Origin: Cyanophora paradoxa CCMP329
Lineage: Eukaryota; Plantae; Glaucophyta
DNA length: 64,000 bases
NCBI GenBank assembly: GCA_004431415.1
Contig: QPMI01000251.1
Coordinates: 1-64,000 of the forward strand
Direction of reading: 5' to 3'
Shown here: positions 1-64,000 of the stretch, piece by piece
How positions within the stretch are numbered: the stretch's first letter is position 1
Layout of the letters: each line of letters starts with the position of its first letter
Notes under the pieces: generated by a model
The model's database searches: none
The model's input: the letters and a program-made list of their open reading frames with translations, nothing else
Told to the model about the DNA's origin: nothing
Program-made: the position numbers and the translations under genes

Positions 1-445
1 CTCCCCCCTCCTGGCGAGGGGGACTTTGGGATCCGGAGGGGATAGTGCTTCTAGATCTATAGCGAAGGCTGAAGCTAAGGCTGAAGCTTGTTTCAACCGT
101 GATGATCGGCCTGCAATGCCATGATGGGCTTCCGAGGCTTCAACTGTGCCCTGGACCCCCCAACCCCTAAGCCTTAATTATAAGCTTGAAGCTCGCCTAG
201 GCCTCGCGGCCGCGGCCGCGCCCTGCACGTGCCATGGCGCGCGGCGGGCCCCGGGCCCGGCACCGGCGCGCGTCGGCGCCGTGTGGATGGCCAGCGCTAG
301 CCGCAGGTGATGTGGACACAGTGTCAAGCAGCCTGGCGATAGCCACGAGCACAGAGCTCGAGAGACCGGGAGTTTCACGGCAGCTGGCCGAGCGGCAAGC
401 TTAATCTCCTGACTTGGAAGGCGGGGCGCGGGGGGTCACGATCGG

Positions 446-1639
446 CTACAGGCTGGCGCGGGCCTCGGCGACGGCGGCGGCGTCAAAGAGGGCGATGAGC
501 TTGTCGAAGTGCTCGATGCCGCGGTCCAGCCCGGTGCGCGCCTTGAACAGGAAGTTCTTCTTGTTCTCCTCGTTCGGGAACTGCACCTGCGGGCGCAGCA
601 GTCAGCGTGGACGGGCGGGGGGACGGGGGGGCGGGGGGGCGGACGGCGAGGAGGTAGAAGGCGTTGTCCGCGTCCCGGAGGCCGCTCTGCGCCCCGCTCG
701 GCCCCGCCCGGCGGCCCCGGGAGGGGAGGGGGGGGGGGGGGGGGGGGAATGATCGGGAGCGGGAGGCCCTTACCAGGGTGGCGTCCTGCGGGCGCGCGAG
801 TCTCAGATTGAGCGGGGGCGGGGACGGGGCGGCCGGCGAGACGGATGCGCGGGGCGCGGGGCGGGCGCGCACCATCTCCTCGAAGGCCTCCTCGGGGTCT
901 GTGGACTTGTCCGCCGCCGCCGTCACGATCTGCTCCAGCTTCCTGCCGCCGGGCCCCCCGCCCCGCTCGCCGCCCCGCTCCCGGCAGCGCGCGCTACGCG
1001 GAGCGGCCCGGCGGGGCGCCAGCTCACCCGACCGGCGCGTTCTGCGGGTTGCGGCTCAGCGAGCGCCGGCGGGAGGCGAGGGGCGGGCGCGGGGGCGGCG
1101 GGGCGTGGGCGCACCTTGAGGAGGGTGCGGACCTTGTCCCACTGCTCCGCCTCGATCAGGCCCGGGATCTTGTCGATCAGCGCCCGCGCTGCGCCGACGT
1201 CAGCGCCCCGCGCGCGGGCCCCTCGCGACCCGGACGTGTGGCCGCCCGCGCGCAGGCTTCATATCAAACTGTCGCACCCTCGACGATTGGCCGCACAGCC
1301 TGCGGCGCGCGCGTTTAGATAGAACTCCTCACGGAGAAACGCTCGGACATCGCCTGGGCGCACCTTCACTATGGCCTCATCGGCGGCGCGCGCTGGTGCG
1401 GGGCCCGCGACGGCGAGCGCGGCGGCCAGGCCGGCCAGGAGCGCCGTACGCCGCGAGACTGGAGCATCGACGGCGCCGAAGACGGACTCGGCGCGGCAGT
1501 CGAAGTGCTGTTGGGCACCGGCCGGCAGCGACGGGCCGGCGTTGGAGCGGCGGATGGCGTTCGCTGGCCGGAACGACGAGCTGAACTGCAACCGGCAGGC
1601 CGAGCTGGCAGCGGCGATGACTTGAGCGGCGAACGCCAT
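446..1639 (-). CDS. PsbQ-like thylakoid lumen protein, nuclear-encoded with bipartite transit peptide (7 exons by manual splicing)
   Basis: ATG at 1639 gives MAFAAQ... (Ser/Ala/Arg-rich transit peptide), then the Tat motif SRRTALLAGL and an AxA site (ARA). Splicing GT-AG introns gives mature ...ARALIDKIPGLIEAEQWDKVRTLLKNAPVGKLEQIVTAAADKSTDPEEAFEEMDATLSGLRDADNAFYLLAVQFPNEENKKNFLFKAHTGLDRGIEHFDKLIALF...SL*. The LI..+.W..VR..L..P.G motif is typical of PsbQ/CyanoQ four-helix proteins. Stop at 446-448. Confidence 0.7.
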
Positions 1640-1688
1640 ACTAGCAGCTCGATTGGCTTGTACTGGGTTGGACAAGTTGGCAACGGAA

Positions 1689-4639
1689 ATGGACCCCGGC
1701 GAGCGGGCCAGGCTGCTGGCCCGCCTCTCGCGGCTGCTGCACGCGGGCCACATCGACGCGGACGGGGAGGAAGCGGCGACAGCGCGCGCCGACCTCGAGG
1801 CGGCCGTCGCGGAGTGCGCTCTCACCTCGCGCCCGGCGCTCCTCGCAGCCTCACGCCGCGCGCAGGCAGCAGCCGGCCCGCGCGGTGGACGCGCTCATGC
1901 TGCTGATCGGCCGCGCGACGGGCTCCGGCGCCCCGGCGGTGCAGCGCGTCTGCGGGGCGCTGCTCGCCGGCTGCCTGGCGCGCCCGGGCGGCGTCCGCGC
2001 GCTCCTGGAGCACCTGCTCGGCGCCGCAGGCGAGGGTGCGGCGCACCCGCCCTCGCCGGCGGCGCGCGGCGGCCGAGCGCGGGGCGCAGGGGACGAGGAG
2101 GCCTTCCGGCGGGCGGCACGCGCCATCGCCTCGCCGCCGCCGCAGGCCGCCGACCCTGACGTGCGCCCCGACCCGGGCCCCGCGCCCCGCGCCGGCGCCG
2201 GCGCCGCTGAGGTGCGACAGGCGTACCTGGGCCCCGTCTGCGGGCAGCTCGCCGAGCTGCTGGCGGCGGAGGGGTCGGGCCGCGCCCTCGCCCGCGGCGC
2301 GGCGGCGGCGGCGCACGCGGTGACGGCACGGTCGCCGGGGCGCGCGCAGCGGCTGCTCGTGCGGCCGCTGCTGGCGCCGCTGCTCGCCGAGCCGGCGCCG
2401 GGGGCGGAGGAGGAGGCCGAGCGCGCCGCCGGCGGCAGCCTGCGCGCCCTCGAGGCCCTTCTCGCCCGCCACGCCGCGCCCCCGACCCTCTTCCCCTCGC
2501 CGGCCCTGGTCCGCGCCCCGCGCCCGCGCCCCCCGCCCCGCCACGCCCCGCCCGACGCCGGCCGGCAGCGTACCCCGCCCTCCTGGGGCTGCTGGCGGAC
2601 TCGGAGGGGGCGGCGTGGGGCCTCGAGGCCCGCCGCACCGCCCGCTCTGTCCTCGCCGCCGCCCTCGCCGCCGCCGACCCCGACGCCCCGCCGGCCGCCC
2701 CGGGGCGGCCCCGGCCCTCGTCCCCTCCGAGGCCCTCGCGTGGGCCGGCCCCGGCGGCGGCCCCGCTCCGGTCGGCTTCGTCGCGGGCCCCTCTGGCGGC
2801 GCTGTGCCGCGGCGCCTGCCCGAGGGGACGAAGGGCGCGCCGCCGCCCGCCCGCCCTCTGCTCCGGCCGCTGAGCGCGCCGCAGGGAGGCGGAGCGGTGG
2901 GCGCGACGCGGGGCGGCCCTCGGGGCTCTGGCGGGGGCGGAGGGCGTGCCGCCGGCGGTCGCCGCGGAGCTCTTCCTCGCCGCCCTCGCCGCCGCCCCGC
3001 GCGGGCCCGACGAGCCCGTCCCGTGCGCCCCGCCCTCCCGGCGTGCGCCTCTGGCCGCCGACGCCGGCGCCGGCGCAGGCCGCGCGCGGCGGGCGCCCTC
3101 GCGCTGCTCGCGGCGCTCGCCGAGGCGGGGGCCCCGCGGGGCCGGCCGCCTTCCTCCTCGCCCGGGCCGCGGCGCCGTCGGCCGCGCGGCGCGCCTCCTG
3201 GCAGCGCTGCTCGAGCGGGAGGGGGGCGGGGGCGGGGAGGGCCCCGCGCCCCTCGCCCTCGCCCTCGCGGGGGCCCTCCTCTCGGGCCTCGTGCCCGGGC
3301 CCGGCCGCCCGCCCCGGCGCCCGCTGACCGCGCCGCCCTCGACGCCCTCGTGCCACCCCTCCGCGCCCTCTCCCTCCACCCCAGGCCCGCCCCGCCCCCG
3401 CCCCGCCCCGCCCCGCCCCGACCCCGCGCGCAGCCCGGACGTCGCCGCCGCGGCGTCGGCCGCCCGCGCCGCCCTCGCCGCCCTCCGCGGGGACCCCTCC
3501 GAGGCCCCGGGGCGCCCGGGCCCCGGCGGCCCCGGGGGCGAGCTCGCGGAGGCGATCGCGGACCTGACGCGGGCCGATGCGGCGCCGCCGGAGCGGGCGG
3601 CCGGCGCGGGGGCCGTGCGGCGCCTCGCCGAGGCGGGGGACGCGCGCCTGCGGGCCGACCCCGGGCCCGCCCTCGCCGCCCTCCTCTGCGCCTCCCGCGA
3701 CCCCGACAGGCCCGCCCCGCCCCGCTCCCGCCCCCTCCCGCCCCCGGGGGCGCCTGACGGGGCGGCGGGGCAGCTTCGCGTACCTGCACGCGGTGCGGGC
3801 GCTGGGCGCCCTCGCCGCCTGCTGCCCCGCCGCCGCCCTCGCTCCCCTCGCCGCCGCCACCGCCGACCCCTCCCGCCCCTTCCCCGTGCGGGCCGCGGTG
3901 CGCGGGCGCGGGGCGCGGGGCGCGGGGCGCGTCGGGCCGGCGCGACGCGCGCGGCGGCAGCTGACAGAGGCGCTGGTGGACGCCGCGCGGCGCCTCGGAC
4001 CGCTCCTCACGCCCCACGGTGCCCCGCCCCGCCCCCGCCCCGCCGCGCTGTCGGGCGGACGCGGGACGCAGCGGCGTGCGCGATGCTGGCGCTGCTCGAG
4101 GGGACGCGGGACGGCGACGCCGGCGTGCGGGCCTCGAGCGCCTCGTGGGCACCCCCGCCCCGCCCGCCCGCCCCCGCCGGCGCGGCCGCGAGCGGGCGGC
4201 AGGGCGCTGGGGGAGGTGCTGCTGGCGCTGGGGCACGGGGCGTGGCCCTTCTACGGGACGTGCTCCCCGCCGCCCTCGCCCTCGCCGCCGACGCGAGCCC
4301 CGAGGCGCGCCGCGGCGGCCTCCGCGCCCTCGCCGCCGCCTTCGAGGCCCTCGGCGGGAGGCCCTCGCGGGGCCCTCGCCCTCGCGGGGGCGCGGGCCCC
4401 GGGGGCGGGGCGGCCTCCCCGCGGAGCTCGTGCGGGACGCCCGCCGCGCCCTCGCCCGCGCCGCCGACGACCCCGCCGCCGACCCCCTCACCCGCTCCCA
4501 CGCCGCCGCCGCCCTCGCCGCCCTCGCCGACGCCGTGCGCGCCGCCCTCGGCGGGCAGCCCGCCCTCGAGATCCGCATGCCCGGCACCGCCGGCCCCGCC
4601 GCCCGCTGGCGCCTCGGCCCCACCCAACTGAGGGGCTAG
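1689..4639 (+). CDS. TANGO6: TANGO6 / Rtp1 (RNA polymerase II nuclear import / transport and Golgi organisation 6) HEAT-like protein, copy 1, multi-exon
   Basis: Starts MDPGERARLL. Exon fragments include LARPGGVRALLE, D(P)DSFAYLHAVRALGALAA, EALVDAARRLGPLL, LLEGTRDGDAGVRASS..LGEV, ADASPEARRGGL and ADDPAADPLTRSHAAAALAAL, matching RTP1_C1/C2 motifs. Exact exon boundaries are obscured by G/C homopolymer indels. Confidence 0.75.
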
Positions 4640-5160
4640 AGACACGTCGCTCGCTGGGCGGGGTCCATGGCCACGATCGATTATACTATGAAACACCCCC
4701 TTTGCAAGCCTTGAAGCCTGGCAAGGTTGGGATCTCTAACGCCAGCTGTGGGCTGAGCGGCCGCTGTCACAGTGTAGGTGCAGGCTATAGCTAGGTCCGA
4801 CGGTCCTGGCCCGAACTTCGGAACTTCCGAACTGAGTCGGAAGTTCGGAATTCGAACTAGAACTTCGCAAGTCGGTTCCAGCTATAGCCCGGCCGTCGGA
4901 CTGTTTCGGTCTCGCAGCCTAGCGCCCCGGGACCCTTCCCAACGTATCCCAAGCTTGAAGGCCCCGGCCCCGGCCCAGGCCTGAAGGCGGCCGGCCGCGG
5001 GCCTCGGCCGCCCCGCCACCAGGCCCGGGCCCCGCCCGGAAGACCCAGGTACAGGCACCAGTTCAGGTCTCGTGAGTCTCATCACAAGCGGGGATTGAGC
5101 TCTGCAAGTGGTGCTCTGATAGAGCACTGCGACAACTGACGAATATGGACGCAAGACTAT

Positions 5161-5762
5161 CTAGAGGTAACAGCGCACGTTAAGCTGCCGCGCCAGCGCT
5201 TGCCTGCGCACCAAGTCGGGAACAGCCGGTCCGAAGTGCTGCTGCTGGTGCGCGGGGCCAAAGTAGTACGCAAGCCACGCATTCAGCTGTTGAGTGTTTA
5301 GTGCAAGGAGCTCCTGGCCGCTCGTGATCGGTGGCAGCTGGGGGAGCGGGTCGCCCGCCTGGTTGCGGACGGGGCGGAAAGGAAGGAAAACGCCGTCGCC
5401 GCAGGTGGCGTTCCAGTTCCGATTGGCCTGCGCAACGGGCTTGAGGCCGTGATGGATTCGATGATCCTGGCACACGCGCACGTCCTGCTGCAGCTGCAAA
5501 AGCTGCCCCTGGATGTCCTGCAGCTGGGCAGGGACCTGCGTGGGTGCTCGTCGAACGTTACCAGCAGCGGCCCGGGAATCAAAAGAAGAGTACGGACGTT
5601 CAACAAGCCTTGCAGCGCTGCGGCCGGCGCCAGCTGCGGGGTGGAATTTGCGAGGGAAGCGGACCCCTGCGAGATCTGATTTAGCGCATTTATCGCCGCT
5701 TGAAAGGCCGCGGCCGGCGCCGGGGCAGCTCCAGGGGCTGGCGCTGGCGCCGGCGCTGCCAT
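5161..5762 (-). CDS. Small coiled-coil protein with Mug135_C / DUF1773-like C-terminal domain, copy 1
   Basis: ATG 5762 (MAAPAPAP...), a GT-AG intron at 5536-5597, then VPAQLQDIQGQLLQLQQDV...ANRNWNATCGDGVFLPFRPVRNQAGDPLPQLPPITSGQELLALNTQQLNAWLAYYF...RRQALARQLNV*. The N-A..G-G...PF..V....G-P..LP.I.S...L..L...QL..WL.YY...RR..LA pattern resembles Mug135_C. Confidence 0.6.
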
Positions 5763-6625
5763 CGATACCTGAAGACTGGCGCACCCGCGCGTGCTTGATG
5801 CGGGTTGCGTTCGAGTCCAAGTCGCGCGCGTGCCGCTTCGCGCGCCTGGCTTGCATGTGCGTCGATGCGTGCGAAGCGGTGTGCTGGCTGGCCATGGCTG
5901 ACTCGTGCCGATGCATGCACGCGAAGCGGTGTGCAGCTCGCTGACTCCTGAGTTGGCTGGCGTCAGGTACAACGTCAGATCTGGCCATGCGGCGAAGATG
6001 CGGCGAACGAGCTGAAGTTGGATTTGAACCTCGGGAAGCCGGTTGCGGGAGCTCCTGCTAGGCTAGACCGAGGAGGCGAAGTAAAAGCTGCACGCGCTAT
6101 TGGCCAAACCACGTTACGTACCGAAGCGGCACCGGCGCCGCACCGACGCTAGCTACAACGCGCGGCACCGTGGTGGACGTGGGAGTGTACCCCCCGGACG
6201 TTCACCTGAGAATCAAATCACCCTCAGCATTGTATCGCCGTGAAGCACGCCGGCGCTCACCGCGCACCCGATGAGCGATGCTCTGAGATCTGCAGCACTA
6301 CGCTCGCCTAGATCGCTTTCGAGCCGCCCAGCGCGCCCGACCAAGCAAGGTGCGCCCGATTTGGAGGCTTCACGGTTTGCCTGCCGAGATAAAATCGTCC
6401 ATCTGCTGACGATGGACCCGCGTCCTCAGTCATTGAGTCAGGTCCGCGCACTCGAATGCGCAGCGCCGACGCTAGCACGTCTTCCCCGCGGCCCGATCGC
6501 ACGCAGAAAGGATCCAATGATCGCATAAGGGCTTTCCATGGTGCGTGGTGCCGGGCGCGTGCCGCGAGCCTTGAAGCCTGGCAAGGTTGGGCCCGGGATC
6601 CCTAACGCCAGCTGTGGGCTGAGCG

Positions 6626-8085
6626 GCCTCTGGCGGGGGCGGAGGGCGTGCCGCCGGCTCTCGCCGCCGCCCCGCGCGGGCCCGACGAGCCCGTCCCGTG
6701 CGCCCCGCCCTCCCGGCGTGCGCCTCTGGCCGCCGACGCCGGCGCCGGCGCAGGCCGCGCGCGGCGGGCGCCCTCGCGCTGCTCGCGGCGCTCGCCGAGG
6801 CGGGGGCCCCGCGGGGCCGGCCGCCTTTCTCCTCGCCCGGGCCGCGGCGCCGTCGGCCGCGCGGCGCGCCTCCTGGCAGCGCTGCTCGAGCGGGAGGGGG
6901 CGGGGCGGGGAGGGCCCGCGCCCCTCGCCCTCGCCCTCGCGGGGCCCTCCTCTCGGGCCTCGTCCCGGGCCCCGGCCGCCCGCCCCGGCGCCCGCCGACC
7001 GCGCCGCCCTCGACGCCCTCGTGCCGCCCCTCCGCGCCCTCTCCCTCCACTCCAGGCGCGCCCCGCCCCGCCCCGCCCCGCCCGCCCCCGACCCGCGCGC
7101 GCAGCCCGGACGTCGCCGCCGCGGCGTCGGCCGCCCGCGCCGCCCTCGCCGCCCTCCGCGGGGCCCCTCGGAGGCCCTGGGGCGCGCGGGCCCTCGGCGG
7201 CCCCGGGGGCGAGCTCGCGGAGGCGATCGCGGACCTGACGCGGGCCGGGGCGGCGCCGCCGGAGCGGGCGGCCGGCGCGGGGCCGTGCGGCGCCTCGCCC
7301 AGGCGGGGAACGCGCGCCTGCGGGCCGACCCCGGGCCCGCCCTCGCCGCCCTCCTCTGCGCCTCCCGCGACCCGACAGGCCCGCCCCGCCATCCCCCCGC
7401 CTCCCCGGGGCGGCTGACGAGGCGGGGGACGCGCGCCTGCGGGCCGACCCCGGGCCCGCCCTCGCCGCCCTCCTCTGCGCCTCCCGCGACCCCGACAGGC
7501 CCGCCCCGCCATCCCCCGCCTCCCCGGGGGCGGCTGACGGGGCGGCGGGGGCAGCTTCGCGTACCTCCACGCGGTGCGGGCGCTGGGCGCCCTCGCCGCC
7601 TGCTGCCCGCCGCCGCCCTCCCGCCCTCGCCGCCGCCACCGCCGACCCCTCCCGCCCCTTCCCCGTGCGGGCCGCGGTGCGCGGGGCGCGGGGCGCGCGG
7701 GGCCGGCGCGACGGGCGCGGCGGCAGCTGACGGAGGCGCTGGTGGACTTCGCGCGGCGCCTCGGGCCGCTCCTCACGCCCCACGGTGCCCCACCCCGCCC
7801 CGCGCCGCCGCGCCGCGGCGCCGCGGTACGGACGCGGGCGCAGCGGCGTGCGTGGTGCTGGCGCTGCTCGAGGGACGCGGGACGGCGACGCCGGCGTGCG
7901 GGCCTCGAGCGCCTCGTGGGCATCCCCGCCCCTGCCCGTCCCGCCGGCGCGGCCGCGAGCGGGCGGCAGGGCGCCGGCGCTGGGGAGGTGCTGCTGGCGC
8001 TGGGGCACGGGGCGTGGCCCTTCTACGGGACGTGCTCCCCGCCGCCCTCGCCCTCGCCGCCGACGCGAGCCCCGAGGCGCGCCGC
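6626..8085 (+). pseudogene. Partial internal copy of TANGO6, lacking both 5' and 3' ends, with a local internal duplication
   Basis: Near-identical to about 2926-4310. It has an extra duplication at about 7310-7530 and no start exon. Confidence 0.75.
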
Positions 8086-9016
8086 TGCGCCGCGGGGCGG
8101 ACGCGGGGCGCAGCGGCGTCACGCGGCGTGCCCCTCCTCAGGCCGGGGGGAAAGTATTCTGGACTCGGGGGTCGTGCGCGTGGTCATGTCAACGGATCGA
8201 AGATACTAAACGGATCGAGGAGTGCTAAACGCGCTGAAGGAGAGCTTTAGAAGCGCAGTCGTCCGGACGCGTGCGCAGCGGCCCGCGACTGATGCGCCGA
8301 TTGCTCCCCCGGGGAGGGTGACTTGGGGGGGGGGGGCACTCTGGGAAGCAATCAGCGCATCGGTCGTCCATCATAGTATTGGCGACCAGTCAGCGCATGC
8401 GGCGGTCTTTGAGCGGGCCCGCAAGGTCCGGTTCACTTGGCGTAACGGCGTACGTGTGCAGGAGCGGCGCAGGCGCGCGCCCGACGGAAAGTTTGACCAG
8501 TCCGCAGGTCTCTCCGCTTGGCGGAGTAAGAAATGAAGCTGGCGTTCACGTTTTTCTCGTCATTTCGCTTCGACACCAGCCGCCCAACCGCGTTGACATG
8601 TACAACCGCACACCCTGCGCAACCGCTGGTGAAGCCTCACAGTCTAGGGACCTTCGCATCTTTTCAGCACACGACCCGCTTTTCAGCGGCCGATACCTGC
8701 GCATCCTGTGTGGTGGGCCGACGGCAATGGCTGGGAGCATCGCTCGCGCCAGCTGTGACAACAGCTCTTACACCTGGGGAATTCGTGCGCAATGGCTCTC
8801 CGCAGCCACAGGAGGATCATTTCGGTAAGAGTGGCATCCTCACTTGTGCAAGTGCACGTGGTTATAGGAAGACGAAGAAGAAGCAATGCAAGCGGAAGGA
8901 TGGAGAACCGAAGAGGTAAGAAAATTTTGTTGACCAATAATTTCTTGAAAATCGGTATTGGGTTCTTGCTGATGCATATCGTCGCAGATCACTGTACTCA
9001 ATGGTCAAAATGGTTC

Positions 9017-9655
9017 TAGAACGCATGGTGCATTTTTGAGTCTCTCAAGACCGTGTGGGCACCTGATGTACACATTGCCCCAGGGCAACATGGAGACATC
9101 CATCGAAGAGCTGAAGGTGCGGATTGTGTAGATTGTTCTGTGTGTATGTGCTCATACGCCCTCCCATTTGCAGAACCGCGTGGTGCATTTTTGAGTCTCT
9201 CAAGAGCACCTCGTGGGCACCTGATGTACACATTGCCCCAGGGCAACGTGGAGACATCCATCGAAGAGCTGAAGGTGCGGATTGTGTAGATTGTTCTGTG
9301 TGTATGTGCTCATACGCCCTCCCATTTGCAGAACCGCGTGGTGCATTTTTGAGTCTCTCAAGAGCACCATGTGGGCACCTGATGTACACATTGCCCCAGG
9401 GCAACGTGGAGAAATCCATAGGACGGCTGGAGGTGTGGATTTCCTGTCGTGTAGATTTGTTCTGCGTGTATGTACTCATACGCCCTCCCATTTGCAGAAC
9501 CGCGTGGTGCATTTTTGAGTGTCTCAAGAGCACCATGTGGGCACCTGATGTAAATATCGCCCCAGGGCAATGTGGAGAAATCCATAGGAGGGCTGGAGGT
9601 GTGGATTTCCTGTCGTGTAGATTTGTTCTGTGTGTATGTGCTCATATGCCCTCGC
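9017..9655. repeat. Tandem repeat, about 4 copies of a ~155-166 bp unit
   Basis: gaac(c)gcgtggtgcatttttgagt(c/g)tctcaagagcacc... recurs at about 9018, 9173, 9331 and 9497, with continuous similarity across the whole unit. Confidence 0.9.
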
Positions 9656-9779
9656 ATATGCAGATGCGATTAAATTCTACGTTGCAGTGTGTGGTCTGTG
9701 CCTGGACTCTGGGATCAGCTTTTATAATCGTGTGTTTATTTTCGGCAGGGAACTCTTGCTGAGGACAATGTTCGTAACT

Positions 9780-11080
9780 CAATGAGAAGTCAGCTTGGAG
9801 ATGGTGCTAATCGGGCAATGGTGGGGATGCCGTGTGTTTTCTTTATGACTCTGAACTCATCCAACTGGCAGATCAAGAGCATTCGGGATTTGGTGCTACT
9901 TTTCCCAGAACCCTGTCAAGAAATTCTTTCTACAAAAATCATGGATGACTTGCGACAGCACCAGGTTGCTTTTCTGTTGAATGAGAACTAGACACATTCT
10001 GCTCATATCGTGTGCAACCTTTGCAGGACAGCCTTATCGAGGATTTCTTTCATTCCTTGGTTGTCTTGCTTCTGAAGAGAAAATCAATGGTAAGTGTCGA
10101 ACTTGTTTGGTTTGAACTAACTTGTAACTTGTATTCAAGCCATCCATAGACCTTCTTCACCCTTGCTGGGCAAGAGCTCCGGAACCGTGGGCATGAGGTG
10201 GATGTGGCAATGACACTCGAGATCATTGCAGCAGAGGATGACAATGCCAAATACCTGGTTTGTGATGTGATAGTTGTGTAGCTCACCTTTTCACCTCACT
10301 TCCATTTTCGCAAGATGAGTGTTATTTCATTTCTGCAAGACCAAAAGCAGGTTGGAATCCTTGGCAAGGCACTGAAGAACCTGTGCATCTACATGATTGA
10401 AGAAGAAAGGCTTCGGGTGCGTTCTGCTCAAGTTTCCTTCCACTGTGTTTCTCCTGACTTGCATTCTGCAGGAGCTTTTCTCATGGAAAGACACGAATGG
10501 GAACATCCGGTATGCAGAAACTGCAATCAGGCTTGTCAAAGCAATTCAGCTCTTACACCTTCAGAAGGTGCATTGTACAATGACTGATGTCTGTTTTTGG
10601 CCCCAGCAGTCCAGTTCCTGACTGCAGGGACAGCAAGGAGTCCTGTCAGAGTTTGGTGAACTCTCGATTGCTCTTGTTAACCTACGCTGCAACAATAAAT
10701 GGCAAGACCACATTGAACTGGACTGCCGTGGAAGAGTGATTGTTTTGGATGGAAAGATCAGTGCTGAGTTGGGCGAAATCAAACTGTTCCCAAACAAGAG
10801 CTCATTGGGTGCCTTTTTTGTGACGAATACTTTGCCCTCACTTACTCACTCAAAGTCAGATTCGGGCCGCAAGCAGCTTGTTGCTCATGCACGTGTGATT
10901 GCATGGGCGTGCAGCTTGCTTCCTGGAAGACATTCTGTTGAAATCGTCGGCTGGCTTTGCATTCTTCTTGGAAAAAACTGGGAAAGAGTTCCCTCAATCA
11001 GTGGACGGACGGAGCAGTTGCCAAGCTTTAATGGCGAGGATATACCTGCTGTCATTCACTTCTTCCAGAAAGAATGGTAA
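9780..11080 (+). other. Lower-GC segment with possible exon fragments of an unidentified gene or element
   Basis: Protein-like short ORFs (e.g. 10736-11080 ...IVLDGKISAELGEIKLFPNK...IHFFQKEW). Composition is clearly less GC-rich than the flanking genes. No recognisable domain. Confidence 0.3.
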
Positions 11081-11385
11081 ATTCTCCAGCCCGATTTGTC
11101 TTTCATCTCAACCTAATCTCTTTGGTGTAGGGTGTACGAGATACCAATGGATGCTCTGGAAGAAGACATGGCACAAGTTGGTGACTAATAGCACTTCATT
11201 CTCAAGTTGCCAAGCTTTAATGGCGAGGATATACATGCTGTCATGCACTTCTTCCAGAAAGAATGGTAAATTCTCCAGCCCGATTTTTCTTTCATCTCAA
11301 CCTGATTTCTTTGGTGTAGGGTGTATGAGATACCAATGGATACTCTGAAACAAGACATGGCACAAGTTGGTGACTACTTCATTCT
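11016..11385. repeat. Two-copy tandem duplication, ~189 bp
   Basis: agttgccaagctttaatggcgaggatatac... at 11016 and 11205, with several substitutions. Confidence 0.85.
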
Positions 11386-11571
11386 CATGTGCTTGGTTGG
11401 GGCTAGCAATCCTGGCTCCCTGCCATGATCCAGCACATCTCCCAGACACTCTCATGCAGCCCTGCCCCTCCCTCCCCTCTATTATGTCGCTCCCCTTCTT
11501 CCACACCCCTGTCTTTTTCTCTCCACGGAATGGATCCAAGAACTCGCATTTTAGAGGGCGAGTAGAGGGCG

Positions 11572-11771
11572 AGGGCGGGGCAGCCGGCGAGACGGGTGCG
11601 CGAGGCACGTGCACGTGGTGGGTGCGCACAAACTCCCTGAAGGCCGCCTCGCGATCGGGGTCGGTGGCCGGCGTTGGAGCGGCGGATGGCGTTCGCTGGC
11701 CGGAACGACGAGCTGAACTGCAACCGGCAGGCCGAGCTGGCAGCGGCGATGACTTGAGCGGCGAACGCCAT
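11572..11771 (-). pseudogene. Truncated, internally deleted copy of the PsbQ-like gene
   Basis: 11667-11771 matches the transit-peptide start of the gene at 1639. It is fused directly to a diverged version of the TDPEEAFEEM exon (TDPDREAAFREF) and part of the following intron. The remaining exons are absent. Confidence 0.75.
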
Positions 11772-11820
11772 ACTAGCAGCTCGATTGGCTTGTACTGGGT
11801 TGGACAAGTTGGCAACGGAA

Positions 11821-14802
11821 ATGGACCCCGGCGAGCGGGCCAGGCTGCTGGCCCGCCTCTCGCGGCTGCTGCACGCGGGCCACATCGACGCGGACGGGGA
11901 GGAAGCGGCGACAGCGCGCGCCGACCTCGAGGCGGCCGTCGCGGAGTGCGCTCTCACCTCGTGCCCGGCGCTCCTCGCAGCCTCACGCCGCGCGCAGGCA
12001 GCAGCCGGCCCGCGCGGTGGACGCGCTCATGCTGCTGATCGGCCGCGCGACGGGCTCCGGCGCCCCGGCGGTGCAGCGCGTCTGCGGGGCGCTGCTCGCC
12101 GGCTGCCTGGCGCGCCCGGGCGGCGTCCGCGCGCTCCTGGAGCACCTGCTCGGCGCCGCAGGCGAGGGTGCGGCGCACCCGCCCTCGCCGCCGGCGCGTG
12201 GCGGCCGAGCGCGGGGCGCAGGGGACGAGGAGGCCTTCCGGCGGGCGGCACGCGCCATCGCCTCGCCGCCGCCGCAGGCCGCCGACCCTGACGTGCGCCC
12301 CGACCCGGGCCCCGCGCCCCGCGCCGGCGCCGGCGCCGCTGAGGTGCGACAGGCGTACCTGGGCCCCGCGCCGGCGCCGCTGAGGTGCGACAGGCGTACC
12401 TGGGCCCCGTCTGCGGGCAGCTCGCCGAGCTGCTGGCGGCGGAGGGGTCGGGCCGCACCCTCGCCCGCGGCGCGGCGGCGGCGGCGCACGCGGTGACGGC
12501 GCGGTCGCCGGGGCGCGCGCAGCGGCTGCTCGTGCGGCCGCTGCTGGCGCCGCTGCTCGCCGAGCCGGCGCCGGGGGCGGAGGAAGAGGCCGAGCGCGCC
12601 GCCGGCGGCAGCCTGCGCGCCCTCGAGGCCCTCCTCGCCCGCCACGCCGCGCCCCCAACCCTCTTCCCCCTCGCCGGCCCTGGTCCGCGCCCCGCGCGCC
12701 CGCCCCCGCCCCGCCCCGCCCGCCCGACGCCGGCCGGCAGCGTACCCCGCCCTCCTGGGGCTGCTGGCGGACTCGGAGGGGCGGCGTGGGGCCTCGAGGC
12801 CCGCCGCGCCGCCCGCGCGGTCCTCACCGCCGCCCTCGCCGCCGCCGACCCCGACGCCCCTCCGGCCGCCCCGGGCGGCCCCGGCCCCTCGTCCCGCCGA
12901 GGCCCTCGCGTGGGCCGGCCCCGGCGGTGGCCCCGCCCCGACCGGCTTCGCCGCGGGCCCCTCCGGCGGCGCCGTGCCGCGGCGCCTGCCCGAGGGGACG
13001 AAGGGCGCGCCGCCGCCCGCCCGCCCTCTGCTCCGGCCGCTGAGCGCGCCGCAGGGAGGCGGAGCGGTGGGCGCGGCGCGGGGCGGCCCTCGGGGCGCTG
13101 GCGGGGCGGAGGGCGTGCCGCCGGCGGTCGCCGCGGAGCTCTTCCTCGCCGCCCTCGCCGCCGCCCCGCGCGGGCCCGACGAGCCCGTCCCGTGCGCCCC
13201 GCCCTCCCGGCGTGCGCCTCTGGCCGCCGACGCCGGCGCCGGCGCAGGCCGCGCGCGGCGGGCGCCCTCGCGCTGCTCGCGGCGCTCGCCGAGGCGGGGG
13301 CCCCGCGGGGCCGGCCGCCTTCCTCCTCGCCCGGGCCGCGGCGCCGTCGGCCGCGCGGCGCGCCTCCTGGCAGCGCTGCTCGAGCGGGAGGGGGCGGGGC
13401 GGGGAGGGCCCCGCGCCCCTCGCCCTCGCCCTCGCGGGGCCCTCCTCTCGGGCCTCGTGCCCGGGCCCGGCCGCCCGCCCCCGGCGCCCGCTGACCGCGC
13501 CGCCCTCGACGCCCTCGTGCCACCCCTCCGCGCCCTCTCCCTCCACCCCAGGCCCGCCCCGCCCCGCCCGCCCCGCCCCGCCCCGACCCGCGCGCGCAGC
13601 CCGGACGTCGCCGCCGCGGCGTCGGCCGCCCGCGCCGCCCTCGCCGCCCTCCGCGGGCCCCTCGGAGGCCCTGGGGCGCGCGGGCCCCGGCGGCCCGGGG
13701 GCGAGCTCGCGGAGGCGATCGCGGACCTGACGCGGGCCGATGCGGCGCCGCCGGAGCGGGCGGCCGGCGCGGGGCCGTGCGGCGCCTCGCCCAGGCGGGG
13801 ACGCGCGCCTGCGGGCTGACCCCGGGCCCGCCCTCGCCGCCCTCCTCTGCGCCCTCCCGCGACCCCGACAGGCCCGCCCGCCCCGCTCCCGCCCCTCCCG
13901 CCCCCGGGGCGCCTGACGGGCGGCGGGGGCAGCTTCGCGTACCTGCACGCGGTGCGGGCGCTGGGCGCCCTCGCCGCCTGCTGCCCCGCCGCCGCCCTTC
14001 CGCCCCTCGCCGCCGCCACCGCCGACCCCTCCCGCCCCTTCCCCGTGCGGGCCGCGGTGCGCGGTGCGCGGGGCGCGGGGCGTGGGGCGCGGGGCGCGTC
14101 GGGCCGGCGCGACGGGTGCGGCGGCAGCTGACGGAGGCGCTGGTGGACGCCGCGCGGCGCCTCGGGCCTCTCCTCACGCCCCACGGTGCCCCACCCCGCC
14201 CCCGCCCGCCGCGCTGTCGGGCGGACGCGGGACGCAGCGGCGTGCGCGGTGCTGGCGCTGCTCGAGGGGACGCGGGACGGCGACGCCGGCGTGCGGGCCT
14301 CGAGCGCCTCGTGGGCACCCCGCCCCGCCCGCCCGCCCCCGCCGGCGCGGCCGCGAGCGGGCGGCAGGGCGCTGGGGAGGTACTGCTGGCGCTGGGGCAC
14401 GGGGCGTGGCCCTTCTACGGGACGTGCTCCCCGCCGTCCTCGCCCTCGCCGCCGACGCGAGCCCCGAGGCGCGCCGCGGCGGTCTCCGCGCCCTCGCCGC
14501 CGCCTTCGAGGCCCTCGGCGGGGAGGCCCTCGCGGGGCCCTCGCCCTCGCGGGGGCGCGGGCCCCGGGGCGGGGCGGCCTCCCCGCGGAGCTCGTGCGGG
14601 ACGCCCGCCGCGCCCTCGCCCGCGCCGCCGACGACCCCGCCGCCGACCCCTCACCCGCTCCCACGCCGCCGCCGCCCTCGCCGCCCTCGCCGACGCCGTG
14701 CGCGCCGCCCTCGGCGGGCAGCCCGCCCTCGAGATCCGCATGCCCGGCACCGCCGGCCCCGCCGCCCGCTGGCGCCTCGGCCCCACCCAACTGAGGGGCT
14801 AG
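11821..14802 (+). CDS. TANGO6: TANGO6 / Rtp1, copy 2 (may be a pseudogene)
   Basis: Colinear, highly similar copy of 1689-4639 with the same C-terminus (RWRLGPTQLRG*). It carries an extra ~39-bp duplication around 12330-12410. Confidence 0.65.
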
Positions 14803-15059
14803 AGATACGTATACTCGACACCCCGTTACAGAAACGTGAGCTCAATCAATTGCAAGTCCGCTGCAGGTCCCGGCCGCTGCAAGTCCCGGCCCGGACCTGG
14901 AGTCCGGTCCTAGCTAGCGCTAGATAGGGTGCCAGCGCTGGTCATGGGGAACCCGCGCCTGGGATCTCCGCTGCAGGGCGGGCGGGGCGGGTCGGCGCCG
15001 GGGCTCAGCGGCTTGATCATGATGTTTTCAGGCTTTTAAATTTCAGCTGATCACAAGGT

Positions 15060-16356
15060 TTAGCTATCGATCGTTTGAATGATGGCACTGATGTGTTGAA
15101 GAACGGATTGCACATTTGTTAGGGCTGAGTCACTTAGAGGTTCAAGAGGGGCAAGATCGAAAAACTGCCTCAGCATTAACGATCATGACTAGTCAAGGAA
15201 GGAATCCACACTTGCTCACCAGAGTTTTTGAGATGCAAACAGAAGCGCTCCCATCATGTGCCTTCTCGAGCTTGACGAAAATCCACATGTAGGCACATGA
15301 TACGGCTCCGTACATGACTTCCCCACTCTGTTCAATTGCAAGTCAAAGGCGCCGCAGCTCCAAAAACCCTCTACGCATTCCGAGGCAAACCTTGCACGAA
15401 AAATACAGCTGACCCAGTAAACGAGGAAGGCTGTTGTACAAGTCGCTCTTCAGTGCTCCGTGCACGTGAATGTATACTCGCTGAGAGTTTGTCAATACGT
15501 ATATACAGATTCATCAAGAGCCAATTGCAACATGCAGATGTACACAAAGCAGGCGCACATGTCTCCGAATATATACATTTGAATCGGTAGCAACAAGCTG
15601 GAATGCGAAGTCCGTCTCTTCTTTGATGCAGATTCGATCTTGATGATTCGAGACAACCAGCCTGCAATGGCTCTGTTATTGTAAGTCTTTCTTTTACTCT
15701 TTATTGTTATATGGAATCCCTCAATTCCTCTGCTTGATCACGAGATTGGGTTTTTCTTTTACTCTTTATTGTTATATGGAATCCCTAAATTCATCTGCTC
15801 GATCGCAAGATTGGGTTGAACTTTGACTAAGACATTCCACAATAAAGCCTAGATTTACCTTTGATACACATGAGGGTCTAGGGTTAGATTTTGATCTCAG
15901 GGGCGAGCTCAAGGCAGTCGGGGATTCGAACCTCTTCAGAATACAGGCAATAAAATTCCTCTGCTCCGCCTCGTTTGCGGCAATGGGAGAGCCGTATGCT
16001 ATTGCACAATCCTGCAGACAAAAGAAAATCAAAGCATAGCTTTAGAAAGAGCATATTTACATATATACCTGGAGATCGTCGACCACTTCTTTCAAAAGAG
16101 CATCCGGTATCTGAACATGATCAACATGAGGGAAAAATGGGTTTGTCCTTTTCGGCCCAGTCATAGCGGAGAAACCACACAAGGTGGCGACGTCTTCAAG
16201 TGATAAATTCGAATGCGTCTCTAAATCTGCTGCCTGCGATCGCGAAACGAAGTTGCATGAAATCTTAAAAGCTTTGCGATCAACGAATATGTAGCAGCGC
16301 ACATCATGATCATGATCATCAACACCGAGTTCACCCTTCAGTTCGAATTCCTTCAT
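15060..16356 (-). CDS. Crinkler-type (CR-REase-like, PD-(D/E)XK fold) protein, multi-exon, low GC; 5' end uncertain
   Basis: Spliced product: ...IPDALLKEVVDDLQ|DCAIAYGSPIAANEAEQRNFIACILKR|LVVSNHQDRICIKEETDFAFQLVATDSNVYIRRH|RVYIHVHGALKSDLYNSLPRLLGQLYFSCK|SGEVMYGAVSCAYMWIFVKLEK...VQSVLQHISAIIQTIDS*. The NEA..R.FI..IL and MYG.VS....W.F.KL motifs are characteristic of CRN-associated restriction-endonuclease-fold domains. Confidence 0.55.
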
Positions 16357-16613
16357 CACATGAAGTCCAGCCTGTCCAGCCTGTGTTTTGAGGTTGGCGT
16401 TGGACTTGCAATTGGACGGGGTTGCAAACGGCAAAACGTGAACCTCGCTTGCTCTTCTCCAGGCCGGCGAAAGGGATACCCTGGACCGCAAATGTGTGTA
16501 CAACGGCCGCGAGATCGACTTCAAATTTGTAGGTGTTGCAATTGAATGCGCATGCGCAACTGCGGCGCCGGTTCGAGCTCGCGCTGCTCTAGATCTCGAA
16601 TCCTGCCGCCGTC

Positions 16614-16802
16614 CGCGAGCATCGAATTGACGAATCAATCGAGCTGCTGGTGTGATGAGGAATGCAAACCAAATGTTGGTGCGGCTGCCGTCACCGCGCG
16701 CGCACCGAATGTACATGCTGGTGCGGCTGCCGTCCGCGCATCGAATGTTGATGCGGCTGGTTTGGCTAGGGCTGAGAAGCTCACACAAGCAGCCTTCATG
16801 CT
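16614..16802. repeat. Dispersed ~180-bp element, copy 1
   Basis: gcgagcatcgaa(t/c)tgacgaat...tgaggaatgcaaacca(a/g)atgttggtgcggctgccgt...caagcagccttcatgctc is shared with 19777-19951. Confidence 0.8.
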
Positions 16803-17321
16803 CAAGGCCTTCGAGCGCCGACGCAAGTCTAGATGTCCTGTAGCGGCCTGGCCGGGCAGGCTGTACCCCCCCCGCTCACTGGCTGCCTGGCAGCTGGACA
16901 TGTACAGGAGCGCTATAGCTAGCTACGTATACAGCTGTTTGGGGGTCGTCCGGCCGCGCGCGGGGTCGTCCGGACGTGCAGCTGCGCATGCAGCGCACTT
17001 CCGGAGAGCTTTAGAAGCCTTGAAGCGAGTCTCGATCGAGCTCGGTCTCGCCGGCGCCACCTACTAGGCTGGCGTCCCGGGACCCTTTCCAACGGCCCCC
17101 GGGCCCCGGCCCAGGGCGGCCGGCCTCGGCCGCCCCGCCACCAGGCCCCGAAGACCCAGCTGCAGGTACTTATACAGGCCTCAGTTCATGATCAGGTCTC
17201 GAGCTCGCGAGTCTCAGAACAAGCCTTTTAAAGCGCGGATTGATCTCTGCAATTTAGACTGCAACTGGTGTTCTGATAGAGCACTGGGACAACTGACGAA
17301 TATGGACGCAAGACTATAGAT

Positions 17322-17958
17322 CTAGAGGTAGCAGCGCACGTTAAGCTGCCGCGCCAGCGCTTGCCTGCGCACCGAGTCGGGAACGGCCGGTCCAAAGTGC
17401 TGTTGCTGGTGCGCGGGGCCAAAGTAGTACGCAAGCCACGCATTCAGCTGTTGAGTGTTAAGCGCAAGGAGCTCCTGGCCGAGCCATTGGAACTGGGGGG
17501 GGGGGGGGGGGGGGGGGCCTAGTGTAATCGGTGGCAGCTGGGGGAGCGGGTCGCCCGCCTGGTTGCGGACGGGGCGGAAAGGAAGGAAAACGCCGTCGCC
17601 GCAGGTGGCGTTCCAGTTCCGATTGGCCTGCGCAACGGGCTTGAGGCCGTGATGGATTCGATGATCCTGGCACACGCGCACGTCCTGCTGCAGCTGCAAA
17701 AGCTGCCCCTGGATGTCCTGCAGCTGGGCAGGGACCTGCGTGGGTGCTCGTCGAACGTTACCAGCAGCGGCCCGGGAATCAAAAGAAGAGTACGGACGTT
17801 CAACAAGCCTTGCAGCGCTGCGGCCAGCTGCGGGGTGGAATTTGCGAGGGAAGCGGAGCCCTGCGAGATCTGATCGAGCGCATTGATCGCCGCATGAAAG
17901 GCCGCGGCGCTGGCGCCGGGGCAGGTCCCGGGGCTGGCGCCGGCGCCGGCGCTGCCAT
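17322..17958 (-). CDS. Mug135_C / DUF1773-like protein, copy 2, with a poly-Pro insertion
   Basis: Paralog of 5161-5762 with the same intron. It has an in-frame insertion (LGPPPPPPPQFQWL) derived from a long G run at about 17495-17517. Confidence 0.6.
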
Positions 17959-19061
17959 CGATATCTGAAGACTGGCGCACCCGCGCGTGCTTGTTGCGGG
18001 TTGCGTTCGAGCCCAAGTCGCTCGCGGGCCGCTTCGCGCGCCTGTCTCGCATGCGTGTCGATTTGTGCAGCTTCGCTGACTCCTGAGCTGGCTGGCGTCA
18101 GGTACAACGAGCGCTGTAGTTATGAAGATCTGGCCATGCGGCGAAGATGCGGCGAACGAGCTGAAGTTGGATTTGAACCTCGGGAAGCCGGTTGCGGGAG
18201 CTCCTGCTAGGCTAGACCGAGGAGGCGAAGTAAAAGCTGCACGCGCTATTGGACAAACCACGTTACGCACCGAAGCGGCACCGGCGCCGCACCGACGCTA
18301 GCTACAATTGCAACGCGCGGCACCGTTGGTGGACGTGGGAGAGTGTACCCTCCGGACGTTCACCTGGGAATCAAATCACCCTCGAGCTCAGCATTGTATC
18401 GCCGTGAAGCACGCCGGCGCTCACCGCGCACCCGATGAGCGATGCTCTGAGATCTGCAGCACTACGAGTCGAGCTGCGCGCGGCGAACGAGCTGGAGTTG
18501 GATATCGATGTGAACCGGTCGTGGGAGGTGCTGCTCGCGATCGGCTAGACCAAGCTGGAGACGCCAGGCGATCCACAGCGCTAGCCGCGGCGAGCTACCA
18601 GCGAGTGGCAACTACCCGATGGCAGCGACGCACCGACGCGGCACCGTTAACGTTAGGCCGGCCGCGGGGGTACAAGAGTACAAGACAAGACCTTCATTCA
18701 ATCGATTAATATCATAGTATTGAGGCAGCGCTAGCAGTGTTGTCCATCCTTGATCATCTAGATCTAGACCTAACAAAAGCTCAGAGGTCAGGTGGCAGGA
18801 CCCCAATCTTGCACGCGGCGAGGAGGCCATAAAGCTGACTCAGTGAGCTGGCTGAGCTCGAGGCGGAATTCGGTGGTGTTTGTTTGTGCAGATGCATCAG
18901 ATCGATAGTATGGCATGGTCAGTAGCGAATTGGTGCTGGCACTGCGGCATTCGATGAGAAAGTTGTCCATTTCAGAGCCTTCTCAGGTGGAGCCGCGGTG
19001 AACGGAAATCGTCCAGCTCAATGGTGTCCTTGAAGACCATCCCACCCGGTTGTACCCCCCT

Positions 19062-19520
19062 TCATGGCCGCTTACTGAGGAACATGGCCTGCTGGCGCTG
19101 GTTCAGGAGGTGGAGAACGTCCTTATTCTTCACTCGCACGACCACATTTGAGAACTGCACATTTGCCATGTTGCCGCGTAGAGTCAGCACACATGTACAA
19201 AAGAATGTGTAACATTTACAATTATAGCTACCCAAGTGACAATGAACTCGTTCTTTGGATACTCCGGAATCTTGACATTTGTCATGAGATTGCGGACCTC
19301 TGTGTCGGCCGGAAGGGGAACCTGTGGCGCATATGAATGGGAAAGAAGAGAAAACAACGAGCTGCAGCGCTAGTACCTTTTCGTCCTTTCTATTCACGAA
19401 GGAGAGGGACATTGTATCCTCACTGATGCGTTTGATGACCATCCGGACGTCATCGTTCACAAAGACGAAGTTGGTGCTCTCGTTGTTGTAGGAAACAGAG
19501 CCAGCCCAGAAAAGATCTCT
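19062..19520 (-). CDS. Hypothetical spliced protein (boundaries uncertain)
   Basis: Exon-like segments DLFWAGSVSYNNESTNFVFVNDDVRMVIKRISEDTMSLSFVNRKDEK | VPLPADTEVRNLMTNVKIPEYPKNEFIVTW | ...TLRGNMANVQFSNVVVRVKNKDVLHLL, separated by GT...AG introns. No family recognised. Confidence 0.4.
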   Translation of the reverse strand, partial: RDLFWAGSVSYNNESTNFVFVNDDVRMVIKRISEDTMSLSFVNRKDEKVLALQLVVFSSFPFICATGSPSGRHRGPQSHDKCQDSGVSKERVHCHLGSYNCKCYTFFCTCVLTLRGNMANVQFSNVVVRVKNKDVLHLLNQRQQAMFLSKRP

Positions 19521-19776
19521 AGAGCAGCATCAGAAGAGAGCTCGAGGCGACGCTCTACAGCTGTCGTGCGCGCAATCGACGTCGACGTACGATGAAGTGT
19601 AGATCTGCGGCTGCAGCGCTAGCTGGCCACCTAGGCCTGCATGCGCAGCTGCTCACACGGCTGTCAAGGGGGAGGATGTCGAAGGTGCTGCATGGACCAA
19701 GGAAGCACCTTCGAACCTAACCGAGGGCGAGGGCGAAGCTGCGGCGCCGGCCGCGGCTAGCGCTATCGCACGCCGG

Positions 19777-19951
19777 CCGCGAGCATCGAACTGACGAATT
19801 AATCGAGCTGCCGGTAGAATGAGGAATGCAAACCAGATGTTGGTGCGGCTGCCGTGACCGCGCGCGCACCGTTTGTTGATGCGGCTGCCGTCCGCGCACT
19901 GACCTGTGAAAGTAGGTTTGCTGAGAGGCTCGAACAAGCAGCCTTCATGCT
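19777..19951. repeat. Dispersed ~180-bp element, copy 2
   Basis: Similar to 16614-16802. Confidence 0.8.
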
Positions 19952-20179
19952 CCAGTCAGCCTCGGGTCGACGTCGACAGGAGCTACGCCTCCGGCGCCGG
20001 CTCCCTTGCGTTGCCGGTCCTCTTGTATCGATATCCCCCCCGCTCCAATCCCCACCCGCGGCTAGTCACTGAGTGGCGGCTAGTTGCGCTGTCTGGTCGC
20101 TTAACAGCGATGCACAGCAGCAGTACATGCTCTAGCCGCGCGACTCCCGGCCGCCGCTGAGTAGGGCGGCGCTCCTGCG

Positions 20180-23100
20180 ATGGCGCTGGACGACGACGCG
20201 GACCTGCGGCGCGCCTTGGCGGCGCAGAAGGGGCTCTTCGCGCCGGACACGGCCGTCCTCAAGTGAGCGGCTCGCGCTGCCGCCCGCGGCACGACGCTGC
20301 CAACTCTTGTACTATCGAACTATCATGTACGAACTCATGTAAGATCATGTGCAGGGTGATGGAGGTGCAGAGGGCGGGGAGGAAGCGTGCGCAGGCGGCG
20401 GAGGCGCAGTTCCTGTGCGTTGCGGCCGCGGGCCCGAAGAAGCGGCGGAAGGGCCGCCTGCACCGCCTCGTCCGCTCCAACAAGGGGACCTTCGGCGAGC
20501 CACTCCCTGCGGCCCGTTCCCGCGCCCTCACGCCGCGGCAGAGGTCACGGCGTCGTACAAGCTGGAGGATCTGAGGCGCGCGCCGCGCGCCGCGGGGCGG
20601 CGCCGCGGGGCCGACGGGGCGGGCGCAGGGCGATCGAGGAGGCGGGGCGGGAGGGCGCGGGGCTGGTCCTGCGCGTGGGGAAGACGAGCCTCGCGCTGGA
20701 GGCGCCCTCGCCGGAGCAGAAGCGCGGCTTCGCGTGGGCGCTCCTCGCCGCCTGCGAGTCGCTCCTCCCCGGGGGCGAAGGCGAGGCCCGCGCCTCGTCG
20801 GCTTCGACCGCGCGCAGCTCGCCCAGGCCGCCGCCGCAGCCGCCGCCCCGCGCTCCAGTTCCGCCCCGCCGGCGCCGCCGCGGGGCCCGAGGAGGGGGCC
20901 CGGGGGCGGGCGGGGCGCTGCTGACGGAGGCGGAGGAGGCGCTGCTGCTCGGCGTGCTGCGCCGCTGCGGCCTCGGCCCGCGCAGCCCGACGCCCTCGCC
21001 CGGCCCTCGCCCGCCTCGCCGCCCGCGCCGAGGCGGCACGCCCGCCCGCCGGCCGCCGCGGCGCGTGTGACGGGGCCCCGGCAGGCGAACACGCGGGCGC
21101 TGCTGCGGGCCGGGGAGGAGGCGGGGCGCCTCGCGGACGCCTTCGCCGCCGCGGGGCCGCCGCCGACGCCGCCGGCGACTGGTGGGCGGAGCACGCGGGC
21201 CCCCTCGCCGTGCGCCCGCCCGCCCGGCCCGGGCCGCGCGGCGTGTCGGGCGGGGCGAGCGGGGCCGGCAGGCGGTGCGGGGGCGGTGGAGGCTCTGGAG
21301 GCGCGGCACGTGCGGCTCGGCGCGCTGCACCGCAACGCGGCGGCCGCCGCCGACGCCCTCGCCGCCGCCCTCGACGCCGCCGCCCTCGACGAGCGCGCCG
21401 CGTCCCTCCTCCGCGAGGGCGCGCCCCGCCCCCGCGCTCGCCGGCCGGCCCCGCGCGAGGCGGGCCGGGCTCGCGCAGGGGACCTCGAGGCGGAGGCGGA
21501 GGAGATCGCCGCCGCCGCGCGCGCCCTCGCCCGCCCCCCGAGCCGGCCCCGCCGGCCGCCCTCGCGGGACGGCCCTCGGCGGGAGCGCGAGGCGCGGGCG
21601 GGGGCGCTGCTGGCGGAGCTCGCGGCGCGCTTCGCCGCCCGCGCCCGCCGCACCTTCACCGAGCGGGCCCGCCGCCCCGCCCCCGCCCCGCCCCGCCCCG
21701 CCCCGCCCCGCCTCTGTGCCGGGCGCGACGGGGCGGCAGGTGGCGCGGGCGGCGGGGGCCTCGGGAGGGCGAGCGGGCGCGGCCGGTGGCGGGGCCCAAG
21801 GGTCTCCGCGAGCACGCGGCGCTGCACGCGGCGCTCCTGCCCTCGCCCCCGTCGCCGCCGCCGCCCGCGCCGCCGACCCGCGCGGCGCCGCCCGCCTCCT
21901 CGACGAGTACGCCGCCGCCGTGCAGGCGCGCCCGGGGCCCGCCGGCCATCGCCGCCGCCGCGCCTGCGCTCACACGGGCGCAGCGGCTGTACCGGCTCGA
22001 GGTGCCGGCGCTGCTGCGGGACCTCCGGCGGACCGCCAAGGAGGCGCCCCCGCCGCCTCCCTCCTCCGTGCCCGCCCCGCCCCGCCCCGCCCGCGCCCCG
22101 CCGGCCGCCCTGAGCGGGGCGGGGGCAGTGGGGAGGGCGGGGCGAGCGCGCGGCGGGGGCGCGGGCGGTGGAGGAGGCGGCGGGGGCGGCGGTGGGGGCC
22201 CTCGCGGCGGCCCTCTGCGCCGAGGAGCGCTTCATCGCCGCCTTCTTCCTCGCCCCCGCCGAGCCGGAGGCCGAGGCCGCGCCCGAGGCCGGCGGCCGCG
22301 AGGCCGGCGCCCTCCCCGAGCGGCGCGTGGGCGCGGGGCCGGGAGGCGGGCGGGGGGCGGCGGGCGGGGCTGAGGGGCCGCGCGGCGCAGGGAGGAGGGG
22401 GCGCTGCGGGGGCGATGGAGGCGGCCTTCGAGGGGGCCCCAACGCCCTCCAGGCCGCCGTCGACGCCGCCGCCGCCGCCTGCCCCGCGTGCCCCGGCCCC
22501 GCGCCCCCGCCCGCCGCCGCCGGCCGCCGAGGCGCGCGCAGGGCGGCGGTGCGGGTGGCGGCGGAGGCGGGGCGGGCCCTTGGGCGGCACGGGGGCCCCG
22601 CGGGGAGCTACGCGCGGCGGCTCCTCGGGAGGCGGCGGAGCGGGCGCGGCGCTCGCTGGAGGCGTACGCGGAGGAGCAGGCGGCGGCGCTCGCCGCGCAC
22701 AAGGCCGCCCCGCGCCGCGGGCCCTCGAGCCCGTCGCCCGCTTCCCCGCGGCCGCCGAGGAGCTCGAGGCGGCGGGGCGCGGGGGCGGGGAGGCGGCGCG
22801 GGCGGCGCTCGAGGCGGCGTGGGGCGCGCTGGGGCGCGGCCTCGAGGCGGCCGTCGAGCGCGCCGCCGCCGCTGAGCCCAAGCACGCCGACGCCGCCCGC
22901 CTCGGTGCCCCCGCCCCGCCCCACCCGCCCGCGCCCGGGCGAGGGCGAGGTGGGGGTGGGGCAGAGAACTACGGGCCGCTGGCGGCGCGCCTGGGGCCGC
23001 TGGCCGCCGAGAGCGGCTCGCCGGCGCTCGGCGCCCTCGCCGAGCGCGCCCGCACCCTCCACGACGAGGCGCGCCCCCGCCCGGCCCGGCCCGGCCCTGC

Positions 23101-23730
23101 CCGCCCGGCCCGGCCGAGCGACGGGCAGGCGCGGGGGCGCTACATCGACCGGCTGCTGGCGGACGCCCTCCCCGAGTTCTCCGTGCGCCCCCCGCCCCCG
23201 CCCCCGCCCCCGCCCCGCCCCGCGCTGAGGCGGGCAGGCCTTCGCGGGGGCGGCGGAGGCGGCCCTCGCCGCCGGCTCCCTCGCCTCCCCCGCCGAGCTC
23301 CAGTACCAGGCGCCCGCCCCGCCCCGCCCAAGGCCCCGGCCCGGCCCGGGCGAGCGAGCGGGCGAGCGAGCGGGCGGGGCGCAGGCGGCGACCTCGAAGG
23401 CCGCCCTCCGCCGCGTCCGCGAGGCCCTCCGCTCCGTGCCGCCCCCGCCCCCGCCCCCGCCGTTGCCGCCGGCGAGCCGGGCGGGGGCGGCAGTACGAGA
23501 AGGGGGTGGAGGGGGCGGCGAAGCGGGCGGCGCGGCACCTGTCGGGGGGGGCCGGGGGCCTGCTGGCGGGGGTGTGGGAGGCGCTGGGGGCGACCCTCGA
23601 GGCGCGCTACCGCCGCTTCGAGCAGCTCGTCGTCCAGTGCTACGGCCTCGCCGAGCGGCCCCCCGAGCCCCCCGACCCCGCCGCCCTCCGCGCCGCCTGC
23701 GCCCGCGCCTACGCCCGCCTCTCCCCGTAG
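20180..23730 (+). CDS. SEC3: Exocyst complex component Sec3 / EXOC1, multi-exon
   Basis: The N-terminal PH-like PIP2-binding domain reads FLCVAAAGPKKRRKGRLHRLVRSNKGTF..VTASYKLEDLRAIE...LALEAPSPEQKRGFAWALL. The C-terminal Sec3 signature reads ENYGPL...AAKRAARHLS....LLAGVWEALGATLEARYRRFEQLVVQCYG. Stop at 23728-23730. Confidence 0.85.
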
Positions 23731-24336
23731 CCCGGCCCCCTCGACCCCCCAAATCAAACAGACCGTCGACGTCTCTCGTCGCCCAGCACACTTCTCATCG
23801 CTAAGGCCCCCGCGGTCGGGCCCCGACCCGCGGCGGCCGGCGCATCTCAAGCTCCGCGGGAGCATGGAAACTTGAAACTTGCATGAAAGCTTCACACTGT
23901 ACACTGTGGAGCTGCGCAGCTCCACAGTGTACTTCGAGGCATGTACTGTTCGTGTACTTCGAGACTGTTCGTGTACTAGAGGCTCTGAGGTGGGGCTCAA
24001 GCGGGCTCGAGCCGGCAATTTGCGATTATCCTGGCCCATGCATGCAAGTACTGGGTTGTATGTATGAGGAGCTGGCGCTGTGCATGGTCGCTGAGCCACC
24101 AGCTATAGCTGAATTCGAATGCACTGCGGCACGCGCATGCACGCATCTACGCGTGCTTCTACGCCAAAAGGGGGACGTTCAGGGGCACGGGGGGTACATG
24201 GGGGAAGTTGAGGGGCAGGGGGGGCGCCAACGGGGGCGCGGTCGCTTCGGCCTCGGCCCCGGCGCGGCCGAGGGCGCCGGCGGAAGGCGCAGGGGGTACG
24301 CGCACTTCGGACTCCCTCCGCTGCTTGAGCGCGTTC

Positions 24337-35600: not shown

Positions 35601-38600
35601 CAACCGAAATCCGGGTGCGCACGCTGTTTTTAGAAGCTCTTCCAGCAGAAGAAATTCATAACACCTGTGCAGATGCACCTGCGGATGCTGAAGATGCTGC
35701 TTCTTGCGAGCCAAGTACTCTCGGCCGGAGTTCTGCCGCAGATGAGGCGTCCGGAGCTGGCGTCAGCGGAAATGCATCCTCTGGTACGACACCGTCAGCC
35801 GGAGGCGATTCTGGAGCAGGGATTGGTAAGGGGCCTGATCTTTCGAAGTTGGTGCGATGTGCCTGTTATCTGCATGACGAAGAATGCGACGTGCTTACTC
35901 TTCTACCATGCAGCCGGCGGGCGCCGTTCAAGACACAGCAGGCTCCGATGCATCTACGAGCATTCAAGCTCAGGCTGCTGGCGCTGCCACACCAGGAAGG
36001 CCGCGACGACAGCCTGTTTCCGCACCTGCAGTTGCACCTCCCAATGCCTCCCCTGGTTCTTCTCCAGTGCGTCCGTCTTAAACACTTCCTTTTCTCTCCG
36101 TCCTCTCTCGATACCAGATTCTGACTTTTCATTTTAGGCCAGTGGCCTTGGAGGGAAATCAAAGACAGAAGGCGAATTGACCCAGGCTGAAGCGGCAAAC
36201 GCGGCCAAAGCGGCTTCCGCGGCCAGAGATGGCGACGCGTCGGGGCCAGCAGCTGCAGTTCCGACGGATGCATCGGCCCCTACGCCTGCCGCAGCCTCAG
36301 GATCCGGCAGCGCAGCAGGAGAAGCAGCCAGGAATGCTGGCGCGGCAAGCGATGTCGCGGCAGCGGGGAGTGGCAGCAGTGCAGCTGCCGAAGCGTTCTC
36401 CTCCGCGTCTGGAGCGGCGGCACAGGCGAGTGGGGCGGCCGCAATCCAGGGCGGGCGTGCTGGCGACGGCAACGAAGCGGCTTCCGCGGCCAGAGATGGC
36501 GACGCGTCGGGGCCAGCAGCTGCAGTTCCGACGGATGCATCGGCCCCTACGCCTGCCGCAGCCTCAGGATCCGGCAGCGCAGCAGGAGAAGCAGCCAGGA
36601 ACGCTGGCGCGGCAAGCGATGTCGCGGCAGCGGGGAGTGGCAGCAGTGCAGCTGCCGAAGCGTTCTCCTCCGCGTCTGGAGCGGCGGCACAGGCGAGTGG
36701 GGCGGCCGCAATCCAGGGCGGGCGTGCTGGCGACGGCAACGAAGCGGCTTCCGCGGCCAGAGATGGCGACGCGTCGGGGCCAGCAGCTGCAGTTCCGACG
36801 GATGCATCGGCCCCTACGCCTGCCGCAGCCTCAGGATCCGGCAGCGCAGCAGGAGAAGCAGCCAGGAACGCTAGTGTGGCAAGCGATGGCGCGGCAGCGG
36901 GGAGTGGCAGCAGTGCAGCTGCCGAAGCGTTCTCCACCGCGTCTGGAGCGGCGGCACAGGCGAGTGGGGCGACCGCAATCCAGGGCGGGCGTGCTGGCGA
37001 CAGCAACGAAGCGGCTTCCGCGGCCAGAGATGGCGACGCGTCGGGGCCAGCAGCTGCAGTTCCGACGGACATCGATGCATTGGCCCCTGCACATGCGGCA
37101 GCCTCCGGATCAAGCGCAGCGCCGAGCGCGGCCGCAGGCCGCTCAAACCCCGACATTGGCTCAGACGTTGGAGTCGCAGCGCATGCAGACGCGTCAAGTC
37201 CTGCGCTGACAACAGGCTCTGCGTCCACCACCACAGCTGAGCAGGCAGTCAATAGTGCTGGCGCGGCTATAACTGGCTTAGCCGCGGCGGGCGACAGCAG
37301 CGCAGCTTCCAATGCAGCATCGGCCGCTCCTGGAGAAACTACAACAGTGCTGCTGGCCAGAGTGGAAAACACGGGCCCGATCTGGGTCTCCTGGTCGCTC
37401 AACGGCCATCCGTCCGACGTCAAGGAGAAGCCGAAGCTCGCGTCCACGACGGTCGAGCTGTGGACGCAGGGCGCTGAGCGGAAGTGTGTCGGGGCGTGGA
37501 AGGTGCCGGCGAGAGAAGGCAACCTCGTGTTCGACAGGCTCATATTGCACTGGGGCACGATGAAGCCGTCCACCTCGTGCGTCGCGCTTTGCACGCCGGG
37601 CCGCGCCGTGATGCCTTCACGTCTGAACTGCGCCGGCGTTGACCGCGAGAACGCTCGTGCAGGTACGACGTGCGGGTGTGGGGCATGCCGGAGGGCGACA
37701 AGGTGCCGGTGGTGGCGGATGGTTTGAAGGTGACGACTCGCGCCCTGAATGCAGGTGAGCCGTGGGCTTCCCGCTTTTGCGTCTGCGCCGGCCTTGCTGG
37801 CACGATAGCTATAGTACGGTGATCTTCGATTGCGAGCACGCGGATGTTGAGCGTGCAATAGAGTGTGCAACGAGAAGCCCGCGTTCGCGAGCTGACTGGC
37901 TCTGGGCGCGCCCGCAGGCGAAAAGCCGGCGTTGTTCGAGGCGCAGCCGGCGCAGCACTTCTACTACCGCCTGTCGACGCACTCGTCGCCGGTAACGGTG
38001 CAGCTGGCCGAGCTCGCGGGCGGCGGGTCGGTCGTCGATCTGTGGAACGCAATCAAGCGCCTGACGTACTACTCGCTGCCGGCCGCCGACAAGCCGCGGC
38101 TCGCGCTCGCGAGCGGCGAGGTCCTGAAGGTGCGCCGAGGCGCTGCGTTCCGCGTCCGCGCCCGCCCAGTGTCGTGTGGCGCAGATGCACGAGAGGGACG
38201 GTGCGGCGGTGCCGCTGCAGTCGACCCCGGCTCAGGCGGGGCGGTGCTGGAGGCGGGCGCGACGTGCTACATGAGCGTGTCGGCGAGCTACAGCACGCGG
38301 GCAAGGCGGCGGAGGGCCGGGACGTGTACGTGTCGTGGGCGCTGAACGAGAAGTGGAAAGAGAAGGAGCCGCCTGTCTTCAACGAGATCTACGTGGAGCT
38401 GTGGGACGAGAGGACGCCCGAGCAGCGGGCGGAGTGGACGCTGCCGGCGAAGCACGGCGGGGTGGAGTTCAACGCGCTGCAGATGTTCGGGCTGGTGCTG
38501 CGATCGCGTGTGACGTGAGCCCTGGCGATGTTGTGGCGCGGGCAGCTCGAGGGGTCGCTGACGTGGGTGCAGGTACTGCTTGCGGTGTGGGGACGGTACG

Positions 38601-41600
38601 AGAGTGGGGCGCTGCCTGGGGAGACGAAGATCAACATTGGATCCCTGTCCTCCGGTGCGCTGCGCAGCCACGGGAGGACGTCAGTGGCGTTGCTGACGGA
38701 GAGACGGCCGCCCGCGCGCAGGCGACGTGGAGCCGGCGGACGAGGCGATCCTCGCGAAGCCGGCGACGGCGTTCTTCGTGGCGCACGGGACGACGACGAT
38801 GAAGTGGATCCAGCTCGCCAGCGGCGCCTCGACTCTCGGTCTCAAACAGGCGGTCGAGCGGGCGATGGGCCTCTCCGCGAACCGCAGGCGGCTGCGCATC
38901 GCGATGCCGGATGGCGAAGTTGTGCAGGCGTGCACCAGCTGCTCGCCGCCGTGCTTGGCGTTCAGTCACTCACGCCGTCCGCGCGCAGCCGTACTCGGCA
39001 GATGCGAAGGAGATACCGCTCGCGAAGACGCCCCTGAAACCGGGCAGCATCCTCACCGCCAAAGACCTCGGCGATTTCTACCTGCACTCCTGCCAATCTT
39101 CGTCGGGGCCGGTGTGGATCCACTGGGACCTTAACGGCCATCCGTCCGACGTCAAGGAGAAGCCGAAGCTCGCGTCCACGACGGTCGAGCTGTGGACGCA
39201 GGGCGCTGAGCGGAAGTGTGTCGGGGCGTGGAAGGTGCCGGCGAGAGAAGGCAACCTCGTGTTCGACAGGCTCATATTGCACTGGGGCACGATGAAGCCG
39301 TCCACCTCGTGCGTCGCGCATTGCACACCGGGCCGCGCCGTGATGCCTTCACGTCTGAACTGCGCCGGCGCTGACCGCGAGAACGCTCGTGCAGGTACGA
39401 CGTGCGGGTGTGGGGCATGCCGGAGGGCGACAAGGTGCCGGTGGTGGCGGATGGTTTGAAGGTGACGACTCGCGCCCTGAATGCAGGTGAGCCGCGGGCT
39501 TCCCGCTTTTGCGTCTGCGCCGGCCTTGCTGGCACGATAGTACGGTGATCTTCGATTGCGAGCACGCGGATGTTGAGCGTGCAATAGAGTGTGCAACGAG
39601 AAGCCCGCGTTCGCGAGCTGACTGGCTCTGGGCGCGCCCACAGGCGAAAAGCCGGCGTTGTTCGAGGCGCAGCCGGCGCAGCACTTCTACTACCGCCTGT
39701 CGACGCACTCGTCGCCGGTAACGGTGCAGCTGGCCGAGCTCGCGGGCGGCGGGTCGGTCGTCGATCTGTGGAACGCAATCAAGCGCCTGACGTACTACTC
39801 GCTGCCGGCCGCCGACAAGCCGCGGCTCGCGCTCGCGAGCGGCGAGGTCCTGAAGGTGCGCCGAGGCGCTGCGTTCCGCGTCCACGCCCGCCCAGTGTTG
39901 TGTGGCGCAGATGCACGAGAGGGACGGTGCGGCGGTGCCGCTGCAGTCGACCCCGGCTCAGGCGGGGGCGGTGCTGGAGGCGGGCGCGACGTGCTACATG
40001 AGCGTGTCGGCGAGCTACAGCACGCGGGGCAAGGCGGCGGAGGGCCGGGACGTGTACGTGTCGTGGGCGCTGAACGAGAAGTGGAAAGAGAAGGAGCCGC
40101 CTGTCTTCAACGAGATCTACGTGGAGCTGTGGGACGAGAGGACGCCCGAGCAGCGGGCGGAGTGGACGCTGCCGGCGAAGCATGGCGGGGTGGAGTTCAA
40201 CGCGCTGCAGATGTTCGGGCTGTTGCTGCGATCGCGTGTGACGTGAGCCCTGGCGATGTTGTGGCGCGGGCAGCTCGAGGGGGTCGCTGACGTGGGTGCA
40301 GGTACTGCTTGCGGGTGTGGGGACGGTACGAGAGTGGGGCGCTGCCTGGGGAGACGAAGATCAACATTGGATCCCTGTCCTCCGGTGCGCTGCGCAGCCA
40401 CGGGAGGGACGTCAGTGGCGTTGCTGACGGGAGAGACGGCCGCCCCGCGCGCAGGCGACGTGGAGCCGGCGGACGAGGCGATCCTCGCGAAGCCGGCGAC
40501 GGCGTTCTTCGTGGCGCACGGGACGACGACGATGAAGTGGATCCAGCTCGCCAGCGGCGCCTCGACTCTCGGTCTCAAACAGGCGGTCGAGCGGGCGATG
40601 GGCCTCTCCGCGAACCGCAGGCGGCTGCGCATCGCGATGCCGGATGGCGAAGTTGTGCAGGCGTGCACCAGCTGCTCGCCGCCGTGCTTGGCGTTCAGTC
40701 ACTCACGCCGTCCGCGCGCAGCCGTACTCGGCAGATGCGAAGGAGATACCGCTCGCGAAGACGCCCCTGAAACCGGGCAGCATCCTCACCGCCAAAGACC
40801 TCGGCGATTTCTACCTGCACTCCTGCCAATCTTCGTCGGGGCCGGTGTGGATCCACTGGGACCTTAACGGCCATCCGTCCGACGTCAAGGAGAAGCCGAA
40901 GCTCGCGTCCACGACGGTCGAGCTGTGGACGCAGGGCGCTGAGCGGAAGTGTGTCGGGGCGTGGAAGGTGCCGGCGAGAGAAGGCAACCTCGTGTTCGAC
41001 AGGCTCATATTGCACTGGGGCACGATGAAGCCGTCCACCTCGTGCGTCGCGCATTGCACACCGGGCCGCGCCGTGATGCCTTCACGTCTGAACTGCGCCG
41101 GCGCTGACCGCGAGAACGCTCGTGCAGGTACGACGTGCGGGTGTGGGGCATGCCGGAGGGCGACAAGGTGCCGGTGGTGGCGGATGGTTTGAAGGTGACG
41201 ACTCGCGCCCTGAATGCAGGTGAGCCGCGGGCTTCCCGCTTTTGCGTCTGCGCCGGCCTTGCTGGCACGATAGTACGGTGATCTTCGATTGCGAGCACGC
41301 GGATGTTGAGCGTGCAATAGAGTGTGCAACGAGAAGCCCGCGTTCGCGAGCTGACTGGCTCTGGGCGCGCCCGCAGGCGAAAAGCCGGCGTTGTTCGAGG
41401 CGCAGCCGGCGCAGCACTTCTACTACCGCCTGTCGACGCACTCGTCGCCGGTAACGGTGCAGCTGGCCGAGCTCGCGGGCGGCGGGTCGGTCGTCGATCT
41501 GTGGAACGCAATCAAGCGCCTGACGTACTACTCGCTGCCGGCCGCCGACAAGCCGCGGCTCGCGCTCGCGAGCGGCGAGGTCCTGAAGGTGCGCCGAGGC

Positions 41601-44600
41601 GCTGCGTTCCGCGTCCGCGCCTGCCCAGTGTCGTGTGGCACAGATGCACGAGAGGGACGGTGCGGCGGTGCCGCTGCAGTCGACCCCGGCTCAGGCGGGG
41701 GCGGTGCTGGAGGCGGGCGCGACGTGCTACATGAGCGTGTCGGCGAGCTACAGCACGCGGGGCAAGGCGGCGGAGGGCCGGGACGTGTACGTGTCGTGGG
41801 CGCTGAACGAGAAGTGGAAAGAGAAGGAGCCGCCTGTCTTCAACGAGATCTACGTGGAGCTGTGGGACGAGAGGACGCCCGAGCAGCGGGCGGAGTGGAC
41901 GCTGCCGGCGAAGCACGGCGGGGTGGAGTTCAACGCGCTGCAGATGTTCGGGCTGGTGCTGCGATCGCGTGTGACGTGAGCCCTGGCGATGTTGTGGCGC
42001 GGGCAGCTCGAGGGGGTCGCTGACGTGGGTGCAGGTACTGCTTGCGGGTGTGGGGACGGTACGAGAGTGGGGCGCTGCCTGGGGAGACGAAGATCAACAT
42101 TGGATCCCTGTCCTCCGGTGCGCTGCGCAGCCACGGGAGGGACGTCAGTGGCGTTGCTGACGGGAGGGACGGCCGCCCCGCGTGCAGGCGACGTGGAGCC
42201 GGCGGACGAGGCGATCCTCGCGAAGCCGGCGACGGCGTTCTTCGTGGCGCACGGGACGACGACGATGAAGTGGATCCAGCTCGCCAGCGGCGCCTCGACT
42301 CTCGGTCTCAAACAGGCGGTCGAGCGGGCGATGGGCCTCTCCGCGAACCGCAGGCGGCTGCGCATCGCGATGCCGGATGGCGAAGTTGTGCAGGCGTGCA
42401 CCAGCTGCTCGCCGCCGTGCTTGGCGTTCAGTCACTCACGCCGTCCGCGCGCAGCCGTACTCGGCAGATGCGAAGGAGATACCGCTCGCGAAGACGCCCC
42501 TGAAACCGGGCAGCATCCTCACCGCCAAAGACCTCGGCGATTTCTACCTGCACTCCTGCCAATCTTCGTCGGGGCCGGTGTGGATCCACTGGGACCTTAA
42601 CGGCCATCCGTCCGACGTCAAGGAGAAGCCGAAGCTCGCGTCCACGACGGTCGAGCTGTGGACGCAGGGCGCTGAGCGGAAGTGTGTCGGGGCGTGGAAG
42701 GTGCCGGCGAGAGAAGGCAACCTCGTGTTCGACAGGCTCATATTGCACTGGGCACGATGAAGCCGTCCACCTCGTGCGTCGCGCATTGCACACCGGGCCG
42801 CGCCGTGATGCCTTCACGTCTGAACTGCGCCGGCGCTGACCGCGAGAACGCTCGTGCAGGTACGACGTGCGGGTGTGGGGCATGCCGGAGGGCGACAAGG
42901 TGCCGGTGGTGGCGGATGGTTTGAAGGTGACGACTCGCGCCCTGAATGCAGGTGAGCCGCGGGCTTCCCGCTTTTGCGTCTGCGCCGGCCTTGCTGGCAC
43001 GATAGTACGGTGATCTTCGATTGCGAGCACGCGGATGTTGAGCGTGCAATAGAGTGTGCAACGAGAAGCCCGCGTTCGCGAGCTGACTGGCTCTGGGCGC
43101 GCCCGCAGGCGAAAAGCCGGCGTTGTTCGAGGCGCAGCCGGCGCAGCACTTCTACTACCGCCTGTCGACGCACTCGTCGCCGGTAACGGTGCAGCTGGCC
43201 GAGCTCGCGGGCGGCGGGTCGGTCGTCGATCTGTGGAACGCAATCAAGCGCCTGACGTACTACTCGCTGCCGGCCGCCGACAAGCCGCGGCTCGCGCTCG
43301 CGAGCGGCGAGGTCCTGAAGGTGCGCCGAGGCGCTGCGTTCCGCGTCCGCGCCCGCCCAGTGTCGTGTGGCGCAGATGCACGAGAGGGACGGTGCGGCGG
43401 TGCCGCTGCAGTCGACCCCGGCTCAGGCGGGGGCGGTGCTGGAGGCGGGCGCGACGTGCTACATGAGCGTGTCGGCGAGCTACAGCACGCGGGGCAAGGC
43501 GGCGGAGGGCCGGGACGTGTACGTGTCGTGGGCGCTGAACGAGAAGTGGAAAGAGAAGGAGCCGCCTGTCTTCAACGAGATCTACGTGGAGCTGTGGGAC
43601 GAGAGGACGCCCGAGCAGCGGGCGGAGTGGACGCTGCCGGCGAAGCACGGCGGGGTGGAGTTCAACGCGCTGCAGATGTTCGGGCTGGTGCTGCGATCGC
43701 GTGTGACGTGAGCCCTGGCGATGTTGTGGCGCGGGCAGCTCGAGGGGGTCGCTGACGTGGGTGCAGGTACTGCTTGCGGGTGTGGGGACGGTACGAGAGT
43801 GGGGCGCTGCCTGGGGAGACGAAGATCAACATTGGATCCCTGTCCTCCGGTGCGCTGCGCAGCCACGGGAGGGACGTCAGTGGCGTTGCTGACGGGAGAG
43901 ACGGCCGCCCCGCGCGCAGGCGACGTGGAGCCGGCGGACGAGGCGATCCTCGCGAAGCCGGCGACGGCGTTCTTCGTGGCGCACGGGACGACGACGATGA
44001 AGTGGATCCAGCTCGCCAGCGGCGCCTCGACTCTCGGTCTCAAACAGGCGGTCGAGCGGGCGATGGGCCTCTCCGCGAACCGCAGGCGGCTGCGCATCGC
44101 GATGCCGGATGGCGAAGTTGTGCAGGCGTGCACCAGCTGCTCGCCGCCGTGCTTGGCGTTCAGTCACTCACGCCGTCCGCGCGCAGCCGTACTCGGCAGA
44201 TGCGAAGGAGATACCGCTCGCGAAGACGCCCCTGAAACCGGGCAGCATCCTCACCGCCAAAGACCTCGGCGATTTCTACCTGCACTCCTGCCAATCTTCG
44301 TCGGGGCCGGTGTGGATCCACTGGGACCTTAACGGCCATCCGTCCGACGTCAAGGAGAAGCCGAAGCTCGCGTCCACGACGGTCGAGCTGTGGACGCAGG
44401 GCGCTGAGCGGAAGTGTGTCGGGGCGTGGAAGGTGCCGGCGAGAGAAGGCAACCTCGTGTTCGACAGGCTCATATTGCACTGGGGCACGATGAAGCCGTC
44501 CACCTCGTGCGTCGCGCATTGCACACCGGGCCGCGCCGTGATGCCTTCACGTCTGAACTGCGCCGGCGTTGACCGCGAGAACGCTCGTGCAGGTACGACG

Positions 44601-47600
44601 TGCGGGTGTGGGGCATGCCGGAGGGCGACAAGGTGCCGGTGGTGGCGGATGGTTTGAAGGTGACGACTCGCGCCCTGAATGCAGGTGAGCCGCGGGCTTC
44701 CCGCTTTTGCGTCTGCGCCGGCCTTGCTGGCACGATAGTACGGTGATCTTCGATTGCGTGCACGCGGATGTTGAGCGTGCAATAGAGTGTGCAACGAGAA
44801 GCCCGCGTTCGCGAGCTGACTGGCTCTGGGCGCGCCCGCAGGCGAAAAGCCGGCGTTGTTCGAGGCGCAGCCGGCGCAGCACTTCTACTACCGCCTGTCG
44901 ACGCACTCGTCGCCGGTAACGGTGCAGCTGGCCGAGCTCGCGGGCGGCGGGTCGGTCGTCGATCTGTGGAACGCAATCAAGCGCCTGACGTACTACTCGC
45001 TGCCGGCCGCCGACAAGCCGCGGCTCGCGCTCGCGAGCGGCGAGGTCCTGAAGGTGCGCCGAGGCGCTGCGTTCCGCGTCCACGCCCGCCCAGTGTTGTG
45101 TGGCGCAGATGCACGAGAGGGACGGTGCGGCGGTGCCGCTGCAGTCGACCCCGGCTCAGGCGGGGGCGGTGCTGGAGGCGGGCGCGACGTGCTACATGAG
45201 CGTGTCGGCGAGCTACAGCACGCGGGGCAAGGCGGCGGAGGGCCGGGACGTGTACGTGTCGTGGGCGCTGAACGAGAAGTGGAAAGAGAAGGAGCCGCCT
45301 GTCTTCAACGAGATCTACGTGGAGCTGTGGGACGAGAGGACGCCCGAGCAGCGGGCGGAGTGGACGCTGCCGGCGAAGCACGGCGGGTGGAGTTCAACGC
45401 GCTGCAGATGTTCGGGCTGGTGCTGCGATCGCGTGTGACGTGAGCCCTGGCGATGTTGTGGCGCGGGCAGCTCGAGGGGTCGCTGACGTGGGTGCAGGTA
45501 CTGCTTGCGGGTGTGGGGACGGTACGAGAGTGGGGCGCTGCCTGGGGAGACGAAGATCAACATTGGATCCCTGTCCTCCGGTGCGCTGCGCAGCCACGGG
45601 AGGGACGTCAGTGGCGTTGCTGACGGGAGAGACGGCCGCCCCGCGCGCAGGCGACGTGGAGCCGGCGGACGAGGCGATCCTCGCGAAGCCGGCGACGGCG
45701 TTCTTCGTGGCGCACGGGACGACGACGATGAAGTGGATCCAGCTCGCCAGCGGCGCCTCGACTCTCGGTCTCAAACAGGCGGTCGAGCGGGCGATGGGCC
45801 TCTCCGCGAACCGCAGGCGGCTGCGCATCGCGATGCCGGATGGCGAAGTTGTGCAGGCGTGCACCAGCTGCTCGCCGCCGTGCTTGGCGTTCAGTCACTC
45901 ACGCCGTCCGCGCGCAGCCGTACACGAAGGACGCGACGGAGATCCCGCTCGCCAAGACGCCCGCAAAGTCGGGCAGCATTCTCGTCGCGCGGGACCTCGG
46001 CGAGTACTACCTCAGCATCGGGACCAGCTACGAGGGCCCCGTGTATGTCTATTGGTCGCTCAACGGGCAGCCGTCCGACGCGAAGGCGAAGCCGAAGCTC
46101 GCGCACGTGATGGTCGAGCTGTGGACGCAGGGCGCAGAGAGCAAGCGTGTGGGGCTGTGGAAGGTGCCCGCGTCCGAGGGAAGCGTCGTGTTCAACCAGG
46201 TCGTGCTGCACTGGGGCACGATGAAGCCTTCTACGCAGTGCGCGCGGCAGTGCTGCGCGCTCGCGATTTCCATGCTGCATCTTCACCAGGGGATGCCTGA
46301 TCACTCTACGTGCCCGCGCAGGTACGGCGTGCGGGTGTGGACGATTCCGGAGCTGGAGGGCGAAACAGTGCCGCTGGTGTCGGACATCGTGGGCAAGAAG
46401 ACGCGCGCCCTAAACTCGGGTGAGTGCCGTGCAGCGGGCTATAGAAGCGCGTGCTCCATTCGTGAACTGCACGGTTCTCACGATGCGCTCTCGCCTCGCT
46501 CGTCCCCGCAGGAGAGACGCCCGCGCTTTTCAACTCGCAGCCCGACCTGCACCTCTTCTACCGGCGGACGGGTGACAGCTCGCCGGTGACGCTGCAGCTG
46601 GCCGAGATGGCAGAGGGCGCGACGGGTGTCGACCTCACTACCATGATCAAGCGCGTCTCCGTGTACTCGGTTCCAGAGGCTGCAAAGCAGCAGCTGTCTC
46701 TCGCAAGCGGCGACGCGATCAAGGTTCGTCGTATTCTACTCTCGATGCCGGATCGCCGATCGGTTTACTCGACGTGCAGATGTACGCGGCGGACGGCACG
46801 CCTGTGCAGCTCACGGCGTCGGGTGTCACTCGGGTGTGGTAGTGGCCATCGGCGGGAGTTTCTACATGAGCGCGTCAGCCGGTTTCAGCTCGCGAAGCAA
46901 AGCGGTGGAGGGGCGAGACGTGACGGTCTCATGGCCCTCTTGGGGAGGCGAAAGGATCAGGGCCGCCCGTCTTCCACGAGATGTACGTGGAGCTGTGGGA
47001 GGAGAAGACACCGGAGACGCGAGCCGAGTGGACGCTGCCTGCGAAGCACGGCGAGGTGCAGTTCAGCGCGCTGCAGATGTTCGGGCTGGTGCTGCGGTCA
47101 AGCACGACGTGAGCCGGGTCGATTGACGAAGCGCTGGAAGGCGATGGCTGATGCCGCTGCGCGGCACGCAGGTACTGCGTGCGAGTGTGGGGCCGGTACG
47201 AGCAGGGCTCGCTCACGGCGGAGACGAAGCTCTCCATCGGGTCCCTGTCGTCGGGTTCGTCCCTTGCCGTGCTGCTTTCGCATTCCGAGCGTATTGCCCG
47301 AAAGGCTGATCTCGTTGCGCAGGCGACGTGGAGCCGGCGGACGAGGCGATCCTCGCGAAGCCGGCGACGGCGTTCTTCGTGGCGCACGGGACGACGACGA
47401 TGAAGTGGATCCAGCTCGCCAGCGGCGCCTCGACTCTCGGTCTCAAACAGGCGGTCGAGCGGGCGATGGGCCTCTCCGCGAACCGCAGGCGGCTGCGCAT
47501 CGCGATGCCGGATGGCGAAGTTGTGCAGGCGTGCACCAGCTGCTCGCCGCCGTGCTTGGCGTTCAGTCACTCACGCCGTCCGCGCGCAGCCGTACTCGGC

Positions 47601-50600
47601 AGATGCGAAGGAGATACCGCTCGCGAAGACGCCCCTGAAACCGGGCAGCATCCTCACCGCCAAAGACCTCGGCGATTTCTACCTGCACTCCTGCCAATCT
47701 TCGTCGGGGCCGGTGTGGATCCACTGGGACCTTAACGGCCATCCGTCCGACGTCAAGGAGAAGCCGAAGCTCGCGTCCACGACGGTCGAGCTGTGGACGC
47801 AGGGCGCTGAGCGGAAGTGTGTCGGGGCGTGGAAGGTGCCGGCGAGAGAAGGCAACCTCGTGTTCGACAGGCTCATATTGCACTGGGGCACGATGAAGCC
47901 GTCCACCTCGTGCGTCGCGCATTGCACACCGGGCCGCGCCGTGATGCCTTCACGTCTGAACTGCGCCGGCGTTGACCGCGAGAACGCTCGTGCAGGTACG
48001 ACGTGCGGGTGTGGGGCATGCCGGAGGGCGACAAGGTGCCGGTGGTGGCGGATGGTTTGAAGGTGACGACTCGCGCCCTGAATGCAGGTGAGCCGCGGGC
48101 TTCCCGCTTTTGCGTCTGCGCCGGCCTTGCTGGCACGATAGTACGGTGATCTTCGATTGCGTGCACGCGGATGTTGAGCGTGCAATAGAGTGTGCAACGA
48201 GAAGCCCGCGTTCGCGAGCTGACTGGCTCTGGGCGCGCCCGCAGGCGAAAAGCCGGCGTTGTTCGAGGCGCAGCCGGCGCAGCACTTCTACTACCGCCTG
48301 TCGACGCACTCGTCGCCGGTAACGGTGCAGCTGGCCGAGCTCGCGGGCGGCGGGTCGGTCGTCGATCTGTGGAACGCAATCAAGCGCCTGACGTACTACT
48401 CGCTGCCGGCCGCCGACAAGCCGCGGCTCGCGCTCGCGAGCGGCGAGGTCCTGAAGGTGCGCCGAGGCGCTGCGTTCCGCGTCCGCGCCTGCCCAGTGTC
48501 GTGTGGCGCAGATGCACGAGAGGGACGGTGCGGCGGTGCCGCTGCAGTCGACCCCGGCTCAGGCGGGGGCGGTGCTGGAGGCGGGCGCGACGTGCTACAT
48601 GAGCGTGTCGGCGAGCTACAGCACGCGGGGCAAGGCGGCGGAGGGCCGGGACGTGTACGTGTCGTGGGCGCTGAACGAGAAGTGGAAAGAGAAGGAGCCG
48701 CCTGTCTTCAACGAGATCTACGTGGAGCTGTGGGACGAGAGGACGCCCGAGCAGCGGGCGGAGTGGACGCTGCCGGCGAAGCACGGCGGGGTGGAGTTCA
48801 ACGCGCTGCAGATGTTCGGGCTGGTGCTGCGATCGCGTGTGACGTGAGCCCTGGCGATGTTGTGGCGCGGGCAGCTCGAGGGGGTCGCTGACGTGGGTGC
48901 AGGTACTGCTTGCGGGTGTGGGGACGGTACGAGAGTGGGGCGCTGCCTGGGGAGACGAAGATCAACATTGGATCCCTGTCCTCCGGTGCGCTGCGCAGCC
49001 ACGGGAGGGACGTCAGTGGCGTTGCTGACGGGAGGGACTGCCGCCCCGCGCGCAGGCGACGTGGAGCCGGCGGACGAGGCGATCCTCGCGAAGCCGGCGA
49101 CGGCGTTCTTCGTGGCGCACGGGACGACGACGATGAAGTGGATCCAGCTCGCCAGCGGCGCCTCGACTCTCGGTCTCAAACAGGCGGTCGAGCGGGCGAT
49201 GGGCCTCTCCGCGAACCGCAGGCGGCTGCGCATCGCGATGCCGGATGGCGAAGTTGTGCAGGCGTGCATCAGCTGCTCGCCGCCGTGCTTGGCGTTCAGT
49301 CACTCACGCCGTCCGCGCGCAGCCGTACACGAAGGACGCGACGGAGATCCCGCTCGCCAAGACGCCCGCAAAGTCGGGCAGCATTCTCGTCGCGCGGGAC
49401 CTCGGCGAGTACTACCTCAGCGTCGGGACCAGCTACGAGGGCCCCGTGTATGTCTATTGGTCGCTCATCGGGCAGCCGTCCGACGCGAAGGCGAAGCCGA
49501 AGCTCGCGCACGTGATGGTCGAGCTGTGGACGCAGGGCGCAGAGAGCAAGCGTGTGGGGCTGTGGAAGGTGCCCGCGTCCGAGGGAAGCGTCGTGTTCAA
49601 CCAGGTCGTGCTGCACTGGGGCACGATGAAGCCTTCTACGCAGTGCGCGCGGCAGTGCTGCGCGCTCGCGATTTCCATGCTGCATCTTCACCAGGGGATG
49701 CCTGATCACTCTACGTGCCCGCGCAGGTACGGCGTGCGGGTGTGGACGATTCCGGAGCTGGAGGGCGAAACAGTGCCGCTGGTGTCGGACATCGTGGGCA
49801 AGAAGACGCGCGCCCTAAACTCGGGTGAGTGCCGTGCAGCGGGCTATAGAAGCGCGTGCTCCATTCGTGAACTGCACGGTTCTCACGATGCGCTCTCGCC
49901 TCGCTCGTCCCCGCAGGAGAGACGCCCGCGCTTTTCAACTCGCAGCCCGACCTGCACCTCTTCTACCGGCGGACGGGTGACAGCTCGCCGGTGACGCTGC
50001 AGCTGGCCGAGATGGCAGAGGGCGCGACGGGTGTCGACCTCACTACCATGATCAAGCGCGTCTCCGTGTACTCGGTTCCAGAGGCTGCAAAGCAGCAGCT
50101 GTCTCTCGCAAGCGGCGACGCGATCAAGGTTCGTCGTATTCTACTCTCGATGCCGGATCGCCGATCGGTTTACTCGACGTGCAGATGTACGCGGCGGACG
50201 GCACGCCTGTGCAGCTCACGGCGTCGGGTGTCACTCGGGGTGTGGTAGTGGCCATCGGCGGGAGTTTCTACATGAGCGCGTCAGCCGGTTTCAGCTCGCG
50301 AAGCAAAGCGGTGGAGGGGCGAGACGTGACGGTCTCATGGGCCCTCTTGGGGGAGGCGAAAGGATCAGGGCCGCCCGTCTTCCACGAGATGTACGTGGAG
50401 CTGTGGGAGGAGAAGACACCGGAGACGCGAGCCGAGTGGACGCTGCCTGCGAAGCACGGCGAGGTGCAGTTCAGCGCGCTGCAGATGTTCGGGCTGGTGC
50501 TGCGGTCAAGCACGACGTGAGCCGGGTCGATTGACGAAGCGCTGGAAGGCGATGGCTGATGCCGCTGCGCGGCACGCAGGTACTGCGTGCGAGTGTGGGG

Positions 50601-53600
50601 CCGGTACGAGCAGGGCTCGCTCACGGCGGAGACGAAGCTCTCCATCGGATCCCTGTCGTCGGGTTCGTCCCTTGCCGTGCTGCTTTCGCATTCCGAGCGT
50701 ATTGCCCGAAAGGCTGATCTCGTTGCGCAGGCGACGTGGAGCCGGCGGACGAGGCGATCCTCGCGAAGCCGGCGACGGCGTTCTTCGTGGCGCACGGGAC
50801 GACGACGATGAAGTGGATCCAGCTCGCCAGCGGCGCCTCGACTCTCGGTCTCAAACAGGCGGTCGAGCGGGCGATGGGCCTCTCCGCGAACCGCAGGCGG
50901 CTGCGCATCGCGATGCCGGATGGCGAAGTTGTGCAGGCGTGCACCAGCTGCTCGCCGCCGTGCTTGGCGTTCAGTCACTCACGCCGTCCGCGCGCAGCCG
51001 TACTCGGCAGATGCGAAGGAGATACCGCTCGCGAAGACGCCCCTGAAACCGGGCAGCATCCTCACCGTCAAAGACCTCGGCGATTTCTATCTGCACTCCT
51101 GCCAATCTTCGTCGGGGCCGGTGTGGATCCACTGGGACCTTAACGGCCATCCGTCCGACGTCAAGGAGAAGCCGAAGCTCGCGTCCACGACGGTCGAGCT
51201 GTGGACGCAGGGCGCTGAGCGGAAGTGTGTCGGGGCGTGGAAGGTGCCGGCGAGAGAAGGCAACCTCGTGTTCGACAGGCTCATATTGCACTGGGGCACG
51301 ATGAAGCCGTCCACCTCGTACGTCGCGCGTTGCACGCCGGGCCGCGCCGTGATGCCTTCACGTCTGAACTGCGCCGGCGTTGACCGCGAGAACGCTCGTG
51401 CAGGTACGACGTGCGGGTGTGGGGCATGCCGGAGGGCGACAAGGTGCCGGTGGTGGCGGATGGTTTGAAGGTGACGACTCGCGCCCTGAATGCAGGTGAG
51501 CCGCGGGCTTCCCGCTTTTGCGTCTGCGCCGGCCTTGCTGGCACGATAGTACGGTGATCTTCGATTGCGAGCACGCGGATGTTGAGCGTGCAATAGAGTG
51601 TGCAACGAGAAGCCCGCGTTCGCGAGCTGACTGGCTCTGGGCGCGCCCGCAGGCGAAAAGCCGGCGTTGTTCGAGGCGCAGCCGGCGCAGCACTTCTACT
51701 ACCGCCTGTCGACGCACTCGTCGCCGGTAACGGTGCAGCTGGCCGAGCTCGCGGGCGGCGGGTCGGTCGTCGATCTGTGGAACGCAATCAAGCGCCTGAC
51801 GTACTACTCGCTGCCGGCCGCCGACAAGCCGCGGCTCGCGCTCGCGAGCGGCGAGGTCCTGAAGGTGCGCCGAGGCGCTGCGTTCCGCGTCCGCGCCTGC
51901 CCAGTGTCGTGTGGCACAGATGCACGAGAGGACGGTGCGGCGGTGCCGCTGCAGTCGACCCCGGCTCAGGCGGGGCGGTGCTGGAGGCGGGCGCGACGTG
52001 CTACATGAGCGTGTCGGCGAGCTACAGCACGCGGGCAAGGCGGCGGAGGGCCGGGACGTGTACGTGTCGTGGGCGCTGAACGAGAAGTGGAAAGAGAAGG
52101 AGCCGCCTGTCTTCAACGAGATCTACGTGGAGCTGTGGGACGAGAGGACGCCCGAGCAGCGGGCGGAGTGGACGCTGCCGGCGAAGCACGGCGGGGTGGA
52201 GTTCAACGCGCTGCAGATGTTCGGGCTGGTGCTGCGATCGCGTGTGACGTGAGCCCTGGCGATGTTGTGGCGCGGGCAGCTCGAGGGGGTCGCTGACGTG
52301 GGTGCAGGTACTGCTTGCGGGTGTGGGACGGTACGAGAGTGGGCGCTGCCTGGGGAGACGAAGATCAACATTGGATCCCTGTCCTCCGGTGCGCTGCGCA
52401 GCCACGGGAGGGACGTCAGTGGCGTTGCTGACGGGAGGGACTGCCGCCCCGCGCGCAGGCGACGTGGAGCCGGCGGACGAGGCGATCCTCGCGAAGCCGG
52501 CGACGGCGTTCTTCGTGGCGCACGGGACGACGACGATGAAGTGGATCCAGCTCGCCAGCGGCGCCTCGACTCTCGGTCTCAAACAGGCGGTCGAGCGGGC
52601 GATGGGCCTCTCCGCGAACCGCAGGCGGCTGCGCATCGCGATGCCGGATGGCGAAGTTGTGCAGGCGTGCATCAGCTGCTCGCCGCCGTGCTTGGCGTTC
52701 AGTCACTCACGCCGTCCGCGCGCAGCCGTACACGAAGGACGCGACGGAGATCCCGCTCGCCAAGACGCCCGCAAAGTCGGGCAGCATTCTCGTCGCGCGG
52801 GACCTCGGCGAGTACTACCTCAGCGTCGGACCAGCTACGAGGGCCCGTGTATGTCTATTGGTCGCTCATCGGGCAGCCGTCCGACGCGAAGGCGAAGCCG
52901 AAGCTCGCGCACGTGATGGTCGAGCTGTGGACGCAGGGCGCAGAGAGCAAGCGTGTGGGGCTGTGGAAGGTGCCCGCGTCCGAGGGAAGCGTCGTGTTCA
53001 ACCAGGTCGTGCTGCACTGGGGCACGATGAAGCCTTCTACGCAGTGCGCGCGGCAGTGCTGCGCGCTCGCGATTTCCATGCTGCATCTTCACCAGGGGAT
53101 GCCTGATCACTCTACGTGCCCGCGCAGGTACGGCGTGCGGGTGTGGACGATTCCGGAGCTGGAGGGCGAAACAGTGCCGCTGGTGTCGGACATCGTGGGC
53201 AAGAAGACGCGCGCCCTAAACTCGGGTGAGTGCCGTGCAGCGGGCTATAGAAGCGCGTGCTCCATTCGTGAACTGCACGGTTCTCACGATGCGCTCTCGC
53301 CTCGCTCGTCCCCGCAGGAGAGACGCCCGCGCTTTTCAACTCGCAGCCCGACCTGCACCTCTTCTACCGGCGGACGGGTGACAGCTCGCCGGTGACGCTG
53401 CAGCTGGCCGAGATGGCAGAGGGCGCGACGGGTGTCGACCTCACTACCATGATCAAGCGCGTCTCCGTGTACTCGGTTCCAGAGGCTGCAAAGCAGCAGC
53501 TGTCTCTCGCAAGCGGCGACGCGATCAAGGTTCGTCGTATTCTACTCTCGATGCCGGATCGCCGATCGGTTTACTCGACGTGCAGATGTACGCGGCGGAC

Positions 53601-56600
53601 GGCACGCCTGTGCAGCTCACGGCGTCGGGTGTCACTCGGGTGTGGTAGTGGCCATCGGCGGGAGTTTCTACATGAGCGCGTCAGCCGGTTTCAGCTCGCG
53701 AAGCAAAGCGGTGGAGGGCGAGACGTGACGGTCTCATGGGCCCTCTTGGGGGAGGCGAAAGGATCAGGGCCGCCCGTCTTCCACGAGATGTACGTGGAGC
53801 TGTGGGAGGAGAAGACACCGGAGACGCGAGCCGAGTGGACGCTGCCTGCGAAGCACGGCGAGGTGCAGTTCAGCGCGCTGCAGATGTTCGGGCTGGTGCT
53901 GCGGTCAAGCACGACGTGAGCCGGGTCGATTGACGAAGCGCTGGAAGGCGATGGCTGATGCCGCTGCGCGGCACGCAGGTACTGCGTGCGAGTGTGGGGC
54001 CGGTACGAGCAGGGCTCGCTCACGGCGGAGACGAAGCTCTCCATCGGATCCCTGTCGTCGGGTTCGTCCCTTGCCGTGCTGCTTTCGCATTCCGAGCGTA
54101 TTGCCCGAAAGGCTGATCTCGTTGCGCAGGCGACGTGGAGCCGGCGGACGAGGCGATCCTCGCGAAGCCGGCGATGGCCTTCTTCGTGGCGCACGGGACG
54201 ACGACGATGAAGTGGATCCAGCTCGCCAGCGGCGCCTCGACTCTCGGTCTCAAACAGGCGGTCGAGCGGGCGATGGGCCTCTCCGCGAACCGCAGGCGGC
54301 TGCGCATCGCGATGCCGGATGGCGAAGTTGTGCAGGCGTGCACCAGCTGCTCGCCGCCGTGCTTGGCGTTCAGTCACTCACGCCGTCCGCGCGCAGCCGT
54401 ACTCGGCAGATGCGAAGGAGATACCGCTCGCGAAGACGCCCCTGAAACCGGGCAGCATCCTCACCGTCAAAGACCTCGGCGATTTCTATCTGCACTCCTG
54501 CCAATCTTCGTCGGGGCCGGTGTGGATCCACTGGGACCTTAACGGCCATCCGTCCGACGTCAAGGAGAAGCCGAAGCTCGCGTCCACGACGGTCGAGCTG
54601 TGGACGCAGGGCGCTGAGCGGAAGTGTGTCGGGGCGTGGAAGGTGCCGGCGAGAGAAGGCAACCTCGTGTTCGACAGGCTCATATTGCACTGGGGCACGA
54701 TGAAGCCGTCCACCTCGTACGTCGCGCGTTGCACGCCGGCCGCGCCGTGATGCCTTCACGTCTGAACTGCGCCGGCGTTGACCGCGAGAACGCTCGTGCA
54801 GGTACGACGTGCGGGTGTGGGGCATGCCGGAGGGCGACAAGGTGCCGGTGGTGGCGGATGGTTTGAAGGTGACGACTCGCGCCCTGAATGCAGGTGAGCC
54901 GCGGGCTTCCCGCTTTTGCGTCTGCGCCGGCCTTGCTGGCACGATAGTACGGTGATCTTCGATTGCGAGCACGCGGATGTTGAGCGTGCAATAGAGTGTG
55001 CAACGAGAAGCCCGCGTTCGCGAGCTGACTGGCTCTGGGCGCGCCCGCAGGCGAAAAGCCGGCGTTGTTCGAGGCGCAGCCGGCGCAGCACTTCTACTAC
55101 CGCCTGTCGACGCACTCGTCGCCGGTAACGGTGCAGCTGGCCGAGCTCGCGGGCGGCGGGTCGGTCGTCGATCTGTGGAACGCAATCAAGCGCCTGACGT
55201 ACTACTCGCTGCCGGCCGCCGACAAGCCGCGGCTCGCGCTCGCGAGCGGCGAGGTCCTGAAGGTGCGCCGAGGCGCTGCGTTCCGCGTCCGCGCCTGCCC
55301 AGTGTCGTGTGGCACAGATGCACGAGAGGGACGGTGCGGCGGTGCCGCTGCAGTCGACCCCGGCTCAGGCGGGGGCGGTGCTGGAGGCGGGCGCGACGTG
55401 CTACATGAGCGTGTCGGCGAGCTACAGCACGCGGGGCAAGGCGGCGGAGGGCCGGGACGTGTACGTGTCGTGGGCGCTGAACGAGAAGTGGAAAGAGAAG
55501 GAGCCGCCTGTCTTCAACGAGATCTACGTGGAGCTGTGGGACGAGAGGACGCCCGAGCAGCGGGCGGAGTGGACGCTGCCGGCGAAGCACGGCGGGGTGG
55601 AGTTCAACGCGCTGCAGATGTTCGGGCTGGTGCTGCGATCGCGTGTGACGTGAGCCCTGGCGATGTTGTGGCGCGGGCAGCTCGAGGGGGTCGCTGACGT
55701 GGGTGCAGGTACTGCTTGCGGGTGTGGGGACGGTACGAGAGTGGGGCGCTGCCTGGGGAGACGAAGATCAACATTGGATCCCTGTCCTCCGGTGCGCTGC
55801 GCAGCCACGGGAGGGACGTCAGTGGCGTTGCTGACGGCAGGGACGGCCGCCCCGCGCGCAGGCGACGTGGAGCCGGCGGACGAGGCGATCCTCGCGAAGC
55901 CGGCGACGGCGTTCTTCGTGGCGCACGGGACGACGACGATGAAGTGGATCCAGCTCGCCAGCGGCGCCTCGACTCTCGGTCTCAAACAGGCGGTCGAGCG
56001 GGCGATGGGCCTCTCCGCGAACCGCAGGCGGCTGCGCATCGCGATGCCGGATGGCGAAGTTGTGCAGGCGTGCACCAGCTGCTCGCCGCCGTGCTTGGCG
56101 TTCAGTCACTCACGCCGTCCGCGCGCAGCCGTACACGAAGGACGCGACGGAGATCCCGCTCGCCAAGACGCCCGCAAAGTCGGGCAGCATTCTCGTCGCG
56201 CGGGACCTCGGCGAGTACTACCTCAGCGTCGGGACCAGCTACGAGGGCCCCGTGTATGTCTATTGGTCGCTCAACGGGCAGCCGTCCGACGCGAAGGCGA
56301 AGCCGAAGCTCGCGCACGTGATGGTCGAGCTGTGGACGCAGGGCGCAGAGAGCAAGCGTGTGGGGCTGTGGAAGGTGCCCGCGTCCGAGGGAAGCGTCGT
56401 TTTCAACCAGGTCGTGCTGCACTGGGGCACGATGAAGCCTTCTACGCAGTGCGCGCGGCAGTGCTGCGCGCTCGCGATTTCCATGCTGCATCTTCACCAG
56501 GGGATGCCTGATCACTCTACGTGCCCGCGCAGGTACGGCGTGCGGGTGTGGACGATTCCGGAGCTGGAGGGCGAAACAGTGCCGCTGGTGTCGGACATCG

Positions 56601-59600
56601 TGGGCAAGAAGACGCGCGCCCTAAACTCGGGTGAGTGCCGTGCAGCGGGCTATAGAAGCGCGTGCTCCATTCGTGAACTGCACGGTTCTCACGATGCGCT
56701 CTCGCCTCGCTCGTCCCCGCAGGAGAGACGCCCGCGCTTTTCAACTCGCAGCCCGACCTGCACCTCTTCTACCGGCGGACGGGTGACAGCTCGCCGGTGA
56801 CGCTGCAGCTGGCCGAGATGGCAGAGGGCGCGACGGGTGTCGACCTCACTACCATGATCAAGCGCGTCTCCGTGTACTCGGTTCCAGAGGCTGCAAAGCA
56901 GCAGCTGTCTCTCGCAAGCGGCGACGCGATCAAGGTTCGTCGTATTCTACTCTCGATGCCGGATCGCCGATCGGTTTACTCGACGTGCAGATGTACGCGG
57001 CGGACGGCACGCCTGTGCAGCTCACGGCGTCGGGTGTCACTCGGGGTGTGGTAGTGGCCATCGGCGGGAGTTTCTACATGAGCGCGTCAGCCGGTTTCAG
57101 CTCGCGAAGCAAAGCGGTGGAGGGGCGAGACGTGACGGTCTCATGGGCCCTCTTGGGGGAGGCGAAAGGATCAGGGCCGCCCGTCTTCCACGAGATGTAC
57201 GTGGAGCTGTGGGAGGAGAAGACACCGGAGACGCGAGCCGAGTGGACGCTGCCTGCGAAGCACGGCGAGGTGCAGTTCAGCGCGCTGCAGATGTTCGGGC
57301 TGGTGCTGCGGTCAAGCACGACGTGAGCCGGGTCGATTGACGAAGCGCTGGAAGGCGATGGCTGATGCCGCTGCGCGGCACGCAGGTACTGCGTGCGAGT
57401 GTGGGGCCGGTACGAGCAGGGCTCGCTCACGGCGGAGACGAAGCTCTCCATCGGGTCCCTGTCGTCGGGTTCGTCCCTTGCCGTGCTGCTTTCGCATTCC
57501 GAGCGTATTGCCCGAAAGGCTGATCTCGTTGCGCAGGCGACGTGGAGCCGGCGGACGAGGCGATCCTCGCGAAGCCGGCGATGGCCTTCTTCGTGGCGCA
57601 CGGGACGACGACGATGAAGTGGATCCAGCTCGCCAGCGGCGCCTCGACTCTCGGTCTCAAACAGGCGGTCGAGCGGGCGATGGGCCTCTCCGCGAACCGC
57701 AGGCGGCTGCGCATCGCGATGCCGGATGGCGAAGTTGTGCAGGCGTGCACCAGCTGCTCGCCGCCGTGCTTGGCGTTCAGTCACTCACGCCGTCCGCGCG
57801 CAGCCGTACTCGGCAGATGCGAAGGAGATACCGCTCGCGAAGACGCCCCTGAAACCGGGCAGCATCCTCACCGTCAAAGACCTCGGCGATTTCTATCTGC
57901 ACTCCTGCCAATCTTCGTCGGGCCGGTGTGGATCCACTGGGACCTTAACGGCCATCCGTCCGACGTCAAGGAGAAGCCGAAGCTCGCGTCCACGACGGTC
58001 GAGCTGTGGACGCAGGGCGCTGAGCGGAAGTGTGTCGGGGCGTGGAAGGTGCCGGCGAGAGAAGGCAACCTCGTGTTCGACAGGCTCATATTGCACTGGG
58101 GCACGATGAAGCCGTCCACCTCGTACGTCGCGCGTTGCACGCCGGGCCGCGCCGTGATGCCTTCACGTCTGAACTGCGCCGGCGTTGACCGCGAGAACGC
58201 TCGTGCAGGTACGACGTGCGGGTGTGGGGCATGCCGGAGGGCGACAAGGTGCCGGTGGTGGCGGATGGTTTGAAGGTGACGACTCGCGCCCTGAATGCAG
58301 GTGAGCCGCGGGCTTCCCGCTTTTGCGTCTGCGCCGGCCTTGCTGGCACGATAGTACGGTGATCTTCGATTGCGAGCACGCGGATGTTGAGCGTGCAATA
58401 GAGTGTGCAACGAGAAGCCCGCGTTCGCGAGCTGACTGGCTCTGGGCGCGCCCGCAGGCGAAAAGCCGGCGTTGTTCGAGGCGCAGCCGGCGCAGCACTT
58501 CTACTACCGCCTGTCGACGCACTCGTCGCCGGTAACGGTGCAGCTGGCCGAGCTCGCGGGCGGCGGGTCGGTCGTCGATCTGTGGAACGCAATCAAGCGC
58601 CTGACGTACTACTCGCTGCCGGCCGCCGACAAGCCGCGGCTCGCGCTCGCGAGCGGCGAGGTCCTGAAGGTGCGCCGAGGCGCTGCGTTCCGCGTCCGCG
58701 CCTGCCCAGTGTCGTGTGGCACAGATGCACGAGAGGGACGGTGCGGCGGTGCCGCTGCAGTCGACCCCGGCTCAGGCGGGGGCGGTGCTGGAGGCGGGCG
58801 CGACGTGCTACATGAGCGTGTCGGCGAGCTACAGCACGCGGGGCAAGGCGGCGGAGGGCCGGGACGTGTACGTGTCGTGGGCGCTGAACGAGAAGTGGAA
58901 AGAGAAGGAGCCGCCTGTCTTCAACGAGATCTACGTGGAGCTGTGGGACGAGAGGACGCCCGAGCAGCGGGCGGAGTGGACGCTGCCGGCGAAGCACGGC
59001 GGGGTGGAGTTCAACGCGCTGCAGATGTTCGGGCTGGTGCTGCGATCGCGTGTGACGTGAGCCCTGGCGATGTTGTGGCGCGGGCAGCTCGAGGGGGTCG
59101 CTGACGTGGGTGCAGGTACTGCTTGCGGGTGTGGGGACGGTACGAGAGTGGGGCGCTGCCTGGGGAGACGAAGATCAACATTGGATCCCTGTCCTCCGGT
59201 GCGCTGCGCAGCCACGGGAGGGACGTCAGTGGCGTTGCTGACGGGAGGGACGGCCGCCCCGCGCGCAGGCGACGTGGAGCCGGCGGACGAGGCGATCCTC
59301 GCGAAGCCGGCGACGGCGTTCTTCGTGGCGCACGGGACGACGACGATGAAGTGGATCCAGCTCGCCAGCGGCGCCTCGACTCTCGGTCTCAAACAGGCGG
59401 TCGAGCGGGCGATGGGCCTCTCCGCGAACCGCAGGCGGCTGCGCATCGCGATGCCGGATGGCGAAGTTGTGCAGGCGTGCACCAGCTGCTCGCCGCCGTG
59501 CTTGGCGTTCAGTCACTCACGCCGTCCGCGCGCAGCCGTACACGAAGGACGCGACGGAGATCCCGCTCGCCAAGACGCCCGCAAAGTCGGGCAGCATTCT

Positions 59601-62600
59601 CGTCGCGCGGGACCTCGGCGAGTACTACCTCAGCGTCGGGACCAGCTACGAGGGCCCCGTGTATGTCTATTGGTCGCTCAACGGGCAGCCGTCCGACGCG
59701 AAGGCGAAGCCGAAGCTCGCGCACGTGATGGTCGAGCTGTGGACGCAGGGCGCAGAGAGCAAGCGTGTGGGGCTGTGGAAGGTGCCCGCGTCCGAGGGAA
59801 GCGTCGTGTTCAACCAGGTCGTGCTGCACTGGGGCACGATGAAGCCTTCTACGCAGTGCGCGCGGCAGTGCTGCGCGCTCGCGATTTCCATGCTGCATCT
59901 TCACCAGGGGATGCCTGATCACTCTACGTGCCCGCGCAGGTACGGCGTGCGGGTGTGGACGATTCCGGAGCTGGAGGGCGAAACAGTGCCGCTGGTGTCG
60001 GACATCGTGGGCAAGAAGACGCGCGCCCTAAACTCGGGTGAGTGCCGTGCAGCGGGCTATAGAAGCGCGTGCTCCATTCGTGAACTGCACGGTTCTCACG
60101 ATGCGCTCTCGCCTCGCTCGTCCCCGCAGGAGAGACGCCCGCGCTTTTCAACTCGCAGCCCGACCTGCACCTCTTCTACCGGCGGACGGGTGACAGCTCG
60201 CCGGTGACGCTGCAGCTGGCCGAGATGGCAGAGGGCGCGACGGGTGTCGACCTCACTACCATGATCAAGCGCGTCTCCGTGTACTCGGTTCCAGAGGCTG
60301 CAAAGCAGCAGCTGTCTCTCGCAAGCGGCGACGCGATCAAGGTTCGTCGTATTCTACTCTCGATGCCGGATCGCCGATCGGTTTACTCGACGTGCAGATG
60401 TACGCGGCGGACGGCACGCCTGTGCAGCTCACGGCGTCGGGTGTCACTCGGGGTGTGGTAGTGGCCATCGGCGGGAGTTTCTACATGAGCGCGTCAGCCG
60501 GTTTCAGCTCGCGAAGCAAAGCGGTGGAGGGGCGAGACGTGACGGTCTCATGGGCCCTCTTGGGGGAGGCGAAAGGATCAGGGCCGCCCGTCTTCCACGA
60601 GATGTACGTGGAGCTGTGGGAGGAGAAGACACCGGAGACGCGAGCCGAGTGGACGCTGCCTGCGAAGCACGGCGAGGTGCAGTTCAGCGCGCTGCAGATG
60701 TTCGGGCTGGTGCTGCGGTCAAGCACGACGTGAGCCGGGTCGATTGACGAAGCGCTGGAAGGCGATGGCTGATGCCGCTGCGCGGCACGCAGGTACTGCT
60801 TGCGAGTGTGGGGCCGGTACGAGCAGGGCTCGCTCACGGCGGAGACGAAGCTCTCCATCGGGTCCCTGTCGTCGGGTTCGTCCCTTGCCGTGCTGCTTTC
60901 GCATTCCGAGCGTATTGCCCGAAAGGCTGATCTCGTTGCGCAGGCGACGTGGAGCCGGCGGACGAGGCGATCCTCGCGAAGCCGGCGACGGCGTTCTTCG
61001 TGGCGCACGGGACGACGACGATGAAGTGGATCCAGCTCGCCAGCGGCGCCTCGACTCTCGGTCTCAAACAGGCGGTCGAGCGGGCGATGGGCCTCTCCGC
61101 GAACCGCAGGCGGCTGCGCATCGCGATGCCGGATGGCGAAGTTGTGCAGGCGTGCACCAGCTGCTCGCCGCCGTGCTTGGCGTTCAGTCACTCACGCCGT
61201 CCGCGCGCAGCCGTACACGAAGGACGCGACGGAGATCCCGCTCGCCAAGACGCCCGCAAAGTCGGGCAGCATTCTCGTCGCGCGGGACCTCGGCGAGTAC
61301 TACCTCAGCGTCGGGACCAGCTACGAGGGCCCCGTGTATGTCTATTGGTCGCTCAACGGGCAGCCGTCCGACGCGAAGGCGAAGCCGAAGCTCGCGCACG
61401 TGATGGTCGAGCTGTGGACGCAGGGCGCAGAGAGCAAGCGTGTGGGGCTGTGGAAGGTGCCCGCGTCCGAGGGAAGCGTCGTGTTCAACCAGGTCGTGCT
61501 GCACTGGGGCACGATGAAGCCTTCTACGCAGTGCGCGCGGCAGTGCTGCGCGCTCGCGATTTCCATGCTGCATCTTCACCAGGGATGCCTGATCACTCTA
61601 CGTGCCCGCGCAGGTACGGCGTGCGGGTGTGGACGATTCCGGAGCTGGAGGGCGAAACAGTGCCGCTGGTGTCGGACATCGTGGGCAAGAAGACGCGCGC
61701 CCTAAACTCGGGTGAGTGCCGTGCAGCGGGCTATAGAAGCGCGTGCTCCATTCGTGAACTGCACGGTTCTCACGATGCGCTCTCGCCTCGCTCGTCCCCG
61801 CAGGAGAGACGCCCGCGCTTTTCAACTCGCAGCCGACCTGCACCTCTTCTACCGGCGGACGGGTGACAGCTCGCCGGTGACGCTGCAGCTGGCCGAGATG
61901 GCAGAGGGCGCGACGGGTGTCGACCTCACTACCATGATCAAGCGCGTCTCCGTGTACTCGGTTCCAGAGGCTGCAAAGCAGCAGCTGTCTCTCGCAAGCG
62001 GCGACGCGATCAAGGTTCGTCGTATTCTACTCTCGATGCCGGATCGCCGATCGGTTTACTCGACGTGCAGATGTACGCGGCGGACGGCACGCCTGTGCAG
62101 CTCACGGCGTCGGGTGTCACTCGGGTGTGGTAGTGGCCATCGGCGGGAGTTTCTACATGAGCGCGTCAGCCGGTTTCAGCTCGCGAAGCAAAGCGGTGGA
62201 GGGGCGAGACGTGACGGTCTCATGGGCCCTCTTGGGGGAGGCGAAAGGATCAGGGCCGCCCGTCTTCCACGAGATGTACGTGGAGCTGTGGGAGGAGAAG
62301 ACACCGGAGACGCGAGCCGAGTGGACGCTGCCTGCGAAGCACGGCGAGGTGCAGTTCAGCGCGCTGCAGATGTTCGGGCTGGTGCTGCGGTCAAGCACGA
62401 CGTGAGCCGGGTCGATTGACGAAGCGCTGGAAGGCGATGGCTGATGCCGCTGCGCGGCACGCAGGTACTGCTTGCGAGTGTGGGGCCGGTACGAGCAGGG
62501 CTCGCTCACGGCGGAGACGAAGCTCTCCATCGGGTCCCTGTCGTCGGGTTCGTCCCTTGCCGTGCTGCTTTCGCATTCCGAGCGTATTGCCCGAAAGGCT

Positions 62601-64000
62601 GATCTCGTTGCGCAGGCGACGTGGAGCCGGCGGACGAGGCGATCCTCGCGAAGCCGGCGACGGCGTTCTTCGTGGCGCACGGGACGACGACGATGAAGTG
62701 GATCCAGCTCGCCAGCGGCGCCTCGACTCTCGGTCTCAAACAGGCGGTCGAGCGGGCGATGGGCCTCTCCGCGAACCGCAGGCGGCTGCGCATCGCGATG
62801 CCGGATGGCGAAGTTGTGCAGGCGTGCACCAGCTGCTCGCCGCCGTGCTTGGCGTTCAGTCACTCACGCCGTCCGCGCGCAGCCGTACACGAAGGACGCG
62901 ACGGAGATCCCGCTCGCCAAGACGCCCGCAAAGTCGGGCAGCATTCTCGTCGCGCGGGACCTCGGCGAGTACTACCTCAGCGTCGGGACCAGCTACGAGG
63001 GCCCCGTGTATGTCTATTGGTCGCTCAACGGGCAGCCGTCCGACGCGAAGGCGAAGCCGAAGCTCGCGCACGTGATGGTCGAGCTGTGGACGCAGGGCGC
63101 AGAGAGCAAGCGTGTGGGCTGTGGAAGGTGCCCGCGTCCGAGGGAAGCGTCGTGTTCAACCAGGTCGTGCTGCACTGGGGCACGATGAAGCTTCTACGCA
63201 GTGCGCGCGGCAGTGCTGCGCGCTCGCGATTTCCATGCTGCATCTTCACCAGGGGATGCCTGATCACTCTACGTGCCCGCGCAGGTACGGCGTGCGGGTG
63301 TGGACGATTCCGGAGCTGGAGGGCGAAACAGTGCCGCTGGTGTCGGACATCGTGGGCAAGAAGACGCGCGCCCTAAACTCGGGTGAGTGCCGTGCAGCGG
63401 GCTATAGAAGCGCGTGCTCCATTCGTGAACTGCACGGTTCTCACGATGCGCTCTCGCCTCGCTCGTCCCCGCAGGAGAGACGCCCGCGCTTTTCAACTCG
63501 CAGCCCAACCTGCACCTCTTCTACCGGCGGACGGGTGACAGCTCGCCGGTGACGCTGCAGCTGGCCGAGATGGCAGAGGGCGCGACGGGTGTCGACCTCA
63601 CTACCATGATCAAGCGCGTCTCCGTGTACTCGGTTCCAGAGGCTGCAAAGCAGCAGCTGTCTCTCGCAAGCGGCGACGCGATCAAGGTTCGTCGTATTCT
63701 ACTCTCGATGCCGGATCGCCGATCGGTTTACTCGACGTGCAGATGTACGCGGCGGACGGCACGCCTGTGCAGCTCACGGCGTCGGGTGTCACTCGGGTGT
63801 GGTAGTGGCCATCGGCGGGAGTTTCTACATGAGCGCGTCAGCCGGTTTCAGCTCGCGAAGCAAAGCGGTGGAGGGGCGAGACGTGACGGTCTCATGGGCC
63901 CTCTTGGGGGAGGCGAAAGGATCAGGGCCGCCCGTCTTCCACGAGATGTACGTGGAGCTGTGGGAGGAGAAGACACCGGAGACGCGAGCCGAGTGGACGC
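28241..64000 (+). CDS. Giant multi-exon protein, 3'-truncated by the window: MLKL-like 4HB / beta-helix / helical insert / beta-helix / acidic coil / filamin-like Ig / Ala-rich linker / (FN3-like-Ubl)n array
   Basis: ATG at 28241. Exons 28241-28272, 28365-28465, 29326-29438 and 29489 onward join in frame via GT-AG and GC-AG introns. The junctions checked from the filamin exon (ending ~35613) through the linker (36138-37577) into the repeat array are also in frame, and no stop remains between modules after splicing. Not every junction in 29.7-35.2 kb was verified. Confidence 0.65.
28466..29325 (+). other. 860-bp C/pyrimidine-rich intron (intron 2 of the giant gene)
   Basis: GTGCGG donor at 28466 and GCAG acceptor ending 29325 keep the frame (Q-G-M). 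It contains multiple poly-C runs. Confidence 0.7.
29957..34110 (+). other. Right-handed parallel beta-helix (PbH1) region, split by an alpha-helical insert at about 31570-33040
   Basis: The pectin-lyase-like cap reads VNTAGDLRALL...CLEAGNYEL....LRVRRPLSIEG. Repeats include LRVDSGCLFLDSCDI, AFVRQCQVIGQSRGGIDV, LVVDNLVSNNG, INRNIIRENRSNGIY, FRENRIQANAKSGVGV and IAACTIFDNKG. Confidence 0.7.
35243..35613 (+). other. Filamin/ABP280-type Ig-like domain exon
   Basis: SELRLGVLLRDADG...IGPIRVHIRLGERPLLGSPITI matches the filamin repeat pattern (V.L.D..G ... G...V.V.+G..+.GSP). Confidence 0.55.
36209..37068 (+). repeat. Coding tandem repeat, ~3.2 x 267 bp (89 aa; Ala/Ser/Gly-rich)
   Basis: AASAARDGDASGPAAAVPTDASAPTPAAASGSGSAAGEAARN... 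recurs at about 36209, 36476, 36743 and 37010 within the open frame 36177-37727. Confidence 0.9.
37373..64000 (+). repeat. Tandem array of 16 or more intron-containing coding modules (type A ~1733 bp, type B ~1675 bp), each ~415 aa FN3-like/Ubl/FN3-like/Ubl
   Basis: Module starts: A' 37373, A 38989, A 40722, A 42455, A 44187, B 45918, A 47590, B 49323, A 50998, B 52726, A 54397, B 56129, A 57804, B 59536, B 61211, B 62883. Each module has six introns at equivalent positions. Confidence 0.95.

Follow-up and report, generated by a model that had tools for sequence, protein, structure and literature searches.

Results

What is encoded by the array of near-identical modules at the 3' end of the window, the 64-kb stretch of DNA analysed here, and how might its product work? 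A preliminary description of the sequence had read the array as about 30 pairs of alternating FN3-like and ubiquitin-like (Ubl) domains. By a repeat search we found 15 copies in register from ~37373 to its end, followed by ~295 codons of a 16th module, so that ~31 Ubl-FN3 pairs and ~6,500 residues are in view, in agreement with that count. The peptides quoted in the description were all recovered, each many times, in rotating frames. Two module types occur, with a period of 1731-1733 nt and 415 codons in type A and of 1671-1675 nt and 417 codons in type B, in the 5' to 3' order A A A A A B A B A B A B A B B B. The modules are 99-100% identical at the DNA level, introns too, and the head-to-tail joint (a contig that "goes back 1733") is present in the DNA run, with introns retained there. 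The features are the following.

36177..37372, + strand: open frame rich in Ala and Ser that is read in phase with the first FN3; third-position GC 0.51-0.57
37373..64000, + strand: tandem array of Ubl-FN3 modules, 15 complete and a 16th cut by the window end
37373..37576, + strand: first FN3 of the array (GPIWVSWSL...), with a shift in codon-position GC
38989..39308, + strand: E1 of the reference A module (contigs 38985-39308, then a jump to 39395); C-terminal part of Ubl-2, short linker and FN3-1 strands to ...MKPSTS; ends in phase 2
39395..39486, + strand: E2 (sequence and RNA-like contigs); final FN3-1 strands (YDVRVWG...VTTRALNAG); phase-1 end, coinciding with the FN3/Ubl boundary
39644..39855, + strand: E3 (sequence and RNA-like contigs); N-terminal two thirds of Ubl-1 (HFYYRL...ASGEVLK); ends in phase 0
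39911..40242, + strand: E4 (sequence and RNA-like contigs), paralogue of E1; C-terminal part of Ubl-1 and N-terminal strands of FN3-2
40302..40384, + strand: E5 (sequence and RNA-like contigs), paralogue of E2; final FN3-2 strands (YCLRVWG...GSLSSG)
40455..40660, + strand: E6 (contig end at 40660, GC-AG intron next); N-terminal two thirds of Ubl-2 (AFFVAHGTTTMKWIQL...DGEVVQ)
49323..50997, + strand: reference B module, 1675 nt, from the exon model and module comparison
49323-49642, 49727-49824, 49917-50128, 50185-50516, 50580-50662 and 50731-50936, + strand: exons of the reference B module

Splicing of the modules

Each module consists of six short exons, in a model which was read from the sequence and then applied to all 16 module starts; the AG and GT dinucleotides of five GT-AG introns are present in every module. 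Spliced joints were observed at 39308>39395, 39486>39644, 39855>39911, 40242>40302 and 40384>40455, exactly at the predicted GT-AG sites, in three runs from two studies, and none of them appears in the DNA run. The three runs were taken as RNA by guess only and are called RNA-like here; their contigs match the splice sites of the preliminary description and cannot show one transcript across the whole array. The sixth intron (40661-40721) is of the GC-AG type, its donor having been set from the RNA-like contigs: the E6 contig reaches 40660, which gives a GC donor and adds Val-Gln to the exon, and the contig of the following exon begins at 38985, via the shared letters GCAG. The same joint reads ...EVQPY... 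in P0001 (EukProt Cyanophora paradoxa tig00001057_g6695.t1), a spliced paralogue of 3359 aa which is open throughout. The splicing of a B-type E5 to the shared E6 is seen as a loose end in the RNA-like contigs. The array belongs to a genuine nuclear gene, transcribed and spliced, of a GC-rich alga, most likely Cyanophora paradoxa to judge from the sole relative in the databases.

Coding state and limits of the array

The exons have a third-position GC of 0.81-0.94. Between A and B modules the identity is 67-78% in exons and 43-65% in introns, with a dN/dS of ~0.48, and E6 together with the following GC-AG intron is 100% identical in the two types. In the exons there are 22 length differences, each the loss of 1 nt from a run of G or C, in most cases a run of 3-5, with no insertion (0/22) and no difference outside such runs (0/22); in the reference module no indel was found in four runs. 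If real, the deletions would break the frame already in module 1. Since deletions confined to G/C runs are the hallmark of consensus errors in long reads, the 22 apparent frameshifts are probably errors of the assembly, and such homopolymer errors have probably left the gene broken or missing in the public annotation.

At the 5' side, codon-position GC turns from non-coding-like to coding-like at the first FN3 (37373..37576), and the acceptor of its exon lies somewhere just upstream of 37373. The Ala/Ser-rich frame before it, within which a 267-nt tandem repeat is present in 3.2 copies (36208-37069), is probably an intron or UTR, as its third-position GC is only 0.51-0.57; on the same grounds we judged it unlikely to be a coding N-terminal region. 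The ~2.5 kb from ~34900 to 37373 carry little coding signal, and a Pfam search of the upstream open frames at 29328-35120 and 36177-37574 returned nothing usable.

Predicted fold of the domains

The exons of the window were searched one by one, and P0001 stood in for the joined spliced protein in the folding and profile work. AlphaFold2 model 1, made on the paralogue (P0001:241-448, Ubl-2 and FN3-1) from a shallow alignment of 15 rows of one family, is of moderate confidence, with a mean pLDDT of 67 and ~62 in the Ubl part (range ~60-72). Residues 13-97 of this model, corresponding to Ubl-2, superpose on the Dsk2 UBL with Z 11.1 and rmsd 1.7 Å over 73/73 residues and on ubiquitin with Z 10.9 and rmsd 1.8 Å, also over 73/73 residues; the values for ubiquitin, NEDD8 and ISG15 fall within Z 10.5-10.9. 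Identity to ubiquitin in the structural alignments is 15-19%. Residues 98-205 (FN3-1) match the FN3 domains of fibronectin, adnectin, IL-7R alpha, LAR and cytokine receptors with Z 10.5-11.4 and rmsd 1.9-2.8 Å over 86-98 residues, and when model 1 was compared exhaustively with 48,161 chains, the best 50 matches were all of the beta-grasp Ubl or FN3 fold. In model 2 FN3-2 has a pLDDT of 70-86 and matches FN3 domains at Z 9.4-10.4. These models predict a beta-grasp fold superposable on ubiquitin for Ubl-2 and a beta-sandwich of FN3 topology for both FN3-1 and FN3-2. Ubl-1 was left unfolded in model 2 (pLDDT ~33), so that of the beta-sandwich plus beta-grasp architecture put forward in the preliminary description three domains are reproduced by AlphaFold2 and one is not. 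The assignment of Ubl-1 as a putative ubiquitin-like domain relies on its profile paralogy to Ubl-2 (hhalign probability 91%, E 1e-6, 89 columns) and on an intron at the same place and in the same phase.

The identity of the domains as FN3 and ubiquitin-like, which had also been claimed, holds by predicted fold for Ubl-2, FN3-1 and FN3-2 and is barely recognisable by sequence. Pfam fn3 (PF00041) gave no match on the exons, on the whole of P0001 (E<=1) or on single domains (E<=10), and no Pfam family matched the six single exons. The only family touched was Ubiquitin_2 (PF14560), with 16.2 bits and E 0.015 for a single domain (profile positions 7-82 of 86); against a curated cut-off of 23.1 bits this does not establish family membership, and the 52.3 bits obtained with the whole of P0001 are a sum of weak matches over near-identical repeats. 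Searches of the PDB with Ubl-2, FN3 and combined Ubl profiles returned nothing significant: the Dsk2 UBL appeared at E 0.5, below significance, and the FN3 profile gave only rows of E ~1, two of them FN3 domains (collagen XX and DCC). The FN3 hallmark motifs of the preliminary description are supported, as a W (..VSW..) and Y-x-x-R-[VL] (YSMRVW, YCVRVW, YIVRV) are invariant in 6/6 aligned domain types; with strands taken from the secondary structure of the model, they represent the conserved strand B Trp and the strand F tyrosine corner, which in the family has the form Tyr-x-[VI]-x-V. One Cys is kept, in the YC.RVW motif of FN3-2.

A C-terminal Gly-Gly is absent from all Ubl ends (...TAKDLG-DFYL and ...VLEAGA-TCYM), and GG dipeptides occur only inside Ubl-1 (LAGGGS) and FN3-2 (KHGGVE). 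In model 1 the last Ubl strand leads directly into the opening strand of the FN3 that follows. Taken together, the lack of Gly-Gly and this direct run into FN3 indicate that the Ubls cannot be released and conjugated like ubiquitin, as had been anticipated from the sequence.

Origin of the module and search for relatives

The two halves of a module share 25-30% identity and have their introns at matching positions and in matching phases, which, along with the hhalign result for Ubl-2 and Ubl-1, bears out their earlier reading as old paralogues. An alignment of the four domains with MAFFT, using half-module shifts, only stacked identical segments and was not used for folding. Among 1.84 billion protein representatives searched with a profile, relatives were found only within the same Cyanophora family; three further proteins from this search were summed sub-threshold matches to unrelated repeats and were rejected. 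Word searches with E4, the whole of P0001 and P0001:32-448 retrieved P0001 itself only, the ESM Atlas searched by features and by shape gave FN3 proteins and no two-domain analogue, and no long regular Ubl/FN3 alternation was found in literature searches.

Discussion

The explanation that we consider best, with a confidence somewhat above even, is that of a spliced gene for a giant Ubl/FN3 chain, built from cassettes and acting as a rod or scaffold. The array grew by successive duplications of a three-exon cassette encoding one Ubl beta-grasp and, after it, one FN3. Two old and diverged cassettes form a module (415-417 residues), of which at least 15.7 near-identical copies stand head to tail. 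The product may be a single very long chain of ~62 small beta-rich domains with short linkers, and the true chain would be longer than the ~6,500 residues in view. Most likely, the chain would act as an extended modular rod or a multivalent scaffold; we infer this role, as well as the side of the cell on which it would be exerted, from the internal part of the gene that is in view. Misfolding between adjacent domains would be limited by the alternation of two folds and by an identity of only 25-30% between the closest domains of the same fold. Unequal crossing-over or gene conversion may keep the modules alike, probably via the segment that A and B modules share exactly, E6 and its intron. The locus is a clean example of concerted evolution, in which whole modules are near-identical, introns included, and one exon and one intron are exactly common to two module types otherwise 43-78% identical.

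Several other readings have to be weighed. The chain could be a secreted or surface protein of matrix or adhesion type, in which the beta-grasp domains would serve for binding or as rigid spacers, a role they have in some surface proteins of bacteria. Extracellular proteins commonly contain FN3 arrays, many ectodomains are among the closest structural matches, and a signal peptide is possible at the 5' end of the gene, beyond the readable part. Nevertheless, within the readable part there is no signal peptide or membrane helix, the A and B modules have no N-x-S/T sequon, FN3-1, Ubl-1 and Ubl-2 have no Cys in common between types A and B, and the great majority of Dsk2/ubiquitin-type Ubls reside in the cytosol or nucleus, which makes this reading unlikely. 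We regard as quite improbable a sensor of immunity or cell death, in which the array would be a bait or decoy for deubiquitinases, proteases or ubiquitin-binding effectors of pathogens and an N-terminal executioner would then act. Such a sensor would fit the near-identical, rapidly homogenised repeats, typical of fast-evolving loci; against it, nothing in the present data links the upstream exons to the array, from which they are separated by the stretch of little coding signal before 37373, Pfam found no family among them, and the Ubls do not have the Gly-Gly tail that deubiquitinases grip.

That tail is also missing for a polyprotein precursor, from which Ubl, FN3 or Ubl-FN3 units would be freed by cutting, as in polyubiquitin. 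The head-to-tail ubiquitin-fold repeats do recall polyubiquitin genes and the Ubl-2 unit ends in ...DLG; on the other side, the two Ubl types end differently (DLG and AGA) and, in the model, continue directly into FN3, so that we find a precursor very hard to credit. Equally remote is an expressed satellite that is decaying or has lost its function, in which the frameshifts are real and no long protein is made any more. It would take the 22 single-base exon deletions, and a frame lost as early as module 1, at face value, and it is contradicted by the position of 22/22 deletions in G/C runs, the indel-free reference module, the high third-position GC, the better conservation of exons than introns, the dN/dS and the open frame of P0001 over 3359 residues.

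Comparison with known systems

The rod or scaffold proposed here resembles titin, obscurin and twitchin, with their Ig/FN3 super-repeats, in being a very long chain of beta domains of ~100 residues joined by short linkers, with two folds in a regular super-repeat, unlike neighbours and FN3 as one of the two folds. In contrast to these proteins, FN3 is paired here with a ubiquitin-like beta-grasp instead of Ig, no sequence relationship was found, the modules are 99-100% identical in DNA and the host is a unicellular alga without muscle. No Ig domain is in view, nor is a kinase or other end domain. The gene does not belong to the titin-like sarcomeric proteins, and only the building principle is alike. 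As in the integral UBLs of Dsk2/ubiquilin, BAT3 and TBCB/TBCE, the domains appear uncleaved and without Gly-Gly, and the Dsk2 UBL is the best structural match; those proteins carry one or few UBLs, usually terminal, whereas at least 31 are interleaved here with FN3. Polyubiquitin, ISG15 and FAT10 share the head-to-tail ubiquitin fold, with ISG15 and ubiquitin among the top structural matches, and differ by their Gly-Gly processing or conjugation sites, by the lack of FN3 between Ubls and by the low identity noted above.

As a tentative possibility, glaucophytes may have a giant-protein class of their own, in which a non-cleavable Ubl alternates dozens of times with FN3, probably over more than 6,500 residues, as a titin-like mechanical element or ruler or as a "permanent polyubiquitin" platform. 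In the latter case the chain would recruit ubiquitin-binding proteins at high valency, and splicing by cassettes, which preserves the frame, could tune its length. The two folds belong to the best known of all, yet a long regular alternation of them was found in none of the other organisms searched. If the product is made as one chain, giant "beads on a string" proteins would have arisen independently outside animals, and the ubiquitin fold could serve as a structural bead.

Results

The repeat array claimed in the preliminary description is real: a repeat search of the window returned 15 in-register copies between 37374 and the window end, with a spacing between copy starts of either 1731-1733 nt or 1671-1675 nt. 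The array had gone undetected by TRF because the longest period of that program is 500. The starts of sixteen modules were located (37257, 38989, 40722, ... 62883), and exon sequence gives the order of types as A A A A A B A B A B A B A B B B; 15 modules are complete and the 16th is truncated at 64000. The array extends past the window end, and the counts therefore cover the part in view, the 3' end lying outside; they amount to about 31 pairs of a ubiquitin-like (Ubl) and a fibronectin type III (FN3) domain, close to the 30 or so described earlier, and to about 6,500 codons, with a coding length of 1245 nt (415 codons) for an A module and 1251 nt (417 codons) for a B module. The peptides previously quoted were all found, 6-16 times each, in frames that rotate with module length. 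The exons of the reference A module are as follows.

Exons of the reference A module and the intron that follows them
38989-39308, + strand, exon E1, from the reading of one A module
39395-39486, + strand, exon E2, from the same reading
39644-39855, + strand, exon E3, from the same reading
39911-40242, + strand, exon E4, from the same reading
40302-40384, + strand, exon E5, from the same reading
40455-40660, + strand, exon E6, start from the same reading and end from a contig
40661-40721, + strand, sixth intron (GC-AG), from the contig ends of E6 and E1

The phases at the ends of E1-E6 are 2, 1, 0, 2, 1, 0, thus the places and phases of the introns are the same in both halves of the module.

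In order to examine splicing, contigs of four public runs were mapped to one module; three of the runs, representing three samples from two studies, are tagged 'RNA?', a label that is the tool's guess, and the fourth is an older DNA run, X13. All three 'RNA?' runs contain intron-less contigs, whose joints (39308>39395, 39486>39644, 39855>39911, 40242>40302 and 40384>40455) coincide exactly with five GT-AG introns. In X13 the introns are covered and zero of the five splice joints occur; the same run has a joint that goes back 1733, so that independent data also show the modules in tandem. If the 'RNA?' runs were not of RNA origin, there would be little to account for introns being removed exactly at GT-AG sites in them and not in the DNA run. 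The E6 contig extends to 40660 and the E1 contig begins at 38985 via the shared letters GCAG, and therefore E6 ends at 40660 and the sixth intron is GC-AG. The corrected end adds two residues (Val-Gln); the public spliced paralogue P0001 reads ...EVQPY... at this E6/E1 joint. A loose contig end before 40454 comes from an E5 of type B that is joined to E6, evidence that splicing extends to B modules. As read from contigs, which document individual joints and not the length of a transcript, the array is expressed and spliced.

In nine modules, exons deviate in length by 1-3 nt, through 22 differences in total. Each of these is a single-base deletion within a G or C run, mostly 3-5 long (at 38238, 38299, 38584, 42750, 45385, 46832, 46933, 46942, 51930, 51972, 52033, 52325, 52341, 52828, 52844, 53638, 53716, 57920, 61833, 62123, 63116 and 63191), and no insertion or deletion outside homopolymer runs was found among them. 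The first module carries three deletions whose sum restores the frame; the reference module, the only one to which the public-run contigs were mapped, has no indel. Deletions alone, confined to homopolymers, are the mark that consensus errors leave in long-read data; the frame is accordingly read as intact, and the 22 deletions are likely errors of the long-read assembly. Automatic gene models of this locus would be broken by them.

Upstream of the array and in phase with the first FN3 lies an Ala/Ser-rich open frame (36177-37372) that has no Met and a third-position GC of 0.51-0.57, against 0.81-0.94 in the array exons. Within it a tandem repeat of 267 nt (36208-37069, 3.2 copies, 98% identity) is free of stops in several frames, on both strands, with a third-position GC of about 0.57. 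The frame is probably non-coding, in which case the first array exon should start at an acceptor just upstream of 37373. The repeat, likewise, is probably not coding sequence but a minisatellite belonging to an intron or UTR. Coding-like signal is found further upstream at 34221-34880, 31800-32250 and 29300-30120, none of it linked to the array, and Pfam gave no match on the upstream open frames; accordingly, the array gene is assigned neither a signal peptide nor a membrane helix nor an effector domain. The coding-like frame at 34221-34880 (GC3 0.85) starts with an ATG (MKWFEKYFVSSLVPQTEAARERMEKKL...) directly after a 700-nt low-GC stretch closed in all frames, and could be a gene start, either of the array gene or of a separate gene. 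A further open frame at 33237-33461, ...GIGIFVEASEG...NRNIIRENRSNGIYVSVPSR, resembles parallel beta-helix (PbH1) repeats and is among those without a Pfam match. Elsewhere in the window, G+C reaches 81-87% at 2001-4000, 12001-14000 and 20001-24000, far over the window average, and two of these three stretches have a strong negative AT skew.

Searches with the exons singly in Pfam (all six) and with E4 in a word search returned no match. A profile of the four E1/E4-type exons, run against 1.84 billion representative proteins, identified two sequences as true relatives: P0001 (3359 aa, matched in 15 stretches; EukProt EP00741 Cyanophora paradoxa P006921, tig00001057_g6695.t1), a spliced paralogous array, and P0002, a genomic fragment of 123 aa. 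The other three matches were rejected as relatives, their scores being sums of sub-threshold matches to unrelated repeats. In this profile search and the word searches, sequence relatives were found only within the Cyanophora family. P0001 is 75-86% identical to B-type exons over E1-E4, 100% over E5 and only 76% over E6; its N-terminus is cut off, its C-terminal end is true, and the modules closest to this end have diverged. Three of its modules have a charged, low-complexity insert of about 100 residues within the second Ubl domain, Ubl-2 (residues ~1150-1255, 1668-1773 and 2186-2291, between ...EVQTYTKDATEI and ...VKPGTILSVTDLG), which may be a genuine insertion in a loop or else an intron that was retained or mis-called.

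The fn3 HMM had zero matches on P0001 or on single domains. Ubiquitin_2 reached 52 bits against whole P0001, above the cut-off only by summing near-identical repeats, and 16 bits (E 0.015) against a single domain; PDB profile searches gave nothing significant, with the Dsk2 UBL and two FN3 domains among the rows at E about 1. Judged from these searches, the domains are very divergent at the sequence level. Two FN3 hallmarks, Trp in ..VSW.. and Tyr in Y-x-x-R-V, do not vary among six domain types. The Ubl domains end in ...KDLG-DFYL and ...LEAGA-TCYM with no Gly-Gly, bearing out the lack of di-Gly reported previously.

Folds were predicted with AlphaFold2 from alignments of P0001 half-modules with the window's exons as fragment rows; the exons were searched singly and P0001 represents their joined form. 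Model 1 (P0001:241-448, Ubl-2 and FN3-1; mean pLDDT 67, pTM 0.57) shows beta-beta-alpha-beta...beta followed by seven strands, and Foldseek matched it to SUMO fusions, ISG15, cytokine receptors and titin Fn3. VIA-align, applied to the Foldseek list, superposed its residues 15-97 on ubiquitin, NEDD8 and ISG15 (Z 10.5-10.9, rmsd 1.7-2.0 Å, 73-75 residues) and its residues 98-205 on the FN3 domains of fibronectin, adnectin and IL-7R alpha (Z 10.5-11.4). When 48,161 chains were scanned exhaustively, without recourse to Foldseek, the Dsk2 UBL ranked first (Z 11.1, rmsd 1.7 Å, 73/73 residues), and the best 50 rows for model 1 were all Ubl-superfamily or FN3 domains. In model 2 (P0001:32-240, Ubl-1 and FN3-2) the FN3 part is folded (pLDDT 70-86, Z 9.4-10.4 to FN3 domains). 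Thus, the folds read earlier from the sequence were predicted as beta-sandwich for FN3-1 and FN3-2 and as beta-grasp for Ubl-2, and the exception is Ubl-1, which came out unfolded (pLDDT about 33). Support for this domain consequently comes from its homology with Ubl-2 (89 columns aligned by hhalign at a probability of 91%, E 1e-6), the 28-32% identity in the alignments and the common intron position. We consider the finding solid enough at the level of predicted structure.

Comparison of modules
Same-type modules: 99-100% identity, introns included
Exons E1-E5, type A against type B: 67-78% identity
Introns, type A against type B: 43-65% identity
dN/dS between types A and B: about 0.48
A vs B, E6 and its GC-AG intron (40455-40721 and the equivalent in every module): 100% identical

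Of the three introns per cassette, a single one coincides with a domain boundary, and the others fall before the FN3 F strand and about two thirds along the Ubl; the duplicated unit is therefore a three-exon Ubl-FN3 cassette and not a single domain. The shared E6 segment is likely a site of unequal crossing-over or conversion, and such events may account for the mixed succession of A and B modules. The Logan contig L001 (1-1817, SRR31724264) carries a third, diverged type of module, with the exon order of type A modules and DNA 75-80% identical to type A. The first 30 nt of this 1817-nt contig are also its last 30, thus it represents a collapsed tandem repeat of period 1787.

Discussion

The expressed array encodes alternating ubiquitin-fold and FN3 domains without release sites. 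We propose that the product would be a single long chain that serves as a modular rod or a multivalent scaffold. In tandem-repeat proteins adjacent domains stay dissimilar, avoiding misfolding. Here direct neighbours differ in fold, and between the closest domains of like fold identity is only 25-30%, an arrangement that would fit this rule. Rival readings to be weighed against the rod or scaffold are an extracellular matrix protein or adhesin, an immune bait or decoy, a cleaved polyprotein and a decaying array.

Literature searches found no description of a regular Ubl-FN3 array, and searches of the ESM Atlas found no similar two-domain unit. The array differs from polyubiquitin and is not a polyubiquitin. 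Integral UBL domains, e.g. that of Dsk2, appear nearest in shape to its Ubl as modelled. The building principle is like that of titin-type proteins, with Ubl in the array where the titin type has Ig, and it is the interleaved Ubl that sets the array apart.

What the first reader, a model, noticed from the sequence alone, without database searches (positions are those of the whole stretch)
38989..64000. Two divergent module types share one near-invariant exon+intron 'adapter', giving an A/B order AAAAA-BABABABA-BBB
A and B modules differ throughout five exons, and five of their introns are unalignable by eye. Yet both end in the same ~267-bp cassette (e.g. 40455-40721: exon DVEPADEA...DGEVVQ plus a 61-nt intron), which is nearly identical in all 15 copies. 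Every A/B switch falls at this cassette. Inference: the cassette is the homology block for unequal crossover or gene conversion, so modules can be swapped in any order while frame is preserved. Because Ubl-2 spans the junction, it is built from a constant N-part and a variable C-part (PYSADAK..KDLG or PYTKDAT..RDLG). This resembles the repeat shuffling seen in fungal NLR sensor domains.
Basis: partly seen in the sequence, partly recalled or inferred. Interest (0 to 1): 0.78.

Follow-up and report, generated by a model that had tools for sequence, protein, structure and literature searches.

The report
Shared exon mixes giant gene's modules
In a giant spliced gene, likely of the alga Cyanophora paradoxa, two long-diverged 1.7-kb repeat units share one identical exon and intron that likely lets recombination mix them in different orders; this is a striking case of ordinary repeat homogenisation, with no sign so far of a dedicated diversity generator.

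Summary
The order is AAAAA-BABABABA-BBB. A and B (62% amino-acid identity, five unalignable introns) are identical only over a 273-nt exon+intron block; the next-longest identical run is 30 nt. RNA contigs splice 10 of 11 introns tested, and short-read depth (about 9 A, 8 B, 15-19 blocks) fits the assembled copy number. The 'adapter' reading is only partly right. A database protein from Cyanophora paradoxa, likely the same gene's 3' part, has further types (C, D, E). C and D share a second cassette, and A, B and C (and, at protein level, D) share only its first 105 nt. B has a C-like body with A's cassette half. Recombination also occurs inside bodies. The nine switches need as few as two independent events. 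Best reading: a passive recombination hub at the most conserved exon of a roughly 14,000-residue (inferred) chain of FN3-like and ubiquitin-like domains, then unequal exchange. No diversifying selection (dN/dS about 0.5), no NLR parts found, and variation between strains is untested.

The parts
28366..36137 (+). Run of short exons upstream, probably the N-terminal part of the same gene (beta-helix-like stretches, a helical region, an acidic/Ala-rich linker, a beta-rich domain)
   Evidence: read from the three-frame translation; inferred, no RNA laid here; no Pfam family reached its cut-off
36138..37576 (+). Long exon: Ala/Ser/Gly-rich linker running in frame into the first, partial A module
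   Evidence: open frame 36138-37727; translation; borders inferred from AG/GT
36208..37069 (+). 267-bp (89-codon) tandem repeat, 3.2 copies, in the linker
37401..38988 (+). Module M0: A type, lacking the first 144 nt of exon 1, so the array edge lies mid-exon
38989..45917 (+). Four full A modules (1731-1733 nt; six exons of 320, 92, 212, 332, 83, 206 nt)
45918..59535 (+). (BA)4 higher-order dimer run, period about 3.4 kb
59536..64000 (+). B modules (1672-1675 nt; exons of 320, 98, 212, 332, 83, 206 nt); the third is cut by the window end
40449..40721 (+). 273-nt A=B identity block (example copy): splice acceptor, exon 6 (40455-40660) and intron 6. Exon 6 starts at 38722, 40455, 42188, 43920, 45651, 47323, 49056, 50731, 52459, 54130, 55862, 57537, 59269, 60944, 62616
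38716..38820 (+). 105-nt core of the cassette (example copy), also shared with the module types outside the window
   Evidence: one contig at 23-30 times single-copy depth against 15-19 times for the rest of the cassette; loose end at 38828 reading the other cassette; protein identity 94-100% across A-D
40661..40721 (+). 61-nt GC-AG intron of the cassette (example copy)
   Evidence: RNA contigs starting at 49125 are 143 nt, DNA contigs 204 nt, a difference of 61; no joint listed, so inferred from lengths
50494..50724 (+). 3' end of the B body (intron 4, exon 5, intron 5; example copy), shared at DNA level with extra copies outside the window
   Evidence: depth 1.4-1.9 times that of the B middle in 4 of 4 DNA runs; B and C proteins 95-100% identical over residues 281-380

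Best explanation
The array is part of one giant spliced gene whose units of predicted FN3-like and ubiquitin-like domains are likely kept alike and re-ordered by ordinary unequal exchange and gene conversion, with exon 6 likely acting as a passive recombination hub. Shown: A and B are identical only over 273 nt; the units are spliced; further types share the first 105 nt. Inferred steps: (1) An ancient three-exon unit duplicated into the six-exon module, and modules diverged into types A, B, C, D and E. (2) The first half of exon 6 stayed the most conserved stretch, so it kept seeding exchange and was homogenised across types. (3) One conversion or crossover placed A's exon-6 3' half and intron in front of a C-like body, creating B; a parallel event did the same for C and D. 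(4) With 273 nt of perfect homology, against 30 nt or less elsewhere, an out-of-type exchange in the block made a B-to-A junction. (5) In-type misalignments inside bodies then amplified A, the BA dimer and B. The product would be a roughly 12,000-14,000-residue, probably intracellular, titin-like beaded scaffold, in which module order matters less than length.
For: Identity plateau and its improbability. Half-modules are homologous (24-27%, E 2e-18 and 2e-11) with the same intron phases. B vs C: 75-96% in exons 1-5 but 56% in the 3' half of exon 6, where B equals A. C vs D: 58-75% in exons 1-4 but 93-96% in exon 5 and 100% in the 3' half of exon 6. The core is 84-91% identical even to the terminal E module. 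Loose contig ends in the laid runs read exactly P0001's other cassettes. Recombination inside bodies: 20 of 66 A and 2 of 6 B SNP pairs are incompatible, there is a C/E chimera, and the array edge lies mid-exon. A longest alternating run of 10 has P about 0.011 under random order, as dimer amplification predicts. Minimal efficient processing segment is given as about 250 bp for yeast and mammals (PMC1904282, passages). RNA depth per estimated copy rises A < B < C < E in 2 of 2 RNA runs, as expected for one long transcript with 3' bias. No transmembrane-like stretch in P0001 or in the upstream frames.
Against: The same pattern (cassette shared by two diverged bodies) arose twice, and both ends of the A/B block lie within 6 nt of a splice acceptor; this is tidier than a passive process must give, though tracts stopping at unalignable introns would produce it. 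No DNA for C and D was available, so their tract ends are known only from protein and depth. That P0001 continues this gene is inferred, not bridged. SNP incompatibility could partly reflect mixed-copy consensus errors in the assembly or recurrent CpG change. The same paper gives a much shorter processing segment for Trypanosoma brucei (31-100 bp); the value for this alga is unknown. The fold model is poor (mean pLDDT 42). The scaffold function is inference only.
Confidence: 0.7

Rival explanations
1. The cassette is a selected adapter of a diversity-generating system: modules are binding or decoy units (for example for viral factors), and their order and number are shuffled between lineages, as in fungal HNWD or brown-algal ROCO repeats.
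For: Two independent cassette-sharing pairs and a universal core; block ends at splice acceptors and frame is preserved; the gene is transcribed and spliced; five diverged module types.
Against: dN/dS 0.51 over exons 1-5 (0.28-0.77 by exon), with dS likely underestimated at GC3 0.9. Copies within a type are nearly identical, so shuffling yields few new surfaces. Four DNA runs show the same variant letters and A/B depth ratios of 0.89-1.19. No nucleotide-binding or known sensor domain found. No special fold in the core (z -0.26).
Confidence: 0.16
2. The units and the cassette are real, but the A/B order is partly an assembly product, since any path through the shared block is allowed.
For: Only contigs were available, and no listed piece spans the block with both flanks. 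The window carries many single-base losses in G/C runs, showing imperfect consensus. Some shared SNPs of the window (48162, 49039, 49269, 49468) are not seen as the contig letter.
Against: Depth-based copy numbers in X1 (A 9.1-9.3, B 7.8, block 15.1) match the window (9, 7+, 15). Copies carry position-specific SNP patterns, some confirmed in contigs (48490/48500; 47660/47682). The variant of the three most 3' A copies makes up 5.2 of 8 depth in one RNA run, in line with 3' bias. A 273-nt block is short for long reads.
Confidence: 0.1
3. The cassette is identical because purifying selection on the protein and on splicing of the GC-AG intron forbids change, with no recombination role.
For: The first half of exon 6 is the best conserved part, even in the terminal module; the intron has a rare GC donor.
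Against: Zero synonymous differences over about 53 sites (P about 2e-12) and an identical intron; the 3' half tolerates 44% amino-acid change between the two cassette types.
Confidence: 0.03

Closest known systems
Schistosoma mansoni SmPoMuc mucin genes (PMC2576457, passages read)
   Same: Genomic repeats of exon plus flanking intron are homogenised; two repeat types (r1, r2) occur intermingled, attributed to ectopic recombination, unequal crossover and conversion.
   Different: There the introns are alike and the short exons differ slightly. Here whole six-exon, 415-residue bodies differ (62% identity, unalignable introns) and only one exon+intron is shared. SmPoMuc polymorphism between individuals is documented; here it is untested.
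Human LPA KIV-2 array with subtypes A, B, C (PMC6314250 and PMC11462820, passages read)
   Same: Intragenic multi-exon tandem array with distinct subtypes in one array; KIV-2B has the same exon sequence as the flanking KIV-3 unit, much as B here resembles C.
   Different: KIV-2 subtypes differ by about 120 bases in 5.6 kb and are synonymous, so most of the unit is shared. Here the ratio is inverted: 16% of the unit is shared and the rest is deeply diverged.
Podospora HNWD (het-d/het-e) WD40 arrays (PMC2873952, passages read)
   Same: Concerted evolution, conversion and unequal crossover re-order repeat units inside one gene.
   Different: HNWD units are near-identical except for four positively selected positions and sit in non-self recognition proteins (NACHT domain recalled, not read). 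Here there is no sign of positive selection and no nucleotide-binding domain was found.
Ectocarpus ROCO-LRR and NB-ARC-TPR exon shuffling (PMC3341825, passages read)
   Same: Repeat units coincide with exon sets and are shuffled within an algal gene.
   Different: One short repeat per exon, diversifying selection, spare exons in introns and a GTPase or NB-ARC domain; none of these was seen here.
Titin-type Ig/FN3 super-repeat giant proteins (architecture recalled; top Foldseek hit is a titin FnIII tandem)
   Same: Very long chain of beta-sandwich domains in hierarchical repeats (monomer, dimer, higher order).
   Different: Strict alternation with predicted ubiquitin-like domains, near-identical recent copies, and no sequence homologue outside this lineage in the searches run.

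Membership tests
Intragenic tandem array under concerted evolution with subtypes (SmPoMuc/LPA kind) | Exon+intron units near-identical within a type, including introns | tested here: met
Intragenic tandem array under concerted evolution with subtypes (SmPoMuc/LPA kind) | Subtypes intermingled, with signs of recombination between copies | tested here: met
   order; four-gamete failures 20 of 66 and 2 of 6; C/E chimera
Intragenic tandem array under concerted evolution with subtypes (SmPoMuc/LPA kind) | Copy number or order varies between individuals or strains | tested here: inconclusive
   4 of 20 holder runs laid with a single-copy anchor: A 8.7-11.1, block 15-19; within the noise of one 391-nt anchor; contigs only
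Fungal NLR/HNWD or brown-algal ROCO/NB-ARC shuffled sensors | WD40, TPR, ANK or LRR sensor repeats | tested here: not met
   no such Pfam family in 8 array stretches or P0001; the predicted fold is beta-sandwich plus beta-grasp-like
Fungal NLR/HNWD or brown-algal ROCO/NB-ARC shuffled sensors | NACHT, NB-ARC or Roc-COR nucleotide-binding domain | tested here: inconclusive
   none in 15 upstream open stretches or P0001; one Walker-A-like word in the low-complexity linker; the 5' end of the gene is not fixed and short exons can be missed
Fungal NLR/HNWD or brown-algal ROCO/NB-ARC shuffled sensors | Positive selection on variable repeat positions | tested here: inconclusive
   pairwise dN/dS 0.51 for A vs B gives no sign of it, but a pairwise test cannot detect single selected sites
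Fibronectin type III-like domain | Seven-stranded beta-sandwich matching FN3 structures | tested here: inconclusive
   model residues 1-110 are all-beta, pLDDT about 40-67; best VIA Z 7.4, rmsd 2.5 over 92 residues to integrin beta4 FnIII, below the Z 8 guide; Foldseek rows dominated by FN3; no Pfam fn3 hit
Ubiquitin-like (beta-grasp) domain | Profile match and strand-strand-helix-strand order | tested here: met
   Ubiquitin_2 at 52.3 bits (cut-off 23.1) for the whole of P0001, though no single stretch passes alone; E-E-H-E order in the low-confidence model; atlas leads at 0.85-0.86
Polyubiquitin-type precursor | Units ending in a di-glycine cleavage motif | tested here: not met
   one RGG word in the whole of P0001's 3,359 residues, so none recurring per unit

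The most novel reading that the evidence does not exclude
Exon 6 is a maintained recombination adapter. It lets five deeply diverged FN3/ubiquitin-like module types be strung in strain-specific orders in a 1.5-MDa intracellular sensor or decoy protein of a glaucophyte alga. This would be a module-level shuffling system in which the constant element is an exon+intron and the variable element a six-exon cassette, the inverse of known repeat-shuffling receptors.
Probability: 0.16. Interest if true: 0.8.

Novelty: new variant of a known kind. Interest (0 to 1): 0.48.

Why it matters
It is an unusually clean natural record of how one conserved exon can let deeply diverged multi-exon modules interleave in a gene, twice in parallel, with nested homogenisation tracts that can be mapped to the base. 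It makes testable whether such hubs are passive by-products of conservation or selected adapters. It also points to a titin-scale protein of alternating FN3-like and ubiquitin-like domains in a model glaucophyte; three literature searches found no description of it, and the one database model found covers only its likely 3' part.

Tried and rejected
No whole genome is held, so the sequence beyond 64000 could not be read. Word-index protein searches found nothing for exon 1 among longer proteins, only P0001 itself at near length and nothing among shorter proteins. Of the 4 profile hits, P0003 (a long bacterial-type surface protein by its look) and P0004 (a mollusc lectin) were set aside as weak or compositional. 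Pfam gave no family for 8 single stretches. Sequence searches of solved structures gave nothing under E 0.3. Atlas hits were at most 0.90, leads only. Alignment A3 misplaced short exons and was replaced by A4 before folding. The ubiquitin-like parts of the model were not matched in fold searches, which only shows the model's low confidence there. No RNA holder is on record as RNA in the run list; X15 and X17 were treated as RNA because they show intron joints absent from the DNA runs. A hairpin signal at the core was not found (z -0.26); the intron-spanning window gave z -2.5 among 12 windows tested with a crude shuffle, which I do not count. A Thr-to-Met variant in the core occurs in B, C and D copies, but it is a CpG change and may be recurrent, so it is not used as proof of exchange. 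In one search my donor pattern missed 3 of 15 modules (M8, M10, M12); their state was read from the alignment. Pseudogene reading rejected: 6 of 12 parsed modules have open frames, the single-base losses sit in G/C runs, and contigs restore 7 of 7 in M0 (majority evidence only). The scan's own index held nothing near this place or similar in sequence.
Full report
Observation. Self-comparison shows a tandem array from about 37,400 to the window end. Fifteen module starts and fifteen cassettes give, with a partial first unit, the order AAAAA-BABABABA-BBB. The A and B consensus sequences are identical over 273 nt (40449-40721), and the next-longest identical run is 30 nt. Eleven of 15 cassettes equal the consensus, and four carry one or two substitutions. 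Over exons 1-5, A and B share 62% of residues, with 0.40 differences per synonymous site; exon 6 has none, which has a probability near 2e-12. Introns 1-5 align no better than shuffles (z -0.9 to 2.1), against z 15 for intron 6.

Gene structure and expression. Each module has six exons, and 6 of 12 parsed modules translate without a stop (415 residues for A, 417 for B). The others carry single-base losses in G/C runs, and short-read contigs of four DNA runs restore 7 of 7 such losses in the first module (majority evidence). Two runs show joints for 10 of the 11 introns in 47590-50730, absent from the two DNA runs laid beside them. The eleventh, a GC-AG intron in the cassette, is supported by RNA contigs exactly 61 nt shorter than the DNA contigs from the same start. 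The module is itself an old duplication of a three-exon unit: the halves align at 24-27% and intron phases repeat 2,1,0. So the cassette exon is the paralogue of exon 3.

Copy number. Relative to a 391-nt single-copy contig, depth gives A 8.7-11.1, B 7.8-10.3 and the cassette 15-19 copies in 4 of 4 DNA runs laid. Run X1 gives 9, 8 and 15, matching the window. The tool warns that contig depth is no copy number, and the anchor is short, so the spread is not read as strain variation. No raw reads were available, so the order itself was not bridged.

What lies beyond the window. A profile search of 1.84 billion representatives returned 4 proteins. The best, P0001 (3,359 residues), is labelled as a Cyanophora paradoxa gene model, agreeing with earlier scan notes on this genome. 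It begins mid-module and holds three C, three D and one C/E module before a degenerate end. Loose contig ends in the laid runs read its cassettes letter for letter in translation. It is likely the 3' part of the same gene: the window ends in mid-module, and RNA depth per estimated copy rises A < B < C < E in both RNA runs. This link is inferred. With about 7-9 C copies by depth, the protein would reach roughly 12,000-14,000 residues.

The cassette is a nested hub, not one adapter. The first 105 nt of the block has 23-30 times single-copy depth and then branches, and its peptide is 94-100% identical across A, B, C and D and 84-91% to E. The 3' half comes in two versions, 56% identical: one shared by A and B, one by C and D. 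B's body is 75-96% identical to C by exon but only 55-78% to A, so B is a C-like body carrying A's cassette half. D likewise carries C's exon 5-6 region on a more distant body. B's last two introns and exon 5 are shared with extra copies at DNA level. Exchange also happens elsewhere: 20 of 66 informative SNP pairs among A copies and 2 of 6 among B copies are incompatible with a tree, the last P0001 module is identical to C for most of its first 181 residues and then drops to about 60%, and the array begins at nucleotide 145 of exon 1.

Mechanism. The best reading (0.7) is ordinary unequal exchange and conversion, probably between sister chromatids, since the published genome paper considers the species more likely haploid (PMC6704402, passages). 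The most conserved stretch seeds exchange between types; one event extended A/B identity to 273 nt, near the roughly 250-bp efficient segment given for yeast and mammals (PMC1904282, passages; shorter in T. brucei; unknown here). The nine switches need only an A-to-B junction and one out-of-type exchange in the block; dimer amplification explains the alternating run (P about 0.011 under random order). Against this reading: the pattern arose twice, and both block ends sit within 6 nt of splice acceptors. A selected shuffling system gets 0.16, a partly artefactual order 0.10, and pure constraint 0.03.

Protein. A fold of one C-type module-length stretch was poor (mean pLDDT 42). Its better part is an all-beta domain that matches FN3 structures at modest scores (Z 7.4, rmsd 2.5 over 92 residues; Foldseek best E 8e-5). 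Pfam Ubiquitin_2 passes its cut-off for the whole of P0001, with the best stretch crossing the exon 6/exon 1 junction. No transmembrane-like stretch, no recurring di-glycine end and no convincing P-loop were found. I infer an intracellular, titin-like beaded scaffold; this is untested.

Comparison with known systems. It works like SmPoMuc (PMC2576457) and LPA KIV-2 (PMC6314250, PMC11462820) arrays, all read as passages, with the proportions inverted: a small shared block and large diverged bodies. Concerted evolution of domain repeats is described as rare but known (PMC5100051, passages). It is not shown to be a member of the HNWD or ROCO/NB-ARC sensor kind (PMC2873952, PMC3341825, passages): sensor repeats are absent, and pairwise dN/dS is 0.51. 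Searches for a description of this gene found none (open-licence library only; supplements of the genome paper were not read and may list the gene models).

Verdict. A real and well-supported feature; a new variant of a known kind. Interest 0.48, rising to about 0.8 if strain-specific orders and selected sites are found.

Noticed in passing
window 1534-4647 and 11666-14810 (partial copy 6652-8089): A 3.1-kb, about 87% GC element present twice at 96% identity, with a shorter third copy; one frame has a sub-threshold ARM_TANGO6 match.
   Followed up: no
window 4916-6302 and 17066-18466: A pair of 83% identical segments on the minus strand with Mug135-like C-terminal domain matches (E 9e-9 and 7e-4).
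   Followed up: no
window 9018-9664, 11016-11376, 15688-15817: Lower-GC tandem repeats of 158 bp x4, 189 bp x1.9 and 65 bp x2 inside an otherwise GC-rich region.
   Followed up: no
window 22045-22188 and 22349-22525: Two imperfect palindromes in a GC-rich stretch.
   Followed up: no
window 28500-29320: A long C/T-rich, poly-C stretch, probably a large intron near the 5' part of the giant gene.
   Followed up: no
P0001 residues 1143-2696: The three D modules carry a 101-residue basic-then-acidic insertion at the start of exon 1, inside the ubiquitin-like domain that spans the junction.
   Followed up: partly
P0002 and P0005 (Logan contigs): Fragments of a related module, 64-69% identical to B, whose translation runs through the intron after the cassette; a further paralogue or an orthologue in another species.
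   Followed up: partly
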